Shown here: positions 1 through 64,000 of the stretch, one piece after another
Position numbering within the stretch: position 1 is the stretch's first letter
How the letters are laid out: the number at the start of each line of letters is the position of its first letter
Origin: Candidatus Latescibacterota bacterium
Lineage (GTDB): Bacteria > Latescibacterota > UBA2968
DNA length: 64,000 nucleotides
NCBI GenBank assembly: GCA_965208125.1
Contig: OZ242320.1
Coordinates: 3,648,001 to 3,712,000, forward strand
Reading direction: 5' to 3'
Position numbers and translations under genes: made by a program
Notes under the pieces: model-generated
Databases searched by the model: none
What the model was told of the DNA's origin: nothing
The model's input: the letters and a program-made list of their open reading frames with translations, nothing else

Positions 1-2
1 TC

Positions 3-566
3 GCACTGAAGTTCATTGATTCAATATCTGCGGAGGATCAGAGTCTGCTGTTTTGGAAAACTTATTCGCAAGGTGGAAACAAAGCGCGCAGTTGGACAGA
101 GGTTTTGCCAGAGGTTCAAGCGATGTTCGAGATGTCGAAGTTCAGCAAGTACATTATGGGCTTTGTGCTGTTTGGCGTGGTTGTTTTTGGCATTGTCAAT
201 ACGCTGTTTATGTCGCTTTACGAACGGATGTTTGAATTTGGCGTGTTGCGCGCAATTGGCACGCGTCCGTTTGGCATGGCGCGGCTGATTCTGTTTGAGG
301 CAGGAGCATTGGCAGTTCTGGGTATTATTTTGGGTACGATTTTTGGATTCTGTGTCACTTTGATTTTTTCAACGATTGGCATTGACTACACGGGGATCGA
401 GATGATGGGTATCACCATGCAGGAGTTGATCTATCCGGAGATGCGCATTCAACCATTCATTTTTTATTCGATCTGGATCTTTGTTTTTACAATTATCGCG
501 GGGCTGTACCCGGCGCGATATGCAGCGAAGATGTCTGCGGCGACGGCGATGCGAAGGAGTTTTTGA
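3..566 (+). CDS. ABC transporter permease, FtsX/MacB family (5' partial)
   Basis: Frame is open from the window start; NTLFMSLYERMFEFGVLRAIG and YPARYAAK motifs; TM helices; directly upstream of an ABC ATPase. Confidence 0.9.
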   Translation, partial: ALKFIDSISAEDQSLLFWKTYSQGGNKARSWTEVLPEVQAMFEMSKFSKYIMGFVLFGVVVFGIVNTLFMSLYERMFEFGVLRAIGTRPFGMARLILFEAGALAVLGIILGTIFGFCVTLIFSTIGIDYTGIEMMGITMQELIYPEMRIQPFIFYSIWIFVFTIIAGLYPARYAAKMSAATAMRRSF

Positions 567-584
567 AGGAGGGAGATATCCGCG

Positions 585-1274
585 GTGCCTGTGATTGTGA
601 CAGAAGGGGTGACCAGAGTTTATTCAGACGGTGGCGTGCCCGTTCACGCCTTGCGCGGGATTGATCTGTCCATCGAGCATAGTGAATTTGCAGCGTTGGT
701 TGGGCCGTCTGGGTCGGGGAAGACGACTTTGCTCAATATCATCTCCGGGCTGGATGCACCAACGGATGGTAAGATATGGCTCAATGGTAAACTTTTGTCG
801 CGCATGAGCGGTAATGCGCTTTCGGATTTTCGGCGAGACAATATCGGTTTTGTCTTTCAAGCGTATAATTTGATTCCGGTGCTGACCGTTGAGGAGAATA
901 TTGAATACATTATGCTCCTGCAAAAGGTGCCCAAATCCGAACGGCACAAGCGCGTGCTGGCGATACTGGAGGAGGTGGGATTGGGCGGGATGGCGAGTCG
1001 CAAGCCGACGCAACTTTCGGGTGGGCAGCAACAGCGGGTCGCGATTGCGCGGGCCATGGTGTCTCAGCCAGCGATTATTCTGGCGGATGAACCGACGGCG
1101 AATCTCGATTCAAAGATCGGTGCAGAGTTGCTCGATATGATGTATCGGCTCAATACGCAGACTGGAATGACATTTATTTTTTCCACGCACGACCCGATGG
1201 TGATGGCGCGCGCGCGACGGCTGATTACGCTGAAAGACGGAGAGATTGAGCGCGATGAGGTAGGGGCACTATGA
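585..1274 (+). CDS. ABC transporter ATP-binding protein (LolD/MacB type)
   Basis: Walker A GPSGSGKT, signature LSGGQQQR, Walker B ILADEPT, H-loop STHD. Confidence 0.95.
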   Translation: MPVIVTEGVTRVYSDGGVPVHALRGIDLSIEHSEFAALVGPSGSGKTTLLNIISGLDAPTDGKIWLNGKLLSRMSGNALSDFRRDNIGFVFQAYNLIPVLTVEENIEYIMLLQKVPKSERHKRVLAILEEVGLGGMASRKPTQLSGGQQQRVAIARAMVSQPAIILADEPTANLDSKIGAELLDMMYRLNTQTGMTFIFSTHDPMVMARARRLITLKDGEIERDEVGAL

Positions 1275-2458
1275 GATGGGTTATTGGAGCAATGATTGTG
1301 CTTTTGCCACAAGCTGTCACATCTGCACAACTGAGCGGTTTTTACAAGAGTTTTTCCGTCGCCTTTGATTCGCCACAGGTGGGTGTTCCTGTGAAGGGTA
1401 TGGTGAGTAATCGGCTGCGGCTTAGTCTCGCCAATTCGATTAGCGAGCACTTGTCGTTTGATTTCGCCTACGACTTTATCCTGCGTATTCAGGATCCATT
1501 GCTATTTGAGAACCGGGTGGAAGTCGCCACCATTGATCTGTACGATTATCGCGTTGTCGATCTGGAGTCGTCTGTTTATCCCGGCGACAATGATTTCGGT
1601 GGTAGCGTTGGCGTGTTTCAAAACCTCGACCGGGCCAGTGTGACAGCGCGTTTGTCATTTGCAGATGTGATTGTCGGACGTCAGGCGATTGCGTGGGGAA
1701 GTGCGCGGGTCGTCAATCCGACGGATATGATCGCGCCGTTTACCTATAGCGAATTGGATACGGAAGACCGCTCTGGTGTCGATGCCGTGCGCGTGCGCGT
1801 CCCGATTGGAGCACTAAGCGAAGTCGATGCAGGGTATGTGTTTGGGCGAGACTTCGCGGTTGATCGGAGCGCGTTTTTTGTTCGCGGTCAATTCAATGCG
1901 GTGGAGACCGATGTGTCGCCGATGCTCGTCCGTTTCCGCGAGCAGTTGCTTGTTGGTATTGATGTCGCGCGTGGCGTTGGAAGTGTTGGCACATGGATAG
2001 AGGGGGCCCGCGTTTTTACGATGGAGCAGGATGACGCGATTGGCGACTATTTTCGCGTATCTACGGGCATGGATTACAGTTTTGGTGGCGAGACTTATGG
2101 ATTCATCGAATACCACTTCAACGGAGCAGGGGTGCGCGACCCTGAAGATTATCTCGTCAACCTAAATCGCTCGGCATATCGCGACGCTGCTGTTTATCTT
2201 ATGGGCACCCACTACTTCGCGCTCGGTATCACCCATCAACTCACGCCACTGGTCGCGTCGAGCGGGCAGTTTCTCGCCAATATCACTGATCCGTCGTTCT
2301 TTTTTTCTTCTGTTATAGAATACAATATTGAGCAGGATTTTTATCTTTCTGCTGGTGCGTTTATCGGCGTTGGTGATCGACCGCAAGATGGACAATTTCA
2401 ATCTGAGTTCGGCGGGTATTCCAATATTCTGTTTTTTGCGTTCCGTATTTACTTCTGA
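1271..2458 (+). CDS. Putative outer-membrane beta-barrel protein associated with the ABC transporter
   Basis: Signal peptide, alternating beta-strand pattern, GRQAIAWG motif, C-terminal aromatic residues (RIYF); ATGA overlap with the ATPase. Confidence 0.65.
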   Translation: MRWVIGAMIVLLPQAVTSAQLSGFYKSFSVAFDSPQVGVPVKGMVSNRLRLSLANSISEHLSFDFAYDFILRIQDPLLFENRVEVATIDLYDYRVVDLESSVYPGDNDFGGSVGVFQNLDRASVTARLSFADVIVGRQAIAWGSARVVNPTDMIAPFTYSELDTEDRSGVDAVRVRVPIGALSEVDAGYVFGRDFAVDRSAFFVRGQFNAVETDVSPMLVRFREQLLVGIDVARGVGSVGTWIEGARVFTMEQDDAIGDYFRVSTGMDYSFGGETYGFIEYHFNGAGVRDPEDYLVNLNRSAYRDAAVYLMGTHYFALGITHQLTPLVASSGQFLANITDPSFFFSSVIEYNIEQDFYLSAGAFIGVGDRPQDGQFQSEFGGYSNILFFAFRIYF

Positions 2459-2570
2459 CGCAATTCAGACTTTGATCATTTTTCTTGACTTCACCTTCAC
2501 TACGCGTTTTCATATCAGCGTAGCTGAGACAACAGATAACAGTTTTTTTATTTTAATAGGAGGTAGCGCA

Positions 2571-3434
2571 ATGCATGTGGGTATGCGAATCCCGCCGATG
2601 GGGCGGGAGATGGGGTTGGAGGGCATTATTCAATGGGCAGCAGAAAATGGCTTGGGGTCAATTGATCTGCCAGAAGTAGATGCTGAAATTCGCAAGATGT
2701 GTGATAGTGCTGAGATTGGGATTGGCACTGTGGATTGGGGGGCAGGCGGTGGGTTGTTGAGCAAAGATGACGGTGTGCGAGAAGACGCTGTGGCCGCGAT
2801 GAAAGCGCGGATTCAGGCGGTTGGCGAATACGGTTCAGGGGTGATTTTTTTGTGTTTGGCTCCAGACGACCGATTGCAAGCGCGAGCCGAAACCTTTGAG
2901 GTGTTTAAGCAGGTCTATCCAGGGATTGTGAAAGAGGCAGAAGCGCACGAGGTTTTTCTCGCGATTGAACCATGGCCTGGTCCGGCACCAGCATACCCGA
3001 ATTTGGGTTGTACGCCCGAGACCTTGCGAGCAGTTTTTGAGGTTGTTCCATCACCCAATCTGGGTATTTGTTACGATCCGTCGCATTTTGCGCGCATTGG
3101 CGTCGATTACAAGCGGGTATTGATGGAGTTTGGCAATCGGGTGCGGCATGTGCATGCAAAGGATACCGAGTTGTTGGCGGATGGGCTGTACGAGTTTGGC
3201 TGTTTGGGCCAATCGTTTGGTCAGCGCTACGGTTATGGCGAGGGGTGGTGGCGTTATTGCATTCCGGGATGGGGTGTGGTGGATTGGAAATGGGTGATTG
3301 CGCGTCTGGAGGAATTGAGCTATGACGGGCCGTTGGCCATTGAATTGGAAGACCACCGCTACAGCGGCAGCGCCGAAAAGAATGCAGCGGGTATTTTGGC
3401 TGCGAAAAGCTATCTCGAAGATATTTTGGGATAA
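2571..3434 (+). CDS. Sugar phosphate isomerase/epimerase (AP endonuclease 2 TIM barrel)
   Basis: AIEPW, YDPSH, HVHAKD and IELED metal motifs; GGAGG RBS before ATG 2571 (the longer ORF-track start is unlikely). Confidence 0.88.
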   Translation: MHVGMRIPPMGREMGLEGIIQWAAENGLGSIDLPEVDAEIRKMCDSAEIGIGTVDWGAGGGLLSKDDGVREDAVAAMKARIQAVGEYGSGVIFLCLAPDDRLQARAETFEVFKQVYPGIVKEAEAHEVFLAIEPWPGPAPAYPNLGCTPETLRAVFEVVPSPNLGICYDPSHFARIGVDYKRVLMEFGNRVRHVHAKDTELLADGLYEFGCLGQSFGQRYGYGEGWWRYCIPGWGVVDWKWVIARLEELSYDGPLAIELEDHRYSGSAEKNAAGILAAKSYLEDILG

Positions 3435-3456
3435 ACCGCTCGGTATTGAGCAAGAC

Positions 3457-3499
3457 AAAGCCCCCATAAGCGATGTACTGTGGGGGCTTTTTGTTTTTT
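3457..3499. terminator. Intrinsic terminator between convergent genes, probably bidirectional
   Basis: aaagccccca...tgggggcttt hairpin followed by a T tract. Confidence 0.8.
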
Positions 3500-3507
3500 A
3501 AGCAGTA

Positions 3508-4395
3508 CTACTCCGATAGGGCACGTTTCATTGTTGCGCCCATTTCGGCGGGGCTTTCGCATACGTGAATGCCGGCTTCTTGAAGCGCGGCCATTTTGTC
3601 GGCGGCGGTGCCCTGTCCGCCGGAGATAATCGCGCCCGCATGCCCCATGCGCCGTCCCGGAGGTGCTGTTTGGCCCGCGATAAAACTGACCACGGGTTTG
3701 TCAAAGTGCGCTTTGACATAAGCGGCGGCTTCTTCTTCTGCGGTACCGCCAATTTCCCCGATCATGATGACGGCGTCTGTGTCGGGGTCGTCCTTGAAGA
3801 GCGCGAGGCAGTCTGTAAAGGTAGTGCCGATGATGGGATCGCCGCCAATGCCTACACACGACGATTGACCAAAGCCGCTGTCGGTGAGTTGCGAGACCGC
3901 TTCATAGGTGAGCGTGCCGCTGCGCGAAATGACACCAATGCGACCTTCGCGGTGAATGGCGCCGGGCATAATGCCAATTTTGCACTTGCCCGGAGAAATC
4001 AGGCCCGGACAATTGGGGCCGATCAAGCGCGTGTTTTTATCGGCCAGATAGTGTTTGGCTTTTAGCATGTCGAGCACGGGTATGTTCTCAGAGATGCAAA
4101 CGACCAGAGGCAGGTCTGCATCGGCCGCTTCCATGATGGTGTCGGCTGCAAAGGGCGCGGGAACAAAATTGGCCGATGCCGTGGCACCTGTTTCTTCTAC
4201 GGCATTGGATACAGTATCAAAAACGGGTATGCCAACCACGCTCTCGCCGCCTTTGCCCGCGTTGACCACGCCGACGACTTGCGTGCCGTAATCTACCATT
4301 TGTTCCAGGTGAAATCGCGCTTCGCCGCCCATCGCTCTGCTGCTGGAAAAGCTCTGGACGATCACGCGGGTGTTGTTGTCAATGAGGATGCTCAT
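3508..4395 (-). CDS. sucD: Succinate--CoA ligase alpha subunit
   Basis: [27 protein letters not shown] and the phospho-His motif RMGHAGA. Confidence 0.97.
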
Positions 4396-4413
4396 AAAAT
4401 CTCCAGTGTTCGG

Positions 4414-5094
4414 TTACTCAAGCGTTCGTTCTTCGATTGTGCCATCTGTTTTGCCGATGATGATACGGTCTGTAAGTCCTATAAAAAGGCCGCATTCGAC
4501 CACGCCGCATAAGGCGTTGATTTTTGCTTCGAGCGCGGGCGGGTCGTCAATGCGACCAAAATCGCAATCGATGATGTAATTGCCGTTGTCTGTGACAAAA
4601 GGCGCGTTGTCCTGTGCGTTGCGAAGTGTGGGATGACAGCCCAGGTCAGCGAGCAGGCGTTGTATGGCTTGCCAACCAAATGGGATGACTTCAACGGGCA
4701 AGGGAAAAGCCCCAAGATGCACCACTGGTTTGGATTCGTCGGCGACGATGATTTCTCTGTCGGATAGAGAGGCGACGATTTTTTCTCGCAAAAGCGCGCC
4801 GCCACCACCCTTTATAAGATTAAAGTCCGGGTCAAATTCATCTGCGCCGTCAATGGTAAGGTCAATGCGGGTGACTTTGGCGAAGTCGATGAGTGGTATA
4901 TTTTCAGATTCCGCCTGAATGCGCGATTGTTCTGAGGTGGGTATGCCGCATATATCGAGTCCTTCAGCGATGCGCTGGCCGAGTTTTTGGATTGCAAAAA
5001 AAGCCGTTGATCCCGTTCCCAGACCGACGACCATGCCATCTTCGACATATTCGGCAGCCCGTTCTCCTGCTAATTGCTTGGGGTTAATTGTCAT
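4414..5094 (-). CDS. rpiA: Ribose-5-phosphate isomerase A
   Basis: GLGTGST, DGADE, KGGGGALLREK, TDNGN; start taken at MTINPK with an AAGGA RBS. Confidence 0.97.
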   Translation of the reverse strand: MTINPKQLAGERAAEYVEDGMVVGLGTGSTAFFAIQKLGQRIAEGLDICGIPTSEQSRIQAESENIPLIDFAKVTRIDLTIDGADEFDPDFNLIKGGGGALLREKIVASLSDREIIVADESKPVVHLGAFPLPVEVIPFGWQAIQRLLADLGCHPTLRNAQDNAPFVTDNGNYIIDCDFGRIDDPPALEAKINALCGVVECGLFIGLTDRIIIGKTDGTIEERTLE

Positions 5095-5268
5095 ATCTAT
5101 TCCATCCTTACGCAATAAAAACAAGCGAAAGATAAACGGAAGATAGTGATTTGGCAATGATTTTGACTCAGACAGGCACGGTATTTTTCTGTTTATTTTT
5201 TTTAGAAATTGTCATACTCTATCAAATAGGCAGGACAAAGTTGAATATGATTAAATTCGGAGAAGAAG

Positions 5269-6105
5269 ATGGCTTATCGCACACTGGAAGATTTTTTTGG
5301 TGATATTGTGGGGAAAGCGCGTCGGGGACAGGGGATTTCGGAATCGGAACTGGCGCAACAGGTGGGGCTGAGTGTTCGAGAAATCGGGCAAATAGAATCG
5401 TACGAGTTGACACCTGACGATCAGACCATTTGCCGACTTGCAGACGCTCTTCATCTCGATGGCGAAAAATTGGCGGAGGTGGCGCGTGGATGGGTGCCAA
5501 CGCAGGGCAATGCGGCGTTTGAAGACGAGAATATGCGGGTTGATCGATTGATTCTCGATGCGGGCATGACAGTGAATTGTTATGTGCTAATATGCAAGAC
5601 ATCGGGCAAAGGAGCTGTGGTTGATCCCGGTGGGCAGGCGCAGTTGATTTTGAATGCGATTGCCGATGTACAGGTGACGCACATTTTGCTCACACACGGA
5701 CACGGCGATCACGTTGGGGCACTCGAAGCAGTTGCCGAGGCGACACGGGCACAGGTATGTGGTTGCGAGCGCGATTTTGGGTTGATGGGAGGGCGCAGTC
5801 AGCGGGTGACTGAACGCGTGGATGAAGGGTGGCAAACAGCGATTGGCGAACTCGGTATTGATACGGTGAGTTTGCCCGGGCACACGGGCGGAGGCATTGG
5901 GTATTATACCGCACCTGTGTTTTTTTCGGGCGACGCGCTATTTGCGGGTTCTCTGGGAGGGGCGAGGGGTGATGCCTACCGCGGGCAAATTCAGGCTGTG
6001 CGTGCGAAGGTGCTCTCTCTGCCTGGAGAAACGACGATTTTTCCCGGTCATGGTCCGATTACGTCTGTAGCGCAAGAACTGGCGCACAATCCCTATTTTG
6101 TTTGA
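5269..6105 (+). CDS. XRE-type HTH fused to MBL-fold metallo-hydrolase (glyoxalase II-like)
   Basis: N-terminal HTH (ISESELAQQVGLSVREIGQIE); THGHGDH, PGHT, SGD and PGHG motifs. Confidence 0.85.
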   Translation: MAYRTLEDFFGDIVGKARRGQGISESELAQQVGLSVREIGQIESYELTPDDQTICRLADALHLDGEKLAEVARGWVPTQGNAAFEDENMRVDRLILDAGMTVNCYVLICKTSGKGAVVDPGGQAQLILNAIADVQVTHILLTHGHGDHVGALEAVAEATRAQVCGCERDFGLMGGRSQRVTERVDEGWQTAIGELGIDTVSLPGHTGGGIGYYTAPVFFSGDALFAGSLGGARGDAYRGQIQAVRAKVLSLPGETTIFPGHGPITSVAQELAHNPYFV

Positions 6106-6123
6106 GATGGATCCGGGGACTTT

Positions 6124-6321
6124 TTATTCTTGCTCGGATGCCTGGGTTTCAACCCATTGTCCAATGGCCTGGCGAATGGATTCGACTGCGGCTTTTTTGC
6201 GCTCAAGGCGGTCAATATGCACGCGTAGCTGGTCAATTTGTGCGTCGATGTCTTGAAGTTCACCATTTGCTGCTTCAAGTGCTTGTTGATACAGGGGTTC
6301 GCTATGGGTCGGTTCTGCCAT
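6124..6321 (-). CDS. Small coiled-coil hypothetical protein
   Basis: AAGGAG RBS; heptad pattern; candidate upstream promoter (TTGACG-18-TATGTT at 6369-6398). Confidence 0.65.
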   Translation of the reverse strand: MAEPTHSEPLYQQALEAANGELQDIDAQIDQLRVHIDRLERKKAAVESIRQAIGQWVETQASEQE

Positions 6322-6677
6322 GAATTAAGCTCCTTGTAGTATAAGAAATGAAGTATGCGATTCAGCTAAACATAACCTGTGTGGCCTTGTGTCGTCAAGC
6401 GCGAAAAAGTCCGCTTGCTGTTGGTTTGTGAAAGTGGTGTATTTTTTGTCTTTACAACCCGTTACAATTTATTACAACTTTCATGGGAACGAAGAGGTTC
6501 TGCCAGTTGTTTAATGCCGTAAATACTGATTCTTAGAGATATGCAACTTTCTTTTGATTCACGCATTTAAAAAAAGTAGTAAATTCCAATATATAACGAG
6601 CTTTGGGAGTATGTCAGCACTGTTTTACAAGGATAAGGATATTTCTCAAAGTTGATTACGTCGCAAAGGAGCTAAAC

Positions 6678-9600
6678 ATGGCTCGGTGTTGTCTTTTCGT
6701 GCGAAGCGCCATATTCGTCCTCATTTTGGGGGTTTCAATCTCTGCTTTTGGGCAAGAATATTTTGGCAAAAACAAGGTCAATTACAGCCAGTATGTGTGG
6801 CATTATATCGACAGTGAACACTTCACGGTTTATTTTGACAAGGGTTCACTCGGGCTGGCCGAGTTTGTTGCCAAAGAAGCCGAAAGATCACTGGTACACA
6901 TTGAGAAAACGCTGAAATATACGATGAAGGATCGCTATCCCATTGTTATTTACAATTCTCACAATGGGTTTTCGGTATCGAATATTATCAGCGGGGAACA
7001 GTCTGAGTTTACGGGCGGATATACCGAGTTTGCACAGGGGCGCGTGGTGATTCCCTTTACGGGATCTTATGGGGATTTGCAGCACGTCATCCATCACGAA
7101 CTCGTTCACGCTGTTACAATTGAGTTGTGGACCGGTGGCGGCTGGTTGGGGTCTCTGGTTTCTCAAACATCGACGTTACCTCCGCTGTGGATTGCCGAGG
7201 GTATTGCCGAGTACGTATCTCGATATGGCTGGCATAAGGAGCACGATAATTTTATGCGCGATGCAACCATTACCGGATATGTGCCGACTATCGAAATGAT
7301 GTCCATGAGTTATTTTGCCTATCCCGGTGGCAATTCAGTTTTTTACATGATAGAACAGGAATACGGCAAGGACAAAGTGGCATCTTTTATTTCTTCTTTC
7401 CGCACGGCCAAAAATCCCGATAAAGCACTCAAAGCATCTCTGGGATTTGGGATGAAAGAATTGGAGGAAAAATATCAATTGTGGCTCAAGCGGCAATACT
7501 GGAATGAGATCAATTTGCGCCATACGCCCAAAGAGATGGCAACAAATTTGACAGAGCACGAAGATAGGCGTTCGGCGTATAATTTAGCTGCTGCGTTATC
7601 TCCACAAGGCGACAAGGTCGCGTATTTGACCGACCGAAATGGTACTTTTGATATTTATTTGATGTCGGCGATTGATGGCAAAGACCTGGGGCGTTTGGTC
7701 GAGGGACAGAAGTCGTCTGCTTTTGAGTCAATGTTTGTTTTACGGCCCGGATTTACCTGGTCACCGGATGGTCGGCATATTGCATTCGCTGCCAAATCGA
7801 ATAACAAAAATACCCTGTATATTCTCGAAGTTAAAAATAAACGAATTCGCAAGCGATTTAAGTTTGACCTCGATGGCTTGTTTGAACCCACCTGGTCACC
7901 CGATGGAGAAAAAATTGCCGTCGCGGGTATTAAAGATGGCTGGTCTGATATCTATGTGGTCGATGTGAACGACGAGTCGCTTACGCGGCTTACAAATGAT
8001 CCCTATGACGAGCGGCATCTGGATTGGTCGCCCGATGGCACATGGATCGCCATGAGTTCTGATCGTCCCGATACCCATTTGAAATTCAGCGGTGGGAAGG
8101 ATTTTGCTTTCGGTCAATACGATATTTTTTTAATGCGTACAGATGGCTCTGAAATGCGCCGGATTGTCGCGTCTGAAGACGCCGAAGATTCACATCCCGT
8201 GTGGGGTGCCGATAGCAAACACATTGCCTTTGTTTCTGACCGTACGGGTGTGGGCAATATTTATATTGCAAATGTTGACAGTACTCAGGAGATATATCCC
8301 ATTACCAATTTATTGTCGGGGGCGCAATATCTCGATTGGTCAGCCGATGGCAAAAAGATCGTGTTCAATGCTTTTCACAAGGGTGCCCTGGATATATTTG
8401 TGATGCGCGACCCATTCGCGCAGCGAAAAGAAATGGCGGATTTGCCGCGTACTCGATTTGTCAAGCGCCTCGCCGGTGAAGATGAAAAGATGTTTGTTGA
8501 GTTACAAAAAGAAAAGTATGCAAGCCGCAAGATTGCCAAAGTAGAAGTCGATAGCACCGCGATCGATTCGACAGCAAAAAAAACAGAGAAGAAAGTGGCG
8601 CAGTGGATCTCCGATCAGGAAGCACTTGCAGCGGCAGAGAGCGCGCCTACAGATAGTACGGCTGAGATCGATACCACGCATCCGGTCGCAGGTAGTCCAG
8701 AAATGGCCGATACTGGCAAACAAGGGGTAAAAAATTGGGGTGAAAAGGAATTTCAGGTTAAGAAGTACAAGCTGAAATTCAAGCCTGAACTGTTTGGTGC
8801 ACAGGCGGGATTTGATACGTTCTACGGCGTGAGTAGCTCTATCGTATTGTCCATGAGTGATGTGATGGGTGATCACCGCGCCACATTGGTGACGAGTTTA
8901 AATTTTTCACTCAAAGACAGCGACTTTCTGCTTGCGTATGCCTATTTGAAGAATCGTACAAATTACGGTGCGCAGCTTTTTCACACGCGGTTCTTCTTCT
9001 TTGATAATACAGGTCGTCTAACTGCGGATCGATATTACGGGCTTGCCGGAATGCTCGAGCGACCATTTAATCGGTTTGCCCGTTTAGAACTCAGTACGCG
9101 TTTTGTATCTGTTGATCGCGAAGAGGTTTTTACTGATATCAACAATTATTTGTATCAGCCGGGCTTTCGCGGCGTTGGGCGGTTTTCGAGCCAATTGATC
9201 GACCGTCGTCGGGCGGCTATCGGCGAAGTGGCTCTGGTGGGCGATAGCGCGCTGTACAGTTTGTTTGGCGCGGTAGATGGGCATCGCTATCGGTTGAATT
9301 TTGAAGGTTCTGGTGTGGGCATGAAATTTGCCACATTTGCGCTGGATTATCGCAAATATATGCGGTTATTAAACGAATACACCTTTGCCATCCGAATGTC
9401 GGGCGGGACGAGTTATGGCCCCAACAGCACCGTATTTTTCTTAGGCGGTGTGAACAATCCGGTCAATCCAACATTTTCCACCATTGCCAGTGTTGACCAG
9501 AGTCGCGTGTTTTTCTCTTCTTACGTCTGGCCCCTGCGCGGCGCGAGATTGCTCGAAATGGCGGGTGATTCTTATGTGCTGGCCAATGTCTCATTTCGGT

Positions 9601-9944
9601 TCCCACTCATTCGGCAATTGGCCATGGGCTGGCCCCTGCCGTTTTTCTTCCAGAATGTACAGGGCGAGTTGTTCTTCGACATCGGGGGGGCATTTAACCG
9701 CGCCGATTGGAGAGATGGATGGGTGTCCCGAGATGGGGGTTTTGAACTCAATGTACCGCAGCATTTTCGCAGCGGATCGAGACATGGACTACCAAAGCCC
9801 CAAATGGCTGCCGGGTACGGGTTTGGCGTGCGGGTAAATTTGGGCTATTTCCTGTTCCGATACGATTTGGCCTGGCCTACAGATCTCGCGCAAACATATC
9901 ATCCATACCAGTATTTTTCAATTGATTTCACGGGTTTGTTCTAA
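6678..9944 (+). CDS. Gluzincin-type peptidase domain + PD40/TolB beta-propeller + BamA/Omp85-like barrel
   Basis: AAGGAG RBS, signal peptide, HELVH...WIAEGIAEY zinc motif, repeated WSPDG units, C-terminal barrel with LRG, FFDIG and GYGFGVR motifs ending in F. Confidence 0.85.
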   Translation: MARCCLFVRSAIFVLILGVSISAFGQEYFGKNKVNYSQYVWHYIDSEHFTVYFDKGSLGLAEFVAKEAERSLVHIEKTLKYTMKDRYPIVIYNSHNGFSVSNIISGEQSEFTGGYTEFAQGRVVIPFTGSYGDLQHVIHHELVHAVTIELWTGGGWLGSLVSQTSTLPPLWIAEGIAEYVSRYGWHKEHDNFMRDATITGYVPTIEMMSMSYFAYPGGNSVFYMIEQEYGKDKVASFISSFRTAKNPDKALKASLGFGMKELEEKYQLWLKRQYWNEINLRHTPKEMATNLTEHEDRRSAYNLAAALSPQGDKVAYLTDRNGTFDIYLMSAIDGKDLGRLVEGQKSSAFESMFVLRPGFTWSPDGRHIAFAAKSNNKNTLYILEVKNKRIRKRFKFDLDGLFEPTWSPDGEKIAVAGIKDGWSDIYVVDVNDESLTRLTNDPYDERHLDWSPDGTWIAMSSDRPDTHLKFSGGKDFAFGQYDIFLMRTDGSEMRRIVASEDAEDSHPVWGADSKHIAFVSDRTGVGNIYIANVDSTQEIYPITNLLSGAQYLDWSADGKKIVFNAFHKGALDIFVMRDPFAQRKEMADLPRTRFVKRLAGEDEKMFVELQKEKYASRKIAKVEVDSTAIDSTAKKTEKKVAQWISDQEALAAAESAPTDSTAEIDTTHPVAGSPEMADTGKQGVKNWGEKEFQVKKYKLKFKPELFGAQAGFDTFYGVSSSIVLSMSDVMGDHRATLVTSLNFSLKDSDFLLAYAYLKNRTNYGAQLFHTRFFFFDNTGRLTADRYYGLAGMLERPFNRFARLELSTRFVSVDREEVFTDINNYLYQPGFRGVGRFSSQLIDRRRAAIGEVALVGDSALYSLFGAVDGHRYRLNFEGSGVGMKFATFALDYRKYMRLLNEYTFAIRMSGGTSYGPNSTVFFLGGVNNPVNPTFSTIASVDQSRVFFSSYVWPLRGARLLEMAGDSYVLANVSFRFPLIRQLAMGWPLPFFFQNVQGELFFDIGGAFNRADWRDGWVSRDGGFELNVPQHFRSGSRHGLPKPQMAAGYGFGVRVNLGYFLFRYDLAWPTDLAQTYHPYQYFSIDFTGLF

Positions 9945-9970
9945 TCAACAAAATCAACCGCTGCATTTTG

Positions 9971-10000
9971 GGAGAGGCGTTTTACGTCTCTCCTTTTTTT
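9971..10000 (+). terminator. Intrinsic terminator
   Basis: ggagaggcgt-ttt-acgtctctcc hairpin followed by T7. Confidence 0.8.
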
Positions 10001-10082
10001 GTCAGGTTGATGAAAGGTGATTTTTTGTGTATTATTGAAGGGCAAGACGCACGTTAAACCACAAATAAAATGAGGTCCTTAC

Positions 10083-10397
10083 ATGGCAACCAAAGAGTAT
10101 TATATGGCGGGGTTGAGTAAGTTGGGAACTGGAGACCTGGAAGGCGCAATTGTCGAATTTGAGAAGGCTGTTGCAGACGATGCCTCGTTTTACATGGCGC
10201 ATCTGGGATGGGCGCAGGCACTGGATCGGCAGGGGAAGATTGACAAGGCGATTGAACAGGTCAATCTCGCTTTGCAAATTGTTCCCGATGAGGCACTGGC
10301 CCATACGAGTCTGTCGCGTTTGTATCAGCAGAAAGGGATGATTGACGAGGCCGAGGAGGAAATGGCTATTTCTCACAAACTCTCTCAAAATATTTGA
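10083..10397 (+). CDS. Small TPR protein
   Basis: About three TPR-like helical repeats; GAGG RBS. Confidence 0.85.
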   Translation: MATKEYYMAGLSKLGTGDLEGAIVEFEKAVADDASFYMAHLGWAQALDRQGKIDKAIEQVNLALQIVPDEALAHTSLSRLYQQKGMIDEAEEEMAISHKLSQNI

Positions 10398-12424
10398 AAA
10401 TGGCTCGTGTACTGAAAATGAGGACGTCCTGTTTGGGCGTCCTCTCTGTTTTTGTGTTAATGGCGTGTGTAACAGCAAATGCAGATTCAGTTGATTCGTT
10501 GCTGGCACGCGCGCAAAGCGATACGTTGAAACCGCTTGATTATCGCATTGATTTGCTTCGAAAAGCACTCAGTGTGGATGGTGATCGCGCAGATGTCTGT
10601 GCGGCATTGGGCGCGTTGTTTATGCAAAAGAACACGCCTGCGAGCAGGCTGCGTGCAGACCGCTATATTTATCGCGCAATTGTATTGGATCCTGAGAATA
10701 TAGACTATCATCTGTCTTACGCGACTCTGCAGCGCAAGAAGGGTTTTCGGTACAATGCCAGGCGATATTTTGAAAAGGTGCTCAGCATAGATTCAACGCA
10801 GGTTGAAGCAGCCTGTGAAGTGGGCGATTATTATTTGCAGGATATGTTGAAATACGTCGATGCGCGACGTTTTGACGGAGGTGGAAGTATGCGGTCTTTT
10901 GCAATGGAGAGTGTGCAAACGGCCGCGAATTATTACCACTACGCACTTGCACATGATCCCTATTGCAGGCGCGCGTATCACGGGTTGGGTATGCTGAGTA
11001 TAGAGGGTGGGTATAACGAGGATTTGATTGTTATTGCACGGGCACTTTTAGACCGATGGCCACAGGATCGGGACGGTCTTTTGTTTTTGGGATTGGGGTA
11101 TTATGCAGCCGAAAATTTTGAGGCAGCGGGCAAAGCATTTGATCGCGCGTACGCACAGATGGATTCGGTTGGGCAGGCGGCAATGACTTCAATAGAATTG
11201 TTGGGTGGTGGGGATGAGGCACACGCGCTTTTTTGGCAAAAGCGCGATCCTTTGTTTCTCACGCCTGTGAACGAAAGAAAGCTGGCACATCGCGGGCGGG
11301 TTGCTTATGCAAATTTGAGATTTGGTCTGCCCGATGAGGGGATTGCGGGTTGGGAAACGGATATGGGCAAGGTCTGGATCCGCTATGGTCGCTATGTCAA
11401 TCGCGTGAGAACGCTTATTCCGCATCGGGAGATCTGGACATACGAAGATTTTTCAATGGACTTTTTTTCTTATGATTCTGTGCATTGGAAATTGGAATCA
11501 ATGAAGGATGAGCGATGGGCACTCGTTCCAGGCGGGTGGGGCAGAAGTCAGATTCTGTCGTCCAATTTTTATTTGCCTGAGCGCTATGTCGATCCATATC
11601 GAGATCAAAAATACGGATTGCCCGTGCAGGTGGGATTTTTTAAGGCTGAGGAAGGACAGATCAAAGTGGCACTATCGTGGGGTATTCCCAAGCGTCAGTT
11701 GCAGTATCTCAAGCTCTATGAGACCTATCAAGTCGATTTAGATGCCGGTATTTTTGTACACAGAAGCAATGGGCAAGAGGTAACAAGTGCCAGATGGCAA
11801 CCAGAGGTATTGCGGGATGTTTGGACCGATTCATTAAAGGCGCAGTATTTATTGGGTCAACGCGATCTGGTTTTGGCAGCAGATCAACAAGACGCCGATT
11901 CACTTGCGTTGTCTTTAGAAATTAGAGATGTGGGAAAGAAAACAGTGGGCATGTTCCGCGATACCGTTTTTGTACAGGCATTTCCCGATGATGTGATTTC
12001 TATGAGTTCTGTATTGCTGGCTTCACACGTAGGGGAGAGCAAAGAGGGAATTGAAGTGACACCCAATCCGTTGAGAACTTTTGACGCGGACGAGTTGTTG
12101 TATATCTATTTTGAGATCTACAATCCGGTACGCGATGAGTTTGGGCAGACTGATTTCTCTGTGACGTACAGAGTCGGACCACCAGATTTGCGGCGTTTTT
12201 CCGATAAGCGAGATCGAAAGGCGATTGCGCAATTGGGTATAAGTGATGACAGGTGGCGTATTTCCGTTAGTACAGATTATCGAGGCGGGGATATGCTGGA
12301 GCCGATTTATTTATCTATTGATTTAAATGAACTGGGATCTGGCGTGCATCTGCTATCCATAGTCGTCACTGACCGTCAGACGGGGTTACAGGCCTGGCGA
12401 GAAATCCTGTTTCGCATTTTGTGA
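10394..12424 (+). CDS. GWxTD-domain protein with N-terminal TPRs
   Basis: FWQKRDP...RVAYANLRF...GWETDMGKVWIRYG motif; TPRs; signal peptide. The start could be 10400 or 10418. Confidence 0.85.
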   Translation: MKMARVLKMRTSCLGVLSVFVLMACVTANADSVDSLLARAQSDTLKPLDYRIDLLRKALSVDGDRADVCAALGALFMQKNTPASRLRADRYIYRAIVLDPENIDYHLSYATLQRKKGFRYNARRYFEKVLSIDSTQVEAACEVGDYYLQDMLKYVDARRFDGGGSMRSFAMESVQTAANYYHYALAHDPYCRRAYHGLGMLSIEGGYNEDLIVIARALLDRWPQDRDGLLFLGLGYYAAENFEAAGKAFDRAYAQMDSVGQAAMTSIELLGGGDEAHALFWQKRDPLFLTPVNERKLAHRGRVAYANLRFGLPDEGIAGWETDMGKVWIRYGRYVNRVRTLIPHREIWTYEDFSMDFFSYDSVHWKLESMKDERWALVPGGWGRSQILSSNFYLPERYVDPYRDQKYGLPVQVGFFKAEEGQIKVALSWGIPKRQLQYLKLYETYQVDLDAGIFVHRSNGQEVTSARWQPEVLRDVWTDSLKAQYLLGQRDLVLAADQQDADSLALSLEIRDVGKKTVGMFRDTVFVQAFPDDVISMSSVLLASHVGESKEGIEVTPNPLRTFDADELLYIYFEIYNPVRDEFGQTDFSVTYRVGPPDLRRFSDKRDRKAIAQLGISDDRWRISVSTDYRGGDMLEPIYLSIDLNELGSGVHLLSIVVTDRQTGLQAWREILFRIL

Positions 12425-12434
12425 CGTCAGGAAT

Positions 12435-13421
12435 TTATTTTTTTTTGTGCCAGAGGAGGCTAATCAATGGCGGACCGCCAAATAAAATAAAGCCGAAGAT
12501 CGCGACCGCGTGTACAGACGTGGCAAATGCCACTGCTATTTCTGTCGGCACATGGTAGAAGTGGTGGAGAGTTTCAGCGCAAAAGAAATGATAGGTGCCT
12601 ATACCCCCCGGAGCGGGAAGGACAAATCCGATCGTGGCGATGGTCATCACAACCATAGCTTCAAACAAGCCGAGGTTGTACTTATGTGATAGGTCAAAAC
12701 TATAGAAGGGCAAGTACATAGCGAACAGATAAAGGCTGTTGAGAATCAGGGTTGACACCAATATCCCCGCGTAGCCTTCCACAGTGTGAATAGCTCTCAT
12801 TCCCTGTAAAAAAGAACGCAAAATGTGGGTTGCACCATCGGCCAGCCGGGGAGAGAGGCGTGCCAGCAGGCGGTGGAAAATGGACAGGCCGCGTTCTTCG
12901 CGGGCGGAGAGCAGTCCTAAAAATACGAAAGCAAACAGAATGAGGGGCAATGTCAGTAAGGCGACTGGTTCAAGCCAGGGAAATGCCGCGCCGATCTGCT
13001 CTCTGGCAAAAAACAAAACCACGCCAAAGATGATCAAGAGGGTGAGTACATCGAGCAAGCGTTCTACAATCACTGTCGCCAGGATTGCACCGATGCCGGT
13101 AGGGTGATCCCTTTCGAGGGCAAGGGCACGCGCAACTTCGCCAGCGCGTGGGAATACGACATTGCCCGCATAGGCGACCATGACAGCCCAAAATGCCGAG
13201 CGAATGGAAATATTTGAGGCAACGGGCAATAGCAAAATGCGCCAACGCCAGGCTCGGGGCAAACCCGAAAGGATTATTGCGATGGCCGATAAGAGCAACC
13301 ACAGGGGATTGGCTGTTTGGAGGGCCTCCACAAGGAGCGTTCCATCGACATCTCTAAACGCTGCCCAGAGAAAGGTCCCCATTAGCACGAGACTGGCTGC
13401 GAGTTTGAGAAAGTTTTTCAT
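12435..13421 (-). CDS. Lysylphosphatidylglycerol synthase TM-domain (flippase-like) membrane protein
   Basis: RAWRW, PRAGEVAR, ERLLD and PGGIG motifs; multiple TMs. Confidence 0.88.
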   Translation of the reverse strand: MKNFLKLAASLVLMGTFLWAAFRDVDGTLLVEALQTANPLWLLLSAIAIILSGLPRAWRWRILLLPVASNISIRSAFWAVMVAYAGNVVFPRAGEVARALALERDHPTGIGAILATVIVERLLDVLTLLIIFGVVLFFAREQIGAAFPWLEPVALLTLPLILFAFVFLGLLSAREERGLSIFHRLLARLSPRLADGATHILRSFLQGMRAIHTVEGYAGILVSTLILNSLYLFAMYLPFYSFDLSHKYNLGLFEAMVVMTIATIGFVLPAPGGIGTYHFFCAETLHHFYHVPTEIAVAFATSVHAVAIFGFILFGGPPLISLLWHKKK

Positions 13422-14308
13422 GATAGGCCATATCCCAGACTGCGGAGGGCGGTGTCTTTTTTGCGCCAGTTCTCATAGACTTTGACGTGCAGGTCGAGGT
13501 AAATTGGACGTTCCAAAAAGGCCTCGATTTTTTTTCGTGCCTGATGTCCAATGGTTTTGAGGGTCTTACCCTTCCGTCCGATGACAATGCCTTTTTGTGA
13601 ATTGCGTTCGACAATAATATTGGCTTGAATATAGACTTTGGGGCGGTTTTCTTCAAAAGCCTCAATGCTGATTGCCGTTGCATAAGGTAATTCTTGACGC
13701 AGGTGGTGAAACACTTCTTCGCGAATGAGTTCCGCAACAAAAAATCTTTCGGGCTGTTCGGTGAGTATATCCTCCGGGTAGTATTGTGGTCCTTCTGGCA
13801 GTGCATGGCGCAGAGTTGTATGAAGCTCTTGCAGGCCCTGTCCAGTGATGGCCGACACAGATAAGACGGTCTGCGTCGCGAGTGAGGTGCGAATCTGTTG
13901 CTCGCAGCGTTGTGCTCGCGCGCGCGAGATGAGGTCGGTCTTGTTTACGGCAATGATTTTTGGAATATTCCATTGTCCAAAGGTTTGTCGCACTTCGGCG
14001 TCATAGGAAGTGTCAAATTCTGAACCATCAACGATGCCCAAAAGCACATCGGCACTTTGATATGCACGCCCAATTTGCCGGTTCATAAATTCGTGAAGGC
14101 GATAGCGCGCAGACAAGATACCGGGGGTGTCGAGAAATATCATTTGAGTCTGTTTATCTGTGACAATCCCCAGGATATTATTGCGAGTTGTTTGGGGTTT
14201 GGGCGAAATAATGGATAGACGCTCCCCTACGAGTGCATTAAAAAGCGTGGATTTGCCAACATTGGTGCGTCCGGCGATTATGATATATCCAGATTTGAAA
14301 GTCATCAC
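13418..14308 (-). CDS. era: GTPase Era
   Basis: GRTNVGKST, PQTTR, DTPG, NKTD, and KH-domain SQKGIVIG. Confidence 0.97.
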   Translation of the reverse strand: MMTFKSGYIIIAGRTNVGKSTLFNALVGERLSIISPKPQTTRNNILGIVTDKQTQMIFLDTPGILSARYRLHEFMNRQIGRAYQSADVLLGIVDGSEFDTSYDAEVRQTFGQWNIPKIIAVNKTDLISRARAQRCEQQIRTSLATQTVLSVSAITGQGLQELHTTLRHALPEGPQYYPEDILTEQPERFFVAELIREEVFHHLRQELPYATAISIEAFEENRPKVYIQANIIVERNSQKGIVIGRKGKTLKTIGHQARKKIEAFLERPIYLDLHVKVYENWRKKDTALRSLGYGLS

Positions 14309-14315
14309 TCTCCAA

Positions 14316-15287
14316 TCAAAAAAATAAACTGGCCGAAATGCGGTACGTATTGTCGAGTTGGTCGTGTTCCATGAAGGCGAAGTCTACGCCAATCCGACGA
14401 AGTTGCAAGCCAGTGCCTGCTGTAAAGTGCCCGTCTTTGTATCCGAGGCGAAATGCAAGGCGGCGTTGCAAGCGGTATTCTATACCGAGTTGTATGCTGC
14501 GTGTTTTTTCCAGTGTTGATTTTTTATCATTCAGGTGTGTGCTAAAACCGACTTTCATATCGCCGCCGGGCACCCTGTGGTGGAGGGCGGAGCCAATGAG
14601 AAGAGATGGGGAAATACGATCTACAATGCCGTCGGGAAATGCAATGCGCGTTTTTGTGAGATCGCGTATTGTCGCGCCAATGCGAAACATCGATGTGGGC
14701 AGATAGAGCAGACCGATGTCCAGGCCAAAGCCACTTCCGATGCCCACGCTGAGATCGCGTCTGATCATTTTTATACCTGCCCCAAGACGCAATTTATCTG
14801 TGATATGTCGGCCATAAGCAATTCGAAAGACGTAATCTGCCGTGCCGCTTTTATCGATTATTACGGGGCGATTGTCTGGACCAATTGGACGGTCAGAATC
14901 TTCCAGGCCCGTCAGAGCAATCCCATCAACGCCAGCGCGAACAATGCCCAGACCAATGCCGCCTTTTCTTATGGGCAAGCGCAATGCAAAAATATCTTGA
15001 TTCACACTGCCGCCAAATTGCTCTGCATGTTGTAAGTGAATTTCACGTTTTGGCAGCGATGAACTGCTGTCCAGTCCAGGGTTGTACACCTCTGGAGCAA
15101 GTCCTGCGGGATTCCAATAGATCGCCGTTGCATCAAAACTGATCGCGACATAAGCACTGCCCATGCCCAGGGCGCGGGCACCGGCACCCAATAAGAGTGG
15201 ATCCCCTGCATAATGGGATGTCTGCGCATGGGTTGGGCTTGTAAGCGCGCACGCGCAATACAATGCCAGGGTCGCAAGGCGTTTCAA
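14316..15287 (-). CDS. PorV/PorQ-family outer-membrane protein
   Basis: GARALGMG...YWNPAGL signature, signal peptide, beta-strand C-terminus ending in FF. Confidence 0.82.
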   Translation of the reverse strand: MKRLATLALYCACALTSPTHAQTSHYAGDPLLLGAGARALGMGSAYVAISFDATAIYWNPAGLAPEVYNPGLDSSSSLPKREIHLQHAEQFGGSVNQDIFALRLPIRKGGIGLGIVRAGVDGIALTGLEDSDRPIGPDNRPVIIDKSGTADYVFRIAYGRHITDKLRLGAGIKMIRRDLSVGIGSGFGLDIGLLYLPTSMFRIGATIRDLTKTRIAFPDGIVDRISPSLLIGSALHHRVPGGDMKVGFSTHLNDKKSTLEKTRSIQLGIEYRLQRRLAFRLGYKDGHFTAGTGLQLRRIGVDFAFMEHDQLDNTYRISASLFF

Positions 15288-15880
15288 TGATTGGCCTCTG
15301 CATGGGGGATGAAGATGGCGATATTGCCGGGGTGCAATGCCGACCCCAGGGCTTTGATGTCGAGAGGAGATAAAGTGAGGTACGGGGCAGCACCTGCTAA
15401 AATTCCGTCCGCTCGAATGACGAGATTTGGCGTAAAGTAGAGGCGGGAACGGTGGCGAGGCCCTTCTATCAGGCGCCCGGAGAAGTCGAGGGGAAAAAGC
15501 CGCCCGCGAAGTCGCAGATTTGCATTGCCGGGTTCAACAGAGATGGGATCAATTCTGTTTATAAAGTGGTAGTTCTGAGTGAGGCGTGTTTCTATGGGCG
15601 ACAAGTTGAGAATAGGGCATGTTCTCAGCACGTTGCCCTGTAATTTGAGGTGAATTTGTTTGGACGAAAGGTCTATAATAAGGTAGAAATCGCCCGGTGA
15701 TGTTTTGACTTGATCAAGTTCGCGAACAAGGGCTTCGCGGTAGTTTTGGAGAACGATTTGGTCCTGACCAAATACAGGTATTTCCACCATAAGGAAACAA
15801 ATTAGTAGATATAGACCCGGTCGCCAACTTGAAGTGAGCGATACACAAAAGCCAGGTCTTCGTCGTTGAGGCGAATACAT
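15284..15880 (-). CDS. Degenerate YkuD-like protein (start uncertain, possibly about 15790)
   Basis: YLIIDLSSKQIHL and final ALHPGNIAIF segments resemble YkuD edges, but no HG...C catalytic motif; overlaps the upstream L,D-transpeptidase gene. Confidence 0.5.
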   Translation of the reverse strand: MYSPQRRRPGFCVSLTSSWRPGLYLLICFLMVEIPVFGQDQIVLQNYREALVRELDQVKTSPGDFYLIIDLSSKQIHLKLQGNVLRTCPILNLSPIETRLTQNYHFINRIDPISVEPGNANLRLRGRLFPLDFSGRLIEGPRHRSRLYFTPNLVIRADGILAGAAPYLTLSPLDIKALGSALHPGNIAIFIPHAEANH

Positions 15881-16386
15881 CCGTGCGTGATATGCCGTCC
15901 GAGCAATGTGGGATAAAGGGTGCCGTGAATTTCGTACCCATCGCCCAATTTAAGAGCGTAAGCACCGAGGGTTGTCTGATCGAGACGCCGAAATTCCCAG
16001 GGCAATACAGTGGGTTCTTCACCATTTTCGATAAAGGCCCACAGGGGCTTGGCCCAGATGGGGTCTGTCACTTTGTGCAAAATAGTTCTGACACCCAATG
16101 GGGTGTAAAATTGCCAGCGTGCCGAAGCACCCGGATGAAGCAGTACTTTGCCGCTGCCTGTCGCACACGCAGCTTCTCGTATTATCTGGTTATTGTACCA
16201 AACTTGAAGACGGTTATGTACGGTATCAATAACGATGTAGGTTTCTGCTGAGTGTCGTTTTAACGCTTCCTGCAGTGATGCGATGTCAGCTTTGAGTTGT
16301 TCGATCTCTGTTTCTCGCGCGGGTATATGCAGGGAAAAACAGAAGAACAAATAGAGAGCGAGCAATATGGTGTAAAAGCTGTGCAT
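15802..16386 (-). CDS. L,D-transpeptidase (YkuD family)
   Basis: IHGT...ITHGCIRL catalytic motif; signal peptide and short coiled coil. Confidence 0.92.
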   Translation of the reverse strand: MHSFYTILLALYLFFCFSLHIPARETEIEQLKADIASLQEALKRHSAETYIVIDTVHNRLQVWYNNQIIREAACATGSGKVLLHPGASARWQFYTPLGVRTILHKVTDPIWAKPLWAFIENGEEPTVLPWEFRRLDQTTLGAYALKLGDGYEIHGTLYPTLLGRHITHGCIRLNDEDLAFVYRSLQVGDRVYIY

Positions 16387-16404
16387 GTATGGCTCAGAAA
16401 TTGT

Positions 16405-16438
16405 AAAACCGAGGTGCTTTTTGCGCGCCTCGGTTTTT
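16405..16438 (-). terminator. Terminator-like hairpin after the lipoprotein gene
   Basis: aaaaccgagg...cctcggtttt inverted repeat with A/T tails. Confidence 0.65.
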
Positions 16439-16472
16439 GTCTTTATCTAAGAAGATATTTAGATGGTGTTAC

Positions 16473-17099
16473 CTACAGGCGGAAGTACCAGGGTTTATGT
16501 CGCTCTTTCCAATCTTCGATTTTCTGGAGCGCGACCGAAACAGCTCCCTGAACCTCAGCAAGTTTGTTTTCTGCATCCTGAGCTTGAGCAAGAGCATCTC
16601 TGTATTGCCCGTTGTCGAGGCTGCTGCGTGCATCGCTTATACTGGTCTCGGCCTGATTCAGATCGGCGTTGAGTTGATCGAGATCATCGTCTGCGCCTTT
16701 TCCCCGAGGTGCTTCGCCCAAACCGACTCTGGTATCTGAAATACCGGGCATTACGCGTTCGATAATTGCCTGGGTATCGGCCTCCAGTTGCCTATTGGTA
16801 TCAGCTTCTGATTTGGCGCTATTGGCTAACTCTAGAGCTTCTACATAAAGAGGCTCGGCCTCGTCAAATTTATTAAAAAAGAAGAACTTTTTTTCTTCAA
16901 ACTTCTTGGCGGCACTGTCTATGGCAGCAGTTGCTATGCGATATGCTTCGGGCGCATAAGCCTCGGCCTGAGCCGCTTGGGCTGCGGCATAAGCGGCCTC
17001 AGTATCTGCTTTCAATTTTACCAATTGTTCGGAAGGCCCACAACCCGTTATGGCAAGTGCCATAACCAGAACAGTGCAAAGGCTTAAAATGGATCGCAT
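16473..17099 (-). CDS. Ala-rich helical lipoprotein
   Basis: Lipobox ITGC, AAGGAG RBS before MRSILS, helical Ala-rich body (AYAPE motif). Confidence 0.8.
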   Translation of the reverse strand: MRSILSLCTVLVMALAITGCGPSEQLVKLKADTEAAYAAAQAAQAEAYAPEAYRIATAAIDSAAKKFEEKKFFFFNKFDEAEPLYVEALELANSAKSEADTNRQLEADTQAIIERVMPGISDTRVGLGEAPRGKGADDDLDQLNADLNQAETSISDARSSLDNGQYRDALAQAQDAENKLAEVQGAVSVALQKIEDWKERHKPWYFRL

Positions 17100-17156
17100 C
17101 CTTAGACTCCTTGAGTTTGTTGTCAATAAAGGCTTTACGCATTGCTTTCTTTGCGG

Positions 17157-17185
17157 AAGATAAAACACAAATTTCCGCTTGTCAA
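17157..17185 (-). promoter_or_regulatory. Sigma70-like promoter
   Basis: TTGACA-17nt-TATCTT on the minus strand upstream of 17099. Confidence 0.65.
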
Positions 17186-17241
17186 CACCAATTTTGGGAT
17201 ATGGGAAATGGCGTTGAGCAGTTGGTGACGATGTATTTTAT

Positions 17242-18093
17242 TTATCGCCGTTCACTTTTTTTATAAAAAAGTTTGTTCAGTGGGCTTTTGGGGGCCGTAA
17301 GGTATTTGGCTTCGTCGGGCGTCAGGGCTTTGTCAAAGATGGCGATTTCGTCGATCTGTCCGGGGTATTTGTAATGATTAAATCGCATCACGAGGGTTTC
17401 TATATCCCAGGTCATATTCTGCTGAAGCGGACCTTTGCGTCCTGCTTCCACGCCATCTATATACAGTGCCCATTCTGCATCGGCTTTGCCGCTGTTAAAG
17501 TTGGACCATGTAATCGCGACGTGGTGCCAGTCATTTGCACGCCAATTGACGGGAATAGAAATCACGTATTTATCGACCTCGCTATCGCCAATTTCCTGTT
17601 TTTTATCGGGATAACATCCAAACCGAAGCGTGCCATCGGCTTTTTTGAAATCGACGAATACAACTGCGTCATCCCACGGATATTTTTCACCATCTTTTTT
17701 TCCTACATGAAAAGGTTCTGGATAATTGTCTTCAAAGCTGGCGATGTCGGTTTGGAGCCAGAATGCAATGCTGCCAGACCACGCGCTGTTTGCACTGTAG
17801 GCGAGGTTGTTTTTACCGCTGTAATTGAGCGCGCCTGCATTTGGGTTAAAAGCCAAATACCCGTCGGGATTGCCACCCTGCTTAATGTGGTTGGTATTGG
17901 CTGTGTCAAAGGTCGCCAACGGATCGCCGAGGCTATCGAGGGCATCCACGCCTTTTTCAAAGTTAGCAAAAAAAAGTATGTGTGCTCGCAGGCTCTCTTC
18001 AATGGCCTTTTCGGGACCACCACAAGCTGTTGTGATTACCAGAAATACGAGGGTTAGAGTGCCGCGAGATATATGGGGAAGATGGAACGACAT
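17242..18093 (-). CDS. LamG-like jellyroll-fold lipoprotein
   Basis: Lipobox TTAC; SIAFW, WHHVAITW, LYIDG and GQIDEIAIFDKALT motifs. Confidence 0.85.
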   Translation of the reverse strand: MSFHLPHISRGTLTLVFLVITTACGGPEKAIEESLRAHILFFANFEKGVDALDSLGDPLATFDTANTNHIKQGGNPDGYLAFNPNAGALNYSGKNNLAYSANSAWSGSIAFWLQTDIASFEDNYPEPFHVGKKDGEKYPWDDAVVFVDFKKADGTLRFGCYPDKKQEIGDSEVDKYVISIPVNWRANDWHHVAITWSNFNSGKADAEWALYIDGVEAGRKGPLQQNMTWDIETLVMRFNHYKYPGQIDEIAIFDKALTPDEAKYLTAPKSPLNKLFYKKSERR

Positions 18094-18147
18094 GTGTAAG
18101 GTCTCCTAAAAAAAAATTGGCGCGTTGTTAAGTTGAGTGTACAAGTT

Positions 18148-18176
18148 GATATACTTCCAAAATGCGGGTATGTCAA
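18148..18176 (-). promoter_or_regulatory. Sigma70-like promoter (divergent)
   Basis: TTGACA-17nt-TATATC on the minus strand. Confidence 0.5.
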
Positions 18177-18249
18177 TACTAAAATCACGAGATTACTAAA
18201 GATAGCTTAAGTAATCGAAAAACTAACTGTGTGCGTCTCGGAAATTGTC

Positions 18250-18278
18250 TTGACATCTCAAAAGTTATTTGTTAGCAT
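18250..18278 (+). promoter_or_regulatory. Sigma70-like promoter
   Basis: TTGACA-17nt-TAGCAT with extended TG; supports the start at 18328. Confidence 0.65.
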
Positions 18279-18327
18279 AAAAATTCAATTTTTTAAAATG
18301 TTCAGCATTTTAACAGGAGCCTCCTCG

Positions 18328-21300
18328 ATGCGTAAAATCGGCACAGGTATTCTCTGGGTCATCACGATTTTGATGTTGTCTTCGGTGACCATTTTTAATC
18401 CGGGACAGGTGACGGATTTTTTTGTCACGCTTTTTAATATTAAACCGAGTATTCCCGAACTCAAACCCATTGAAATTTCAGAACGCGATCGAGAAATTCG
18501 ATCCATTGCAGCGTCCATTACACAAGAAGATGTGCATCAAATCATTGCCGACCTGTCGGGGATGGGGTCTCGGGTGCCTGGCTATGCGGGGCACAGGCAG
18601 GCTTTTGAATATGTCAAACAGCATTTTGAGCAATTTGGTCTTGAAGATATCGTGGTCGAAGAGCACACGGTAACGGTTCCTATCGACAAAGGTGCTTCAC
18701 TCACTTTGACGGATACCGGTGAAGAAATTGCGATCTACGGTTTTTGGCCCAACCATGTACAAACGCCCTCTGTGCCCAGCGCTGGAATTTCGGGGGCACT
18801 TATTTATGGGGGCCAGGGGTCATTTTCAGAACTGAATGGCAAAAAGGTCGAAGGCAGCATTGTCCTGATGGACTTCGATTGTGGCCAGGGCTATTTAAGC
18901 CCGCGTATGCTGGGGGCGCAGGCCATTTTATTTTACGACAATGGGCGGGTTACACAGGGGCAAGCTATGGATAAGTTTTTGCCCGTGCCCGTTGATGTGC
19001 CCCGGTTCTGGGTCAAAAAAGACGATGCTGTGCGTTTGCTCGAACTGGCCCAAATGCAATCTCCCGAAGTGCGTTTAACATCAAAGATGGATTGGGAAGA
19101 GGTGCCGACCTGGAATATTTTTGCAACTCTTCCAGGATCCGAAGACTATATCACGGAGCGCGAAGAGCGCAAGTGGAAAGATCAGCAGATTGTGTTGAGT
19201 GCTTTTTACGATGCCATTTCCGTGGTACCCGCTCTTGCGCCGGGTGCTGAAAATGCGTCGGGGATGGCTGCGCTTTTACACACTGCCCGCGTGTTGAAAC
19301 AGAATCCGCCCAAATATTCGGTAACCTTTTTGGCAACGGGTTCTCATTTTCAAGGTCTGGCTGGCATCAATGATTTTGTGTATCGCCACTCGCGCGAAAG
19401 CGATCATTTCCGCGATAAGATTCCCGATAGTGTGTCGGTTGCTGGTGCTTATCTCGATGGCGAACTTATTCCGCGCGACAGCGAAGATTTTGAAGAACTC
19501 ATTCCCAATAGCTATAAAATCGATTTCCGGTTATTTATCGGGTTGGACCTGTCGAGTGAATCCGATCAGTTGGCGAGCTTTTCGCACGGCACTTTTAACA
19601 ACCCAAATTGGCAGACAGACAATTATTTGAATAATCTGCTGGCGCCTTATGCGGATAAATTCGATAAATATATGGCCAAAGTTTTTCCGGACGAAGACGT
19701 GCGCCATGTCGATGCGATTGCACCGCCAAAACGCACCTGGAAGAATTTTATGCCCATTCGCCTGGGATTTGATAGCGAGGCCGTTACTTTTGTTGGGAAA
19801 GAAGGCATTACACTGGCAACGCCATCAACCGTGAGGCGGTTTGTCGATACGCCTATTGATCGCGTTGAACACGTCAATATGGACAATTTGACGCGCCAGA
19901 TCCAAACGGCGATCGCTGCCATGATGAAAGCGGGCGAAGATCCCGAGTTTTTCCGGGTGTCCAAGCTCAAACTGCAAGATCGGGGACACAGTTTGAGAGG
20001 GCAGGTATTGTGGTTTGATCGCAATGTCGATTTCGCGTTGCCCCGCGTGCCTGTCCCAGGGGGGGTTGCGACGTATCGACAGCCAGGCAATGTTCATAGC
20101 TGTGCGGGGGTGCGTACGCTGATTATTGACAAGACGACAGAAGGTCCCATTTACGATATCGATAAATTGGCAGACAATCAGACAGAAGATGCAGATCTAA
20201 AATTGTTTGGCGACAAAGAGAAGGTAAAGGAAACTGGATGGTTTTCCTTTGATATTATGCGAAATCGGTTTACCAATCGCATTTTGGCTTATGATATTGA
20301 TGAAGAGGGGACAATTACGTCGGCACCCGACATGGGGACTGAGGGCGACAAAAAATTCCCACTGACGCAGCGATATGGCTGGTGGGAAAATGAAATGCTG
20401 ACAGTTCTGTTTAAGAGCCGCTCCATCAGCGTTTTTGAAATTATCGACTCGAGCTATTTGTCCGCGCTCGATTTTATGACGGTGCTCAACGACAACGATA
20501 CGCAGCCCATAGAATTTGGCTATACGTATTTGCCGGGACAAAGCACCAAAGAGGGCGACGTGACGCGCGCTGCCGTGACGTTTGCGCGTGTGGATGAATA
20601 CACGGGAGAAGCCGAGCGGTTGAAAGTTTTGATGAGTACGGGCTTGTTTGGTGTTAAGTATTTGCTGATCAATGCGCCCCAGAAGTTTTTGGACAATCCC
20701 GTTGATAAAAGCGAGGTAAATCCCGAGCTTCTGGAAGAGGCGCGAGGTGAGGGGTATGAACCAGGTGTCATTTTCAGACCTTCGTATCAGGCCGCTAAGG
20801 ATATGTGGGTAATTGACGATGTGCGGATGAAACAGTTGGCGCAATTTGGTATTGAAAACAATCGGCTCACCCTGTTGCACAACAGCGCGCGTGAGGCATT
20901 GATCGAAGCGCGTCAGCACCTTGAAAATTTGGATTATGAAGGGTTTATGAACGCATCCCGACGGGCCTGGGGGCTGGAGGCGCGGGGGTATCCCGAAGTG
21001 ATGGCGACGGCCAATGATACTGTGCGGGGTATTATTTTTTATTTTATTTTGTTGTTGCCGTTTTCATTTTTCTGTGAGCGGTTGTTGATCGGCGCGTCGA
21101 GTATTACCGCGCGATTGAGTTGGTTTGCCGCATTTTTTGTATTTTTCTTTATCGTTTTGCGCTTTGTCCATCCGGCTTTTCAGTTGAGCAATTCCCCCTA
21201 TATTATTTTTCTCGCATTTGTGATTATGGCACTCGGCGGCGTGGCGATGGTTATTGTGGTGTCTAAATTTGGCGATGAAGTACGCAAGATGAAGCAGGCG

Positions 21301-23181
21301 TCTGCCGGGACTTATGAAGCCGATGTCGGGCGCATTAGCGCGACGTCGGCTGCGGTTGTGCTGGGCATTTCAAATCTGCGAAAGCGCCCCATGCGCACGG
21401 GGTTGACGGCCATTACGCTAACTTTATTGACTTTTACGACATTGTCTTTTACCTCGGTGCAGACTTCGTTGAAATTTTACAAATTGCCCCGGGATAACGA
21501 GCCGTCATATCAGGGAGCACTCGTGCGCGATCGATCCTGGCGCGGGATGCAAGAATCCGTGCTCAATTATCTCAATAGTGCTTTTGAAGGCCGCGCCGAT
21601 ATTGTGCCGCGATCGTGGTATTTGTCACAGGTGCGTGGTGAGCGCGCTTATGTGAATTTTTCTCGCGTGACAGAGGCCACAGCCGATATGGGACCCAAGG
21701 AGATTTACGTCGATTTCGATGTGGGCATTACCACGGGGAAAGACAGTTTTGTCAATGCGCTGTTGGGGCTTACGCCAGACGAACCCAAAATTACCGGGGT
21801 TGATCGCTATTTGATGAGTGGGCGATGGTTTGAACCCGGAGAAGAGTTCGTTTGCCTGTTGCCAAATGATCTGGCCGAGCTCGTCGGTATTTTCCCCGAA
21901 GACGCCGGTACAGCCAAAATTGAAATGCAGGGACAGGTTTTTACGGTGATTGGCATTCTGGATTCTGAAATGTTTAATAAGTTCAAAGATCTGGATGATG
22001 AAAAACTGACGCCTGTTGATACGGTTAAAGAAAAAGACGATTTGGCAGATGCACAGGATCAGGATCCGAGGGTTGTCGCGGCTGCGCCGATTGAGACCTT
22101 TACCCATTTGGAATCGACCAATGTGCTTGTCGTGCCCTATGAGTATATTCGGGATATCGGGGGCGTGTTGGCCTCAGTGGCGATTGCGAATTTCAAGGAT
22201 GAGAGCGGACAGCCTAAGTTGAATTTTGTCCCCGACATTGAAGAGTTTATGGCGCGCGTGTCTTTAACGATGTTTGTGGGCAAGGATGATGGTGTAACCG
22301 TCTATAGTTCGATTGGTTCGACATCGCTTTCTGGATTGGGCAATTTGTTTATTCCTATCTTGATTGCGGCGCTTATTGTGCTCAATACTATGATGGGTGC
22401 TGTGTATGAGCGTTTCCGGGAGATCAGTATTTATTCTTCGGTGGGATTGGCCCCCAATCATATTGCCGCACTTTTCCTCGCGGAGGCCGGCGTATTTGCC
22501 ACACTCGGTGCGGTTATGGGATATTTAATTGGACAGGTTCTGGTGCTCATACTTTACAATGAGGGATTGTTGGGAGGCCTGGAATTGAATTATTCGTCGT
22601 TATCTGCAATTTCCGCCACGTTGATTGTGATGGCAACGGTATTTCTCTCCGCGCTTTATCCAGCCAAAAAAGCCGCTGATATGGCCGTGCCCGATGTGAC
22701 CCGCAAATGGGAATTTCCCGATCCAGATGGCGATCGGTGGATATTTGATTTTCCCTTTACAGTAGGCGGTGCTGAGGTATTGGGTATGTACTCTTATTTG
22801 ACCCGGGTTTTTGAATCTTATGGTGAGGGATCGGTAGGTGATTTTGTTGCAGATCATGTGAAATTCTGGTCTGAGGATCACGAGGGAGAACCGCAATACA
22901 ATATTGACCTGACGGCATGGTTGGCACCTTATGATCTGGGAATTAGCCAGGAAGTGCAGTTAAAAGCTATTCCAACGGGTGAGCACAATATTTATAAAAT
23001 TGAAGTGGTGATCAATCGCTTGAGCGGCGATGTGGCGTCCTGGAAACGGATCAATCGCGGATTTTTGAATGTGTTGAGAAAGCGATTCCTGGTCTGGCGC
23101 ACAATTCCGGGCGACATGAAGTTCAATTATGCAGAAGACGGACGCCGGATTTTGGCTGGCGAAGTCGCGGCAATAGCATAA
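18328..23181 (+). CDS. Giant membrane protein: PA/M28-like domain fused to FtsX-like permease
   Basis: AGGAG RBS; SRVPGYAG, SAFYD and PGAENASG M28-like segments; TM cluster; NLRKRPMRTGLT and AVYERFREISIYSSVGL FtsX motifs. Confidence 0.8.
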   Translation: MRKIGTGILWVITILMLSSVTIFNPGQVTDFFVTLFNIKPSIPELKPIEISERDREIRSIAASITQEDVHQIIADLSGMGSRVPGYAGHRQAFEYVKQHFEQFGLEDIVVEEHTVTVPIDKGASLTLTDTGEEIAIYGFWPNHVQTPSVPSAGISGALIYGGQGSFSELNGKKVEGSIVLMDFDCGQGYLSPRMLGAQAILFYDNGRVTQGQAMDKFLPVPVDVPRFWVKKDDAVRLLELAQMQSPEVRLTSKMDWEEVPTWNIFATLPGSEDYITEREERKWKDQQIVLSAFYDAISVVPALAPGAENASGMAALLHTARVLKQNPPKYSVTFLATGSHFQGLAGINDFVYRHSRESDHFRDKIPDSVSVAGAYLDGELIPRDSEDFEELIPNSYKIDFRLFIGLDLSSESDQLASFSHGTFNNPNWQTDNYLNNLLAPYADKFDKYMAKVFPDEDVRHVDAIAPPKRTWKNFMPIRLGFDSEAVTFVGKEGITLATPSTVRRFVDTPIDRVEHVNMDNLTRQIQTAIAAMMKAGEDPEFFRVSKLKLQDRGHSLRGQVLWFDRNVDFALPRVPVPGGVATYRQPGNVHSCAGVRTLIIDKTTEGPIYDIDKLADNQTEDADLKLFGDKEKVKETGWFSFDIMRNRFTNRILAYDIDEEGTITSAPDMGTEGDKKFPLTQRYGWWENEMLTVLFKSRSISVFEIIDSSYLSALDFMTVLNDNDTQPIEFGYTYLPGQSTKEGDVTRAAVTFARVDEYTGEAERLKVLMSTGLFGVKYLLINAPQKFLDNPVDKSEVNPELLEEARGEGYEPGVIFRPSYQAAKDMWVIDDVRMKQLAQFGIENNRLTLLHNSAREALIEARQHLENLDYEGFMNASRRAWGLEARGYPEVMATANDTVRGIIFYFILLLPFSFFCERLLIGASSITARLSWFAAFFVFFFIVLRFVHPAFQLSNSPYIIFLAFVIMALGGVAMVIVVSKFGDEVRKMKQASAGTYEADVGRISATSAAVVLGISNLRKRPMRTGLTAITLTLLTFTTLSFTSVQTSLKFYKLPRDNEPSYQGALVRDRSWRGMQESVLNYLNSAFEGRADIVPRSWYLSQVRGERAYVNFSRVTEATADMGPKEIYVDFDVGITTGKDSFVNALLGLTPDEPKITGVDRYLMSGRWFEPGEEFVCLLPNDLAELVGIFPEDAGTAKIEMQGQVFTVIGILDSEMFNKFKDLDDEKLTPVDTVKEKDDLADAQDQDPRVVAAAPIETFTHLESTNVLVVPYEYIRDIGGVLASVAIANFKDESGQPKLNFVPDIEEFMARVSLTMFVGKDDGVTVYSSIGSTSLSGLGNLFIPILIAALIVLNTMMGAVYERFREISIYSSVGLAPNHIAALFLAEAGVFATLGAVMGYLIGQVLVLILYNEGLLGGLELNYSSLSAISATLIVMATVFLSALYPAKKAADMAVPDVTRKWEFPDPDGDRWIFDFPFTVGGAEVLGMYSYLTRVFESYGEGSVGDFVADHVKFWSEDHEGEPQYNIDLTAWLAPYDLGISQEVQLKAIPTGEHNIYKIEVVINRLSGDVASWKRINRGFLNVLRKRFLVWRTIPGDMKFNYAEDGRRILAGEVAAIA

Positions 23182-23218
23182 CGCGCAGATTTTGTGAATT
23201 TCCTTCTGGGAGGCAATT

Positions 23219-25273
23219 TTGGCAACCGACGAACCAAGAGAGACAGAAGAAACAAAAGAGGATCTGACAGAATACGAACAGATTATGCCAGAGGACGCGC
23301 CCTTTGAAGATGGCTTTGGCTGGAAGACGATATGGGCGACGGCGTTCGTTGGGATTGTTATGTTGCCAGGGGCGATTTATTTGGGCCTGGTGACCGGGCA
23401 GAGCATGGCTGGCGCGTCTGAGTGGGTGACGATTATTCTCTTTTTAGAGATTGCCAAGCGCTCTTTTGTTCGGCTCAAGACACAGGAAATTTTAATCATC
23501 TATTGGGTCGCCGCTGGGCTGCTGGGTATTGGGGTAAAACTCGGTTCTGGCGCGCACCTTTACGGTGGACCTTTTGGAGGGTTGATCTGGGATCAGTATT
23601 TGATTCAGTCACCCGCAGCAAAAGGTCTGGATAGTTATATCCCAAATTGGGTGACGCCACCTTTGGATTCGCCGGTTTATGCCGAGCGCACGTTTGTGCA
23701 TCCCGACTGGATTTTGCCGGTTTTGATTCTGTTTCTGGTCATGATTATCAATCAGGCTGCGCGGCTGTCCTTTGGGTATGTGATGTTTCGCATTACCAGC
23801 GATATCGAGCAATTGCCCTTTCCCCTCGAGCCAGTTCAAGCACGCGGTGTCACTGCACTGGCTGAAACATCGGCCAAAGCCGAGGGTTGGCGATGGCGCG
23901 TGTTCAGCACGGGAACGTGTATTGGTCTGGTGTGGGGATTGCTCTATGTGGTTGTGCCCACGTTGTCGGGCATTTTTCTGACGGAGACCGTTCAGGTTTT
24001 ACCCATTCCATTTATTGATTTTACCGCCGAAGTAAAAACCATATTGCCCGCTGCCGTGTTTGGCATAGGAACGGATTTGGGGCATTTATTGTATGGTTTT
24101 GTCCTGCCGTTTTACGTGGTGGTGGGGTCGTTTATCGGTGCTGTGCTCGCCAATCTGGTAATTAATCCAGCCCTTTATCACTATGAAATTTTGACCCGAT
24201 GGGCACCGGGTATGACGGCGATTCCCGCGAGTATTTCCAATCGTTTCGATTTCTGGCTGAGCTTTGGAATCGGTACTTCAATCGTGATTGCGCTCACCGG
24301 TTTTTATATGATAGGCAAAACCTTGCTGGAACAGCGCAAGCTGAAACAGGAGACAGGACATCATTCGATAAACATTAGTATGGAGGATTTGCCCGAAGGC
24401 CGGGGTGATATGCCGATGAAGTGGCCTCTCGTGTTGTGGGTCATGGCTTCTTTTGCCGCCATTGGACTATGCCAATGGCTCGTGCCGGAATTTCACTGGG
24501 GATGGCTGGTTTTCTTCGCGTTTATTTATACGCCTGTTTCGTCTTATATCGGTGCCCGAATGATTGGTCTTACGGGCAGTCCTTATGGGGCGAGTATTCC
24601 CTATATTCGAGAAGCAGCTATTTTGTTGTCGGGATATAAGGGGGTGGCGGTGTGGTTTGCCCCCATTCCATTGCACGACCACGGGCTGGCCGTGCGGCAG
24701 TTTAAGCAACTGGAATTGACCAAAACAAAGATCGGCAGTTATCTCAAAATGGTCGTGGTTACGATGTTTGTGATTTTCATTTGCAGCTTTATGTTCTATG
24801 AGTTTATCTGGCGGTTGGGACCCATTCCATCTTCTACATATCCTTATGTCCAGCTATTTTGGCCCTATGAAGCCACAATGCAAACCGTATGGCTTAAATC
24901 GACTTTGCCGCCTGGAGAAGTACAGGGTGCTGTAGGTATGGATCTCTTAAGAGAAATTATCATCCCCAAATACATTCTCACAGGGTTGGTTTCTGGTGGA
25001 CTTCTCTATCTGGTACTGGTCGCAGCCAAGGTCCCCGTTCTGGCGTTTTTTGGTTTTGTGAATGGCCTGGCGCAATGGCCGCATTTTGTCATTTTGAATT
25101 TTGCCGGGGCCATGCTGGGGCGATATCATTTTCAAAAGCGGTTTGGCGAGTCCAAATGGAAGGCTTACGCTCCTATTTTAGTAGCGGGTTATTCCTGCGG
25201 CATGGGGCTTATTGGCATGACTTCAATTGCCGTGGCATTGATATCCAAAGCCGTGTCTCAGGTGGTTTTCTAA
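23219..25273 (+). CDS. Multi-pass membrane protein, OPT-like putative peptide transporter
   Basis: Many TMs, EQLPFP motif similar to the OPT LxFP motif; GGAGG RBS with TTG start. Confidence 0.7.
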   Translation: MATDEPRETEETKEDLTEYEQIMPEDAPFEDGFGWKTIWATAFVGIVMLPGAIYLGLVTGQSMAGASEWVTIILFLEIAKRSFVRLKTQEILIIYWVAAGLLGIGVKLGSGAHLYGGPFGGLIWDQYLIQSPAAKGLDSYIPNWVTPPLDSPVYAERTFVHPDWILPVLILFLVMIINQAARLSFGYVMFRITSDIEQLPFPLEPVQARGVTALAETSAKAEGWRWRVFSTGTCIGLVWGLLYVVVPTLSGIFLTETVQVLPIPFIDFTAEVKTILPAAVFGIGTDLGHLLYGFVLPFYVVVGSFIGAVLANLVINPALYHYEILTRWAPGMTAIPASISNRFDFWLSFGIGTSIVIALTGFYMIGKTLLEQRKLKQETGHHSINISMEDLPEGRGDMPMKWPLVLWVMASFAAIGLCQWLVPEFHWGWLVFFAFIYTPVSSYIGARMIGLTGSPYGASIPYIREAAILLSGYKGVAVWFAPIPLHDHGLAVRQFKQLELTKTKIGSYLKMVVVTMFVIFICSFMFYEFIWRLGPIPSSTYPYVQLFWPYEATMQTVWLKSTLPPGEVQGAVGMDLLREIIIPKYILTGLVSGGLLYLVLVAAKVPVLAFFGFVNGLAQWPHFVILNFAGAMLGRYHFQKRFGESKWKAYAPILVAGYSCGMGLIGMTSIAVALISKAVSQVVF

Positions 25274-25381
25274 AATAAAATCATGGGTGGAACTTTTATC
25301 CGGGCATGTGTCGTCTAATTTGTTGCGATATATGCCTGGATTTTTATGGGTATTTTTACAACCTTTTTAAAGGAGCGGATT

Positions 25382-25879
25382 ATGCAGAGGTTTCGACTCT
25401 TCGGTTTTTTGGCAGTGGCAATGCTGATGGTTGCGTCCTGCGATGTGTGGGCACAGCCTCAAAGAGGCGGTCAAGGTCAGCGCGGACAAGGTCAACGCGG
25501 CGGCGTTCAGGTGCAGCGTTTTTTGCCGGTTGAACAGGCGCTAACTTATCTGGCATTTAACGAGAATGTGGCTTTGAGCGATGAGCAACTCGTCAAGGTG
25601 CGTGCGTCACTTAAAGGCGTTTATGCAAAACGTCAGGAGTTGCAAAGAAGCCTGCGTGGAAGTAACGACCAGCAGGCGGCGATGCAGAAAGTGCGCGCAC
25701 TGCGAATGGAAATGATGCAGGGCCTGACAGCAATTCTCAATGAGAATCAGACGAAGGTATTTCAAGAACAGATGCAGCGGATGGGTCAGCGCGGGCAACG
25801 CGGAGGGCAAGGTCAGCGCGGTCAGCGTGGAGGACAAGGTGGTCGTGGCGGTGGTGGCGGTGGCGGAGGTGGTGAATAG
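25382..25879 (+). CDS. Exported helical protein (Spy/CpxP-like) with GQRG/Gly-rich termini
   Basis: AAGGAG RBS, signal peptide, LSDEQ and ILNENQ motifs. Confidence 0.7.
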   Translation: MQRFRLFGFLAVAMLMVASCDVWAQPQRGGQGQRGQGQRGGVQVQRFLPVEQALTYLAFNENVALSDEQLVKVRASLKGVYAKRQELQRSLRGSNDQQAAMQKVRALRMEMMQGLTAILNENQTKVFQEQMQRMGQRGQRGGQGQRGQRGGQGGRGGGGGGGGGE

Positions 25880-25917
25880 AGCAGATGTTTCGCTATCTGT
25901 TTAGCGTTGAAGATATT

Positions 25918-25957
25918 AAAACGCGGGTTTCTTCAAAGAAGCCCGCGTTTGTTTTTT
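25918..25957 (+). terminator. Intrinsic terminator
   Basis: aaacgcgggtttcttc-aaa-gaagcccgcgttt hairpin plus T tract. Confidence 0.8.
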
Positions 25958-26020
25958 GGGCACGCTTGTTTATTGTAAAAAAATGGGTTACATTATCTCA
26001 CATTGCAAGGGGAGGGTTCT

Positions 26021-27376
26021 GTGATACCTGAGTCTTTCAAACATCTCAAGCGGCCTTTTTCATTTGCGGTTGTGAGTGATACGCATTTTGTGACGCGAGA
26101 TTTTATTGGGCAGGCATTTGACGCGACAAGACCGCTCAGCACTGAGGGGTATGTGGAAAATGTGACCTATTCGCTCGCGCCAATGATGGATGCTCTGCGC
26201 CATCTCAAACCGGATTTTATAGTTTTGACCGGCGATGTGGCCGAACCCCCGCTGGATCCAGAACGCCACCGCGAGAATCTTAAGGCAGCACTGGATTTTT
26301 TTGCCACATGCGATATTCCTCTGATCGTCGCTCGTGGGAATCACGATGGCACTTCGGCTTTTGATGAGGTTGTGGGACCGCGTATTGCACAGTTTTTAGG
26401 TGAGACGCGCAAAGCGCATTATTTTTCGTTTGAGGTGGATGGTTGCCAGTTTATTGTTCTGGATACACCGTTTTGGAATACTGAGCAATGTCAGTGGTTG
26501 GATGCCGTGTTGAAAGAAAATGCTTATGCACCATCGTTATTACTGGGACATCATCCTATATGGCCGGTAGCACGCGCTTTTTTTTATAACCGCGATTTTC
26601 AGAAGGATATGGTCAATCTTCTGTCTCGGCACGCGATTGATGCCTATTTTTGCGGGCATTCACACAATCAAAGTATTGTGTTGCACCGCACGCCCCATTT
26701 GCCGGTGCTGCAGTGTATGGGTGCTCTGGTTGGATTGTCTGATGCGCCGCCGCTTCCGCTCAACCACGTTCAAGCCCTGTTGCCTACACCCGATGATCTC
26801 ATGGCTGTTTGGCCTGGATATATTGAAAATACGGCTCCAGGATGGTTTATGGGATATGTTGCACAGGGCCTGGCGCGTGTGGAATGGCATCATATTAACC
26901 GCGGGGCTGAAGCTATGGTGCGTTGGTTTCGGCCTGGTGACATTCAGACTTTTTGGGCAATGGATCCCGCGCCTCCTGCCCAACTCATTGAAGCAAATTT
27001 GCGGCGTATTCGCCAGGGAATGCTCCGCTTTTGCGCCTGGGATAGTATGGGAGATGCGCGCGTATTTCTCAATGGGAATGAGATTGGCCTTTTGCCGCGT
27101 GCAGATAATTTTACGCCCAGTCGCCTGTTTTTACCTCCCAACGCGCTTGCTTGTTTGCAAATGGAAAATAAGGTGCGTATTGAACCAACTGCGGGAAGTG
27201 AGATGACGCTTGGCAATCTGGTTCTCGAAGTGGTATTGCCCGGTGGTCGTTATGTGCGGTCGCAGGTTTTTGATGATATTTATACGTGGTCTAACCGGTG
27301 GGAGGGGTATGAATATGAGACGTTGCAAAAGATGAAACCGGGACGGTCGTTGAGGACGGTGTTGGCTTTCAGATGA
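26021..27376 (+). CDS. Calcineurin-like metallophosphoesterase with C-terminal beta domain
   Basis: SDTH, TGD, GNHD, GHHP and GHSH motifs; GGAGG RBS before GTG 26021. Confidence 0.88.
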   Translation: MIPESFKHLKRPFSFAVVSDTHFVTRDFIGQAFDATRPLSTEGYVENVTYSLAPMMDALRHLKPDFIVLTGDVAEPPLDPERHRENLKAALDFFATCDIPLIVARGNHDGTSAFDEVVGPRIAQFLGETRKAHYFSFEVDGCQFIVLDTPFWNTEQCQWLDAVLKENAYAPSLLLGHHPIWPVARAFFYNRDFQKDMVNLLSRHAIDAYFCGHSHNQSIVLHRTPHLPVLQCMGALVGLSDAPPLPLNHVQALLPTPDDLMAVWPGYIENTAPGWFMGYVAQGLARVEWHHINRGAEAMVRWFRPGDIQTFWAMDPAPPAQLIEANLRRIRQGMLRFCAWDSMGDARVFLNGNEIGLLPRADNFTPSRLFLPPNALACLQMENKVRIEPTAGSEMTLGNLVLEVVLPGGRYVRSQVFDDIYTWSNRWEGYEYETLQKMKPGRSLRTVLAFR

Positions 27377-27379
27377 TGG

Positions 27380-27451
27380 TAGTTGTCAGTTGTCAGTGCC
27401 ACCACCCAACCCCGGTGTGGCGGTGCGGGGTAACTGGCTACTGACTACTGA
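27380..27451. repeat. Heptamer-based inverted repeat element
   Basis: tagttgtcagttgtcagt ... actggctactgactactga: two arms of 7-nt units around a GC-rich centre. Confidence 0.55.
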
Positions 27452-27466
27452 TTTTCAAGTGAGGAT

Positions 27467-29509
27467 GTGATGGACGATAGAATAGATACCAATAGATTGA
27501 TCCACGAGACCAGTCCGTATTTATTGCAGCATGCACACAATCCCGTTGCGTGGTTTCCGTGGGGTGAAGAGGCGTTTGAGAGGGCTATTGCTGAAGACAA
27601 GCCCATTTTTTTAAGTGTGGGATATGCGGCCTGTCACTGGTGCCATGTGATGGCACACGAGTGTTTTGAAAACGAGGAAATCGCGCAGATTATGAACGCG
27701 CATTTTGTCAATGTGAAGGTCGATCGCGAAGAACGCCCCGATGTGGATGAAATTTATATGAATGCGGTACAGGTTATGACTGGGTCTGGCGGATGGCCCA
27801 TGAGTGTGTTTTTGACGCCGCAGGGCGTACCGTTTTACGGGGGCACTTATTTTCCACCTGAGAGCAGACACAACATACCGGGTTTTCCCCAGGTTCTGGA
27901 ATCCGTTGCCAGGCATTATCGAGAAAAAGGTGAAAATGTCGCAGATGTGGCGAATCGGTTGCACGAGCATTTGCGGGCAATGGCGCATATTGATGCGTTG
28001 GCAGATGACCTGACTGAAACGGATTTTGATGGTGCATTTCAAAAGATCAGATCGAATTTTGATTTTCAAAATGGCGGGTTTGGCACACAGCCCAAGTTCC
28101 CAAATTCGATGAATCTCGACGTATTTTTGCGAACTTATTTGCGTACGGGGGACATAGAGGCACGCGCGATGGTGAAATTGACGCTCGAAAAAATGGCACG
28201 GGGAGGTATTTACGATCAGCTCGGCGGGGGATTTCATCGCTATTCTGTGGATAGCCGCTGGTTGGTACCCCATTTTGAAAAGATGCTGTATGACAATGCG
28301 TTGCTCGCACTGCTTTATACGCAGACTTATCAGGTGACGAGGCAACCGTTTTTTGCGCGCATTGCCAGGTCAATTCTGGATTATACGCGTCGAGAGATGA
28401 CTGCGCCAGAAGGCGGTTTTTATTCTACGCAAGATGCCGATAGCGAAGGAGAAGAGGGCAAGTTTTTTGTGTGGACGCCGCAGGAGGTGGTGGATCTATT
28501 GGGCGAAGAAGAAGGGGCGGTATTTTGTCGGTATTTCGATGTGACGGAGCGGGGCAATTTTGAAGGTAAAAATATTTTGAATATTCCTCGTATTTATGAG
28601 GTGGATGAAGACGCAATGGCACGCAGGTGTGCAATATTGTTTGAGGCGCGAGAAAAGCGCGTAAAACCCGGGCGAGATGAAAAAATTCAGGTGAGTTGGA
28701 ATGGGCTGATGATTTCGGCTTTTGCCCAGGCGTATCGGGCGTTTGGCGATCCCATTTTCCTGGAGAGTGCATCGGATGCAGCTCAATTTATCTTGGAGAA
28801 TATGAGAACAGATCGCGGGCTTTTGTTGCATACCTATACTGATGGCCGCGCGCGTTTCAATGCCTATCAGGATGATTATGCCTGTTTGATCGTCGGGTTA
28901 GTCGATCTGTACGAGGCGAGTTTTGAGCCTTCTTATCTCGTTGCTGCCCGCGATTTTATGGAGGTGATGATCGATCAGTTCTGGGATGATGTAGATGGCG
29001 GATTTTTCTATACGGGGAAAGATCACGAGGAGCTGATTGTGCGTTCAAAAAATCCCTTTGATAATGCCACGCCGTCTGGTAATTCGATGGGGGCTATAGC
29101 ATTGCTGCGATTGGGAACGCTGCTGGAGCGCGAAGATTGGCGAGATATGGCCGCCCGTATTTTGCATCTTTTTGGCAGGCATATTCGGGAGGTACCTTCG
29201 GGCTTTGGCAATATGATTTGTGCCCTGGATCTCTATTTAGAAGGAGCAGTTGAAGTCGCTGTTTTGGGTGATCGAGATAGAGAGGATACGGTTGCTCTAC
29301 TCGATGTGGTGAATAAAACATGGCGACCCAATGTCGTTTTATGTGGGGGAAGTGATCCCGTGTCCGACGCTATTCCGCTTTTGAAAAATCGCGGCATGAT
29401 TGACGGACGCGCCACAGCTTATGTCTGTCGCAATTTTGTCTGCTCTGAACCCGTTACAGATGCCGGGGCACTGGAAAAATTACTGGATGAAGTTGGTTCG
29501 GGATACTAA
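27467..29509 (+). CDS. Thioredoxin-domain protein, YyaL/SPATA20 family
   Basis: [48 protein letters not shown]. Confidence 0.95.
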
Positions 29510-29576
29510 TTTGAATGGAAGAGTTAACAATCTAACAACTAAATTCCAAATTTTAAATTCTAAGAAAGGATATGTT

Positions 29577-30122
29577 ATGGCAGATGTTTTGATTATAGGC
29601 GATGGGCCTGCGGGGTTGAGTGCCGCGTTGTTTTTGGCGAAGAATGGTCAGAATGTGACGGTGTTTGGGCAAGATGGGACGCCGATGCACAAGGCGATGC
29701 TTTACAATTATCTGGGTATTCCCGAGATGACGGGGAGCGAGTTTCAGCGGGTAGGTCGCGCGCAGGTCCAGAATTTGGGCGGCGAAATTGAGGATGTAGA
29801 AGTGACCGATGCCGAAAAGACGGATGGTGGGTTTGCGGTTACAACGGCGGATGGAGGCCGAAGAGAGGGGAAGTATCTCATTTTAGCCACCGGTACAAAT
29901 ACCAAATTGGCCGAGGGGCTGAGTTTGGCTAAGGAAAACAAGGGTATTGTTGCCGATGGAGATGGTCGTACCTCCGTCGAAGGGCTTTTTGCGGTGGGTT
30001 GGAATACGCGCCTCATTCGTACGCAGGCGATTATTTCCGCTGGACAAGGTGCCGCAACGGCGCTGGAAATACTATCGCTCGAAGCTGGCGAAGATTTCCA
30101 TGACTTTGATGTGGTTGAATAA
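29577..30122 (+). CDS. Short FAD-dependent oxidoreductase (thioredoxin-reductase-like)
   Basis: GDGPAG, ILATG and TSVEGLFAVG motifs; AAGGA RBS; no CxxC and no NADPH domain. Confidence 0.82.
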   Translation: MADVLIIGDGPAGLSAALFLAKNGQNVTVFGQDGTPMHKAMLYNYLGIPEMTGSEFQRVGRAQVQNLGGEIEDVEVTDAEKTDGGFAVTTADGGRREGKYLILATGTNTKLAEGLSLAKENKGIVADGDGRTSVEGLFAVGWNTRLIRTQAIISAGQGAATALEILSLEAGEDFHDFDVVE

Positions 30123-30139
30123 GGTGTATAGAGGAAGAC

Positions 30140-30382
30140 ATGAAAATTACCGAGACCAATACCACTATTGGCGCACTGATTGAACGGCTCGAAGCTACGG
30201 GAAAGCCTAAGACGACGAAGGCCCGAGCCTTCATTATCATAGAGGATGAGTCCGCACAGACACGCGAAGATATCCGAGAGGCTGTGGCGCAGTTTCGGGC
30301 GAGTTTTAAGGATATACCCTCTGAGGAGATCGAACAAATTATTGGTGAATCCAGACGGGCAGTAAGAGCGCGAGGATCATGA
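30140..30382 (+). CDS. Probable antitoxin of the downstream PIN toxin
   Basis: Small ORF with ATGA overlap to the PIN gene; EEIEQII..SRR tail. Confidence 0.65.
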   Translation: MKITETNTTIGALIERLEATGKPKTTKARAFIIIEDESAQTREDIREAVAQFRASFKDIPSEEIEQIIGESRRAVRARGS

Positions 30383-30813
30383 CGCGAATTGTGCTGGATA
30401 CCAATGTATTAATCAGTGCTATCCTGAATCCGCACGGGAGTCCAGGCATTATACTTGACCGGGTCTTTGATCAGAAAGTATCTCTTTGTCTCTCTGCGCC
30501 CCTTATAGATGAAATTCAGCGCGTCATTCATTATGAAAAGATGGTTGATTTGCTAAAAAGAGGGGGAAGGACCGTTGAGCAGGCGGGAGAGATTGTAGAT
30601 AAGATTGTTGGGATAGCGGAATTAACCGCTGGTCGCAGAGAAGTAAGCCTGATAGATGCGGATCCTGATGATAATATGGTGCTGGGGTGCGCTCTTGAAG
30701 CCGAGGCAGATTACATCATTTCTGGAGATCGACATCTCACTGCCTTAGGTGATTTTCAAGATATACCCATTCTCACGCCCAGGGCTTTCTTGGATATGCA
30801 GGTTAATTCTTGA
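30379..30813 (+). CDS. PIN-domain (VapC-like) toxin
   Basis: VLDTNVLISA, DPDDN, ADYIISGDRHL. Confidence 0.92.
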   Translation: MTRIVLDTNVLISAILNPHGSPGIILDRVFDQKVSLCLSAPLIDEIQRVIHYEKMVDLLKRGGRTVEQAGEIVDKIVGIAELTAGRREVSLIDADPDDNMVLGCALEAEADYIISGDRHLTALGDFQDIPILTPRAFLDMQVNS

Positions 30814-31047
30814 ATATCCTGATCTTATTCTGGCTTTCAACGATGAGTTGGCTCAGTCTATGTCTGATGGTTTCTTGTCTCGTGTATGGAAATTTTGATG
30901 TTGTGGAATAAGGTAAGATAAATTTTTTCGGGAGGTTCCATGTATGCCCTGTGCAGATGGGTACCTGGAGCCTCCTTTTTGTTTATATATAAGGTAGATA
31001 CTGTAAGGGCAAACCCCTGTGTTCGCCTATTGTTAGAGGATATCCTT

Positions 31048-32607
31048 ATGCGTATTTTTTTAGTTGTACATTTCATGGTATTTCTATTCTTCAGTCCTGT
31101 ATTTTCAGAAATAGATGTTGGTGTCGTATCTGAAAGTATTGTGCAGGTGCGTGCGTACAAGAATAACAGAATTATAGCTGAAGGAAGCGGCTTTGTTGTC
31201 AATGAGGAAGGGTATGTGCTAACCAATGCACATCTTTCAGCAGATGCGGAAAGATTAACTGTATTAGCCTTCAAAACAGGTGTCGAGATCGTGTCACAGC
31301 AGGTCTTTGCCAACCGGGATTTAAATCTCGCTTTATTGCGAGTACAGGGACTGGGTTTACCGTCCCTCAACTTATCCGAGCAAGGATCCGCTGTGGGGCG
31401 GGTCGTGCAAACCCTGAAGTTGACTCTTCAGGATAGTATCCAGATTGCTCGCGGGACTATTGGTGCATACCAGGATGTGCCGGGAAAAAAAGTGAGTGAT
31501 CCCGTGGCACATTTGCTACAGCACAATGCCATAGTGACTTCCAAAGCATTCGGTATGCCACTGTTTAATGAGTGTGGGGATGTTATCGCTATCAATCTGC
31601 CAGATCCGGATAGCGGACGCTGGCCGTTTCGGAAAGCAGCCCCCAAAGGAATAATTTTTGCCTTGCGTAGTAGCGATATCATTGCCGTGCTTAAAGACTT
31701 GGAAATTGCACATTCATTGGTTGAGGAAGAATGCTTGAGTGCCGTGGAACGAGCTGAACGAGATAGAAAAATCGCAGAAGGTCGTATCAAAGCGGCACAA
31801 GATAGTGCCCAGGCAATAGCAAAAGCGGCAAGAGATAGTGTTAGTGCAGAAAGAGCTGCCCGGTTGGCGGCAGAAAGAGCGATCAGAGCTAAGCAACAAG
31901 AGGCCGAAAAAGCAAAAGCACGGGCAGATTCAGCAAGCAAGGCGGCAATAGATAGTATCAATACAGCCCGGCTGGCATTAGAACGAGAAAAGGCTAAGAC
32001 AGATTCGTTAAAGAAGGCGACACAGGAGCGTATTGCCGCTCAAAAAGCAGCAGATAGTCTCGCCGTAGTGCATCAAGAGGCGCGTGAGAAGACATCGCAA
32101 AGATTGCAATGGGCCATCGTCTCTGGGGGCACTGTGGTCATTCTGGTGCTTCTCGGCTGGTTCATTTTCGCGCGTAGTAAAAAGGCACAATTGCAGAGTG
32201 CCGCCTCTCGTTTGAGCGAGGCAGAACAAGAGGCTGAAGTCGCGCGACAGGCCGTGGCAGAGGCACCACAGCCCGCGCCTTTCAGATGTCTATTAGAAGG
32301 TCAAGATAACACAGGCCAACCCTTTGCACTGAGTATATCGGCATTAGCCCTTGGTACGTCTTCAGGTGCCACACTTGGGAGAAGCCCTGCCAATGCGGAA
32401 TTTATTATTGACCACGAGGCCGTATCTCGTGAACACATCAGGCTTTTCTATACCAATGAACATCTCTATACAGAAGATCTGAACACTCTGAACGGCACTA
32501 AGATCAATGGTCGCCTGCTCAATCCGCACGAATCAGTGGTATTGCAAAACAATGATCAACTCGAGTTGGGGCCTGTTGTTTTTCAAGTGCGTTTGATGCA
32601 GGAGTGA
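31048..32607 (+). CDS. Inactive trypsin-like domain + coiled coil + TM + FHA protein
   Basis: Signal peptide; GSGF and TNAH present but GNSGGP replaced by KAFGMP; TM WAIVSGG..WFIF; FHA GRSP/SREH/NGT. Confidence 0.85.
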   Translation: MRIFLVVHFMVFLFFSPVFSEIDVGVVSESIVQVRAYKNNRIIAEGSGFVVNEEGYVLTNAHLSADAERLTVLAFKTGVEIVSQQVFANRDLNLALLRVQGLGLPSLNLSEQGSAVGRVVQTLKLTLQDSIQIARGTIGAYQDVPGKKVSDPVAHLLQHNAIVTSKAFGMPLFNECGDVIAINLPDPDSGRWPFRKAAPKGIIFALRSSDIIAVLKDLEIAHSLVEEECLSAVERAERDRKIAEGRIKAAQDSAQAIAKAARDSVSAERAARLAAERAIRAKQQEAEKAKARADSASKAAIDSINTARLALEREKAKTDSLKKATQERIAAQKAADSLAVVHQEAREKTSQRLQWAIVSGGTVVILVLLGWFIFARSKKAQLQSAASRLSEAEQEAEVARQAVAEAPQPAPFRCLLEGQDNTGQPFALSISALALGTSSGATLGRSPANAEFIIDHEAVSREHIRLFYTNEHLYTEDLNTLNGTKINGRLLNPHESVVLQNNDQLELGPVVFQVRLMQE

Positions 32608-32610
32608 AAA

Positions 32611-33930
32611 TTGCAATCGATATGCAACTATTGGCGTCTTGTCGGTCTTGTTTTCGCGTTTCTGTTTTTTTCGCGCGATGCTGTCGCCGCGCCAGACTTT
32701 GATGCGCTTGAGAAGAGTGTTGTACGTATTGTAACGCAGACAAATCAGGGGATTGGTACGGGTACTGGATTTATAATTAACGATCAAGGTTATATCGTCA
32801 CGAACGTACACGTTATTGCCGGTAGCAATTTGATCAAAGCAATACCGACAAATTCCAATGCACTGTACGATGTTGAAGTGATTGCCATGTCCCAGGAACT
32901 CGATCTGGCAATCGTACGCGCACCAGGGATCAATCTTCCACCGATTACGCTTTCGCTCGCGCCATCGAGAAAGGGGCAAAAGGTATGGTCTATTGGTTAC
33001 CCAGGCGGAGCCGATAGGAACAGACCTGCCCACGATCCAACTGTGCAGGATGGTGTTATAGGTAGAATTTTTTCAGGTGCATGGAAGGTACAAAAATTCA
33101 GGATTATTCAACACAACGCGCCTACGAACCCCGGTAACAGCGGCGGTCCTTTATTGGACGACTGTGGAAGGGTGATCGGTGTTAATACGCAAGCGTCTCT
33201 CGTCGTGATTGCCAGCCCATCTGATGGAGTAACGCGGGTGCCACACGCGGCGGGTATTTATTGGTCTTCCCATATTGAGGAATTAGCAAAACTGTTACGT
33301 GAAAATACAATTTCTTTTCAGTCGGACGACGATGAGTGTTTGGCGGCTGATTCTACTGGGCGTTCTGCGGAGGTGGAAAGAACGCGCCGGGAGGCGGACC
33401 AAGCAAAGAGTCAAGCAGATGATGCGAGCCAGAAATTTCTTATTTGGGTGATATTATTGGGTGCTGTGGCTGTGGTCGCTCTTATACTTGCTTTGAAGAA
33501 ACCTCGGCAGCAGATCATTCACGCTGCAGACCATATCAGCCGACGCCTTAAGGCAAAAGAACCTGCTGAGGCTGTTCAAAAACGAGCATCGGAAAAACTT
33601 CCAGAATACGGTCTGATGCTGACCGGGTTTGATGGTAATGGCAATCCCATCCGCATTGCTTTACCGCCAAACAGATTCGCTGGTCAGCGTCTGGGGCTTT
33701 CATTGGGCAGGCATCCCGAGTTGGTGGATGAAATTATCCATGACCAAAATGTGTCGAGGCGGCATATGCGAATAGCGGTGCAAGCGGGTCAATTTTATAT
33801 TGAAGATTTGAACTCTCGTAACGGCACTTTTCTGAATCACCACAAATTGTCTCCGTTTAAGCCAATGCTTTTAGACTATGGTGCGATAGTGAGATTGGGT
33901 GGTTTAGAGTTCATGATTTCAAAACAGTAA
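32611..33930 (+). CDS. Active trypsin-like serine protease + TM + FHA protein
   Basis: Signal peptide; triad TNVH/DLAIV/GNSGGPL; TM; FHA GRHP/SRRH/NGT. Confidence 0.92.
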   Translation: MQSICNYWRLVGLVFAFLFFSRDAVAAPDFDALEKSVVRIVTQTNQGIGTGTGFIINDQGYIVTNVHVIAGSNLIKAIPTNSNALYDVEVIAMSQELDLAIVRAPGINLPPITLSLAPSRKGQKVWSIGYPGGADRNRPAHDPTVQDGVIGRIFSGAWKVQKFRIIQHNAPTNPGNSGGPLLDDCGRVIGVNTQASLVVIASPSDGVTRVPHAAGIYWSSHIEELAKLLRENTISFQSDDDECLAADSTGRSAEVERTRREADQAKSQADDASQKFLIWVILLGAVAVVALILALKKPRQQIIHAADHISRRLKAKEPAEAVQKRASEKLPEYGLMLTGFDGNGNPIRIALPPNRFAGQRLGLSLGRHPELVDEIIHDQNVSRRHMRIAVQAGQFYIEDLNSRNGTFLNHHKLSPFKPMLLDYGAIVRLGGLEFMISKQ

Positions 33931-33946
33931 TGAGAATGCTTTGTAA

Positions 33947-34867
33947 ATGAAAAAACGCAACCGAGAAATTAATATTTTTAGCATGTCTGCTCTCGATCTA
34001 TTCGCTTCGGCAATGGGAGCTTTCATTTTAATTACCATTGTGCTGTTTCCCTTTTTTCCGAACTTGGGCGATTCATCGGAAAACATGGAAAAAGAAAAGG
34101 CCGAACTGTTACAGGAAAAGGCTAAACTACAACAGGAAAAGGCTAAACTACAACAGGAAAAGGCTAAACTACAACAGGAAAAGGCCAGATTGGAGCAAGA
34201 AAAAGCTAAACTACAACAAGAGAGAGCTAAACTGGAACAAGAAAAAGCCAAAACCCCCCAAAAAAATACCCCACTTGAAGAACGGGTTAAAGCTCTGCAA
34301 CAGGAGATTGATGACACATCTGTTTTATTGGGTATCAGGACCAAAGCAAAGAAGTTTGTGATGGTCGTGGATATGTCTGGCAGTATTTATCAACCAGGCA
34401 GCCAGGACTATCGCCGGTTCATTACATTGTCAGTACAGAATATGCTTGCTTCTTTTCAATCGGAGATAGAATTGGTTCTTATTGGTTTTCACGCCCCAAA
34501 TCGCAGGACACGATTGCACTATTGGCCTGAAAATAGGCATTATTTTCAGGTGCGGAAGAATACGCGAAATCGCGTTATAGCTACTATAAACAACTGGATG
34601 AGTCTCGTTAATGGTGGCACACCAACCCGTGAAGCTCTGTTGGCGGCATTGGCTCTCGATCCCGAAGAGATTATCCTCTTAAGCGATGGCGCACCCTCGG
34701 AAAATTGGCGGCAGGTCGTCAATGCTATAACAGTCAGAAACAGAAAAAAAATACCGATACACGCTGTTGCTGTTGGCAACTATGTCACAAAACGAGATTT
34801 TATCGATTTTTTGGTGCAGTTGACAGAGCGGAATCGCGGGTATCTCGTAGGTGCCAAACCCGGGTGA
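33947..34867 (+). CDS. Single-pass vWA protein with ExbD/MotB-like N-terminal helix and coiled-coil stalk
   Basis: Basic N-terminus, SALDLFASAMGAFILI helix, heptad repeats, MIDAS DMSGS/GGT/SDG. Confidence 0.85.
   Translation: MKKRNREINIFSMSALDLFASAMGAFILITIVLFPFFPNLGDSSENMEKEKAELLQEKAKLQQEKAKLQQEKAKLQQEKARLEQEKAKLQQERAKLEQEKAKTPQKNTPLEERVKALQQEIDDTSVLLGIRTKAKKFVMVVDMSGSIYQPGSQDYRRFITLSVQNMLASFQSEIELVLIGFHAPNRRTRLHYWPENRHYFQVRKNTRNRVIATINNWMSLVNGGTPTREALLAALALDPEEIILLSDGAPSENWRQVVNAITVRNRKKIPIHAVAVGNYVTKRDFIDFLVQLTERNRGYLVGAKPG
34091..34253 (+). repeat. 21-nt coding tandem repeat (QEKAKLQ)
   Basis: acaggaaaaggctaaactaca x3 perfect (34111-34173) plus about 4 degenerate copies. Confidence 0.9.
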
Positions 34868-34986
34868 GGAGAAGTGCGAAGTAGTAAAGTATGAGTTGGA
34901 GTTAAGGTGTTGGAAGATGTTTTAGAATCTCTGGGGGAGAGACTATGCGGATGAGACGCACGTGCACCCATTGAGAGGATTTCGGG

Positions 34987-35349
34987 ATGTCTAATTTTTT
35001 TATTTATCGAATCGGTCGCGGTTCAAATGTGGATATTCGCATTGATGATAGCACAGTTTCCCGCATTCACGCAGAGTTGGTTGTGACTGCGAAGGAGACA
35101 TATTATCTGACTGATTGCGATAGTAGCGGCGGGAGTTATGTTGCGAGAAATGGCGAGTGGGAACCTATTACGCAGGATTTTATAGCTCCGATGGATGCAA
35201 TTCTACTCGGTCGGTATCAGACGACCGTACAGCAACTCATGGCGATGATTAATCAAGGTAGCCAGGATGTAAGACGCAAGGATGATTTACCCGAAGGACC
35301 GGTGCGTCGCAATGTAGATACGGGTGAAATTATAGGAGACGAGGACTGA
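34987..35349 (+). CDS. Stand-alone FHA protein
   Basis: IGRG, VSRIH, DCDSSGGS; GAGGA RBS. Confidence 0.9.
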   Translation: MSNFFIYRIGRGSNVDIRIDDSTVSRIHAELVVTAKETYYLTDCDSSGGSYVARNGEWEPITQDFIAPMDAILLGRYQTTVQQLMAMINQGSQDVRRKDDLPEGPVRRNVDTGEIIGDED

Positions 35350-35350
35350 C

Positions 35351-36136
35351 ATGGCAATGGGTCAAACAGTAGAGACGAATCAACGCCTCATCGCATCAGG
35401 TTTCAGTTTAGTAATAGGTATTATTCTTATCGCGCTACTGAGTATTTTTTTTAACAGTCCCGATTCACAAGTGGGTGCTTTCTTGCTTGACCGTCACACG
35501 AAGAATTTTCCCTATCCATTTACGATCCAAAATATCATGTGGCTTATGTTTTGCATAGGCTGTGGCGAGTTGTGGGGGCGATTTAGCCAGTCCAATTTGG
35601 AGTTGAAGCAAATCTCAAAGCGGTATCTTCCAGAAGACGATTCGATTATGTTGCGGGCGCAGGATCTCGGTGCTCTCTATCAAAAGATGCGCCCAAGGGA
35701 AGGGGAACGGACTTTTTTCTTGCAACGCTTAATCACACGCTGTATTTTGCAATTTCAAGGGAGCAGATCCGTCAATCAGACCAATTCTCTGTTAAATTCT
35801 TCTCTGGAATTATTCCAGCACGAGCTTGAACTCAAATACACTATGCTGCGATATCTCGTCTGGCTGATTCCCACGATGGGCTTTATTGGCACAGTTGTGG
35901 GGATCGCCTTTGCACTGGATTATGCAGCGAGCATTGAAAATCCCCAGGATCCGACGTTGCTGGCGGAGATAACCGGACGGTTGGGTGTTGCGTTTTATAC
36001 GACCTTACTCGCCTTGATTCAATCGGCACTGTTAGTTTTTGCCCTGCATATCGCCCAAGGAAGAGAAGAGATGGCTTTGAATCAATCGGGGCAGTACTGT
36101 TTGGATAATTTAATTAACCGACTCTATGAAAAATAG
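35351..36136 (+). CDS. MotA/TolQ/ExbB proton-channel family protein
   Basis: LIPTMGFIGTVVGI and AFYTTLLAL channel helices; four TMs. Confidence 0.9.
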   Translation: MAMGQTVETNQRLIASGFSLVIGIILIALLSIFFNSPDSQVGAFLLDRHTKNFPYPFTIQNIMWLMFCIGCGELWGRFSQSNLELKQISKRYLPEDDSIMLRAQDLGALYQKMRPREGERTFFLQRLITRCILQFQGSRSVNQTNSLLNSSLELFQHELELKYTMLRYLVWLIPTMGFIGTVVGIAFALDYAASIENPQDPTLLAEITGRLGVAFYTTLLALIQSALLVFALHIAQGREEMALNQSGQYCLDNLINRLYEK

Positions 36137-36148
36137 GAGGGTAGTGTT

Positions 36149-36802
36149 ATGCCTGTTTATCGGGGACCCGATGGCAAGATTATTGAAGAAAAAACCAATA
36201 AGTTAGAAGATGTAACCCAGTCGACTGACAAGGCACAAAGACCTTTGCCACCAACACCACCGGGAAGCGGTCAAGCCGCCGGTGCGGGGCGTTTGGATGC
36301 ACCCACCCAGAAGATGGATGCGAGTGGTTCTTCATCCAATGCAATTACTGAGGAAAAGACTCGGGTCGTAGGTGGTCGTCGCAGGCAAGAAGATCAGCAG
36401 CGCTTGGAAGAACGCGCCGAGAAAGCCGATGGTATGGACGATCCAGTTGTTGGGTGGTTGGTTATTGTCGAGGGGCCGGGAAAGGGGAGGGCCATGCAAT
36501 TAGGTTATGGTTCTAATTCCATTGGCCGCGGGGAGACTGACCGTGTCAATCTCAATTTCGGTGATGATCAAATTTCGCGTAGCGGACATGCTATCATGAC
36601 TTACGATCCGCGTGGCAGAAAGTTTTACGTGCAGCACGGCGGTGGTACCAATCTGACCTACGTTAACGACCAGCCCGTGCTCATTCCGATTGAGCTGCCC
36701 GCACTGAGTCATATTAGCATCGGCAATACGATTCTGCGATTTGTGCCCTTATGTGGCGACGCATTTGATTGGCAGGATACGGGAGAAAATGCGCGAGAGT
36801 AA
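36149..36802 (+). CDS. FHA protein with disordered Thr-rich N-terminus
   Basis: PVVGWLVIVEGPGKG, IGRG, ISRSGH; AGGAGG RBS. Confidence 0.9.
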   Translation: MPVYRGPDGKIIEEKTNKLEDVTQSTDKAQRPLPPTPPGSGQAAGAGRLDAPTQKMDASGSSSNAITEEKTRVVGGRRRQEDQQRLEERAEKADGMDDPVVGWLVIVEGPGKGRAMQLGYGSNSIGRGETDRVNLNFGDDQISRSGHAIMTYDPRGRKFYVQHGGGTNLTYVNDQPVLIPIELPALSHISIGNTILRFVPLCGDAFDWQDTGENARE

Positions 36803-36835
36803 ACCATAAAAGAATATATAATCAAGGCAAACTCT

Positions 36836-39316
36836 ATGAACGAAGCACAACATCCGATCCATGCCTTGCCTCAAGGATACCGACTACAGGAATACGAACT
36901 GGTACGCGTGCTCGGCTTCGGCGGCTTCGGCATGACCTATCTTGGCTTTGACCACAATCTGAACAAAGCTGTAGCCATCAAAGAATACCTGCCATCAGAT
37001 ATTTCCACCCGTACAAGCAATAATAGCGTTGTCCCACAAGCGAGCCAGTTTCAAGATGATTTTGAGTGGGGATTGGAGCGCTTTTTGGATGAAGCACGCA
37101 CCTTGGCTCGCTTTGACCATCGCAACATTATTAAAGTGTATCGTTTCTTTGAGGCACATGGCACGGCGTATATCGTGATGGAATATGCTGAGGGTGAGAC
37201 CTTGGCAGCATTTTTGGAACGCAAGGGGACGCTAACAGAAGCCGAACTCAGAGCGATACTATATCCGCTTCTGGATGGTCTGGAGGTGGTGCATCGTGCT
37301 GATTTTTTGCATCGGGACATCAAGCCTGGCAATATCATCATCCGGGATGAGGACAATTCGCCCGTGTTGCTGGACTTTGGTTCAGCGCGTCAGGCGATGG
37401 GAGCGAAGAGCCGTTCGGTTACGTCGATCATCACACCGGGATATGCGCCGATAGAGCAGTATTCGAGTCGAGGTGATCAGGGTCCTTGGACGGATATCTA
37501 TGCATTAGGTGGTGTATGCTATCGTACATTGACTGGTGAAGTGCCAGATGATGCGACGGATCGTGTTCGGGATGATCCACTTATTTCAGTAGTTGAGCTT
37601 TGTGCGGGTCAAGCGAGTTCTGGATTTTTATCTGCGATAGATTGGGCGTTGGTGGTGGATGAGGGTGATCGTCCGCAAAGTATAGGTGTATGGCGTACTG
37701 CGTTGGGGGAAGAAATACCAAGGAATGTGAGTGCTCAGCCGTCAATCACGGCGTCTGTGCCTGCCCCTCCATTGGAAGAAGAGAAGCGTGAGATAGTTGA
37801 TAGCATAGCTGGGAGGCAGCCTGATGCATTTCCATCGGAAAGAGAAAGGGGGACAAGAGGCAAGGTACTTGCTGTGATCATAAGCGTGGTTGTTGTCCTG
37901 ATTGTAGGCATAATTTATATTGATCAAGCTGAGAAGCAGCGTCAGGAGTTAGTAGCAGAACAAGCAAGACTGAAAAAAGAAAAAGCAAGATTGGCAGCAG
38001 AAAGAGCGCGAATAGCGGCAGAGCAAGCTGAGAAGCAGCGTCAAGAGCAAGCAGCATTGGAGAAGCAGCGTCAAGAGCAAGCAGCATTGGAGAAGCAGCG
38101 TCAAGAGCAAGCAGCATTGGAGAAGCAGCGTCAAGAGCAAGCAGCATTGGAGAAGCAGCGTCAAGAGCAGGCGAAAACAAAAGAAGAACTACAGGAACCA
38201 GTGTTGCACGGTGATGTGCGTCGAGGATTTTTAGGTGTACAGATTAGTGACTTAGATCCGGTGCGAGCTAAGGCTTTAGGGGCGTCCAATATCCAAGGCG
38301 TGGTAATTGAGCAGGTAATACCGGGAAAAGCTGCGGACAGAGCAGGTGTCAAGACCAATGATATTGCGATTGCAGTTGATGGTCACTCGGTGAGCGACGT
38401 AACCGAGTTGACTAGTCGGATCGGGCGTGTGCGTCCTGGTACAGAAGTCGAACTGTCAATATTGCGCAATGGTAGGAAGATGCGCATTAAGGTTGTTTTA
38501 GATGCATTGTCCGAGACAGTAGTGACTGCACATAGCCCGCTAAACAACCTGAACAATATTCAGCCTGGCCGACGTTTTAAGGACTGTTCCGTGTGTCCTG
38601 AGATGATCGTCGTTCCATCTGGTTCATTTACTATGGGGTCACCGTCCTCTGAAGTCGGACGTAAGGATACTGAAAGTCCGCAACGTCAGGTGCGTTTCAC
38701 TAGGCCATTTGCCGTGGGAGTCTATGAAGTGACATTTGAGGAATGGGATGCCTGTGTGAATGCGGGAGGATGTAACAACTCTTATCCTATTGATCAGAAT
38801 TGGGGGCGAGGCAACCGGCCCGTGATCAATGTGAGTTGGAACGATGCACAGGCTTATATACGGTGGTTATCTGAACGGACGGGCAAGCATTATCGATTAT
38901 TGAGCGAATCGGAATGGGAATATGTGGCGCGTGCAGGAACGACGACCCCATTTCATTTTGGAGCAACTATATCTACGGATCAAGCGAATTACAATGGCAA
39001 TTATACATACAACACTGGTCACAAAGGCCTATTTAGAAAAAAGACCTTACCGGTGGGAACGCTTTCACCGAACCAATTTGGTTTGTACGACATGCATGGC
39101 AATGTAATAGAGTGGACTCAGGACTGTTGGAACGACAGTTATAATCGAATATCGAGTAATGGGGCAACTCGTGAGTATGGGAACTGTGGTTTTCGCGTGA
39201 TTCGCGGTGGTTCGTGGTACAACGAACCACGGTATCTCCGCTCAGCAAATCGTGGTCGGGGTACGCGTGAGATTCGGAATGCCTATATCGGATTTCGTGT
39301 CGCCCGTACGTTCTGA
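36836..39316 (+). CDS. Ser/Thr kinase-TM-coiled coil-PDZ-FGE-sulfatase protein
   Basis: GFGGFG, AIKE, HRDIKPGN, DFG; TM; GFLGV PDZ; FTMGS, EWEY, YDMHGNV, RGGSW, GFR. Confidence 0.93.
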   Translation: MNEAQHPIHALPQGYRLQEYELVRVLGFGGFGMTYLGFDHNLNKAVAIKEYLPSDISTRTSNNSVVPQASQFQDDFEWGLERFLDEARTLARFDHRNIIKVYRFFEAHGTAYIVMEYAEGETLAAFLERKGTLTEAELRAILYPLLDGLEVVHRADFLHRDIKPGNIIIRDEDNSPVLLDFGSARQAMGAKSRSVTSIITPGYAPIEQYSSRGDQGPWTDIYALGGVCYRTLTGEVPDDATDRVRDDPLISVVELCAGQASSGFLSAIDWALVVDEGDRPQSIGVWRTALGEEIPRNVSAQPSITASVPAPPLEEEKREIVDSIAGRQPDAFPSERERGTRGKVLAVIISVVVVLIVGIIYIDQAEKQRQELVAEQARLKKEKARLAAERARIAAEQAEKQRQEQAALEKQRQEQAALEKQRQEQAALEKQRQEQAALEKQRQEQAKTKEELQEPVLHGDVRRGFLGVQISDLDPVRAKALGASNIQGVVIEQVIPGKAADRAGVKTNDIAIAVDGHSVSDVTELTSRIGRVRPGTEVELSILRNGRKMRIKVVLDALSETVVTAHSPLNNLNNIQPGRRFKDCSVCPEMIVVPSGSFTMGSPSSEVGRKDTESPQRQVRFTRPFAVGVYEVTFEEWDACVNAGGCNNSYPIDQNWGRGNRPVINVSWNDAQAYIRWLSERTGKHYRLLSESEWEYVARAGTTTPFHFGATISTDQANYNGNYTYNTGHKGLFRKKTLPVGTLSPNQFGLYDMHGNVIEWTQDCWNDSYNRISSNGATREYGNCGFRVIRGGSWYNEPRYLRSANRGRGTREIRNAYIGFRVARTF
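38030..38169 (+). repeat. 30-nt perfect coding tandem repeat (EKQRQEQAAL)
   Basis: gagaagcagcgtcaagagcaagcagcattg x4 plus a 20-nt partial copy. Confidence 0.95.
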
Positions 39317-39438
39317 GTCTTACATTTTTAATTTATAATCACTCACAGGTCTTTTAGTTGGCGTTGATATACGTTCCGATTCGGTTCTATACTGATGTCC
39401 ACTATGAATAATCATCCATTTTTTAAGGAGGAATAGCA

Positions 39439-40002
39439 ATGAAATGGCACTATGTATGGCACTTGATGACTGTTTTCATTTTGAGTTCTCCTGCCATGTG
39501 TATTGACTCATCTGATCTCACAATTGGCGACCGTATTCGGGTTACTTTCGCAAATGGAACTATCATCACAGGTTCTATGATCTCAATGGAGGTAGATGGC
39601 TTGAAAATGAAACAAGATGGGCAGAGCCATTTTCAGAGGATGGTGACTTTTAGCGATGTCGAGCGGATAGACCACAGTATTGGTGTCAATAAGCCTCTAT
39701 TCACACCTACTATTATTTGCGGTCTGATAGGTTCAGGTATCTATACACTTTCAAAATATAAACAGGTTGAAGGACAGGAAGGGGTTCCAACAGAAGATAA
39801 GAAGTATGAATTCAGGGATTGGGATAACAAACAGGCGGCTTACTTTACGCTCGGTGGCATAACAACGGGATTTTTAATAGGCCTGATGCTCCCAGGCAAA
39901 GAGAATTGGGAGAAAGTTGAGTTAATGCAATTTGGTTTAGATATTGACATGAATTTAGGACATAGTGGAATAGCGATGCTTGAGTTGAAAATTAAATTTT
40001 AA
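39439..40002 (+). CDS. Hypothetical exported/membrane protein
   Basis: AAGGAGG RBS, signal peptide, two Gly-rich hydrophobic segments, terminal F. Confidence 0.75.
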   Translation: MKWHYVWHLMTVFILSSPAMCIDSSDLTIGDRIRVTFANGTIITGSMISMEVDGLKMKQDGQSHFQRMVTFSDVERIDHSIGVNKPLFTPTIICGLIGSGIYTLSKYKQVEGQEGVPTEDKKYEFRDWDNKQAAYFTLGGITTGFLIGLMLPGKENWEKVELMQFGLDIDMNLGHSGIAMLELKIKF

Positions 40003-40304
40003 ATATTGATATCCAGGCAGGCAGAACTCGAAGCACAGTCATTTCTTGCTCTATTAGGTAATCTCTGGAAAAGATGAACAGCGTCATCAACTTATAGTGC
40101 CTGCTTTGACATATTTGTGCAGTAGCCACTGTGGTAGCCCTAAGGACGCCAATGTTGTCTGGGGTAGGGGTCATTCAAAAAAAAACGATTTGATCCTTAC
40201 CCCAAACTGTCAATCCCTTTGATAAACTCAGAGCACAGCATTTTTTATCGAGCGTATAGGTCTTCTCAATGCGCTTTTTTTATTTTCTATATCTGGTCGG
40301 TTAC

Positions 40305-40370
40305 TTGTATGATGTAGCTGGTAGCGATGCTCTTGAAGCGGTAAAAGTATTGCATCGTTAAGGTGGTTTG
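40305..40370 (+). pseudogene. Fossil 3' end of an ankyrin-repeat gene
   Basis: Reads LYDVAGSDALEAVKVLHR*GG, matching the intact tails ETVEVLRRYGGR and TAGILRRYGGQ. Confidence 0.55.
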
Positions 40371-40409
40371 AAGGTGAGATAAGCTAATTTTTAAATAATC
40401 GGAAATGCT

Positions 40410-42566
40410 ATGAACGAAGCACAACAACCTCTCAATGCTCTGCCTCAGGGGTATCGGCTTCAAGAATATGAACTGGTACGTGTCCTCGGCTTTGGCGGAT
40501 TTGGCATGACCTATCTCGGCTTTGACCACAATCTGAACAAAGCCGTGGCCATCAAGGAATACCTCCCATCTGATATTGCTATCCGTACAAACGATAACAG
40601 CGTTGCTCCGCAAGTCAGCCAGTTTCAAGATGATTTTGAGTGGGGATTGGAGCGTTTCTTAGACGAAGCACGCACCTTGGCTCGTTTTGATCATCGCAAC
40701 ATTATTAAAGTATATCGTTTCTTTGAGGCACACAGCACAGCCTATATCGTGATGGAATATGCCGAGGGTGAGACCTTGGCAGCATTTTTGGAACGCAAGG
40801 GGACGCTAACAGAAGCCGAACTCAGAGCGATACTATATCCGCTTCTGGATGGTCTGGAGGTGGTGCATCGTGCTGATTTTTTGCATCGAGATATAAAGCC
40901 TGGTAACATCATCATCCGAGACGAGGACAATTCACCAGTATTGTTGGACTTTGGTTCAGCGCGTCAGGCGATGGGAGCAAGGAGCCGTTCGGTTACGTCG
41001 ATCATCACACCGGGATATGCGCCGATAGAGCAGTATTCGAGTCGAGGTGATCAGGGTCCTTGGACGGACATCTATGCGTTAGGAGGTGTATGCTATCGTA
41101 CATTGACTGGTGAAGTGCCAGATGATGTGACGGATAGGGTGCGGAATGATCCTTTAATTCCGGTATCTGAGCTGTGTGCGGGTCAAGAGAGTGCGAGTTT
41201 TTTATCTGCGATAGATTGGGCGTTATCTGTAGATGAGGGTGATCGTCCGCAAAGTATAAATGTCTGGCGAACTGCGTTGGGAGAAGAGACACCGAGGATT
41301 GAGAATGTTCAACCATCAGTCACGGCGTCTGTGCCTGCCTCTCCATTGGAAGAAGAGAAGCGTGAGGCAGTTGTTGGCAAAACCATGAGGCAGCCTGATG
41401 CATTTCCATCAGAAAGGGAAAGGGGAACAAGAGGAAAGTTGCTTGCTGTGATCGGAAGTGTGGTTGCTGTCCTGATAGCAGGCATAATTTATATTGATCA
41501 AGCTGAGAAACAGCAGAAAGAGCAAGTGGCATTGGAAAAGCAGCGCCAAGAGTTGGTAGAAGAAAAAGCAAGATTGGCAGCCGAGCAAGCAGAGAAGCAA
41601 CGTCAGGAGCAAGCAGCGTTAGAAAAGCAACGTCAGGAGCAGGCCTTGTTGGAAAAGCAGCATCAGGAGCGGGCTACAGAAAGAGCGCGACTAGCGGCAG
41701 AGCAAGCTGAGAAGCGGCGCCAGGAGCAAGAGGCTGAAAAAACAAGACGACTGGCGAAGTGGCGGGATCCCAAGACGGGCAGAACATCGCTGCATGATGC
41801 GGCCTATAAAAATGCTCCTGAGACAGCAGAAGTATTGCTCAAGCACGGGGCTGACCCTAATGCGCAAGACAGAGATGGTCATACGCCATTGTACAATGCT
41901 GTGAGGAAATGTAGTCGTGAGGTAGTAGAGCTATTGCTCAAACAAGGTGCCGATGTCAACGCAAAGAGCAATTTTGGTGGGACGCCACTGCACGAAGTGT
42001 TACAGACACATGTTAGTGCGGTAATCCAGTCAAGAAAGTATTCCAGTTTTGAAAAAAAAAGAGGTGATGAGTTTCGTAAGAAAGCAGAAGTTGCTCTTGA
42101 TATCTTCAAGTTATTGCTCAAACATGGTGCTGATGTCAATGCGAAGAACAATTTTGGTGGGACGCCACTGCACAGCAGTATTATGTATAACTCCTCTGAT
42201 GAGACTAAGATAGTTGAGATGGCAGAGCTATTGCTTAAACACGGTGCCGATGTCAATGCGAAGGACAACGGGGGCTTGACGCCGCTACACACTGGAGCGC
42301 ACAATGCGAAGAATAACCAAATTTCTGTTGAGATGGCAGAGCTATTGCTTAAATATGGTGCCGATCCCAACACGAAGGATAAAGATGGCCGCACACCGTT
42401 GCACTGGGCTGCTTGGAACATAAATTCTCATAAGTTTGCAGAGCTATTGCTCAAACATGGTGCCGATGTCAATGCGAAGGACAATTTAGGCGAGACACCG
42501 TTGCACGATGCGAGAATGCGTTCTCCTCGTACGGCGGGGATATTGAGACGTTACGGTGGACAATAA
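40410..42566 (+). CDS. Ser/Thr kinase-TM-coiled coil-ankyrin repeat protein
   Basis: Intact kinase motifs; TM; repeated TPLH...LLKHGADVNAK. Confidence 0.93.
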   Translation: MNEAQQPLNALPQGYRLQEYELVRVLGFGGFGMTYLGFDHNLNKAVAIKEYLPSDIAIRTNDNSVAPQVSQFQDDFEWGLERFLDEARTLARFDHRNIIKVYRFFEAHSTAYIVMEYAEGETLAAFLERKGTLTEAELRAILYPLLDGLEVVHRADFLHRDIKPGNIIIRDEDNSPVLLDFGSARQAMGARSRSVTSIITPGYAPIEQYSSRGDQGPWTDIYALGGVCYRTLTGEVPDDVTDRVRNDPLIPVSELCAGQESASFLSAIDWALSVDEGDRPQSINVWRTALGEETPRIENVQPSVTASVPASPLEEEKREAVVGKTMRQPDAFPSERERGTRGKLLAVIGSVVAVLIAGIIYIDQAEKQQKEQVALEKQRQELVEEKARLAAEQAEKQRQEQAALEKQRQEQALLEKQHQERATERARLAAEQAEKRRQEQEAEKTRRLAKWRDPKTGRTSLHDAAYKNAPETAEVLLKHGADPNAQDRDGHTPLYNAVRKCSREVVELLLKQGADVNAKSNFGGTPLHEVLQTHVSAVIQSRKYSSFEKKRGDEFRKKAEVALDIFKLLLKHGADVNAKNNFGGTPLHSSIMYNSSDETKIVEMAELLLKHGADVNAKDNGGLTPLHTGAHNAKNNQISVEMAELLLKYGADPNTKDKDGRTPLHWAAWNINSHKFAELLLKHGADVNAKDNLGETPLHDARMRSPRTAGILRRYGGQ

Positions 42567-42587
42567 ATATAAAATATCGGAAATGCT

Positions 42588-44819
42588 ATGAACGACGCAC
42601 AACACCCGATCCAGGCCTTGCCTCAAGGATACCGACTACAGGAATACGAACTGGTACGCGTGCTCGGCTTCGGCGGCTTCGGCATGACCTATCTTGGCTT
42701 TGACCACAATCTGAACAAAGCTGTAGCCATCAAAGAATACCTGCCATCAGATATTTCCACCCGTACAAGCAATAATAGCGTTGTCCCACAAGCGAGCCAA
42801 TTTCAAGATGATTTTGAGTGGGGCTTGGAGCGTTTCTTAGATGAAGCGCGTACCTTAGCCCGCTTTGACCATCGCAACATTATTAAAGTGTATCGTTTCT
42901 TTGAAGCACATGGCACGGCGTATATCGTGATGGAATATGCTGAGGGTGAGACCTTATCGGCATTTCTGGAACACAAAGGGATACTGAAGGAATCAGAACT
43001 CAGAGCGATACTATATCCGCTTCTGGATGGTCTGGAGGTGGTGCATCGTGCTGATTTTTTGCATCGAGATATAAAGCCGGGCAACATCATCATTCGTGAT
43101 GAAGATAATTCGCCTGTATTACTGGACTTTGGTTCAGCGCGTCAGGCGATGGGAGCAAGGAGCCGTTCGGTTACGTCAATCATCACGCCGGGATATGCGC
43201 CGATAGAGCAGTATTCCAGTCGTGGGAATCAGGGTCCTTGGACAGACATCTATGCGTTGGGTAGTGTATGTTATAGTGCGTTGACCGGTGAAGTTCCTGA
43301 CGATGCTACGGATAGGGTACGGAATGATCCTTTGATTCCAGTGGTTGAGTGCTGTGCGGGTCAAGCGAACTCAGGGTTTTTATCAGCGATAGACTGGGCG
43401 TTGGTGGTAGATGAGGGTGATCGTCCGCAAAGTATCAGTGTATGGCGTACTGTATTGGGAGAAGAGACACCGAGGATTGAGAATGTTCAACCATCAGTCA
43501 CGGTGTCTGTGCCTGCCCCTCCCTTGAAAGAAGAGAAGCGTGAGGCAGTTGTTAGCACGGCTAGGATGCAGCCTGATGCATCCCCATCGGAAAGAAAAAA
43601 ACACACAAGAGGAAAGCTGCTTGCAGTGGTCATAAGTGTGGTTGCTGTCCTGATTGTAGGCATAATTTATATTGATCAAGCCGAGAAGCAGCGTCAAGAG
43701 TTGGCCGTGTTGGAAAAGCAGCGTCAAGAGTTGGCAGCAGAAAAAACAAGGTTGGCGGCAGAGCAAGCTGAGAAGCAGCGCCAGGAGCAAGCAGCAGAAA
43801 GAGCGCGACTGGCGGCAGAGCAAGCAGAGAAGCAACGTCAGGATCAGGAAGCAGAAAGCGCCAGACAAGCTGCTGAGCGTCAGGATAAAATCACACGATA
43901 TAAGATGAAGTTTGAGGAGGCGTTGGGACGTAATGATTTTGATATGGCGGGTAGGTATGTAGATTCTATCCGAGCAGTTGATAGTAATGCGTCAATGTTG
44001 TCAAATTTGGAAGGTCGCTTGTCGGAGGCGCGTCAACGCTTAGTGAACAGGACATTCAGAGACTGTGGAGAATGTCCACAGATGGTAGAGGTGCCGTTGG
44101 GTTCGTTTACAATGGGATCACCTAGTTGGGAGTGGGACCGTGATGATGATGAGGGGCCTATTCATCGTGTGAGGATAGATTATAGGTTAGCAGTGGGTAT
44201 GTATGAAGTGACCTTTGGCGAGTGGGATGCGTGCGTGTCTGCTGGTGGTTGTAGGGGGTATATTCCAGATGATGAGGGCTGGGGACGAGGGAACCATCCG
44301 GTGATCAATGTGAGTTGGAAAGATGCTCAGTCTTATGTGTCGTGGTTGTCGCAACGGACAGGTGAATCGTATCGTTTACTGAGCGAGTCAGAGTGGGAGT
44401 ATGTGGCGCGAGCTGGATCGGTGACAGCTCGTTATTGGAGAGAACCGGCAAATGATCAGTGCCGTTATGGGAATGGTGCGGATGAGACAGCGAAACGATA
44501 TAATAGTAGCTGGACTGTTGCATCGTGTGACGATGGTTATTATGGGACATCACCAGTGGGAAATTACGAGGCAAATAATTTTGGTTTGTATGATGTGTTG
44601 GGCAACGTGTGGGAATGGACTGAGGATTGTTATAAAGATAGCTATTCGGGATTACCTGCTGACGGTTCTGCGCAGGCGTCTGAGGACTGCGCTGAACGCG
44701 TGTTGCGTGGCGGTGCGTGGAGCAGCAAGCCGAGAGACCTCCGCTCGGCTGACCGCTTCCGCTACTCTCCCGAGGTCCGTGCTGTCCATTGGGGTTTTCG
44801 AGTTACCCGGCGTTTTTAG
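42588..44819 (+). CDS. Ser/Thr kinase-TM-coiled coil-FGE-sulfatase protein
   Basis: Intact kinase motifs; TM; FRDCGECP, FTMGS, GNVWEW, RGGAW, GFR. Confidence 0.93.
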   Translation: MNDAQHPIQALPQGYRLQEYELVRVLGFGGFGMTYLGFDHNLNKAVAIKEYLPSDISTRTSNNSVVPQASQFQDDFEWGLERFLDEARTLARFDHRNIIKVYRFFEAHGTAYIVMEYAEGETLSAFLEHKGILKESELRAILYPLLDGLEVVHRADFLHRDIKPGNIIIRDEDNSPVLLDFGSARQAMGARSRSVTSIITPGYAPIEQYSSRGNQGPWTDIYALGSVCYSALTGEVPDDATDRVRNDPLIPVVECCAGQANSGFLSAIDWALVVDEGDRPQSISVWRTVLGEETPRIENVQPSVTVSVPAPPLKEEKREAVVSTARMQPDASPSERKKHTRGKLLAVVISVVAVLIVGIIYIDQAEKQRQELAVLEKQRQELAAEKTRLAAEQAEKQRQEQAAERARLAAEQAEKQRQDQEAESARQAAERQDKITRYKMKFEEALGRNDFDMAGRYVDSIRAVDSNASMLSNLEGRLSEARQRLVNRTFRDCGECPQMVEVPLGSFTMGSPSWEWDRDDDEGPIHRVRIDYRLAVGMYEVTFGEWDACVSAGGCRGYIPDDEGWGRGNHPVINVSWKDAQSYVSWLSQRTGESYRLLSESEWEYVARAGSVTARYWREPANDQCRYGNGADETAKRYNSSWTVASCDDGYYGTSPVGNYEANNFGLYDVLGNVWEWTEDCYKDSYSGLPADGSAQASEDCAERVLRGGAWSSKPRDLRSADRFRYSPEVRAVHWGFRVTRRF

Positions 44820-44896
44820 TTCTTACTACTTTGCTTTTTGGGGATGTGGGAGAAGAAATGATGATGAGGATTTTGGGGTATGTGAGGGTTTTTCGG

Positions 44897-44974
44897 GCCA
44901 TCCTGTGGTTTATCTGGATGGGCTGGTTGATCCACCTGTGGTCGGTTCTGAACGCCGCCCGGCGGAGGCCGTAA
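44897..44974 (+). pseudogene. 5'-truncated copy of the small membrane protein at 52123
   Basis: AILWFIWMGWLIHLWSVLNAARRRP versus AILWFIWMGWIIHLWSVLNAARWRP; the 5' part is unrelated. Confidence 0.85.
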
Positions 44975-45034
44975 GCGCATACACTTTAATACCAACAATC
45001 GCGCTCAAGTATAGCACGCGATAAGAGGAAGTAT

Positions 45035-46234
45035 ATGGATCTGTTAGACGGACGATTTGCCGCGCAGCAAATTCCCGGTGGGCGGGAATATCAGGAGGAC
45101 GATTACGGTCTGATTGAGCCGGGTGATCCCGATGCTGATGGAAGTGAGGTATTATTGATAGCCGATGGGATGGGTGGACACGTCAGCGGCGATACGGCGA
45201 GCAGGACGGTGGTCAAAACCTTTGTGGAGACCTATCACTGCACGGATGGACCGGTGCCGGATCGTCTGCGTGCTTGTCTCAATGCGGCCAATGATGCTCT
45301 CGCCGAAGCAATCAAAGAAAACCCTGAATTGGAGGGCATGGGATCGACTGTGGTCGCAGCCGTTGTTTCACAACACGGACTCGACTGGATCAGTGTGGGC
45401 GATTCCCCCTTGTGGTTGTTCCGCGATGGCAAGTTGCGCCGCCTCAATGCTGATCACTCTATGGCACCTGTGCTTGCGAACCTGGTGGCGGTTGGGCGCA
45501 TGACCGAGGAAGAAGCGGCGACGGATTCCAAACGCCATGCCCTGCGTTCGGCGGTTATGGGCGATGAGATTCACATGATTGATGTCTCATCGCAACCTGT
45601 TGCGATTCGGAAAAGCGACCGCCTGTTATTGGCGAGTGATGGTTTAATGACGCTTGAGGATGGGGAGATCGCGGGTATTTTACAGAATATGCAGGACGCA
45701 ACTTTGTCAGAAGTCGCCGATGCACTCATCCAAGCTGTGGAAGAGGTCGGACATCCCAATCAGGACAATACGACGGTGTTGCTCTATGCTCCGAAGGCCG
45801 ATTGTGGGGTGGAAACGCTTCCCGTCGATACTGCCGAGGAGGAGTCCAGACAGCGCGAGGAGACTCAGCGATCAGGGCGAAAGAAGGGCCTATTTTGGAT
45901 ATTGTTATGCGGGATCTTGATTGCACTTGGAGTAATCACGTATTGGATCACGTCGCGCACGCACCACAAAGAAGCAGCGTCTGAATCCCCACCTGCACCG
46001 CAGGTAGAGCCAACCAAACAGGATGTTTCTCCACCTGCTACGAGAACTCCTGATTTACCGGAAGTGCAACCGGAGGGCAAATCCCCACAGGCAGAGCCAC
46101 CTGCAAAGGATGCGCCAGCACAACTCGACACAGGCAAGGTGAATGAGGAATCACCGAAGAAAGAAACCGAAGATATTCCAGCGAAGCGATCAACAACACT
46201 CGACACCACAGCCCAATCGAAAGGAACGAGGTGA
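45035..46234 (+). CDS. PP2C-family Ser/Thr phosphatase with TM and Pro-rich tail
   Basis: REYQED, ADGMGGH, VGDS, ASDGL, DNTT; TM LFWILL... Confidence 0.95.
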   Translation: MDLLDGRFAAQQIPGGREYQEDDYGLIEPGDPDADGSEVLLIADGMGGHVSGDTASRTVVKTFVETYHCTDGPVPDRLRACLNAANDALAEAIKENPELEGMGSTVVAAVVSQHGLDWISVGDSPLWLFRDGKLRRLNADHSMAPVLANLVAVGRMTEEEAATDSKRHALRSAVMGDEIHMIDVSSQPVAIRKSDRLLLASDGLMTLEDGEIAGILQNMQDATLSEVADALIQAVEEVGHPNQDNTTVLLYAPKADCGVETLPVDTAEEESRQREETQRSGRKKGLFWILLCGILIALGVITYWITSRTHHKEAASESPPAPQVEPTKQDVSPPATRTPDLPEVQPEGKSPQAEPPAKDAPAQLDTGKVNEESPKKETEDIPAKRSTTLDTTAQSKGTR

Positions 46235-48264
46235 ACGACGCACACCACCGATTGGCACTGCCACAAGGTACCCGTATACAGGACTTTGAATTTCACCGCG
46301 TCTTAGGTCAAGGTGGTTTTGGCATCACTTATCTCGGCTGGAATATCGCGCTGGATATTCCCGTGGCGATTAAAGAGTATTTGCCTTCTGACCTTGCGAC
46401 CCGTGAATACGACCTGTCGGTAGTGCCACAGTCACCTCAAGCCGCGTCAGACTTTGAGTGGGGGCTGGAGCGGTTTATAGATGAAGCGAGAATATTGGCG
46501 CGTTTCCAACATCCAAACATTGTTCGTGTGCATCATTTTTTTCAAGCGCATAGCACGGCATATATTGTGATGGAATATGCCGAGGGAGAGACCTTGGCGG
46601 CATTTCTGGAACGCAGGGGGCCGCTGAGAGAATCTGAACTCAAAGCTATACTATATCCGATACTTGATGGTTTGGATGTGGTGCACCGGGCTGTTTTTTT
46701 GCATCGAGATATAAAACCGGGGAACATCATCATTCGCGATGAAGACAATTCGCCCGTGTTACTGGACTTTGGTTCAGCGCGTCAGGCAATCGGTACCAGA
46801 AGCCGTTCAGTTACATCAATTATCACGCCGGGTTATGCACCTATAGAGCAATATTCGAGTCGGGGAGATCAAGGACCCTGGACGGACATTTATGCATTGG
46901 GCGGCGTGTGTTATCGCGCATTGACAGGTCAAGTGCCGGATGATGCGACAGACCGGGTACGAAATGATCCACTCATTCCAGTTTTTGAGCGATGTGCAGG
47001 TCAAGCGAGTGCTGGGCTTCTCTCGGCGATAGATTGGGCGTTGGCAGTGGATGAAGGGGACCGCCCGCAAAGTGTGGCAGCTTGGCGTGTTGCGCTGGAG
47101 GGGGAGGTCCCAGGCAGTGTGGATGAGGAACTGTCAGTCACAAGGTCTGAAACCGTAGCCCGATCAGAAGTGCAGGATCAAGAGAGAGATGATGCCCCAC
47201 CTGTGCATTCTCCCAAGAAGCCCAAAGAGAAATTATTTGCTGCGTTTGCCTGCCTTTTCGCTCTGTTGATAGGAGGTGTCTATTATTATCACTATGAATA
47301 TCTCCCCGATCAGCGTCGTCAAGCACAGGAAGCGGAAAGAGAAAGACAAGCTATTGAGGAGGCAGAGCGTCGTCAGGCTAAAATAGCGGCATATGAGAGG
47401 AAATTTGAGGAAGTGTTGGGGCATAATGATTTTGATATGGCGGGTAGGTATGTGGATTCTATCCGAGCAGTTGATGATGATGCGTCAATGTTGTCAGATT
47501 TAGAAGGTCGTTTGTCTGCGGCACGTCAGGCTGATCAGCGTCGTCAGGCGCAAGCTGCATTGGAAAAGCAACGTCAAGCAGCGGAAAAAGCAAAACTGGC
47601 AGCAGAAAAAGTCGAACGCACGCGCCAGAGACAGGTATTTGTCGCAGAAGTGGGGCGTATGCCGTATCCAAGGGGGATGAACGATAAGGATGAGACCGAT
47701 CTGCACATTGTAGCTAAATTGAACCTGCCTATGCTGACTATATCCTTGCTGAATCAGGATGCCGGTGTCAACGCGAAGAACAATTTTGGATTTACGCCTC
47801 TGCACTTTGCTGCAATGGAAAATGCTCATGAGACAGCAGAGGTATTGCTGAAATATGGTGCTGATGCCAACGAGAAGGACAACTCTGGTTCTACGCCGTT
47901 ACACACTGCGGTAGAGAACAACGCTCTTGAAACGACAGAGATATTGCTCAAACACGGTGCTGATGTCAACGCGAAGAACTATTCTGGTCATACGCCGCTG
48001 CACACAGCGGCGGCGAATAATGCTCATGAGATAGCAGAGGTATTGCTCAAACACGGTGCTGATGCCAATGCGAAGAACAATTATGGCGATACACCACTGC
48101 ACAACGCGGGGTGGAAAAATAATCACGAGACAGCGGAGGTATTACTCAAACATGGAGCCGATGTCAACGCCAAGGACAAATATGGCAATACGCCGCTACA
48201 CAATGCTGTGGAAAAAAATAATTACGAGACAGTGGAGGTATTGCGGCGTTATGGCGGACGATAA
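46231..48264 (+). CDS. Ser/Thr kinase-TM-helical linker-ankyrin repeat protein
   Basis: GQGGFG, HRDIKPGN, DFG; TM; ankyrin repeats; GTGA overlap with PP2C. Confidence 0.93.
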   Translation: MNDAHHRLALPQGTRIQDFEFHRVLGQGGFGITYLGWNIALDIPVAIKEYLPSDLATREYDLSVVPQSPQAASDFEWGLERFIDEARILARFQHPNIVRVHHFFQAHSTAYIVMEYAEGETLAAFLERRGPLRESELKAILYPILDGLDVVHRAVFLHRDIKPGNIIIRDEDNSPVLLDFGSARQAIGTRSRSVTSIITPGYAPIEQYSSRGDQGPWTDIYALGGVCYRALTGQVPDDATDRVRNDPLIPVFERCAGQASAGLLSAIDWALAVDEGDRPQSVAAWRVALEGEVPGSVDEELSVTRSETVARSEVQDQERDDAPPVHSPKKPKEKLFAAFACLFALLIGGVYYYHYEYLPDQRRQAQEAERERQAIEEAERRQAKIAAYERKFEEVLGHNDFDMAGRYVDSIRAVDDDASMLSDLEGRLSAARQADQRRQAQAALEKQRQAAEKAKLAAEKVERTRQRQVFVAEVGRMPYPRGMNDKDETDLHIVAKLNLPMLTISLLNQDAGVNAKNNFGFTPLHFAAMENAHETAEVLLKYGADANEKDNSGSTPLHTAVENNALETTEILLKHGADVNAKNYSGHTPLHTAAANNAHEIAEVLLKHGADANAKNNYGDTPLHNAGWKNNHETAEVLLKHGADVNAKDKYGNTPLHNAVEKNNYETVEVLRRYGGR

Positions 48265-48297
48265 AATAAGCTGATTCTTAAAAAAAACGAAAATGCT

Positions 48298-50013
48298 ATG
48301 ACCGGCGCACAACACCCCCTCAATGCTCTGCCACAAGGCCACAGGCTCCAGGAATACGAACTGGTACGCGTGCTCGGCTTTGGGGGATTTGGTATGACCT
48401 ATCTCGGCTTTGATCACAATCTGGACAAAGCCGTTGCGATTAAAGAATATCTGCCATCCGATATTGCTACCCGTACAGGCGATAATAGTGTTGTGCCACA
48501 AGCGAGCCAGTTTCGAGGTGATTTTGAGTGGGGATTAGATCGTTTCGTGGATGAGGCACGCGCCTTGGCCCGGTTTGACCATCGCAACATTATTAAAGTG
48601 TATCGTTTCTTTGAGGCACATGGCACAGCGTATATCGTGATGGAATATGCTGAAGGAGAAACCTTGGCAGCGTTTCTGGAACGCAAGGGGACGCTAACAG
48701 AGGCCGAACTCAGAGCGATACTATATCCGCTTCTGGATGGCCTGGAGGTGGTACATCGGGCTAATTTTTTGCATCGGGATATAAAGCCGGGCAACATCAT
48801 CATCCGCGATGAAGACAATTCTCCCGTGTTGTTGGACTTTGGTTCAGCGCGTCAGGCGATGGGAGCAAGGAGCCGTTCGGTTACGTCAATTATCACACCG
48901 GGTTATGCGCCAATAGAGCAGTATTCGAGTCGTGGGAATCAGGGACCCTGGACGGATATTTATGCGTTGGGTGGTGTGTGTTACCGAGCATTGACAGGAG
49001 AGGTGCCGGATGATGCGACAGAAAGAGTACGCCATGACCCGCTCATTCCAGTGGTTGAGCGGTGTGCGGAGCAAGTGGATGCTGGATTTCTTCTGGCGAT
49101 AGATTGGGCATTGGCGGTAGATGAAGGTGATCGTCCGCAAAATATCGGTACCTGGCGTACTGCACTGATAGGTAATTCGACAGATGATTCGATGGAAGCA
49201 GAAAAGCGTGAAGCGGTTGATGATACTGCCATTAGGGCTACTGAAGAAAAGCGTGAGGAAGAGGTATTTGTCGCAGAGGTGGGCCGCGTGCCATCCCCGG
49301 ATGCAGTGGACGATGATGGTGGGACCGACCTGCACCATGCAGCGGCTATGAGCCTACCCTTGATGACTATATCCTTACTGAAGCAAGGGGCAGAGGTCAA
49401 TGCGCAGGACAATGATGGCTTTACTCCGCTGCACTATGCGGCAGCAGGAAAAAATGCCCATGAGATAGCGGCCATGTTACTGAGTCATGGTGCTGAAGTC
49501 AACACGAGAAACAAATATGGCGAGACGCCGCTGTATTGGGCTGCGATGAAAAATGCTTGTGAGATGACCAAGGTCTTACTGAATTGGGATGCTGAAGTCA
49601 ACACGAAAAGCGAATATAGCCAGACGCCACTGCATTGGGCTGCGATGGAAAATGCACATGAGGCAGCAGAAGTATTGCTGAATCAGGGAGCTGAAGTCAA
49701 CGTGAAGGACAAATATGGCGAGACGCCGCTGCACCGTGCGGTGCGAGAAAATGCTCGTGAGATGGCTGATATTTTACTGAATTGGGGTGCCGAAGTCAAC
49801 ACAAAGAACAATTCCGGTAGCACACCACTGGACATTGCGGTGGGTAAAAATGCACATGAGATAGCTGAGGTCTTACACCAATGTCATAATGAGAGCTTGC
49901 GCCAGCCTCTCTATAAGGACAAAAAAACGAGATCTGGAAGTGGTGGATGCTTAGTGCTGGTAGTGGTGTTCTTAATCATAAAGGCATTCGTATTGGGAAT
50001 GATAGGCTGTTGA
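48298..50013 (+). CDS. Ser/Thr kinase-ankyrin protein with C-terminal hydrophobic anchor
   Basis: Kinase motifs, ankyrin repeats, no internal TM, terminal GCLVLVVVFLIIKAFVLGMIGC. Confidence 0.92.
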   Translation: MTGAQHPLNALPQGHRLQEYELVRVLGFGGFGMTYLGFDHNLDKAVAIKEYLPSDIATRTGDNSVVPQASQFRGDFEWGLDRFVDEARALARFDHRNIIKVYRFFEAHGTAYIVMEYAEGETLAAFLERKGTLTEAELRAILYPLLDGLEVVHRANFLHRDIKPGNIIIRDEDNSPVLLDFGSARQAMGARSRSVTSIITPGYAPIEQYSSRGNQGPWTDIYALGGVCYRALTGEVPDDATERVRHDPLIPVVERCAEQVDAGFLLAIDWALAVDEGDRPQNIGTWRTALIGNSTDDSMEAEKREAVDDTAIRATEEKREEEVFVAEVGRVPSPDAVDDDGGTDLHHAAAMSLPLMTISLLKQGAEVNAQDNDGFTPLHYAAAGKNAHEIAAMLLSHGAEVNTRNKYGETPLYWAAMKNACEMTKVLLNWDAEVNTKSEYSQTPLHWAAMENAHEAAEVLLNQGAEVNVKDKYGETPLHRAVRENAREMADILLNWGAEVNTKNNSGSTPLDIAVGKNAHEIAEVLHQCHNESLRQPLYKDKKTRSGSGGCLVLVVVFLIIKAFVLGMIGC

Positions 50014-50144
50014 TTTAATAAGCGGGCTACTCCGACAATGACCGAAACCATGTCCTGCGTAGCAACGACGGTCAATGATTGGTAATTGGATGTGATCGCC
50101 GTGTTATCATCGGCGGTACCTGTCTGATGGGGGCGTGGAAGCTG

Positions 50145-50191
50145 GCTCTTGAACAGTAGTAGTATTGTGCCTTTACGGTGAGCGAAGGTGA
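50145..50191 (+). pseudogene. Second fossil ankyrin-gene 3' end
   Basis: gctcttgaa|cagtagtagtattgtgcctttacggtgagcgaaggtga aligns with 40329-40378 and reads ALE(T)VVVLCLYGERR* with one frameshift. Confidence 0.45.
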
Positions 50192-50224
50192 AATAAGCTA
50201 ATTTTTGAAATAATTGGAGATGGT

Positions 50225-51970
50225 ATGAACGACGCTCAACAACCTCTCAATGCTCTGCCCCAGGGCCACCGGCTCCAGGAATACGAACTGGTACGCGTGC
50301 TCGGCTTCGGGGGATTCGGCATGACCTATCTCGGCTTTGATCACAACTTGGACAAAGCCGTTGCTATCAAGGAATACCTCCCATCCGATATTGCCACCCG
50401 TGCAAGCAATAATAGCGTTGCTCCGCAGGCCAGTCAGTTTCACGATGATTTTGAATGGGGATTGGGTCGTTTCTTAGATGAAGCCCGCGCCTTAGCCCGG
50501 TTCGATCATCGCCATATCATTAAAATACATCGTTTCTTTGAGGCACATGGCACAGCGTATATCGTGATGGAATATGCTGAAGGTGAGACCTTGTCGGCGT
50601 TGCTGGAACGCAAAGGGACATTGAGAGAAGCTGAACTCAGATCGATACTATATCCGCTTCTTGATGGTCTGGAAGTGGTGCATGGGGCTGATTTTCTACA
50701 TCGGGATATAAAGCCTGGCAATATCATCATTCGTGATGAGGACAATTCGCCAGTGTTGTTGGACTTTGGTTCAGCGCGTCAGGCGATAGGAGCAAGGAGC
50801 CGTTCAGTTACGTCGATCATCACGCCGGGATATGCGCCTATAGAGCAGTATTCGAGTCGGGGAGATCAGGGGCCATGGACGGATATCTATGCGTTGGGAG
50901 GCGTATGTTATCGCGCACTGACGGGTGAGGTGCCGGATGATGCGACAGATCGTATGCGGAATGATCCGCTTATTCCAGTGATTGAGCGATACGCGGGGCA
51001 AGTGAGCGAGGAGTTTCTTTCTGCGATAGATTGGGCGTTGCAGGTAGATGAAGGGGACCGCCCGCAGAGTATCGTTGCATGGCGGGCTGTGTTGCAAGGT
51101 GAGACACAGGCCCTGCACGTCAATGAAGGTACAATCTCTGCTAGCCCAGTTGTGCTGCGTCCCAAGACTTCGGTGCCTACAGGCTCTGCACCCCCTGCGG
51201 CGGCACGTCAGGAGGAATTGGAACTTCAGGACAAGGTTGAGAATTTGGAAAGCAGGCATGGTCTGGAGTTTGTGTGGATAAAGCCTGGGACATTTAAAAT
51301 GGGTTCTCCGTCCTCTGAGAAGGACCGCTATGATAATGAAGGTCCAGTCCATATGGTGCGGATAAGCGAGGGATTTTGGTTGGGTAAGTGTGAAGTAACG
51401 CAAGGCCAGTGGGAGAGTGTGATGAGAACGCGGCCTTGGCAGGGAATATTCAAAATCAAGCGTTATGTGCGTTCAGGTGCGAATAATCCAGCGGTATATA
51501 TCTCTTGGAATGATGTTCAAAAATTTATTGGTCGGTTGAACGCGGCGGCGGGTTCAAAAGTATATCGTTTGCCTACTGAAGCAGAGTGGGAGTATGCGTG
51601 TCGGGCAGGGACGCGTACGCGTTGGTCTTTTGGTGATGATGAGAGCCAATTGAAACATTATGCGTGGTATGCTGATAATGCGTTGGGTGAGAAGTATGGT
51701 CATAGCGTGGGGACAAAGCGAGCAAACCCTTGGGGGTTGTATGATATGCATGGGAATGTATGGGAATGGACACAGGATTGTTATAAAGATAGCTATTCGG
51801 GAGCACCCACTGACGGTTCTGCATGGAAGTCTCAGAACTGCGATATTCGCGTATTGCGTGGTGGTTCGTGGTACGACGAACCGAGGAGCTTGCGTTCGGC
51901 GAATCGCAGCAGGTACACCGCCGGGAACCGGTACAGCAGCGTCGGTTTTCGGATTGTCCGGCGTTTTTAA
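50225..51970 (+). CDS. Ser/Thr kinase-FGE-sulfatase protein, no TM
   Basis: Kinase motifs; FKMGS, RLPTEAEWEYACRAG, YDMHGNVWEW, RGGSW, GFR. Confidence 0.93.
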   Translation: MNDAQQPLNALPQGHRLQEYELVRVLGFGGFGMTYLGFDHNLDKAVAIKEYLPSDIATRASNNSVAPQASQFHDDFEWGLGRFLDEARALARFDHRHIIKIHRFFEAHGTAYIVMEYAEGETLSALLERKGTLREAELRSILYPLLDGLEVVHGADFLHRDIKPGNIIIRDEDNSPVLLDFGSARQAIGARSRSVTSIITPGYAPIEQYSSRGDQGPWTDIYALGGVCYRALTGEVPDDATDRMRNDPLIPVIERYAGQVSEEFLSAIDWALQVDEGDRPQSIVAWRAVLQGETQALHVNEGTISASPVVLRPKTSVPTGSAPPAAARQEELELQDKVENLESRHGLEFVWIKPGTFKMGSPSSEKDRYDNEGPVHMVRISEGFWLGKCEVTQGQWESVMRTRPWQGIFKIKRYVRSGANNPAVYISWNDVQKFIGRLNAAAGSKVYRLPTEAEWEYACRAGTRTRWSFGDDESQLKHYAWYADNALGEKYGHSVGTKRANPWGLYDMHGNVWEWTQDCYKDSYSGAPTDGSAWKSQNCDIRVLRGGSWYDEPRSLRSANRSRYTAGNRYSSVGFRIVRRF

Positions 51971-52122
51971 CTCTTGATTCTTTACTCCTTTACCTCTTTT
52001 GTAGGGAAGGGTAGATAAATGAAGATGGAATTTTTTTTAAAAGAGGTCTTGTGCAGTTAAGGTGATAGATCAGATGCAGGGTAAAGCGGCTTGATCAGTG
52101 CAGATGAAAAGGAGAAAATATT

Positions 52123-52320
52123 ATGGCGGGGCAAGGTTCGGGCGGTAATGTTCTGGCAGCTTTGTGTAGCTTTTTTATTCCGGGTTTGGGCCAGTTGCTT
52201 CAGGGGCGTTTGCTAATTGCCCTTTTCCAATTTGTTTTGGCGGCCATCCTGTGGTTTATCTGGATGGGCTGGATAATCCATCTGTGGTCAGTTTTGAACG
52301 CGGCCCGGTGGAGACCATGA
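52123..52320 (+). CDS. Small hydrophobic membrane protein
   Basis: AAGGAG RBS; AALCSFFIPGLGQL motif (TM2-like). Confidence 0.85.
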   Translation: MAGQGSGGNVLAALCSFFIPGLGQLLQGRLLIALFQFVLAAILWFIWMGWIIHLWSVLNAARWRP

Positions 52321-52382
52321 GCGCATATAATCGTTAATATCGACAATCGTGCTCAGGTAGAGTACGCGATAAGAGGAAGTAT

Positions 52383-53579
52383 ATGGACCTTTTAGACGGA
52401 CGATTTGCCGCGCAGCAAATTCCCGGTGGGCGGGAATATCAGGAGGACGATTACGGTCTGATTGAGCCGGGTGATCCCGATGCTGATGGAAGTGAGGTAT
52501 TATTGATAGCCGATGGGATGGGTGGACACGTCAGCGGCGATACGGCGAGCAGGACGGTGGTCAAAACCTTTGTGGAGACCTATCACTGCACGGATGGACC
52601 GGTGCCGGATCGTCTGCGTGCTTGTCTCAATGCGGCCAATGATGCTCTCGCCGAAGCAATCAAAGAAAACCCTGAATTGGAGGGCATGGGATCGACTGTG
52701 GTCGCAGCCGTTGTTTCACAACACGGACTCGACTGGATCAGCGTGGGCGATTCCCCCTTGTGGTTGTTCCGCGATGGCAAGTTGCGCCGTCTCAATGCCG
52801 ATCACTCTATGGCACCTGTGCTTGCGAACCTGGTGGCGGTTGGGCGTATGACTGAGGAAGAAGCGGCGACGGATCCCAAACGCCATGCCCTGCGTTCGGC
52901 GGTTATGGGCGATGAAATTCACCTGATTGATGTCTCATCGCAACCTGTTGCTGTTCGGAAAAGTGATCGTCTGTTATTGGCGAGTGATGGTTTAATGACG
53001 CTTGAGGATGGGGAGATCGCGGGTATTTTACAGAATATGCAGGACGCAACTTTGTCAGAAGTCGCCGATGCACTCATCCAGGCTGTGGAAGAGGTCGGAC
53101 ATTCCAATCAGGACAATACGACGGTGTTGCTCTACACTCCGAAGGCCGATTGTGGGGTAGAAATGCTTCCCGTTGATATTGCCCAAGAGGCGCCCAAACA
53201 GCGCGAGGAGACTGAGCGGGCAGGTCGAAAGAAGGGCCTGTTTTGGATATTGTTATGTGGGGTTTTGGTTGCATTTGTAGTGCTCGCGTATTGGATCACG
53301 TCGCGCACGCACCACGAAGAAGCCACGTTTGAACCCCCACCGGTACCGCAGGTAGAGCCAACCAAACAGGATGTTTTTCTACCGGCTATGAGAACTCCTG
53401 ATTTAGAAGTGCAGCCAGGTGGCAAACCTCCGCAGACAGAACTCCCCGTAGAGAATGCGCCAGCACAACTTGATACAGGCAAGGTAAACGGGGAATCACC
53501 GAAAGAAAAAAACGAAGATACTTCAACAAAGGCATCTGCACCGCCCGATACTACGACACAATCGAAAGGACCGATGTGA
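52383..53579 (+). CDS. PP2C phosphatase, second copy
   Basis: Same motifs as 45035; catalytic domain nearly identical. Confidence 0.95.
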   Translation: MDLLDGRFAAQQIPGGREYQEDDYGLIEPGDPDADGSEVLLIADGMGGHVSGDTASRTVVKTFVETYHCTDGPVPDRLRACLNAANDALAEAIKENPELEGMGSTVVAAVVSQHGLDWISVGDSPLWLFRDGKLRRLNADHSMAPVLANLVAVGRMTEEEAATDPKRHALRSAVMGDEIHLIDVSSQPVAVRKSDRLLLASDGLMTLEDGEIAGILQNMQDATLSEVADALIQAVEEVGHSNQDNTTVLLYTPKADCGVEMLPVDIAQEAPKQREETERAGRKKGLFWILLCGVLVAFVVLAYWITSRTHHEEATFEPPPVPQVEPTKQDVFLPAMRTPDLEVQPGGKPPQTELPVENAPAQLDTGKVNGESPKEKNEDTSTKASAPPDTTTQSKGPM

Positions 53580-53680
53580 ACGACGCACAGCACCGATTGG
53601 CACTACCACAAGGCACTCAAATACAGGACTTTGAAGATCCTCTTAGTGTAATAAATAGAAAAAGAAAGAGAATGGTATAG
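53576..53680 (+). pseudogene. Truncated kinase gene (first 20 codons only)
   Basis: MNDAQHRLALPQGTQIQDFE matches the start of the 46231 kinase, then AT-rich unrelated sequence and a stop. Confidence 0.85.
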
Positions 53681-53960
53681 AGATGTATTATTATTTTATA
53701 TTATATTTATTTTTAGTTTTACTTATGAATTTCGTTTTAGTATATTGTTCCTCTGAAGGGGCAGATCTTTATGGTAGAGGGTAGCTAAAGATAAAGGGCC
53801 GAATAGAAATTACTGAATAGCTATTTTAATTGTTAATTATTAAATCCATTGATAGGTAATAAGACCGCCGAATGGTGGTTTGTTAAATTACGGTGGCCTG
53901 ATGGGATAAAAAATTATCAACATCATCCATCAGACACCACAACCCAATTGGGAGGAAGAT

Positions 53961-54386
53961 ATGAATAAAAAACAAAAAGAAGTTAATGTTAACGCGCAGG
54001 ATAGCTCTGATCAGATGTTACTACACGAGGCGGCCAGTAGAAACGCTTTTGTGACAGTGGAGAAATGGCTGAGAAAAGGTCTTGATGCAAACACAAAGGC
54101 CCAAAATGGCGATACGCCGTTGCACTATGCGGCAAGGGCGTACGACGCTCCTGAAACGGCAAAGGTATTGCTCAAATACGGGGCTATGGTCAACGAGAAG
54201 AACATTTTTGGCAATACGCCGTTGCACTATGCGGCGGTACATGACTTTCCTGGGATGGCAAAGATGTTGATTGAACACGGTGCCGAGGTCAATGCGGAGA
54301 ACATTTTTGGCAATACGCCGTTGCACCGTGCGAATTCGTATAGATCTCATAAAACAGCAAAGGTGTTGGATCGTCACGGTGCGTGA
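53961..54386 (+). CDS. Stand-alone ankyrin repeat protein
   Basis: GGAGG RBS; GDTPLH and GNTPLH repeats. Confidence 0.88.
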   Translation: MNKKQKEVNVNAQDSSDQMLLHEAASRNAFVTVEKWLRKGLDANTKAQNGDTPLHYAARAYDAPETAKVLLKYGAMVNEKNIFGNTPLHYAAVHDFPGMAKMLIEHGAEVNAENIFGNTPLHRANSYRSHKTAKVLDRHGA

Positions 54387-54399
54387 GGATAAACGCTTT

Positions 54400-54491
54400 G
54401 ATGAGGTGATCGCAGTATGAGATTACCCCGGAATCTATCTGGCGACGATTTAGCAGGATTGTTGCTTGTTCTCTCTGTTTATTGGTATTAA
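54400..54491 (+). pseudogene. Relic of a HicB-like/HicA toxin-antitoxin junction
   Basis: ...DEVIAV* overlapping (ATGA) MRLPRNLSGDDLAGLL, which resembles HicA N-termini; truncated after about 16 codons. Confidence 0.55.
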
Positions 54492-54524
54492 TCGGTTTGG
54501 AAAGCACACATGAAGTTTTGCATA

Positions 54525-54923
54525 TCATGTTGCGTCCATTTGCCGTGCTGAGTTGAGAGAGGGTGCGAGCTCAGCATACGGCTCTATCTCCCGCTCAATT
54601 TTGAGACGTACTGTGTGCTCGGCGACATCGAGATCGTAGCGGGTTTGAAGATTCATCCAGAACTCAGGCGTCATGCCAAAGTAGTGACCAAGGCGTAGCG
54701 CGGTATCGATTGTAATTCCATTGATTCCATGTACGATAGCGTCTAAGTCCTTCTCAGAAACCTTGATACCTTGAGCAAGGCGAGCCACACTGAGATTCAT
54801 CGGAATAAGGAACTCATCGCGCAGGATCTCGCCAGGATGTACCGGAGATAGTAGCTGTCCGGTTGTGACTTCCGAGAAGTCAACCTTTCGCCGGTCCAGT
54901 TCTTCGCGTTTAATGGTCATCAT
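54525..54923 (-). CDS. higA: HigA-family antitoxin
   Basis: PVHPGEILRDEFL, ALRLG, PEFWMNLQ..YDL. Confidence 0.93.
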   Translation of the reverse strand: MMTIKREELDRRKVDFSEVTTGQLLSPVHPGEILRDEFLIPMNLSVARLAQGIKVSEKDLDAIVHGINGITIDTALRLGHYFGMTPEFWMNLQTRYDLDVAEHTVRLKIEREIEPYAELAPSLNSARQMDAT

Positions 54924-54931
54924 TTATCTCC

Positions 54932-55213
54932 TCAATGATAGTCAACGATCTCGACCTTCCACGATGCACCATCGCGCCAGACGAAGCAGATACGCCATCG
55001 GTTATTGATGCGAATACTGTATTGCCCTCGACGATCCGCTCGTAAAGCCTCGAGACGATTGCCAGGTGGTGTAAGCAAGTCGTTGAGCCTATTAGCAGCA
55101 TCAATCGCCAGAAGCTTCGTCCGTGCCCGTTGCTGGAGTTGCAGAGGCAGGCCTCGAACAGCATGTCCCGCAAAGATAGCCGCGGTGCGCTTGTCTGCAA
55201 AGCTCTTGATCAT
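54932..55213 (-). CDS. higB: HigB (RelE/ParE family) toxin
   Basis: MIKSFAD, PPGNRLEAL, GQYSIRIN..WRICF, VEIVDYH; toxin-first order. Confidence 0.93.
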   Translation of the reverse strand: MIKSFADKRTAAIFAGHAVRGLPLQLQQRARTKLLAIDAANRLNDLLTPPGNRLEALRADRRGQYSIRINNRWRICFVWRDGASWKVEIVDYH

Positions 55214-55404
55214 GCGTTAATCATGCGTTAATGTAATGACAAATGGATGATCAGTGACATCTATCCGCTACTTCCAATCTTGTATCCGCTTTCCTTTGTG
55301 TTTACAGAGGAATTTTTCCAGAATTGCCGAAAATAATAGCCGATTTGATCTCGCGTGTCAAGAATTGTCGTGACTAATCAAGAAAACCCTGCTCGGCTAC
55401 CCAA

Positions 55405-55433
55405 CGGGCGGGCACGGGGGCACTGCCCCTGCA
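55405..55433 (-). repeat. REP-like palindrome
   Basis: Minus strand GCAGGGGCAGTGCCCCCGTGCCCGCCC resembles GTAG-family REP elements; single copy in this window. Confidence 0.4.
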
Positions 55434-55468
55434 TTGTATAGATGGACTGCTATTGAAAGGATTTTCCT

Positions 55469-56581
55469 GTGAAAATTGATGCTGCGGAAATTCGATATGT
55501 CGAGTTGCCGCTGATTTCGCCGTGGCGCACGGCTTATGGCGAGGATGCGACGATTCATTCGGTGATGGTTAAACTCTCGGGTGGAGGAACCGCTGCTTGG
55601 GGTGAGGCTACGCCGTTTTACGCGCCGACTTATTCGTCCGAGTCGGCACGATCTGTGTATGAGACAGCGCGGGAATTTTTCTTGCCGCATCTGGTAGGAG
55701 AGCAAATAGAGACGGCAGCGGAACTGATGGCGCGGATTGCGGTGTTTAAGGGCAATCCTTTTGCCAAAGCATCTGTGGAAACCGCGTGGTGGGCATTGGA
55801 TAGCGTGTTGAAGGGCATACCACTCTGGCAGTCGCTGGGCGCAACCGATCCTACGGTGGCATGTGGTGCTGATTTTGGTGTGCAGGATACGGTTGATGAG
55901 CTTCTGTCACTGATCCAGGGTGCTGTGGATATGGGATATCCGCGGATCAAATTGAAGGTACGACACGGATGGGATATCAAGATGCTCAAAGCCGTGCGCT
56001 CGGCTTTTCCCGATCCCGTGATTCATGTGGATTGCAATTCGGGATATGATTTGAATGCGGATTTTGATACGCTCAGGGCATTTGATCAGTTCAATTTGGC
56101 GATGATTGAGCAGCCCTTAGATCATCTGGACCTGATTGAGCATGCGGAGTTGCAAAGCCAAATTGAGACGCCTGTGTGTTTGGATGAGTCGGTAAAACGC
56201 CCTCGGGATTTTGAACTCGCATTGAAAATTGGCGCCTGTCGCGTGATCAATGTAAAACCCGGTCGCGTGGGTGGCTTGTTAAATGCTGTGAAAATTCACG
56301 ATATGGCGCGCGATGCGGGTATAGATGCCTGGGTGGGCGGGATGCTGGAGAGTGGAGTTGGTGCTGGGATTTGTGCGGCGTTGGGTACGCTGCCGGGATT
56401 TAACTATCCAGCAGATGTGTTTCCATCCCGCAAGTTCTATGTTGAGGATATTACAGATCGGTGGATTGAGCAGGATGAGAATTGTAATGTGGTACTGGAT
56501 GAGACACCCGGTGTTGGGTTTGATCCGATTCCTGAGCGTCTGGAGAAAGTGACGGTTATGAAGGCGGTTGTAGAGGCGTAA
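55469..56581 (+). CDS. menC: o-succinylbenzoate synthase / N-acylamino acid racemase (enolase superfamily)
   Basis: RIKLK, VDCN, IEQP, LDES, NVKPGRVGG, GGMLE. No other men genes nearby, so the role may be racemase. Confidence 0.75.
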   Translation: MKIDAAEIRYVELPLISPWRTAYGEDATIHSVMVKLSGGGTAAWGEATPFYAPTYSSESARSVYETAREFFLPHLVGEQIETAAELMARIAVFKGNPFAKASVETAWWALDSVLKGIPLWQSLGATDPTVACGADFGVQDTVDELLSLIQGAVDMGYPRIKLKVRHGWDIKMLKAVRSAFPDPVIHVDCNSGYDLNADFDTLRAFDQFNLAMIEQPLDHLDLIEHAELQSQIETPVCLDESVKRPRDFELALKIGACRVINVKPGRVGGLLNAVKIHDMARDAGIDAWVGGMLESGVGAGICAALGTLPGFNYPADVFPSRKFYVEDITDRWIEQDENCNVVLDETPGVGFDPIPERLEKVTVMKAVVEA

Positions 56582-56608
56582 ATAAAACTACAGTAAAAAT
56601 GAAAAATA

Positions 56609-56646
56609 ACAGTCCTGCTGGATCCGGTAGGATTGTTTTATTTTTT
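56609..56646. terminator. Terminator between convergent genes
   Basis: acagtcctgctgg-at-ccggtaggattgt hairpin with A- and T-rich flanks. Confidence 0.7.
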
Positions 56647-56648
56647 CC

Positions 56649-57536
56649 TTAAGCGAGCGCAAATTTTCCCTCAATCGGTTCTACGGTGACAGATACCGTG
56701 AGTGCGTGTTGACCACCGCCCAGGACTACGCCTTTGAGAGGGGTGACGTCGGCAAAGTCTCGGCCCCAGGCCACGGTGATGTGCCGGTCACCGGGCAGGA
56801 GGTTGTTGGTCGGATCAAAGTCGATCCAGCCGTGATTGGGCAGGTACACAGAGAACCAGGCGTGGGAGGCATCCGTGCCAATCAGGCGTTCTTTGCCGGG
56901 AGAGGGCAGGGTCTCGAGATAGCCGCTTATATAGCGCGCGGCCAGACCCATAGCGCGGAGGCAACCGATAGCCAGGTGGGCAAAGTCTTGACACACGCCT
57001 TTGCGGTGTTTGAACACATCGGATAATGGTGTGGATATGGTAGTGAATCCTGGTACGTATTCAAAGTCGTTGTAGATGCGTTGGGTGAGGTCGCTAACCG
57101 CTTCTATAAAGGGACGGTCTTTAGAAAATGACGGTTCTGCATATTTTGTCAACTCGGGGACGGTAGTGGCTTTGGGAGAATCCAGTACAAATTGGCGCAC
57201 TGAAAGAAGGTCGGGAACGGTAGTGGTTTTGAGGATATGACACACGGTTTCCCAGGACATATCGCTGGTCAATTGGGTTTGCGATACGATATGCACATCG
57301 CTTTCGGCTGTGACTGAGAGGATATTGTGGGGTTGTTCGATGGAAAAATAGGCGGTGCGATTGCCAAAAAAATCTTTTCGCTCGCGAAAAGATGCTGGCT
57401 GTGGATTGATGGTGATGTGGCTATTCAAGCATGTCTGATTGAAAAAACTGCGCGGGCTCAATCGGGCTTGATTGTGAGACAGGCCTACGGTCTCTGCATA
57501 TTCGTAGTGGCTCTGATGTGTGATGCGATAATTCAT
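56649..57536 (-). CDS. Transglutaminase-family protein
   Basis: GVCQDFAH, ARYISGY, SHAW, FDPTN, GRDFADV. Confidence 0.95.
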   Translation of the reverse strand: MNYRITHQSHYEYAETVGLSHNQARLSPRSFFNQTCLNSHITINPQPASFRERKDFFGNRTAYFSIEQPHNILSVTAESDVHIVSQTQLTSDMSWETVCHILKTTTVPDLLSVRQFVLDSPKATTVPELTKYAEPSFSKDRPFIEAVSDLTQRIYNDFEYVPGFTTISTPLSDVFKHRKGVCQDFAHLAIGCLRAMGLAARYISGYLETLPSPGKERLIGTDASHAWFSVYLPNHGWIDFDPTNNLLPGDRHITVAWGRDFADVTPLKGVVLGGGQHALTVSVTVEPIEGKFALA

Positions 57537-59041
57537 GCGCCAAAGTTCCGGTGTGGATGACCGTCGATTACCCAGGTGTCTTTGCTGTGAACAAACGCAT
57601 GCGTAGGAACGACAAAATTCTCGCGCTCGGGTGCGCTGCGCGTGAGGCCTCCGGGCATTACCGAGTATGTATTTTGATGGGAGACTGCAAAGGCTGTGAG
57701 GGTGGTGTAGCGAGATTCGAGATGGCCGTTGATCAGGGAAGGCGCCGTTGCAAAGCTGACGTGTTCCAGGCCTGCGTAATGGGTGGGATTTGCCCTGATG
57801 CGATCGCGCCAGACTTCGCGCTCGGATCGGCTGAGCAAGGCGCCGAAGACGCGGGGAATAGCGGATTGCTGATCAATTGGACAGAGAACCAGGCTGTCGA
57901 GATGATCGAGCACATAGTTCATTTCCCGCACTTGCCCACACCACCAGGTGGCTATTGAGGGCAGGATGAGATCTTCGCCCAGCAAGTGTTGTGCAATGCC
58001 GGGCAAAAAAGGCATCAAGCCCAGATTTTCGAGCATGCCACTGCCCAGGGGATTGGCAATGACTACATGCCCATTTCGCACAGCATTGAGCAGACCGGCA
58101 ACGCCGAGTTTCGATTCTTCGTTGAGTTCCAATGGGTCGCAAAAATCGTCATTAATGTGGCGCAAAATGATATCGACGGGATGCAAGCCATCGATGGATT
58201 TGAGCCACACGCGCCCATCGCGCACGGTGAGGTCATCGCCTTGCACAAGGGTATAACCCAGATAAGCCGAGAGATATGCATGCTCAAAATAGGTGGCGTT
58301 AAAAGGTCCCGGGGTCAGTACAACGATCCGGGGGTTTTCTTTATTCTGAGGAGCAATTTGAGACAGGCCAGCCTGAAAGGTGCGAAAAAAATCGGCCAGG
58401 CGTCGCACATTGCAGTCGTTGAACAAGACGGGCATGATGCGCGATATCGCGGTTCTGTTTTCGAGCGCGTATCCCAGGCCCGAAGGTGCCTGTGTGTGGT
58501 CGTACAAAACCCACATCTGTCCATCGGGTCCCCGCGCGAGATTGGCGGCATAGACGCGCAATTGATGTTCAACAGGCAAAAAGACATCTTTGCAGGATCT
58601 CAAAAAACCAGCGTGATTGTAGATGAGTTCAAAGGGTAAAAGGCCCTCTCGGATGAGTGTTTGGGGACCGTAGATGTCCTTGAGCACGAGGTTGAGTAAT
58701 TCGGCGCGTTGAGATACACCTCGCGCAATATGGGTCCAGTCATTTGCCTGAAGCAGGAGGGGGATAGGATCGAGTTCCCAGGGTCGGTGCAAGCCATCGG
58801 GATTGCCGTGTACGTTGTACGTAACGCCGTTTTCGCGGAGCAACAATCGCGCTTCCTGATGGCGGCGCGCCAGTTCTTTGCTGCCCATGCGTTCTATTGC
58901 GTGAAAAAAGGGATGCCAATGGGCGCGCACCCCATCTTTTTGGTCCCACATTTCGTCGTAAGAACCGGGTTCGATGGCATACCCTTCGGGCATAATATCG
59001 GCAATTGGGGTTTTGGACAAAGCTGGTTCCCCGGACAACAA
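57533..59041 (-). CDS. Circularly permuted type 2 ATP-grasp protein (divergent copy)
   Basis: RPWELDPIP, APSGLGYALENR, YFEHAYL, PGGLTR, SKDTWV; start uncertain (59020-59041). Confidence 0.88.
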   Translation of the reverse strand: MLSGEPALSKTPIADIMPEGYAIEPGSYDEMWDQKDGVRAHWHPFFHAIERMGSKELARRHQEARLLLRENGVTYNVHGNPDGLHRPWELDPIPLLLQANDWTHIARGVSQRAELLNLVLKDIYGPQTLIREGLLPFELIYNHAGFLRSCKDVFLPVEHQLRVYAANLARGPDGQMWVLYDHTQAPSGLGYALENRTAISRIMPVLFNDCNVRRLADFFRTFQAGLSQIAPQNKENPRIVVLTPGPFNATYFEHAYLSAYLGYTLVQGDDLTVRDGRVWLKSIDGLHPVDIILRHINDDFCDPLELNEESKLGVAGLLNAVRNGHVVIANPLGSGMLENLGLMPFLPGIAQHLLGEDLILPSIATWWCGQVREMNYVLDHLDSLVLCPIDQQSAIPRVFGALLSRSEREVWRDRIRANPTHYAGLEHVSFATAPSLINGHLESRYTTLTAFAVSHQNTYSVMPGGLTRSAPERENFVVPTHAFVHSKDTWVIDGHPHRNFGA

Positions 59042-59056
59042 AAAAAGAGGAAGATT

Positions 59057-60016
59057 TCAGGCGGTCGTGGAGGAAGGCGCAGTTGCGAAGAAGGTTTCGA
59101 AAATAGCGTTATCAAGCTGGTTGAGCCGCGTTTGAAATGCGTCGAGGTATTCGTGCAGACCCCGCGTGATGATTTCATCTATACTGGTGTAATCCAGTTC
59201 GGCGAGCAGGCGACCCAGTACTTGTTCGGACGTGTTTTGAAAAGAGTCTTCGGGCGTACCCGATATGGTGTGCAAGGATTGATTGGCCCTGGAAAGACAG
59301 TATCGAATAGCGCGGGGAAATTCGCGGTTTAAGAGCAAGAAATCGACTACATTATGGGGGTCGATAGGGCCATATTGCTTGCGATACATTTCGAGGGCAC
59401 TGGCAGATTTGAGCAATGCCGACCACTGGATATTGTCAAAGGGCGTGCCCACATCATCAACTTCGGGCAATAAAAAAAAGTATTTGACATCGAGGATGCG
59501 CGAGGTCTTATCGGCGCGTTCTAAGTCCCGACCCAGTTGAGCAAATTGCCATGCTTCATTGTGAGACAGGGTGTTGCGCTGAATGCCAGTGAACAGGTGG
59601 CTGGCCATGATGATATCTGTAAAGTAGGTATGGGGAGCATCCTGTGCCTGGGGTTTGTCGATGTTTTGCACCTGCAAGTAGAATTTGTTAATCTGTTCCC
59701 ACATTTCCGTTGAAATAATTTCTCGGATAGCACGCGCATTTTCACGGGCGTTTTGCAAGCAGGAGATAATGGAGTTGGGATTTACGGGACTAAATGTCAG
59801 GAAGTCGATGACGCTGGCCTGGTTGTCCGTTGCGTAGTTTTCGTAGAACAGGTCCTGATCGCCTGTGGTGAGCACAAGCGGTTCCCACTGACCTTTGGCT
59901 TCAACGGGTAAGTCGAGCATCAAGTGACAATTGACCTCAATAAAGCGGGCGACATTTTCGGCGCGTTCAAGATAACGACTCATCCAGTAAATGGATTCTG
60001 CAGCGCGGCTTAACAT
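59057..60016 (-). CDS. Alpha-E domain protein
   Basis: MLSRAAESIYWMSRYLERAE, ARENAR, ERAD, FPRAI. Confidence 0.93.
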   Translation of the reverse strand: MLSRAAESIYWMSRYLERAENVARFIEVNCHLMLDLPVEAKGQWEPLVLTTGDQDLFYENYATDNQASVIDFLTFSPVNPNSIISCLQNARENARAIREIISTEMWEQINKFYLQVQNIDKPQAQDAPHTYFTDIIMASHLFTGIQRNTLSHNEAWQFAQLGRDLERADKTSRILDVKYFFLLPEVDDVGTPFDNIQWSALLKSASALEMYRKQYGPIDPHNVVDFLLLNREFPRAIRYCLSRANQSLHTISGTPEDSFQNTSEQVLGRLLAELDYTSIDEIITRGLHEYLDAFQTRLNQLDNAIFETFFATAPSSTTA

Positions 60017-60030
60017 AAGATGGCTCGGCG

Positions 60031-61512
60031 TTAGTGCGTTTGTGAAAGGTATCTGTATGGGACAAGTGGATCGTCGCTGTCGTATAATACCCAGGTGTCT
60101 TTGCTTCCCCCACCTTGTGAAGAATTGACTACCAGAGATCCTTTTTTAAGGGCCACGCGCGTCAGCCCGCCGGGCAAGACATAAGTATCTTCGCCATTGT
60201 AGAGAATATAGGGCCGCAAATCGACGTGCCTACCTTCAAAGTGGTCTTCTACCAGAATAGGGCTTCGCGAGAGTGAAATGGTGGGCTGTGCAATATAATT
60301 GCGTGGGTTTTTGGTGATGCGGTTGGCAAAGTCTTCGCGTTCGGCTCGTGTGGAATTTACGCCAATGAGCATGCCGTATCCGCCCGACTCATTGGCGGCT
60401 TTGACCACAAGGGTGTCCAGGTTTTCGAGTACATGCTGGCGTTGCTTGTCGTCCCAACAAACATAGGTAGGCACATTGGGCAGCAAGATGTCTTCGTTGA
60501 GATAATATTTGATGATTTGTGGCACATAAGCATATACGACCTTGTCGTCGGCAACACCTGTGCCGGGCGCATTCGCAATGGCGACTTGACCGTTTTTATA
60601 GACCTCCAGGAGTCCGGGCACGCCCAGCATGGAATCGGGACGAAAGACTTCTGGATCGAGAAATTCGGCATCAATGCGCCGATAAATAACGTCGATGCGC
60701 TGAAATCCACGGGTCGTCCGCATCGATACAGAACCATCGGCAACGACGAGGTCCCGCCCTTCGACCAATTCGACACCCATTTGTTGGGCGAGAAAGGCAT
60801 GTTCAAAATAGGCCGAGTTGTAGATGCCGGGTGTGAGTAAAACGACCGTTGGCGATGTGACATGGGTAGGAGATAGAGAACGCAGTGTGTTGAGCAATTG
60901 AGCGGGATAGTCATCGACATGTCGCACATGAGAAGCTTCAAATACTTCTGGAAATATGCGTTTGAGAACCTCCCGATTTTCAAGTACATAAGACACACCC
61001 GAAGGACAGCGCATGTTGTCTTCAAGGATGTAAAACTGGCCGTCGCTATCGCGCACGAGGTCAATGCCGGAAATGTGACACCATACATCTTTGGGTGGCG
61101 AAAGGCCAATGCAGGGTTTTAGAAATTCTTTGGCTGTGTCGATGACGTAGCGGGGAATGATGCCGTCTTTGAGGATTTTTTGCTCGGTGTAGATGTCGCA
61201 GAGAAAGAGGTTGAGGGCCTGAATGCGTTGCGTGAGGCCATTTTCGATGTAGGCCCAGTCGGTATGAGAAACGATGCGGGGAATGATGTCGAAGGGAAAA
61301 ATTTTCTCGACGCCAGCTTCGTGGCCATACACGTTGAACGTGATGCCCATGTTCATCAGGGCCAGTTCGGCGGCTTGGTGGCGTTTTTGGAGTTCGTCTT
61401 TGGAGAGTTCGCCGAGTGTTTCGAGGAGCAATCGCGCGCCGGGATGGGGCGTGTTCGGAGATTCAAAGAGTTCGTCGTAAAATCCGCCGAGTTCATAAGA
61501 TGAAAAGTCCAT
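60031..61512 (-). CDS. Circularly permuted type 2 ATP-grasp protein
   Basis: [44 protein letters not shown]; start at MDFSSY. Confidence 0.95.
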
Positions 61513-61812
61513 GTGTTCACCATCTATCAAAAGAAGGCTTACGTGACGTGGTGAAAAAATAATAAAGCGGTGGAGAGCACCTGTCAATTGTTTTTTGGGT
61601 GAACGACGAGTCGGGATTTTAGGATGAGAAGATGAGCAGGATGAAAGGCGGGAGGTATCCGCAGATGGACGCAGATGAGTAGCGTCACATCTCATCACCA
61701 TTGCATTGACCACGTACTGCAATTACAGTATATTTTCTATTGAATCGTAAAATGCGGTTTTAATCTATTATCTTGTTTCTACTTTAGGCCATTATTTTTC
61801 GGAGGTACGGTT

Positions 61813-63660
61813 ATGGCTATCGCTATTCAAAGTTTCCAGGATCGGCTCATGGACGGGGATATGACCCTGGATGTTTCTCCGGTAGTGGATCCGAGCAATC
61901 TGGTGTATCACAAATTGTGCTCTGCTGATGATTTTGAAGAAGGCGAAGGGAAGCCGTTTACGGTGGAGGGCACCCACATCGCCGTTTTCTGCTACGAGGG
62001 GAGGTTCAATGCGGTAGATAACCGCTGTCCGCATATGGGATATCCGATGTCCGAGGGCAGCGTTCGGGATGGGGTCCTGATTTGTCACTGGCACCACTGG
62101 GAGTTCGACCTTAAGACGGGCGGTTGTTTCATAACCTCCGGAGCTGGAAACGATCTGAAGAGCTTTCCCGTGGAGGTGCGGGACGACGGGTGTCTGTACG
62201 TGGGGCTTGCACCGGGCGAAAAAGAGGCGGCCAGACGCCGGCAGATTGACCGGGGGAAGTATATTCTTGAGCAGGGTCTGAAAGATCGGAGTTCGCTCCT
62301 GATTGCCAAGGCGATTACCGCGCTAAAGGCTGCAGGCGCCACGCCGCAGGAGATGATCCAACAGGGACTTTTTTACGGGGCATATAAATCGAATGAGGGT
62401 TGGTCATCGGGCGTGGCCATTTTGACGCTGGCTGCAAATATGTTGGAAGATGTAGGTGAGAGGGACCACAATCTTTTCCTGGTCCACGGGCTGACACAGA
62501 TTTCCAGACGCACATCAGGAGGTTCGCGGCGGCAGGGTTTCCCTTTGCCCAAAACATCGGACGAACCTGATCTGGCGACCCTCAAACGCTGGTTCCGGCG
62601 GCTGGTGGATCAGCGCAGCAGCAGCGCTGCACAGCGTATTCTGATGACCCTGTACGACCGTGGGTATTCACCAGAAGAGATTGCGGATATTGTTTTTACC
62701 ACGGCGACGGATTTCTATTTTACCGGGGACGGTCACGCGCTCGATTTCGCGAATAAAATGTTCGAGGCCTTAGATTATGTAGATTGGGAAGGGGCGAATG
62801 AGATTTTGCGACCGATTGTGGTCGATTTAGTGGGCAGGGAACGACACGAGGAGACCGCCCGATGGGAAGACAGCGTGCCGGTCCTGGAAGATATTTTCAC
62901 CCGTCTGGACGGGATGTGGGAGGCGAACCAGGAGAACGAGGCACCGCTGGATATTTCTGCTTTTACGCAGACGCTGCTGGGGGAGGCGTTCGAGCCGATT
63001 GTCGCCGAGATAGAAGACAAACTGCGCGAAGGTGTGAAGCCCACGGATATCTGCCGGGCGATGACCTATGCCGGGGCCATCCGCACGGCGCGGTTCCACC
63101 TCAAGAACGAGGGGGACTGGCACGATGTGGCGAATATTTACTCTTATGCCCATGCCCTCTATCGCGCTTTCCACCTGGCGCCGAGCGCAGAGCTTTTGCG
63201 CGGCATTTTCCACGGCGCTGTGTTTATGACCTATTTGCGCTGGCTCAACATGCCAGCGGCCCGCCTGCCCAGGGAAGGACAGCGGCTGGACGAGACGTTC
63301 GCATCTGAGGACAAGATGTTGGACCGGCTACAGGAGTTTGCGGATTTCCAGAAGGTCTTCGAGGCTGAGGTGCTGGTAAGCCAGTACCTGGAGGAAGGAT
63401 ACGATATCACGAAGCTCAGGCATACTTTGGCCCATATTATGCTGCGCGAGGATGCGGAACTGCACATGTTCCAGGTGCTGGAGGTGGCGTTCCGGCACTA
63501 CGACCTGTCGGACGATCCGAAGGAGAAGCGTATGCACCTGCTGGCAGCGACCCGGTATATTACCGCCCAGAAGGTGATGAAGGGGATTCTGTGGTCCACG
63601 GAGAACGCGGAGCGGCTGCAGCGCGGGGAACTGCTAAGCGAGCGGGATGATGATAATTAG
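61813..63660 (+). CDS. Rieske [2Fe-2S] domain fused to a large helical domain
   Basis: CPH...CHWH ligands; GGAGG RBS; His-containing helical C-terminal region. Confidence 0.88.
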   Translation: MAIAIQSFQDRLMDGDMTLDVSPVVDPSNLVYHKLCSADDFEEGEGKPFTVEGTHIAVFCYEGRFNAVDNRCPHMGYPMSEGSVRDGVLICHWHHWEFDLKTGGCFITSGAGNDLKSFPVEVRDDGCLYVGLAPGEKEAARRRQIDRGKYILEQGLKDRSSLLIAKAITALKAAGATPQEMIQQGLFYGAYKSNEGWSSGVAILTLAANMLEDVGERDHNLFLVHGLTQISRRTSGGSRRQGFPLPKTSDEPDLATLKRWFRRLVDQRSSSAAQRILMTLYDRGYSPEEIADIVFTTATDFYFTGDGHALDFANKMFEALDYVDWEGANEILRPIVVDLVGRERHEETARWEDSVPVLEDIFTRLDGMWEANQENEAPLDISAFTQTLLGEAFEPIVAEIEDKLREGVKPTDICRAMTYAGAIRTARFHLKNEGDWHDVANIYSYAHALYRAFHLAPSAELLRGIFHGAVFMTYLRWLNMPAARLPREGQRLDETFASEDKMLDRLQEFADFQKVFEAEVLVSQYLEEGYDITKLRHTLAHIMLREDAELHMFQVLEVAFRHYDLSDDPKEKRMHLLAATRYITAQKVMKGILWSTENAERLQRGELLSERDDDN

Positions 63661-63695
63661 GACAAGGGGCAGGTGAAGGCATAGGGCTGAACAGG

Positions 63696-63728
63696 CAGTA
63701 GCAGGTAATATCCTGCTACTGTTTTTTT
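63696..63728 (+). terminator. Intrinsic terminator
   Basis: cagtagcagg-taatat-cctgctactg followed by T7. Confidence 0.8.
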
Positions 63729-63736
63729 GTGTGCCA

Positions 63737-64000
63737 CTATCTGATCGATAGAAATTTTCCACCTTGTCGCGCCGATTCTTCGGCTGTGATGCAGGCATTG
63801 GCAACGGCGAGGGTATCGTCTGTTGAGATCGAGTTTTCTTCACCGCGCGAGAGTGCATCAATCATATTTTCAACAAATGCGTGATTGGTTGAGGAAGGGA
63901 GTTTGGGTTCGTAAGTGCCCGATTTGTTGGAGACAATGAGCACGTGGTCGTCGGCATAGGCACGCAAGTGTGCCGAGCCTTCGGTGCCCATAATAATGAA
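63737..64000 (-). CDS. Gfo/Idh/MocA-family oxidoreductase C-terminus (5' partial)
   Basis: GTEGS and A..ESARQG terminal motifs; runs off the window. Confidence 0.65.
   Translation of the reverse strand, partial: FIIMGTEGSAHLRAYADDHVLIVSNKSGTYEPKLPSSTNHAFVENMIDALSRGEENSISTDDTLAVANACITAEESARQGGKFLSIR

Follow-up and report, generated by a model that had tools for sequence, protein, structure and literature searches.

Several described systems resemble parts of the locus analysed here, which lies in a window of 64,000 nucleotides from Candidatus Latescibacterota bacterium. In a 2025 report, TM-tethered vWA proteins with an Asp-containing 'transpore helix' are predicted to replace TolR in TolQ-like motors, and a possible gliding role is proposed for such TolQ-like-driven vWA transducers (PMC12204202). 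Asp-helix vWA/TolQ-like pairs were thus already predicted, and the motor part of our locus is not wholly new. In the Agl-Glt gliding motor, a TolQR-like motor is joined by GltG, a membrane protein with an FHA domain; the published model predicts that this FHA domain, near the TM helix of GltG, attaches to the AglR pentamer from the cytoplasmic side (PMC11761067). Modules of vWA, PP2C and kinase genes, in part with FHA, are well known as well, and the Deinococcus DRA0331-0334 operon is described as one such module. No description of a phospho-signalling link to an Asp-helix vWA/TolQ motor was found in the literature searched.

The locus consists of 16 genes on one strand (+), which fill positions 31048-54386. 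ORF calls and Pfam searches bore out the gene content and order of the initial annotation: two trypsin-TM-FHA proteins (one dead, one live), a TM/coiled-coil/vWA protein, a MotA/TolQ/ExbB protein between two FHA proteins, six Hanks kinases and two membrane PP2Cs were all present. The genes are as follows.

g1, 31048..32607, +: signal peptide, dead trypsin fold, coiled coil, TM helix, FHA domain
g2, 32611..33930, +: signal peptide, active-looking trypsin domain, TM helix, FHA domain
g3, 33947..34867, +: Asp helix, coiled-coil stalk, vWA head
g4, 34987..35349, +: small soluble FHA protein
g5, 35351..36136, +: TolQ/ExbB-like ion-channel subunit with three TM helices, anchor of the cassette
g6, 36149..36802, +: soluble FHA protein, N-terminal half disordered
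K1, 36836..39316, +: Hanks kinase, TM helix, coiled coil, PDZ and FGE-sulfatase domains
orfX, 39439..40002, +: candidate ORF of 187 aa with hydrophobic segments, unannotated
K2, 40410..42566, +: Hanks kinase, TM helix, coiled coil, ankyrin repeats
K3, 42588..44819, +: Hanks kinase, TM helix, coiled coil, FGE-sulfatase domain
P1, 45035..46234, +: PP2C, TM helix 287-305, Pro/Glu/Thr-rich tail
K4, 46231..48264, +: Hanks kinase, TM helix, coiled coil, ankyrin repeats (Pfam)
K5, 48298..50013, +: Hanks kinase, ankyrin repeats, C-terminal TM anchor (Pfam)
K6, 50225..51970, +: Hanks kinase with FGE-sulfatase domain, no TM helix, predicted soluble
P2, 52383..53579, +: second membrane PP2C
g16, 53961..54386, +: ankyrin-only protein of 141 aa, no TM helix

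Intergenic gaps in the core were 1-33 nt, the single exception being the g3-g4 gap with 119 nt; the stop codon of g4 is separated from the start of g5 by 1 nt. From the kinase array onward, neighbouring genes overlap by 4 nt at one extreme and lie 412 nt apart at the other. The last gene had been taken for a small TM protein, a call that we correct: g16 contains ankyrin repeats only (Pfam Ank_2, 2.2e-39) and the hydropathy scan revealed no hydrophobic segment. The sole small ORF of the locus with hydrophobic segments is orfX, which had no matches in Pfam, PADLOC or NCBIfam.

The channel protein g5 matched the Pfam MotA_ExbB model with 39.5 bits (cut-off 22.9). Foldseek placed its AF2 model (pLDDT 84.5, pTM 0.76) closest to TolQ (8vlw, 9avi) and ExbB (5zfp, 5sv0), followed by MotA/PomA; TM-scores were 0.5-0.65, and the E-values of about 3e-3 are weak, with consistent TM-scores and probabilities. 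Residues P174, T175, G177, G180, T181, T217, T218 and S225 of the TM helices are invariant. A search at E<=1e-5 returned 2186 homologues. Fused FHA-channel proteins, which would speak for a direct contact, were essentially absent, only two homologues being longer, without an extra domain. One 384-aa FHA+MotA entry (P0039) was rejected as a fusion; its N-terminal half looks like an out-of-frame translation. The vWA domain of g3 was weak in Pfam (E 6e-4, under the cut-off), and the fold was confirmed by an AF2 model (pLDDT 80) and Foldseek, with the vWA domain of ITIH1 as best match (4.3e-07) and CLCA1 vWA and BatB among the others. This head carries a DxSxS MIDAS motif (DMSGS, residues 142-146), is predicted to be periplasmic and sits on a coiled-coil stalk at about residues 44-123. 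Asp17 in the N-terminal helix was invariant in all 46 aligned homologues, and this Asp was also present in every N-terminus listed. The helix shares the pattern S-M-x-A-x-D-[LIV]-x-F with the N-termini of the three ExbD proteins of the same genome; g3 went unrecognised by the Pfam model for ExbD (E<=0.01), and the ExbD likeness resides in one short helix. Residues 1-42 as query retrieved 572 protein clusters, with heads that were of the VWA type or unannotated. The head differs by lineage (vWA, a second vWA type, or a beta domain of roughly 100 aa) while the helix stays constant. No ExbD gene (PF02472) adjoins g5 in its own genome; the three ExbD genes adjoin the two canonical ExbB/TolQ genes instead. 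Because of the Asp helix on g3, the TolQ/ExbB fold of g5 and the lack of an adjoining canonical ExbD, the g5-g3 pair resembles a stator unit that bears a periplasmic arm. The earlier proposal of an ion-driven motor is strengthened by the same TolR/ExbD-like helix and TolQ/ExbB-like fold.

Relatives of g5 numbered 503 in 185,579 species genomes. The best 80 of these 503 loci were surveyed; full 10-kb flanks were available for 61. When only genes on the strand of the g5 relative are counted, these 61 loci have a g6-type FHA gene in 58 cases, a kinase in 58, a PP2C in 57, a g3-type Asp-helix gene in 56, a trypsin-FHA gene in 50 and a g4-type FHA gene in 46. Joint presence of g6, PP2C, kinase, g3-type and trypsin-FHA genes (g4 not required) was found in 46 of the 61, in agreement with the conserved core and variable kinase tail anticipated for a neighbourhood survey; with this crude detection, at least one partner class was missing in the other 15. 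Two loci (L074 and L080) have g5 and g3 but hardly any signalling genes, or none. In Latescibacterota the order is g1-g2-g3-g4-g5-g6-PP2C-kinase, and in Gammaproteobacteria and Binatia g4-g5-g6-PP2C-g1-g2-g3-kinase. Since the gene set recurs around g5 relatives of other phyla in a different order, the locus is more than a chance assembly: it is a genuine cassette that is conserved in several phyla and was previously uncharacterised. Its best-conserved member is g5, with 55-94% identity across phyla. No further gene family was common to the flanks of the best 80 of the 503 loci. Within the phylum, 35 of 168 genomes have the cassette; within the genus, 9 of 20 others do. Up to 3 copies occur in one genome, and the cassette is accessory in character. 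Related loci had 0 to 5 kinases within the flank; the locus described here is a kinase-rich member with an unusually large array.

All six kinases share the activation loop SRSVTSIITPGY and retain catalytic motifs (in K1 VAIKE, HRDIKPGN and DFG). Their kinase domains are mutually 71-91% identical, K4 being the most diverged paralogue (71-74% to the other five); K2 and K1 are 90% identical over the first 330 residues. The tails are different. From K1 to K6 they comprise PDZ plus FGE-sulfatase, ankyrin, FGE-sulfatase, ankyrin, ankyrin and FGE-sulfatase domains, thus three of each type, one FGE-sulfatase tail with PDZ. Pfam matches were Pkinase 4.1e-39, PDZ_2 8.6e-14 and FGE-sulfatase 7.2e-57 for K1, Pkinase 1.4e-39 and Ank 1.3e-49 for K2, Pkinase 7.2e-39 and FGE-sulfatase 7.9e-53 for K3, and Pkinase 4e-38 and FGE-sulfatase 2.6e-58 for K6. 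According to the hydropathy scan, a TM helix between kinase and tail is confined to K1-K4 (residues 344-362 in K1, K2 and K3), and the C-type-lectin-like FGE-sulfatase domain of K1 is predicted to lie outside. The variable ectodomains of the initial annotation are therefore predicted for these four kinases only. They are not predicted for K5, which is tail-anchored (TM 551-569 of 571 residues) and has a predicted cytoplasmic ankyrin domain, or for K6, which lacks a hydrophobic segment; with cytoplasmic tails on both, sensing of outside ligands is not general. In related loci, 113 of 118 long kinase ORFs reached 250 bits or more in comparison with the kinase domain of K1; these kinases hence form one subfamily. 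A S-x-S-V-T-S-I-[IV]-T-P-G-Y-type activation loop was found in 95 of these 113. Within its own genome the K1-type subfamily is confined to the locus (6 matches at E<=1e-20). Taking this locus and its relatives together, tails consist of ankyrin, Sel1 and TPR repeats or of lectin-like and PAN domains, and are swapped freely between loci.

The phosphothreonine-binding signature GR...SRxH is kept in the sequences of all four FHA domains. Among the best 80 of the 503 related loci, a g4-type FHA gene (g4: Pfam FHA 1.4e-12) adjoins g5 in 60 and a g6-type gene was present in 76. The g6 protein (Pfam FHA 4.1e-7; NCBIfam FhaB/FipA-like 6.7e-13, under cut-off) has conserved Thr motifs in its disordered half, EEKT16, T53 and EEKT71; Ser or Thr occupied position 71 in 100%, position 16 in 93% and position 53 in 91% of 74 aligned sequences. 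P1 matched Pfam PP2C_2 (2.2e-11) and, under the cut-off, the Stp1/IreP-type NCBIfam model (3.7e-42). P2 is 87.9% identical to P1 in amino acid sequence and 91% identical in DNA across 1405 bp including the upstream region; it is a recent duplicate of P1.

We consider anti-phage or anti-invader defence of a Zorya-like kind unlikely. Here, motor and kinase ectodomains would sense envelope damage or foreign ligands, and the output would be proton leak or dormancy, or periplasmic proteolysis. Such a role would fit the patchy occurrence among close relatives, the multiple copies, and the constant core combined with highly variable tails on kinase domains of 71-91% identity. Weak PADLOC matches of g5 to ZorA (E 3e-4) and of g3 to ZorB (E 1e-3) point the same way. 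A PIN toxin-antitoxin pair lies directly upstream of the locus, and PIN ORFs occur in 5 other locus flanks. However, as had been claimed initially, Zorya, T6SS and Ter system models in Pfam, PADLOC and NCBIfam were not matched; PADLOC (2023 PADLOC-DB release) returned generic kinase, protease and PP2C models only. Of about 127 flanking ORFs outside the system in 27 loci, 7 matched any PADLOC model (E<=1e-15), all of them generic, and flanks in compact genomes consist of housekeeping genes. A conserved nuclease, NADase or pore-forming effector was not found in the loci, no phage copy was found, and among 72,556 plasmids a relative was present on one large rhizobial replicon only. In contrast to ZorA, g5 (261 aa) lacks a long tail. 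The suggested function in defence is thus not supported by these generic matches, sparse flank hits and missing phage copy.

A force transducer for surface contact, host interaction or gliding-type movement also seems improbable. The motor would pull a vWA-bound ligand, e.g. collagen-like or other repeat surface proteins, and the kinases would tune it upon surface contact. The proposed vWA transducers and the Agl-Glt motor (PMC12204202; PMC11761067) are precedents, and the tails are protein-binding repeats or lectin-like and PAN domains. In one locus subgroup, giant collagen-repeat+LRR, WD40+LRR, CARDB+LDL-receptor-B and cadherin-like proteins flank the cassette on the same strand. However, these giant proteins are restricted to that subgroup, and the cassette has no conserved outer-membrane component. 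In some lineages the g3 head is of another type than vWA, and small free-living marine genomes with housekeeping flanks carry the cassette as well.

The trypsin-FHA pair figures in a third alternative. With the start at 31048, which is Met37 of the longest ORF (555 aa from 30940), g1 has a signal-peptide-like N-terminus. It matched Trypsin_2 (4.8e-16) and FHA (5.5e-15) in Pfam; a periplasmic trypsin fold, a long coiled coil, a TM helix (residues 392-410 of the 555-aa ORF, hydropathy scan) and a cytoplasmic FHA domain are predicted. The triad columns read H-N-F, so the domain is catalytically dead, and H-D-S was kept in 0 of 52 g1-class orthologues. In g2 (Trypsin_2 4.7e-29, FHA 1.9e-16) the triad H67/D98/S177 is intact, as H-D-S is in 43 of 44 orthologues of its class; the TM helix (277-295) would separate a periplasmic trypsin domain from a cytoplasmic FHA domain. 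Envelope-stress regulated proteolysis of the DegS or MarP type, with active g2 as output and the remainder regulating it, would agree with this conservation, with partial NCBIfam matches of g2 to Do/HtrA and MarP (1e-24, all under cut-off) and with the HtrA-type PDZ domain on K1. We regard it as quite unlikely. At least ten related loci (L025, L029, L033-L037, L039, L046, L047) have the dead g1-type protein alone, a Rhizobium variant lacks the trypsin domain, and trypsin-FHA genes are absent within 10 kb in 11 of the 61 fully flanked loci; given the dead-only loci and the Rhizobium variant, the periplasmic proteolysis proposed initially cannot serve as a general output either. An ordinary Ser/Thr cluster, such as a TerY-P-like triad or a T6SS-type threonine phosphorylation pathway beside an unrelated TolQ paralogue, is already disfavoured and highly improbable despite the familiar modules, since the TolQ-like gene is the best conserved and keeps its FHA, PP2C and kinase neighbours despite rearranged order in the best 80 of the 503 loci, T6SS and Ter genes are absent within the window, and g3, in contrast to the soluble TerY, has an Asp helix of the stator type.

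We consider it somewhat probable that a TolQ/ExbB-type motor with a vWA arm is coupled to a phosphothreonine circuit in an accessory envelope cassette. The domains, the predicted folds and topology, the condition of the catalytic residues and the co-occurrence across phyla are what the sequences show; we infer all contacts, the signalling direction and the role. In this motor core, g5 would pair with g3 in place of canonical TolR/ExbD, the invariant Asp being the expected proton-binding residue on the inner helix of a 5:2 stator. The stalk would position the MIDAS-type head out in the periplasm, and the proton-driven motor may turn or pull this arm. Membrane Hanks kinases of one dedicated subfamily with swappable C-terminal binding modules would be the writers, membrane PP2C the eraser, and four FHA domains the readers: soluble g4 and g6 beside g5, and the cytoplasmic tails of the pseudoprotease g1 and the protease g2. 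Ligand binding by, or clustering of, kinase tails may activate the kinases, which would then phosphorylate their own T-x-x-[ILV] activation loop and the EEKT motifs of g6. FHA docking on these marks would gate the motor through assembly or release of g4, g6 and the tails of g1 and g2 on the cytoplasmic side of the g5 ring; the GltG FHA domain on its TolQ-like ring, as modelled, is a precedent for such a contact (PMC11761067). PP2C would reset the system. Information could also flow the other way, from a sensing motor to the kinases as output. As the role of this motor-coupled phosphothreonine circuit, we prefer monitoring or remodelling of the envelope or cell surface to classical anti-phage defence.

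ORF calling placed sixteen ORFs in the cassette at 30940/31048-54386, all on the forward strand. Neighbours among the first six genes, the core genes g1 to g6, are 1-33 nt apart, except that g3 and g4 are separated by 119 nt. In the kinase array and beyond, spacing ranged from a 4-nt overlap up to 412 nt. The array comprises six Hanks kinases (K1 to K6) and two membrane PP2Cs (P1 and P2).

ORFs of the cassette and their Pfam matches
g1 (+): Trypsin_2 and FHA
g2 (+): Trypsin_2 and FHA
g3 (+): coiled coil and a sub-threshold VWA match
g4 (+): FHA
g5 (+): MotA_ExbB
g6 (+): FHA
K1 (+): Pkinase, PDZ and FGE-sulfatase
orfX, 39439-40002 (+): 187 aa, no family, between K1 and K2; gene status uncertain
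K2 (+): Pkinase and ankyrin
K3 (+): Pkinase and FGE-sulfatase
P1 (+): PP2C
K4 (+): Pkinase and ankyrin
K5 (+): Pkinase and ankyrin
K6 (+): Pkinase and FGE-sulfatase
P2 (+): PP2C
g16 (+): ankyrin only, 141 aa

The gene list of the initial annotation was recovered from the ORFs and Pfam matches with one exception, the last gene, g16, which does not encode the TM protein that had been read there; the kinase tails could now be identified. On visual inspection alone, the N-terminal part of orfX is similar to a small domain in ORFs adjoining the cassette in other genomes (loci of the L025 type).

The genes flanking the cassette are unrelated to it. Upstream are a DUF255 thioredoxin-like gene, an oxidoreductase fragment and a PIN toxin-antitoxin pair, downstream a mandelate-racemase-like gene, and G+C is even throughout the window. 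The toxin-antitoxin pair is VapBC-like and lies directly 5' of the cassette, with an 80-aa ORF (30140-30382, +) overlapping a PIN_3 ORF (30379-30813, +; E 9e-21). A PIN-family ORF was also seen in the flanks of five related loci (L015, L021, L050, L053 and L062). Three further observations concern the rest of the window. A row of transglutaminase-like, alpha-E domain and two circularly permuted ATP-grasp genes at 56649-61722 (-) is a known but poorly understood gene set. A 1650-aa ORF at 18229-23181 (+) joins a peptidase M28 domain to an FtsX-like permease C-terminus. A 1113-aa ORF at 6603-9944 (+) combines Peptidase_MA_2, PD40/WD40-like beta-propeller repeats and Omp85, an unusual fusion for an outer-membrane protein.

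The product of g5 matched the MotA_ExbB family (PF01618) with 39.5 bits at a cut-off of 22.9, and was also over the cut-off in a search of its own genome. A protein-atlas search returned only clusters named MotA, TolQ or ExbB. The AlphaFold2 model (pLDDT 84.5) predicts a fold of the TolQ/ExbB type, made up of three TM helices and a helical domain in the cytoplasm. When this model was compared with the PDB by Foldseek, the top matches were TolQ and ExbB chains (TM 0.5-0.65, probability 1.00, E ~3e-3), and MotA/PomA matched less well. Eight residues are invariant in the TM helices of g5 (P174, T175, G177, G180, T181, T217, T218 and S225).

No canonical TolR, ExbD or MotB partner was found beside g5: the three PF02472 genes of the genome are at other loci, and none of the 16 cassette proteins matches ExbD at E<=0.01. 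The genome holds five MotA_ExbB-family genes, and its three ExbD genes adjoin the two canonical ones. These ExbD proteins have a pattern in common with g3, S-M-x-A-x-D-[LIV]-x-F. The N-terminal helix of g3 is near-identical across homologues, with an aspartate (Asp17) in 46 of 46 aligned sequences and in every N-terminus listed. It contains no His, and so has the conserved Asp and lacks the SHLS/His motif in the manner of the transpore helices described below. A coiled-coil stalk connects the helix to a vWA domain containing a DxSxS motif (AF2 pLDDT 80; Foldseek vWA matches down to 4e-7), which is predicted to be a periplasmic head in the window protein. Elsewhere the g3-type helix bears a second vWA type or instead, in many relatives, a beta domain of ~100 aa without a Pfam match. 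One SAR86 member of the g3 type is labelled 'DUF2135 domain-containing' in UniRef, and residues 1-42 of g3 as query found 572 protein clusters.

From homology and synteny we infer that g5 and g3 form a TolQR-like stator unit, in which the inner subunit would carry an exchangeable periplasmic head. The ion motor proposed in the initial annotation thus held up at the level of prediction, with the family match and TolQ/ExbB-like model of g5 and the ExbD-like Asp helix of g3. Co-folding of four copies of g5(70-258) with g3(3-45) gave a score of 0.02 (mark 0.32), which weighs in neither direction on binding. FHA-channel fusions were considered as evidence for contact and discarded, because just two longer g5 homologues were found, neither with an extra domain; the 384-aa FHA+MotA entry P0039 looks like a frameshift artefact. 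The two further divergent MotA_ExbB genes of the same genome lie at L086 (G000:C1:4858000-4871000) and L087 (G000:C1:3919000-3931000). One encodes 437 aa, next to a weak ExbD-like gene and close to a gene for a PEGA protein; the other encodes 253 aa and lies beside an AAA_21/AbiEii-like ATPase. Assignment of these two loci to the published family of vWA pairs was rejected, since neither has vWA neighbours.

All six kinases matched Pkinase with 131.8-136.5 bits (cut-off 31.7) and have the VAIKE, HRDIKPGN and DFG (DFGSAR) motifs of Hanks-type kinases, as well as the activation loop SRSVTSIITPGY. K1 to K4 are predicted to consist of a kinase domain, a TM helix, a coiled coil and a tail outside; K5 is predicted to be tail-anchored and K6 soluble. 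P1 and P2 have a PP2C domain, a TM helix and a low-complexity tail; identity between the two is 88% for the proteins and 91% for the DNA. Among the kinase domains of the window, protein identity is 71-91% and DNA identity 79-86%. The FGE domains are only 46-55% identical, showing that the tails diverge. Diversification of the FGE domains by a diversity-generating retroelement was rejected for this genome: it has no reverse transcriptase (no RVT_1 in the 96%-complete genome), and no template-like repeat was detected by self-comparison of the window.

Kinases beside the cassette are one subfamily, as 113 of 118 long kinase ORFs of related loci scored >=250 bits against K1. Within the window's own genome the subfamily is confined to the cassette locus. 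A T-x-x-[ILV] activation loop is kept in 95 of the 113; 16 were unmatched by the search pattern and two are without the motif. Related loci have 0 to 5 kinases, a lower bound as the flanks end at 10 kb, and the window has six. The arrays differ even between the close relatives L001 and L078. Tails found elsewhere include FGE, ankyrin, Sel1 (12 of the 39 tails without another assignment), DUF4328, TerB+DnaJ, PEGA, a peptidoglycan-binding domain, a staphylococcal-nuclease fold and PDZ+PAN, and many have no match. Two of these are odd for subfamily kinases, the staphylococcal-nuclease fold (L079:5085-5642) and TerB with DnaJ (L016:3108-3833); they could be effector-like or stress-linked variants.

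Topology and catalytic state of the trypsin-FHA proteins, like the layout of the kinases and PP2Cs above, were derived from a hydropathy scan and inspection of the sequences. Both g1 and g2 are predicted to have a signal peptide, a periplasmic trypsin fold, a coiled coil (long in g1), one TM helix and a cytoplasmic FHA domain. The catalytic triad is retained in g2 (His67, Asp98 and Ser177), and g1 has H-N-F at the same columns. Among 96 proteins from the window and related loci, H-D-S was kept in 43 of 44 of the g2 class and in 0 of 52 of the g1 class. By these sequences, g1 and g2 are an old live/dead pair. The initial annotation had taken periplasmic proteolysis as an output of the system, beside the motor, and this found no support. 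Proteolysis is not a universal output, because at least ten loci hold the dead protease alone and a Rhizobium variant has none. The GR...SRxH signature is intact in all four FHA domains of the cassette. In g6, the position of Thr71 is S/T in 100% of 74 sequences, that of Thr16 in 93% and that of Thr53 in 91%, and conserved EEKT motifs lie in the disordered half.

Homologues of g5 at E<=1e-5 numbered 2186, the 120 listed being 58-93% identical. Across 185,579 species, each represented by a single genome, 503 g5-type loci were detected. For the locus comparison the best 80 of the 503 were used, and pieces of the window proteins were searched against six-frame ORFs. These 80 loci are mostly from Latescibacterota; the others are from several gammaproteobacterial groups, Gemmatimonadota, Binatia, Acidobacteriota, Alphaproteobacteria, Rhodothermales, Longimicrobiales and an Acidimicrobiaceae bin. 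The order g1-g2-g3-g4-g5-g6-PP2C-kinase was found in Latescibacterota, and g4-g5-g6-PP2C-g1-g2-g3-kinase in Gammaproteobacteria and Binatia. Partners were counted, by a crude detection, in the 61 of the 80 loci with full 10-kb flanks.

Partner classes of g5-type genes
g6-type FHA: 58/61 loci
Kinase: 58/61 loci
PP2C: 57/61 loci
g3-type: 56/61 loci
Trypsin-FHA: 50/61 loci
g4-type FHA: 46/61 loci
g6, PP2C, kinase, g3-type and trypsin-FHA all present (g4 not required): 46/61 loci

At least one partner class was absent in 15/61 loci by this crude method. The neighbourhood survey therefore agrees with the proposal of a conserved core with a variable kinase tail: five classes occur together in 46/61 loci, and tails and kinase number vary. 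No further family common to all lineages emerged when the 2167 unassigned ORFs of the 80 loci were clustered, which gave lineage-restricted families only. The g3-type gene is single in the window and most related loci, and two copies were seen only in L030, L031 and L072.

The cultured marine gammaproteobacterium LSUCC0112 (L043) has a compact 8-gene version amid housekeeping genes. A variant on a 1.33-Mb replicon of Rhizobium leguminosarum consists of two kinases (PDZ and PAN), two PP2Cs, g4, g5, g6 and a g3-like gene, together with an FHA-tailed membrane protein without the trypsin fold. No relatives of g5 were found in phage records. The distribution of the cassette is patchy. Within the phylum it was detected in 35 of 168 genomes and within the genus in 9 of 20 others, and eleven near-complete members of that genus lack it; one genome has up to three copies. 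In the subgroup with the dead trypsin-FHA only (flanks of L025, L033 and L035), giant proteins are encoded on the same strand beside the cassette (for example L035:1-3681, 4402-6291, 14344-17733 and 17733-20777), with collagen-repeat+LRR, WD40+LRR, CARDB+LDL-receptor-B and cadherin-like domains. A link between the vWA head and the collagen-like proteins is conceivable.

The nearest description of the cassette motor is that of the vWA motors in PMC12204202 (Mol Biol Evol 2025), likened here by description, not by sequence to its Idiomarina-anchored family. In the available text, TolR is predicted to be replaced, beside tolQ-like genes, by TM-tethered vWA proteins whose 'transpore helix' bears an Asp, and a 5:2 motor rotating a periplasmic arm is proposed. 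Both there and in the cassette, a tolQ-like gene lacks an adjacent tolR/exbD, and the TM-tethered vWA protein has the helix Asp and no SHLS/His motif. In contrast to the cassette, with one g3 gene and many relatives with non-vWA heads, the published family has mostly heterologous vWA pairs, mainly in Proteobacteria and Verrucomicrobia. In the same text 'kinase' is absent and 'FHA' occurs only within 'FhaC'; phospho-signalling and protease partners are therefore not described in it.

The gliding motor of Myxococcus (Agl-Glt; AglRQS with GltG) also combines a TolQR-like motor with a single-pass membrane protein bearing a cytoplasmic FHA; in the model given in the available text of PMC11761067, this FHA is predicted to sit on the TolQ-like AglR pentamer from the cytoplasmic side. 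The domain order of GltG, N-terminal FHA, TM helix and TonB-C-like periplasmic domain, is however opposite to the periplasmic trypsin fold, TM helix and C-terminal FHA of g1 and g2. No other Glt genes are in the cassette, and the only sequence link is a generic FHA match to the GltG model, far below the cut-off. Tol-Pal (TolQRA) and Ton (ExbBD-TonB) have in common with the cassette the TolQ/ExbB fold and TM signature of g5 and an Asp-helix partner. Unlike these systems, the cassette has no canonical TolR/ExbD periplasmic domain, TolA/TonB-type transducer, Pal/TolB or TonB-dependent receptor genes, and adds kinase, PP2C, FHA and (pseudo)protease genes.

Zorya (ZorAB with effectors) is likewise a MotAB-like membrane motor within an accessory cassette, and PADLOC gave marginal matches to ZorA (E 3e-4) and ZorB (E 1e-3). 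However, ZorA has a long C-terminal cytoplasmic tail and g5, with 261 aa, has none; ZorB has a peptidoglycan-binding domain, and g3 has a vWA head and no match to such a domain. PADLOC detected no ZorC-, ZorD- or ZorE-type effectors in the cassette. The combination of kinase writer, PP2C eraser, FHA reader and vWA is found in the T6SS threonine phosphorylation pathway (PpkA/PppA/Fha1), the TerY-P triad (vWA/PP2C/kinase) and archaeal ArnA/ArnB. T6SS loci are defined by core genes such as TssB/C, Hcp, VgrG and TssM, and the TerY-P triad by a soluble TerY-type vWA with PP2C and kinase, linked to Ter genes. In contrast to all three, the vWA of the cassette is on a stator-type Asp-helix protein and not on a kinase or soluble protein, two of its four FHA readers are on (pseudo)protease membrane proteins, and its best-conserved member is a TolQ-like channel. 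Pfam detected no T6SS, Ter or archaellum genes among the 38 window ORFs. The only T6SS-related match was a generic FHA hit to TagH below the cut-off, and a TerB domain was seen on one kinase tail only, in L016. Zorya, the T6SS pathway and TerY-P each share parts of the logic of the cassette and differ in their defining features, the partial match that had been anticipated.

A role in defence, also raised in the initial annotation, found no support. PADLOC (2023 release) gave for the cassette generic kinase, protease and PP2C matches only. The flanks were run with 136 of 208 selected ORFs, namely the first 150 minus seven from L043, which duplicate the L040 flanks, and minus the seven largest, without the 58 ORFs of later loci; 7 of ~127 non-system ORFs matched, which gives no defence-island signal. 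ExbB and TolQ were not found by term search in the available text of a 2020 survey of NTP-dependent conflict systems (PMC7159879). No description of the whole cassette was found in the literature searched, by its components or by the host phylum, a scope that excludes subscription journals and supplementary files.

Starting from the observed parts, their predicted membrane sides, the state of their active sites and their linkage, we propose a proton-driven g5/g3 motor whose assembly or gating would be set by reversible threonine phosphorylation. The kinases would phosphorylate themselves at the activation loop, and g6 at the EEKT motifs that it carries in its disordered half. By analogy with the GltG/AglR model (PMC11761067, available text), the FHA domains of g4, g6, g1 and g2 may then read pThr at the cytoplasmic face of the ring, and PP2C would reset the system. 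A much more specific version, which we consider rather unlikely, is an undescribed, self-contained pThr-gated envelope machine. Here, kinases with swappable tails would sense foreign or host-derived ligands, and pThr/FHA assembly at the cytoplasmic face would unplug the TolQ-like/Asp-helix rotary motor. The coiled-coil arm would spin and, through its vWA or beta-domain head and together with the pseudoprotease/protease pair, act mechanically on a periplasmic or surface target, in immunity or symbiont-host surface interaction. If true, direct control of a 5:2 ion-driven motor by Ser/Thr phosphorylation would be seen here for the first time.

Ion-driven 5:2 motors are a small set, comprising flagellar stators, Ton, Tol, the gliding and type IX secretion motors, and Zorya. 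To our knowledge, how most of them are switched on is an open question. The cassette is a predicted 5:2-type envelope motor joined to a Ser/Thr phospho-circuit, and this link is conserved across phyla and undescribed in the literature searched. The putative motor appears hard-wired to a full kinase/phosphatase/FHA circuit in at least nine major lineages. One carrier is a marine gammaproteobacterium in culture, whose compact operon has 8 genes; a genetically tractable Rhizobium strain has a variant form. If the proposed link is real, the cassette would provide a model of how phosphorylation controls a stator unit, give bacterial Hanks kinases a new role and assign a function to the vWA 'transpore-helix' transducers predicted recently. 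With its constant core and freely swapped kinase tails, it is also a natural experiment on how sensors diversify.

Follow-up and report, generated by a model that had tools for sequence, protein, structure and literature searches.

A strongly conserved Asp-bearing helix as the candidate inner subunit of a MotA/ExbB-type unit in a widespread phospho-signalling module

The 64-kb stretch of DNA analysed here (the window) encodes a 306-aa single-pass protein with an Asp within its transmembrane helix, and, two genes downstream, a divergent protein of the MotA/ExbB/TolQ family. We consider it fairly likely that the two form a stator-like ion-driven unit, in which the 306-aa protein supplies the inner, Asp-bearing subunit and the MotA/ExbB-family protein the outer one. 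The physical pairing of the two proteins, a 5:2 stoichiometry, ion coupling, gating by phosphorylation and the kind of work done in the periplasm are features of this unit that we infer. The pair belongs to a widespread, uncharacterised module of seven families, namely a small FHA protein, the MotA-like protein, a FipA-like FHA protein, a PP2C phosphatase, one or two protease-FHA proteins, the helix protein and a receptor-type Ser/Thr kinase. The genes of the window that are relevant here are the following.

30940..32607, + strand: protease-like module protein 1, 555 aa, with a signal/anchor, a trypsin-like domain, a coiled coil, a TM helix (388-413) and a cytoplasmic FHA domain
32611..33930, + strand: protease module protein 2, 439 aa, trypsin-like with a GNSGGP motif, a TM helix (271-299) and a cytoplasmic FHA domain
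33947-34867, + strand: proposed inner 'B-type' subunit, a 306-aa helix-coiled-coil-vWA protein that starts MKKRNREINIFSMSALDLFASAMGAFILI
34987-35349, + strand: small cytoplasmic FHA protein, 120 aa (PF00498, E=1.4e-12)
35351-36136, + strand: proposed outer 'A-type' subunit, a divergent 261-aa member of the MotA/ExbB/TolQ family (PF01618)
36149..36802, + strand: FhaB/FipA-like FHA protein, 217 aa (PF00498), with a disordered, Thr/Ser-rich N-terminal half
36836..39316, + strand: Ser/Thr kinase, 826 aa, with a kinase domain, a TM helix (338-367), a coiled coil, a PDZ domain and an FGE-sulfatase-type domain
40410-42566, 42588-44819, 46231-48264 and 48298-50013, + strand: further Ser/Thr kinases with ankyrin or FGE-sulfatase ends
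50225-51970, + strand: further Ser/Thr kinase
45035-46234 and 52383-53579, + strand: two PP2C phosphatases

A single base separates the stop codon of the 120-aa FHA gene from the ATG of the MotA-like gene. The 217-aa FHA protein matches the NCBIfam model FhaB_Rv0019c below its cut-off (E=6.7e-13). The module proteases are membrane-anchored and periplasmic with cytoplasmic FHA domains, and in the 555-aa protein the nucleophile Ser of the trypsin-like domain is replaced by Phe. The 826-aa kinase is the first of five paralogous kinases in the window, beside which lie four FHA domains and two PP2C phosphatases. As the original prediction had noted, no ExbD/TolR/MotB gene accompanies the channel gene. 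Specifically, the window's 48 ORFs that are 90 aa or longer gave no match to an ExbD, TolR, MotB, OmpA or TonB family (9 ORFs scanned at E<=0.01 and 39 at E<=1e-4), and the same five families were absent from all 88 ORFs of seven diverse related loci; a 64-kb window leaves room for an ExbD/TolR gene in another part of the genome. The family scan of window ORFs also found no flagellar genes, and no TonB or TolA gene was found in the window.

The assignment of the 261-aa protein to the MotA/ExbB family rests on a PF01618 match over residues 136-238 (E=5.7e-10; 39.5 bits versus a cut-off of 22.9), and the same family was found in seven scanned orthologues. Its hydrophobic helices lie at about residues 14-35, 166-190 and 209-235, and a conserved semi-polar helix spans residues 59-76. 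P174, T181, T217 and T218 are invariant in 28/28 MotA-like sequences and T175 is kept in at least 90% of them. The conserved motifs PTxGFxGT and AFxTT of these 28 sequences align to TolQ motifs, with the Pro/Thr segment falling on the TolQ stretch G-L-F-G-T-V-W-G-I. Note that conserved Pro and Thr residues have a role in the pore-lining helices of Ton, Tol and Mot units. The AF2 model of the protein (pLDDT 81.6) gave Foldseek matches in the PDB that, among those listed, are all A subunits of 5:2 motors (MotA, TolQ, ExbB, PomA and ZorA). The best E-value was 2.5e-3 (B. subtilis MotA, 6ysl), with no match at E<=0.001, and the best TM score was obtained with TolQ (8vlw_B, 0.56/0.65). An hmmsearch of the PDB with the MotA-like profile gave a best E-value of 0.54, with matches to TolQ and PomA at E=0.5-0.8. 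As judged from such profile comparisons, the protein is thus very remote from the solved A subunits. An apparent FHA-MotA fusion (P0159, 384 aa) was set aside as evidence of contact between an FHA protein and the channel, since it appears to be a frameshifted read-through, and no FHA domain was present on the longer MotA-like proteins among the three matches found.

The most conserved part of the 306-aa protein is its transmembrane helix, which follows a basic N-terminal tail (residues 1-7); the protein also has a conserved P-x-F-P-N exit motif. The features of this protein are as follows.

33968..34057, + strand: transmembrane helix, about residues 8-37, within a hydrophobic stretch of residues 10-41
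33995-33997, + strand: codon of Asp17
About residues 45-123: coiled coil, from the AF2 secondary structure
34094..34252, + strand: 21/42-nt tandem repeats encoding the QQEKAKL heptads of the stalk, from a tandem repeat finder
34352..34867, + strand: vWA domain, about residues 136-306
34370-34372 (D142), 34619-34621 (T225) and 34685-34687 (D247), + strand: MIDAS residues, together with S144 and S146

Across 20 cross-phylum sequences F11, S14, D17, L18, A20, S21, G24 and F26 are invariant. The original prediction had named beforehand a non-conserved Asp as the outcome that would tell against it; Asp17 is instead kept in 71/71 copies from 69 related loci and in 119/120 close homologues, where only an ORF truncated at its N-terminus is without it. 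A profile of the helix matches 1183 protein clusters at 50% identity, and Asp17 is present in 150/150 representatives of the best-ranked 150 of these, which are by construction the ones closest to the profile. We further compared distant loci, defined as those with a MotA-like protein less than 65% identical. There the helix is 75% identical versus 21% for the whole helix protein (n=27), and MotA-like helices 166-190 and 209-235 are 82% and 67% identical versus 55% for the whole protein (n=30). MotA-like helix 1 is only 30% identical in the same loci, and the TM anchor of the neighbouring protease-FHA protein is 32% identical (n=17). The helix and the two C-terminal MotA-like helices are thus held constant, meaning that the conserved helices are just those that are expected to touch in a 5:2 unit. 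By these alignments, conservation of the helix is far beyond chance.

This pattern also bears on whether the N-terminus is simply an ordinary signal peptide or anchor, with A-S-A at residues 20-22, and its likeness to ExbD a matter of chance. A basic n-region followed by a hydrophobic stretch and by A-S-A does indeed look like a signal peptide, and the likeness to ExbD, TolR and MotB is statistically insignificant. However, signal peptides and anchors drift, as the control anchor does at 32%, whereas conservation of this segment across phyla stands at 75% and extends to the invariant G24 and F26 that lie beyond the putative cleavage site. The hydrophobic stretch is moreover about 27-30 residues long and contains a charged Asp in every copy, which makes an ordinary signal peptide highly improbable.

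The start of the protein was originally described as mirroring ExbD; the sequence is as quoted and the pattern of a basic tail, E-I-N-I and then an Asp within the helix can be seen on comparison with E. coli TolR and ExbD, but the Asp lies seven residues past E-I-N-I here versus five past E-I-N-I in TolR and D-I-N-V in ExbD. Comparison of the helix alignment with E. coli TolR, ExbD and MotB by hhalign gave probabilities of 0.3%, 0.6% and 0.7%, in a test of low power given the short segment and single-sequence targets. Pfam ExbD and MotB_plug gave no match on residues 1-50 at E<=1 or on the whole protein at E<=0.01, nor for 12 relatives in the rows shown. Sequence homology of the helix to the ExbD/TolR/MotB family is accordingly not demonstrable at this level of comparison. 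The protein does have the B-subunit traits of an N-in single-pass helix whose Asp, close to the cytoplasmic end, is kept in all members, and of being encoded with an A-subunit gene; the trait that it lacks is a periplasmic part with an ExbD/TolR-type or OmpA-type domain. The proposal that this protein stands in for ExbD/MotB beside an orphan channel therefore holds for the retained Asp and its co-conservation with the two C-terminal MotA-like helices, but not for membership in the ExbD/TolR/MotB family. A complex prediction that used a truncated, non-native 4:2 design without controls (four copies of MotA-like residues 40-261 and two copies of the 55-residue helix alignment) scored 0.15 and 0.13 versus a mark of 0.32, which with such a design speaks neither for nor against binding.

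We also surveyed gene order in 80 related loci, fetched as stretches of no more than 10 kb on each flank of the MotA-like gene and with genes counted as ORFs recognised by BLAST to window proteins. The helix-protein ORF is present in the fetched stretch of 69/80 loci, and eight of the 11 loci without it are short or cut contigs. A Ser/Thr kinase occurs in 73/80 loci and a PP2C in 75/80. The small FHA gene is directly upstream of the MotA-like gene in 55/80 loci and the 217-aa-type FHA gene directly after it in 69/80. At least five gene orders exist, and the module is carried by Latescibacterota, Gammaproteobacteria, Gemmatimonadota, Acidobacteriota, Binatia, Rhodospirillales and Parabeggiatoa, including the cultured Halioxenophilus sp. 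WMMB6 (locus L079) and strain LSUCC0112 (locus L036). In favour of pairing, the helix gene stays near the MotA-like gene despite these rearrangements: among the 68 loci where both were scored, the two are adjacent in 14, separated by one recognised gene in 22 and two to four genes apart in 32. The original emphasis on an FHA gene placed between the two subunit genes is true of the window, but this order is lineage-specific, with the two genes directly adjacent in 14/80 loci.

The same survey allows a partnership with the protease, since the helix gene adjoins a protease-FHA gene in 56/80 loci and the MotA-like gene in only 14/80. The helix might then be a dedicated anchor that docks on the protease-FHA protein or the receptor kinase, with the vWA and protease forming a recognition/cleavage pair and the MotA-like protein acting on its own or together with an ExbD/TolR whose gene is elsewhere. 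Three full-length 20.8-kb loci (L006, L016 and L049), which keep the MotA-like core and have no helix gene within 10 kb, are in line with such an anchor, as is the insignificant similarity of the helix to ExbD, TolR and MotB. However, the protease-FHA anchor, at 32% conserved versus 75% for the helix, cannot account for the constraint on the helix, and among the module's TM segments only the two C-terminal MotA-like helices, at 82% and 67%, reach a comparable level. A dedicated anchor also leaves the buried, invariant Asp of a single-pass segment unexplained, and no ExbD or MotB lies near the channel gene in any of the seven scanned loci. We therefore regard it as an unlikely, though still serious, alternative to the stator-like unit.

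Beyond the helix, the protein continues into a coiled-coil stalk whose length differs among homologues, as seen from gapped columns in the alignment, and then into the vWA domain. PF00092 scores this domain at 20.6 bits, below the curated cut-off of 23.8. The AF2 model of the domain has a pLDDT of about 88-98 and matches solved vWA domains (ITIH1, E=2.8e-8; 190 matches at E<=0.001). The MIDAS, originally called intact, has all five residues (D142, S144, S146, T225 and D247) and these are invariant in 24/24 aligned window-type relatives; the domain is thus MIDAS-competent by residues and is predicted to bind metal. In relatives the same helix bears either a vWA domain of a second type or a DUF2135-like domain. 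A vWA domain as the output of the motor was consequently only part of the picture, as the helix carries at least three outputs that are interchangeable, of which the vWA fold present here is one. Such head swapping on a constant helix is as expected of a motor adaptor. Annotation pipelines overlook these candidate B subunits, as the helix protein has sub-threshold vWA and coiled-coil matches alone: NCBIfam returned only coiled-coil noise and an Atlas look-up led to generic vWA clusters.

In the stator-like unit that we favour, the short basic tail would remain cytoplasmic and the helix (residues 8-37) would sit among the two C-terminal MotA-like helices, with Asp17 opposite the invariant Thr181 and Thr217/218. 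MotB Asp32, ExbD Asp25 and TolR Asp23 face such Thr residues in solved 5:2 motors. The coiled coil would dimerise two copies of the helix protein and keep the vWA domain in the periplasm, so that ion flow could set the stalk turning or pull on it, along with its cargo-binding head. The helix would be a portable adaptor, with the second vWA type or DUF2135-like domain serving as the head in other lineages. Since the module holds kinase, PP2C and FHA families, assembly or activity of the unit is probably gated by threonine phosphorylation that is read by FHA domains.

The prominence of signalling parts in the module (five kinases, two PP2C and four FHA domains in the window) would also suit a MotA-like and helix complex that is a phosphorylation-gated ion leak or PMF sensor, for example a membrane-depolarising stress or defence effector, as opposed to a force-transducing motor. 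Kinase domains that resemble defence-associated kinases at the domain level point the same way, as do weak PADLOC matches to ZorA2 (E=2.8e-4) and ZorB1 (E=9.7e-4). These PADLOC matches are, however, domain-level and near threshold, with no stretch passing for ZorB1, and they come without ZorC/ZorD-like genes. The other Zorya models matched none of the nine module proteins scanned, and PADLOC assigned these nine to no defence system. The module furthermore lies among housekeeping genes in many phyla, and a long dimeric coiled coil with ligand-binding heads and an invariant MIDAS would, from the models, resemble a mechanical output more than a plug. On balance we judge a leak or sensor to be distinctly improbable.

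More tentatively, the force-transducing unit could be an ion-driven 5:2-type motor controlled by Ser/Thr phosphorylation, the first of its kind, and a PMF-powered periplasmic 'grip, pull and cut' machine present in many phyla, which we raise as a possibility with the odds against it. The receptor kinase and PP2C would set threonine marks, and three or four FHA domains (the pre-channel FHA, the FipA-like FHA and one per membrane protease) would read these marks and assemble or clutch the MotA-like pentamer. An Asp-helix axle bearing interchangeable periplasmic heads (two vWA types and DUF2135) might then pull a MIDAS-bound ligand to a co-anchored trypsin-like pair, one active and one a pseudo-enzyme.

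To our knowledge, 5:2 ion-driven units (Mot, Ton, Tol, Gld and Zor) are the only known bacterial means of delivering PMF beyond the inner membrane, and all of the characterised units that we know of use an ExbD/MotB-type axle. The helix-protein family would add an extremely conserved axle helix that current models do not recognise and output domains that are swappable on it. It would also tie such a motor to eukaryote-like phospho-signalling and periplasmic proteases, a link that full-text searches turned up in no paper. With its cultured carriers, the system could show how motors of this type are switched on and what mechanical work is possible.

Several known systems share parts of this arrangement. 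Kinase-PP2C-FHA modules for threonine phosphorylation include PpkA-PppA-Fha1 of the T6SS and the mycobacterial FhaA/FhaB(FipA)-PstP-PknA/B set. Deinococcus DRA0331-0334 is described as a vWA-kinase-FHA-PP2C operon. Like the window, these modules have receptor kinases, PP2C phosphatases, FHA readers and a vWA protein; unlike it, none is reported with a MotA/ExbB-family channel. Full-text searches turned up no paper that brings together FHA, ExbB, PP2C and kinase. Of two literature matches to MotA, ExbB, vWA and FHA, one has 'FHA' solely inside FhaC, and the other concerns the Agl-Glt gliding complex of Myxococcus.

Zorya ZorA-ZorB is likewise a non-flagellar 5:2-type unit outside motility, and its ZorB binds peptidoglycan. 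The window differs in that its 261-aa A subunit is without the long ZorA tail and no ZorC/ZorD-type genes are present.

The closest published idea comes from a 2025 paper (PMC12204202) which, in its relevant passages, predicts 'TPH-vWA' partners for TolQ-like pentamers without tolR/exbD. The basic idea of a vWA partner for an orphan channel is therefore not new, having been in print for a similar family, and the same solution being independently predicted there speaks for the pairing proposed here. That family was seeded on Idiomarina, consists mostly of heterologous pairs of vWA genes and is found mainly in Proteobacteria and Verrucomicrobia, as these passages describe it. Both families, likened here by the passages' description and not by sequence, have a vWA protein that crosses the membrane once, by an Asp-bearing helix predicted to be trans-pore, and that is encoded in close linkage to a gene of the TolQ/MotA family. 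In both, tolR/exbD/motB are missing from the neighbourhood, Thr residues of the channel are conserved and the motor itself is so far a prediction. In contrast to the vWA gene pairs of those passages, the window has one helix gene and tandem helix genes occur in 2/69 loci (L042 and L043). The text of PMC12204202 is without kinase, phosphatase, trypsin, protease or forkhead wording and, in contrast to what is seen in the window's relatives, its relevant passages describe no non-vWA outputs.

With ExbB-ExbD as well as TolQ-TolR, the window shares the A-subunit fold (TM 0.56/0.65 to TolQ 8vlw_B), the PxxGxxGT and Thr motifs, and a partner that has an Asp in its single helix along with a basic tail and an E-I-N-I motif. 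The partner differs from ExbD/TolR in having no Pfam ExbD match, an Asp spacing that is two residues different and a periplasmic part made of a coiled coil and a vWA domain. E. coli TolQ is also without the additional conserved segment that the window's A subunit carries at about residues 36-90. Relative to MotA-MotB and PomA-PomB, the window protein has neither an OmpA-like peptidoglycan-binding domain nor a MotB_plug match, and structural overlap of the A-subunit model with MotA is poor (TM 0.40, rmsd 11.9). Nevertheless, B. subtilis MotA gives the best Foldseek E-value for that model, and the window stretch D-L-F-A-S-A-M-G-A-F resembles, by eye, the D-F-M-T-A-M-M-A-F of MotB.

The helix protein, a 306-aa product with a TM helix carrying Asp17, a coiled coil and a vWA domain, is encoded within a tight run of module genes on the + strand of the window, as follows.

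Module genes in the window (coordinates, strand, product)
30940-32607, +, trypsin-like protein 1 with a TM helix and C-terminal FHA domain
32611-33930, +, trypsin-like protein 2 with a TM helix and C-terminal FHA domain
33947-34867, +, helix protein, 306 aa
34987-35349, +, small FHA protein, 120 aa
35351-36136, +, MotA_ExbB protein (MotA-like protein), 261 aa (PF01618, E=5.7e-10, above cut-off)
36149-36802, +, FipA-like FHA protein, 217 aa
36836-53579, +, five receptor-type Ser/Thr kinases and two PP2C phosphatases

The N-terminus quoted in the original prediction matches the translated ORF exactly, with the Asp17 codon at 33995-33997, and a single base separates the small-FHA stop from the MotA-like start. 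The claim that the channel lacks an ExbD/TolR/MotB companion also held: of the window's 48 ORFs with 90 aa or more, not one matched the ExbD, TolR, MotB, OmpA or TonB families. Regarding other genes, the five kinases have near-identical kinase and TM parts and differing periplasmic ends (PDZ + FGE-sulfatase, FGE-sulfatase, or ankyrin repeats). Two paralogous PP2C genes and a solitary ankyrin protein of 141 aa (53961-54386) go with them, and the array has the look of a sensor set that expanded recently. Between kinases one and two sits a 187-aa ORF (39439-40002) with no Pfam or PADLOC match, for which BLAST against the 80 related loci gave no counterpart. Immediately before the module, at 30140-30813, an 80-aa ORF overlaps the start of a 144-aa PIN-domain protein (PF13470, E=9e-21), the two forming a toxin-antitoxin-like pair. 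Also upstream are two large envelope proteins, one of 1113 aa with Peptidase_MA, PD40 repeats and an Omp85 barrel (6603-9944), and one of 1650 aa with an M28 peptidase and FtsX permease domain (18229-23181).

The conservation of Asp17 on which the original prediction depended was borne out at every level analyzed. Specifically, among the 120 best of 246 close homologues (E<=1e-3) the helix segment is kept in all and Asp17 in 119, the lone exception being an N-truncated ORF call. The MotA-like protein has 2186 homologues, and 492 relatives in one-genome-per-species contigs; we fetched 80 of the latter with 10-kb flanks, and the nearest (94% and 93%) come from Candidatus Latescibacterota MAGs. 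Searching these 80 loci with a profile built on residues 1-55 of the helix protein gave 71 ORFs, spread over 69 loci, and the Asp is present in all 71. The remaining 11 loci comprise eight short or cut contigs and three full 20.8-kb stretches (L006, L016 and L049). Against 1.84 billion cluster representatives the same profile matched 1183 clusters at E<=1e-3 (643 at E<=1e-10). The match begins at residue 1 in nearly all of the best 150, and F11, S14, D17, L18, F19, G24 and F26 occur in 150/150 of these, which as top scorers fit the profile by construction.

The proposed mirroring of the ExbD pattern stood only in part. TolR and ExbD, set beside the helix protein, plainly have a basic tail, an E-I-N-I motif and an Asp in common with it. 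In the helix protein this Asp comes two positions later, and sequence does not place the protein among these families: Pfam ExbD and MotB_plug gave no match even at E<=1, and hhalign against E. coli TolR, ExbD and MotB returned probabilities below 1%. Thus, the helix protein is B-subunit-like in every feature tested, yet it is not demonstrably a member of the ExbD/TolR/MotB family.

On the channel side, P174, T181, T217 and T218 are kept in 28/28 MotA-like sequences and align with TolQ motifs. The AF2 model of the MotA-like protein (pLDDT 81.6) has listed PDB matches that are all A subunits of 5:2 motors (MotA, TolQ, ExbB, PomA and ZorA), these matches being modest (E=2.5e-3 and weaker; top TM-score 0.56/0.65, to TolQ). 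Residues ~36-90 form an extra, strongly conserved segment with L-L-D-R followed by Y-P-F-T-I-Q-N-x-M-W and G-C-G-E-L-W, including an invariant T58, that has no counterpart in E. coli TolQ in the alignment; it may be either a fourth TM helix or a cytoplasmic element. One 384-aa relative, P0159, has the appearance of an FHA-MotA fusion; its middle part resembles an out-of-frame translation, so this is probably a frameshifted gene call.

We compared conservation of the two proteins using only loci where the MotA-like protein is less than 65% identical to that of the window, with the following result.

Identity to the window protein in divergent loci
Helix protein, residues 10-36: 75% (n=27)
Whole helix protein: 21% (n=23)
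MotA-like helix 166-190: 82% (n=30)
MotA-like helix 209-235: 67% (n=30)
MotA-like helix 14-35: 30% (n=30)
Whole MotA-like protein: 55% (n=30)
TM anchor of the protease-FHA neighbour: 32% (n=17)

In solved 5:2 motors (ExbBD, TolQR, MotAB), in which a pentamer of A subunits surrounds a dimer of B subunits, the pore around the B-subunit helices is lined by the final two helices of each A subunit, whose first helix is turned towards the lipid. The conservation seen across these aligned sequences is the pattern that such an arrangement predicts, and it would not be expected if the Asp-bearing helix were an ordinary anchor. The core inference, that the helix protein is the partner of the MotA-like channel, is well supported by comparative evidence, and we regard an actual pairing of the two proteins as somewhat probable.

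The vWA call for the helix protein falls under the Pfam cut-off; the identity of the domain is confirmed by its predicted fold, with an AF2 model of pLDDT ~88-98 over the domain and 190 Foldseek matches at E<=0.001 (ITIH1 vWA, E=2.8e-8). The MIDAS, described as intact, proved so: D142, S144, S146, T225 and D247 are present, and invariant in 24/24 window-type relatives. Three kinds of head occur on the common helix and coiled coil, namely the window-type vWA, a second vWA type that is clearly over Pfam cut-offs in several relatives, and a DUF2135-like domain. The latter has no Pfam match and is assigned by a lead, an Atlas structural kinship to DUF2135/YfaP clusters (TM 0.82-0.96 by query). This ~120-aa head, with the motif D-L-H-V ... 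G-P-G-N-E-I-W, is found at L033:12504-13253, with similar heads in loci L021, L034, L050, L052, L057, L060 and L065. A regex motif count among the best 150 of the 1183 cluster representatives gave 42 second-type vWA heads, 20 DUF2135-like heads and seven window-type vWA heads; 45 proteins were shorter than 200 aa, mostly fragments, and 36 fell outside the regex classes, most of them, on visual inspection, being variants of these heads. The vWA domain that the original prediction proposed as the motor output is one of at least three heads on a common helix. Heads that are exchanged on an unvarying helix would be expected of a motor adaptor. The coiled-coil stalks are encoded by in-frame tandem DNA repeats at 34094-34252, 38030-38169 and 41591-41670; the units are of 21/42 nt in the helix protein, and the first kinase has 4.7 perfect copies of a 30-nt unit. 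Stalk length differs among homologues, and the repeats also give rise to long antisense ORFs.

Gene content of the 80 loci was scored by BLAST to the window proteins plus the helix profile.

Module families in the 80 related loci
MotA-like: 79/80
PP2C: 75/80
Ser/Thr kinase: 73/80
FipA-like FHA: 71/80
Helix protein: 68/80 (69 by profile)
Protease-FHA: 66/80
Small FHA: 57/80
All seven together: 44/80

The MotA-like gene is followed directly by the FipA-like FHA gene in 69 of the 80 loci, the two are contiguous with PP2C in 59, and in 55 the small FHA gene lies immediately before the MotA-like one. In 56 loci the helix gene adjoins a protease-FHA gene, and in 14 its neighbour is the MotA-like gene. 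There are five or more gene orders across Latescibacterota, several gammaproteobacterial groups, Gemmatimonadota, Acidobacteriota, Binatia, Rhodospirillales, Rhodothermales and Parabeggiatoa. Cultured carriers include Halioxenophilus sp. WMMB6 (locus L079) and strain LSUCC0112 (locus L036). The spread of gene orders indicates that an FHA gene between the two subunits, although true in the window, is a Latescibacterota arrangement and no rule across loci. A Pfam scan of 88 ORFs from seven diverse loci confirmed the module domains and found no ExbD, MotB, OmpA or TonB. Certain gammaproteobacterial loci have a thermolysin-type (M4) peptidase-FHA protein instead of, or alongside, the trypsin type; in some Gammaproteobacteria it is divergently encoded next to a PP2C that has an FTP propeptide motif fused to it (L055:5467-9452, minus strand; also L063 and L071). 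Parabeggiatoa carries a vWA-FHA protein as a variant module part (L060:2381-3715).

At the nucleophile site, protease copy 2 (32611-33930) has G-N-S-G-G-P, where copy 1 (30940-32607) aligns K-A-F-G-M-P with Phe for Ser. The pair thus seems to consist of one pseudo-protease and one likely active protease. The first copy in related loci also has a much weaker Trypsin_2 score. As a possible mechanism, two helix proteins zipped by their coiled coil would occupy the centre of a MotA-like pentamer and set Asp17 opposite Thr181 and Thr217/218. The passage of ions would rotate the stalk or pull on it, and the MIDAS head would grip a periplasmic ligand. The receptor kinase would add phosphothreonine marks and PP2C would remove them; their readers would be the two FHA proteins (small and FipA-like) together with the FHA tails on the membrane proteases, and this reading would gate assembly or activity of the unit. 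Candidate sites for such marks are the invariant T58 of the MotA-like protein and the Thr-rich N-terminal half of the FipA-like FHA protein. We offer this phospho-gated "pull and cut" scheme tentatively, and it may well prove wrong.

The idea of a vWA partner for an orphan channel is already in print. PMC12204202 (Mol Biol Evol 2025) describes a TM-tethered vWA family (TPH-vWA) whose Asp-bearing "trans-pore helix" is predicted, from synteny and AF3 models, as the dimeric partner of TolQ-like pentamers without tolR/exbD, which is the same idea. In open-access and bioRxiv literature this was the only paper to combine vWA with TolQ-like, ExbB-like or MotA-like wording. MotA, ExbB, vWA and FHA together returned it, with "FHA" there only as FhaC, and a paper on the Myxococcus Agl-Glt complex. 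No full text in the same literature combined FHA, ExbB, PP2C and kinase, or a MotA/TolQ/ExbB phrase with FHA, kinase and phosphatase. The text of PMC12204202 makes no mention of kinase, phosphatase, trypsin, protease or forkhead, and neither vWA nor FHA occurs in an mBio 2025 survey of MotAB relatives (PMC12505986). The feature is thus not categorically new, and its kind is so far known from prediction alone. The present system is distinguished by its proposed axle helix, which is very highly conserved but goes unrecognised, by the modularity of its outputs, and by being hard-wired both to periplasmic proteases and to Ser/Thr phospho-signalling. It also differs in that the vWA genes of the TPH-vWA family are described as occurring mostly in heterologous pairs, whereas tandem helix genes are rare here (2/69 loci).

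Follow-up and report, generated by a model that had tools for sequence, protein, structure and literature searches.

In the 64,000-nucleotide window analysed here, taken from the genome of an uncultured marine bacterium, six signalling kinases lie in tandem at positions 36836–51970, all on the plus strand, as are the other features described below. ORF calls and Pfam domains showed K1–K6 to be intact Hanks-type Ser/Thr kinases, and the VAIK, HRD and DFG motifs were intact in all six. K1 (36836–39316) consists of a kinase domain (the head), a transmembrane segment (TM), a coiled coil, a PDZ domain and a PvdO-like FGE domain; K2 (40410–42566) has the same order up to the coiled coil and ends in about six ankyrin repeats; K3 (42588–44819) continues after the coiled coil with one helical module, termed KFEE, and a PvdO-like FGE domain. 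K4 (46231–48264) joins a divergent head to TM, KFEE and ankyrin repeats, K5 (48298–50013) has a kinase-ankyrin arrangement with a C-terminal TM anchor, and in K6 (50225–51970) the head is fused to an FGE domain that belongs to another clade. TM segments and topology of the kinases and core proteins were called by a simple hydropathy scan, which found no TM in K6; on these calls the tails of K1–K4 would be periplasmic and those of K5 and K6 cytoplasmic. Close paralogues of the heads in the 5.75-Mb genome were confined to these six, the next matches being 32% identical.

The array and two PP2C gene copies lie between a conserved flanking gene and a set of core genes. The first core gene (30940–32607) encodes a signal/TM segment, an HtrA-like trypsin domain, a coiled coil, a TM and an FHA domain (Pfam Trypsin_2 and FHA; TM at residues 35–53 and 392–410; sub-threshold NCBIfam matches to HtrA/DegS and FhaB). 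Its protease domain is probably an inactive twin, since reading by eye revealed no GxSGG serine motif. The second (32611–33930) encodes an exported HtrA-like serine protease carrying a GNSGGP motif, a TM at residues 277–295 and a cytoplasmic FHA domain (Trypsin_2 4.7e-29, FHA 1.9e-16). They are followed by a TM-coiled-coil-VWA protein (33947–34867; N-terminal TM at residues 18–36; VWA 5.7e-4, below the cut-off), the coiled coil of which is encoded by a tandem repeat with a 21/42-nt unit (34094–34252), a small cytoplasmic FHA protein (34987–35349; FHA 1.4e-12), a MotA/ExbB/TolQ-like protein with three TM segments (35351–36136; MotA_ExbB 5.7e-10), and an FHA protein with a disordered N-terminus (36149–36802; FHA 4.1e-7; NCBIfam FhaB/FipA 49 bits against a cut-off of 125). 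A membrane PP2C completes the core set.

Tandem duplication of segments gave rise to parts of the array. The segment at 44888–46290, comprising a spacer, the PP2C gene P1 (45035–46234) and the first 57 nt of K4, recurs at 52234–53635 as a spacer, the PP2C gene P2 (52383–53579) and the stump of a K4-type head, 20 codons long (53576–53635), with 90.96% identity over 1405 nt by blastn and a P1/P2 dS of 0.18. Downstream of the stump (90% identity over 20 aa, tblastn) lies an ankyrin-only ORF of 141 aa (53961–54386; Pfam Ank), 47% identical to the K4 ankyrin tail, which may be the remainder of a decayed kinase. The repeat unit elsewhere in the array consists of the 3′ end of a tail, the spacer and the next head. 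Thus 42109–43452, which spans two genes (the K2 ankyrin 3′ end, a 21-nt spacer and the K3 head), is homologous to 47840–49162 (the K4 3′ end, spacer and K5 head; 77.5% over 1362 nt, blastn). Relics of an ankyrin-tail 3′ end plus spacer were identified by blastn and alignment upstream of K2 (40329–40409, with a stop inside the relic) and of K6 (50145–50224), the blastn matches being 40329–41292 to 50145–51107 and 40347–41275 to 48238–49163. In the lpl cluster of tandem paralogues in Staphylococcus aureus, as reported by Tsuru & Kobayashi (2008, PMC2568036), a conserved stretch in each ORF is the site of homologous recombination, two parts of one ORF have incongruent phylogenies, and the unit of evolution is a 3′ region, the intergenic spacer and the 5′ region of the next ORF. 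The same kind of unit is seen here at two intact junctions (K2–K3 and K4–K5) and also at the two relics that precede K2 and K6. In contrast to the lpl cluster, the conserved stretch here takes in the entire catalytic domain of the kinase and lies at the 5′ end, what varies are folded domains unrelated to one another (FGE, ankyrin and PDZ), and the array, studied here in one genome of its species, is part of a multi-gene signalling operon.

The first-pass annotation had described the six kinase domains as nearly the same. They are all intact, but this likeness was overstated: protein identity of the other five heads to K1 was 94, 93, 90, 87 and 77%, and DNA identity was 84–86%, or about 79% for K4 (blastn). 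The identical run of about 185 nt noted near the 5′ ends of K1 and K3 proved to be exactly 185 nt (36863–37047 and 42615–42799). When the longest run of concordant variable sites was compared with permutations at the global level, this tract contained 90 such sites (P 1e-4), and a second tract, 125 nt of K1 (37190–37314) identical to 40764–40888 in K2, contained 39 (P 6e-4). Leaving out K4 reduced the runs to 48 and 30 concordant sites, respectively, both at P 1e-4. These were the only 2 of 15 head pairs to pass the global test. A PHI-like test on the heads gave 0.485 versus 0.552±0.016 (P 5e-4). Among the K1, K2, K3, K5 and K6 heads dS was 0.41–0.77, and both tracts were free of synonymous change against a background dS of 0.4. 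Thus, the K1/K3 and K1/K2 heads are homogenised by gene conversion. The recombination that had been proposed is borne out by the significant tracts and by the incongruent trees described below, and that it is ongoing is suggested by the zero divergence within the tracts. Long exact head-head runs at a crude iid P<1e-3 were also present in 12 of 24 genomes with at least two distinct heads, and one paralogue pair (L032) had a head dS of 0.13 versus an FGE dS of 1.07.

Downstream of the heads, modules are shared in the patchwork first described. The linker and TM common to K1, K2 and K3 are about 85% identical in DNA up to about 38110, 41670 and 43850, respectively (blastn), with a dS of 0.22–0.26. 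This homology stops within the coiled-coil stalk region, at about 38110 in K1, where the stalk is encoded by a perfect 30-nt tandem repeat (38030–38169; 4.7 copies, 100% matches, TRF). The KFEE block of K3 (43836–44035) matches that of K4 (47317–47528) at 79% nt and at 83% aa over 46 residues, with a dS of 0.59 compared to 1.42 for the heads of the same two genes. The module had no Pfam match; AF2 predicted three helices for it in K3 (pLDDT 80–88) within a model that was poor overall (mean pLDDT 63.6). The VFVAEVGR..TDLH block is likewise present in both K4 and K5. K3 and K6 indeed share the DCYKDSYSG block (72% nt over 255 nt, including a 29-nt exact run), but the part of the FGE domain that holds it, the C-terminal third, is conserved in all relatives compared, and the block is therefore weak evidence of a recombination patch.

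The K3 FGE domain matched PvdO (PDB 5hha) with E 1.2e-50 and is without the catalytic cysteine pair, the T. curvata FGE cysteines aligning to a gap or to non-Cys residues. Similarity between K3 and K6 runs 16 nt beyond the stop codons (blastn), which might point to a diversity-generating retroelement acting on the FGE (C-type-lectin-fold) tails, as in cyanobacterial and Thiohalocapsa kinase/CLec targets; the fold is the usual variable-protein scaffold, and Pkinase-CLec targets are described in PMC10907252 and PMC7159879. We consider such an origin extremely improbable, given that the 96%-complete genome yielded no RVT_1 match, while control genomes did, and that none of the three FGE 3′ ends had a copy elsewhere in the genome that was longer than 40 nt and more than 72% identical (best, 40 nt at 85%).

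Congruent module phylogenies had been named beforehand as the outcome that would refute the mosaic; this refutation fails, since the head and FGE trees (quick LG+G4 searches) were strongly incongruent. The heads of K1, K2 and K3 formed a single clade (95*), whereas the FGE domains of K1, K3 and K6 fell into three separate starred clades and grouped with the tails of other genomes, K6 pairing with L051 at 100*. AU tests on the FGE tree rejected a K1+K3 clade (p 1.6e-4) and a K1+K3+K6 clade (p 3e-6), and a test on the head tree rejected K3 with its FGE partners (p 7e-71), the groups of K3 with its partners and of K6 with L051 having been picked after the tree was seen. The nearest relative differed for each module of one protein. 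Compared with P0012, which carries the ortholog of its tail, K1 was 92% identical in the FGE domain and 84% in the PDZ domain but only 90% in the head, while the K3 head was 94% identical to that of K1. The positional orthologs of K4, recognised from the head tree, synteny after the PP2C gene and alignment with L021 and L020, carry TM-(KFEE)-FGE; in K4 the per-module nearest neighbours showed that head and TM joined to a K3-like KFEE module and an ankyrin tail like those of K5 and L009. The tails belong to old, separate lineages, in contrast to the heads, which are kept alike by conversion.

These data bear on a simple history, a recent tandem duplication without recombination in which purifying selection kept the heads alike and the tails diverged fast in place. 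Head constraint is indeed strong (omega ~0.1), and between relatives tails are generally less conserved than heads (K2 and P0004 are 60% identical in the tail and 90% in the head). However, head and tail of one and the same gene are several-fold apart in synonymous divergence (FGE tails reach a saturated dS of 1.1–4.1), the two tracts lack synonymous change, FGE monophyly is rejected, and the K1 head is nearer to its paralogues than to the head that accompanies the orthologous tail. This history is disfavoured and we judge it very unlikely.

A mosaic could also result from paralogues mis-joined or collapsed during assembly: the source is a metagenome-assembled genome, stretches of as much as 185 nt are identical between paralogues, and the listed Logan contigs break inside heads. 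Misassembly was partly tested with independent k-mer contigs (four runs of one sample, probably the source), which bridged every tail-to-next-head junction with 0 differences and no alternative joints reported; because the listed contigs do not span the heads, head-tail pairing rests on the deposited assembly. The heads differ by 10–23% in DNA, easily resolved by long reads, all six kinase ORFs are intact, and more than 20 other genomes show arrays, relics and mixed architectures of the same kinds. An artefact is accordingly most unlikely.

The slot itself varies among relatives. Sister species hold 2–4 kinases and one PP2C gene in the same slot, and in the synteny of four genomes the flanks were 91–95% identical in protein and the array content was different in each. 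In line with the earlier idea of one signalling core with many kinases, 59 related loci each had one copy of the core (FHA, protease, VWA, MotA-like, PP2C) and 1–7 kinases. Of the 18 same-genus genomes searched, 10 had the head and 9 the MotA-like gene, the two being co-present or co-absent in 17, so that the operon is accessory. The largest arrays occurred in Latescibacterota and some Gammaproteobacteria MAGs; the same core was present in SAR86 and Pseudohongiella-type genomes, and planktonic-type Gammaproteobacteria held single-kinase versions with stable architecture. L033 showed a case parallel to the stump after P2, with a head fragment and an ankyrin-only ORF. We found no published account of the operon or the array in the literature. 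Our preferred reading, to which we give a probability of about 0.7, is that this array occupies an enlarged and variable kinase slot within a conserved accessory membrane operon that signals by threonine phosphorylation, its kinases being duplicated, converted in their heads, reassorted in their tails and probably sensors.

The array had been likened to an innate-immune receptor-kinase cluster, and this part was not upheld. Omega for whole FGE domains between orthologs was 0.08–0.37, which means purifying selection and leaves an arms race unsupported. A related possibility is that the operon serves in conflict, as an anti-phage or abortive-infection system in which the kinases sense invaders and the protease and MotA-like/VWA proteins are effectors. 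Its accessory distribution and the hypervariable array within conserved flanks would agree with this, as would PADLOC matches of the heads to the defence kinase models PD-T4-6 and MADS6 and weak ZorA/ZorB-like matches. Predicted conflict systems with CLec/FGE sensors, some of them retroelement-diversified, offer further likeness, as described by Kaur et al. (2020, PMC7159879) and Doré et al. (2024, PMC10907252): there as here, the FGE/C-type-lectin-fold domain is always C-terminal to the signalling domain, trypsin-like peptidases and vWA proteins are associated, and duplication, domain shuffling and tails on either side of the membrane occur. Unlike those systems, however, this operon showed no reverse transcriptase or template repeat and no MoxR, STAND NTPase or other hallmark partner among the neighbours scanned, and it owes its diversity to homologous recombination between paralogous genes. 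Any Hanks kinase or trypsin domain would give PADLOC matches of this generic sort, and purifying selection on ortholog tails and the stable single-kinase versions also argue against a conflict role, which we regard as doubtful.

Somewhat less probable still is that a sponge-associated symbiont uses the array for interaction with its host, with exported ankyrin and lectin-like tails that engage molecules of the host and kinases that report contact. The K2 and K4 ankyrin tails are predicted outside the membrane, the distribution of the largest arrays would fit, and PMC12993501 reports ankyrin-type eukaryote-like proteins in sponge-associated Latescibacterota. Yet the K5 and K6 tails are predicted to be cytoplasmic, one “sponge metagenome” run contained only 0.05 of the sampled words, and the core extends to SAR86 and Pseudohongiella-type genomes.

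Like the present array, plant receptor-like kinase and NLR clusters are tandem arrays shaped by unequal crossing-over and gene conversion that combine conserved signalling with variable recognition domains. The array has no homology to such clusters beyond the kinase fold, however, and its tails are without evidence of pathogen recognition or positive selection. In Actinobacteria, the operon for PknA/PknB, PstP, FhaA and FhaB (FipA) combines FHA proteins and a membrane PP2C with a Hanks kinase whose sensor is extracytoplasmic. Kinase, membrane PP2C and FHA recur here, the TM-anchored FHA resembling FhaB, but NCBIfam scores are far under the cut-offs (PknB 139 versus 450, FhaB 49–51 versus 125, Stp1 144 versus 230), no PASTA domain is present, and protease-FHA fusions, MotA-like and VWA proteins and up to six kinases are added.

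In the preferred reading of a variable kinase slot, each kinase would be a sensor, its tail (a PvdO-like non-catalytic FGE/C-type-lectin fold, ankyrin repeats or PDZ) binding a different ligand. All heads would autophosphorylate, the same four FHA domains would read them, and the membrane PP2C would reset them. Of these FHA domains, two are predicted to be linked through the membrane to HtrA-like proteases in the periplasm. The tails have been reassorted through crossing-over within the heads and within common stalk modules (coiled coil and KFEE), as K4 exemplifies. Strong purifying selection together with conversion would keep every head compatible with the shared partners. With converted heads and separately descended tails, one shared signalling operon thus comes with many different kinases.

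Six tandem genes on the forward strand, each opening with an N-terminal kinase domain (the head), make up the array: K1 (36836–39316; kinase-TM-coiled coil-PDZ-FGE), K2 (40410–42566; kinase-TM-coiled coil-ankyrin), K3 (42588–44819; kinase-TM-coiled coil-KFEE-FGE), K4 (46231–48264; kinase-TM-KFEE-ankyrin), K5 (48298–50013; kinase-ankyrin-C-terminal TM) and K6 (50225–51970; kinase-FGE, with no TM), where KFEE is a helical module named for its motif. Two membrane PP2C genes, P1 (45035–46234) and P2 (52383–53579), are interleaved with the kinases. The Pkinase family PF00069 matched K1–K6 at 131.8–136.5 bits against a Pfam gathering cut-off of 31.7, and GxGGFG, VAIKEY, HRDIKPGN and DFGSA were present in 6/6 translations. 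The Gly-rich loop, VAIK lysine, HRD loop and DFG are the catalytic motifs of Hanks kinases, and by domain score and intact motifs K1–K6 are Hanks-type (eukaryote-like) Ser/Thr kinases. In this genome, a single contig of 5.75 Mb, they are close paralogues only of one another, the next kinase matches being 32% identical. For a 187-aa ORF between K1 and K2 (39439–40002), Pfam, NCBIfam and PADLOC gave nothing, the related loci collected here contained no homolog, and the Atlas listed only unnamed hypothetical clusters. A promoter/terminator scan of 36000–55500 gave the same counts as shuffled sequence.

The first-pass annotation had described the heads as nearly the same and the downstream blocks as a patchwork. 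All the features it listed are present in the sequence. The heads are similar, but at 77–94% identity in protein and 84–86% in DNA alignments (79% for K4) they fall short of that wording. The identical run common to K1 and K3 measured exactly 185 nt (36863–37047 = 42615–42799), and K1 and K2 had a further identical run of 125 nt. Linker and TM are common to K1, K2 and K3 (~85% of nucleotides, up to about 38110, 41670 and 43850, respectively), the KFEE block to K3 and K4 (79% over 212 nt, 83% in amino acids) and the pre-ankyrin block to K4 and K5. The DCYKDSYSG segment of K3 and K6 does align (72% over 255 nt), but every relative compared conserves this portion of the FGE domain.

For the run test, the heads were aligned over 881 columns with 343 variable sites, and the longest run of concordant variable sites was taken for each pair. 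Runs of 90 sites in K1/K3 and 39 sites in K1/K2 were significant by global permutation (P = 1e-4 and 6e-4), and the remaining 13 head pairs gave concordant runs without global significance. With K4 excluded, the two runs comprised 48 and 30 sites (P = 1e-4 each), and a PHI-like compatibility test gave 0.485 versus 0.552 ± 0.016 (P = 5e-4). Sites at which K1 equals K3 clustered at head positions 22–169, and those at which K1 equals K2 at positions 270–400 and 672–764. Synonymous divergence (dS) differed among the parts of the genes: 0.41–0.77 among the K1, K2, K3, K5 and K6 heads (omega ~0.1), 1.07–1.76 between these heads and K4, 0.22–0.26 in the K1–K3 linker and TM, and 1.1–4.1, which is saturated, in the FGE tails. 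For K3 and K4, dS was 0.59 in the KFEE block versus 1.42 in the heads. Adjacent paralogues of the related locus L032 gave 0.13 in the head, 0.23 in the stalk (the coiled coil/KFEE modules between head and tail) and 1.07 in FGE. Long exact head-head runs within a genome were found in 12/24 genomes with at least two distinct heads, by a crude iid criterion (P < 1e-3) uncorrected for multiple tests.

Trees of the separate modules were built from a family set of 102 proteins, drawn from 59 related loci and further loci from genome searches, at least four pairs being the same gene twice. In the head tree (101 rows), K1, K2 and K3 formed a clade (95, starred) with K5 as sister (91), and K4 fell in another starred clade among heads carrying TM-(KFEE)-FGE tails. 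In the FGE tree (44 rows), K1, K3 and K6 lay in three separate starred clades, and the AU test rejected the groups K1+K3 (p = 1.6e-4) and K1+K3+K6 (p = 3e-6), both named beforehand. On the head tree the AU test also rejected K3 with its FGE partners (p = 7e-71) and K6+L051 (p = 1e-87), groups that were picked after inspection of the tree. The head and FGE trees are incongruent, so the claim of a mosaic stands on this count.

The nearest relatives of the individual modules formed a similar patchwork. The K1 head was closest to that of K3 (94%) and its tail to that of P0012, a related protein from another genome (FGE 92%, PDZ 84%); the heads of K1 and P0012 share 90% identity. K3 had its nearest head in K1, linker in P0004, KFEE in K4 and FGE in P0066/L032, and K4 had its nearest head in L020 (91%), KFEE in K3 and ankyrin in P0038. 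Within the K6 FGE domain, identity to L051 was 64–70% over the first two thirds and 45% over the last third, which was 62% identical to K3. As a sign of an internal chimera this is not decisive, since all relatives except L051 conserve the last third.

The arrangement of the junctions suggests how the array was built. The segment 42109–43452 (K2 3′ end, spacer and K3 head) matches 47840–49162 (K4 3′ end, spacer and K5 head) at 77.5% over 1362 nt. Relics of the same ankyrin 3′ end occupy the 60–80 nt preceding K2 and K6, and a stop interrupts one of the two. Because two junctions match and relics precede K2 and K6, the repeat unit comprises a tail 3′ end, the spacer and the next head, the product expected from unequal crossing-over between heads. 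A younger duplication (44888–46290 versus 52234–53635; 91% over 1405 nt) took in the spacer, the PP2C gene and 57 nt from the start of K4. After P2 it leaves a head stump of 20 codons (53576–53635); a non-coding, AT-rich stretch (53636–53960) comes next, and then an ankyrin-only ORF. Truncated head fragments also occur inside six other loci. K4 has its head, linker and TM in common with the orthologs that hold the position after PP2C in two sister-genome loci, L020 and L021; those orthologs run from the stalk into FGE, and K4 runs into an ankyrin tail of the K5/L009 type. In L062, a single 864-aa ORF (L062:2579–5173) contains two complete tandem kinase heads, and the top relative, P0001 (853 aa, E = 9.5e-228), may be a similar double-head fusion. 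Short repeats were seen in the coiled-coil regions: the K1 stalk contains, at 38030–38169, the product of a perfect 30-nt tandem repeat (4.7 copies, 100% matches), K2 has 2.7 diverged stalk repeat copies at 41591–41670, and a 21/42-nt repeat at 34094–34252 encodes the coiled coil of the TM-VWA protein upstream. Slippage at such repeats may change the length of the stalk.

Assembly support was sought in Logan contigs of the four runs, all of one sample, that contained the array stretch. Contigs bridged all tail-to-head junctions with 0 differences and no alternative joints; among the pieces listed the heads were uncrossed, and 36892–38140, 40844–41296, 42668–43652, 48373–48861 and 50300–50758 were unbridged. 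Three other runs contained 0.05–0.07 of the sampled words. In 3/4 runs, contigs matched the window from 43794 (the K3 stalk/KFEE border) and from 51196 (the K6 head/tail border) onward, preceded by at least 255 unlike letters that occur neither in the window nor elsewhere in the genome. These loose ends may derive from a co-resident relative that has a different join, or they may be an artefact of the graph.

Taken together, conversion tracts, incongruent trees and patchwork neighbours indicate that the mosaic is real, and unequal crossing-over and gene conversion, with the conserved heads and stalk modules as their focus, explain it best. The recombination may still be ongoing, as the earlier description had it; the closest genomes compared belong to other species. 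The S. aureus lpl cluster (PMC2568036) has a repeat-unit pattern like that of tail 3′ end, spacer and next head; a conserved region in each ORF, incongruent two-part trees and a conserved 3′-spacer-5′ unit are all found in the present array. A diversity-generating retroelement acting on the tails was rejected: the genome gave no RVT_1 (reverse transcriptase) hit, and no near-identical template repeat was seen, the closest further copies of the tail 3′ ends (>40 nt) being 65–72% identical.

Among the tails, FGE-sulfatase (PF03781) scored 193, 180 and 198 bits in K1, K3 and K6 (cut-off 23.3). The best solved relative of the K3 domain was PvdO (5hha, E = 1.2e-50), and the PvdO (dihydropyoverdine dehydrogenase) equivalog NF051459 scored 209 bits where its cut-off is 500; fold and sequence are PvdO-like, and the domain is not a PvdO ortholog. 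A catalytic FGE/SUMF1 identity was rejected: the fold is present, but K3 lacks the catalytic cysteine pair near the C-terminus, the Cys stretch of the T. curvata FGE (6s07) aligning with a gap and non-Cys residues; in K1 and K6 the pair was judged by eye only. The K3 domain is best read as a predicted non-catalytic binding domain of C-type-lectin fold. The KFEE module had no Pfam match at or above cut-offs and occurs in 1–3 copies before FGE in relatives. AF2 modelled the K3 KFEE+FGE tail at a mean pLDDT of 63.6, with the C-terminal half <50, and was used for the three KFEE helices only (pLDDT 80–88). Hydropathy placed the K1–K4 tails outside the membrane and the K5 and K6 tails inside, and both placements occur in relatives for both tail types.

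Immediately upstream of the array lies a core of six genes: two exported HtrA-like protease-TM-FHA proteins (30940–32607, with no GNSGGP motif seen, and 32611–33930, with the GNSGGP serine motif), a TM-coiled coil protein with a weak VWA domain (33947–34867), a small FHA protein (34987–35349), a MotA/ExbB-like protein with 3 TM (35351–36136) and an FHA protein (36149–36802). Outside these genes, the window contains a PIN-domain ORF directly upstream of the operon (30379–30813), a 1650-aa ORF (18229–23181) that combines M28 peptidase and FtsX-like permease domains, and, on the minus strand at 56649–61722, two circularly permuted ATP-grasp genes clustered with an alpha-E and a transglutaminase-like gene. 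The order thioredoxin-like flank, core, kinase/PP2C array and mandelate-racemase-like flank was kept in three sister genomes, whose flanks are 91–95% identical in protein; their arrays hold 4K+1P, 3K+1P and 2K+1P versus 6K+2P here.

Across the 59 loci, a single core accompanied 1–7 kinases at varying operon positions. Among 30 relatives, the head was found in 16 (E ≤ 1e-40) and the MotA-like gene in 10 (E ≤ 1e-20); within the genus the counts were 10/18 and 9/18, and the 8 head-less genomes also lacked the MotA-like gene. The kinase/core system is accessory. At least 7364 of 8000 scored proteins belonged to the family at E ≤ 1e-60, with ankyrin, FGE, PDZ+FGE, TonB_C, Excalibur or no tails. For 96 relatives, tail classes were assigned by local HMMs derived from the modules of the window itself, and tails without FGE, Ank, PDZ or KFEE appear simply under labels such as 'K-TM'. 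The same genes occur in relatives that bear the title Candidatus Latescibacterota MAG. SAR86, Pseudohongiella and LSUCC0112-type Gammaproteobacteria had one K-FGE each. The same core, with heads 62–72% identical, was seen in L052–L054, L056, L058, L060, L063, L069 and L071–L077, the records of this group being titled Gammaproteobacteria MAGs plus one cultured-type genome. The taxon labels of some head-bearing records disagree with those around them, examples being 'Gemmatimonadota' and 'uncultured Enterobacteriaceae'.

The locus did not fit the known signalling and conflict systems compared here. The PknB-PstP-FhaA/FhaB cell-wall growth module found no PASTA hit, and equivalog scores were below cut-off (NF033483, 139 versus 450; NF049868, ≤51 versus 125; NF033484, 144 versus 230). 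For the type VI secretion pathway (PpkA-PppA-Fha1/TagH), TIGR03354 gave 33 bits versus 120, and no T6SS families were found among the window ORFs scanned. The vWA-MoxR/VMAP ternary conflict system (Kaur et al. 2020) was set aside with no AAA/MoxR among the ORFs scanned (18229–63660). PADLOC returned generic kinase, trypsin and ankyrin matches only, with no system membership. An immune-like arms race also found no support in whole-domain omega between orthologs, which was 0.08–0.37 in FGE tails, 0.19–0.45 in stalks and 0.09–0.23 in heads. The exception to low omega was a set of recent K-FGE paralogues in one genome (L059:10001–15703 and L061:5944–14015; seven tandem kinases, mostly TM-less K-FGE), where pairs with dS ~0.1 had omega of 0.6–1.2 in head and FGE alike; this pattern indicates relaxed or positive selection, unlike in the window's array.

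The variable kinase slot belongs to a widespread and apparently unstudied trans-envelope kinase/FHA/PP2C/protease operon. Because of the architecture and the gene-count ratios, it is a reasonable inference that the tails would be sensors converging on one core, and many inputs would then be wired to one output without duplication of the output genes. On a broader reading, to which we give roughly one chance in five, the head would also be a portable homology handle by which sensor tails are exchanged, duplicated and deleted within the array and across lineages. The operon would then be a trans-envelope phospho-signalling machine (kinases, FHA-tethered periplasmic proteases and a MotA-like/VWA unit) with a combinatorial, strain-specific receptor repertoire, and head stumps and tail-only ORFs would be by-products or a reservoir. 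If true, this would give the receptor-kinase gene clusters of eukaryotes a counterpart in bacteria. Descriptions of bacterial Hanks kinases usually go gene by gene; here a whole array has its catalytic half in concerted evolution and its sensing half reassorted. The operon is common in uncultured marine bacteria, and no paper on it or on the array was found in the literature searched. The recombination pattern is an ordinary population-genetic process, and its value lies in the system acted on, for which this locus supplies a concrete protein set for kinase-FHA-protease signalling across the membrane.
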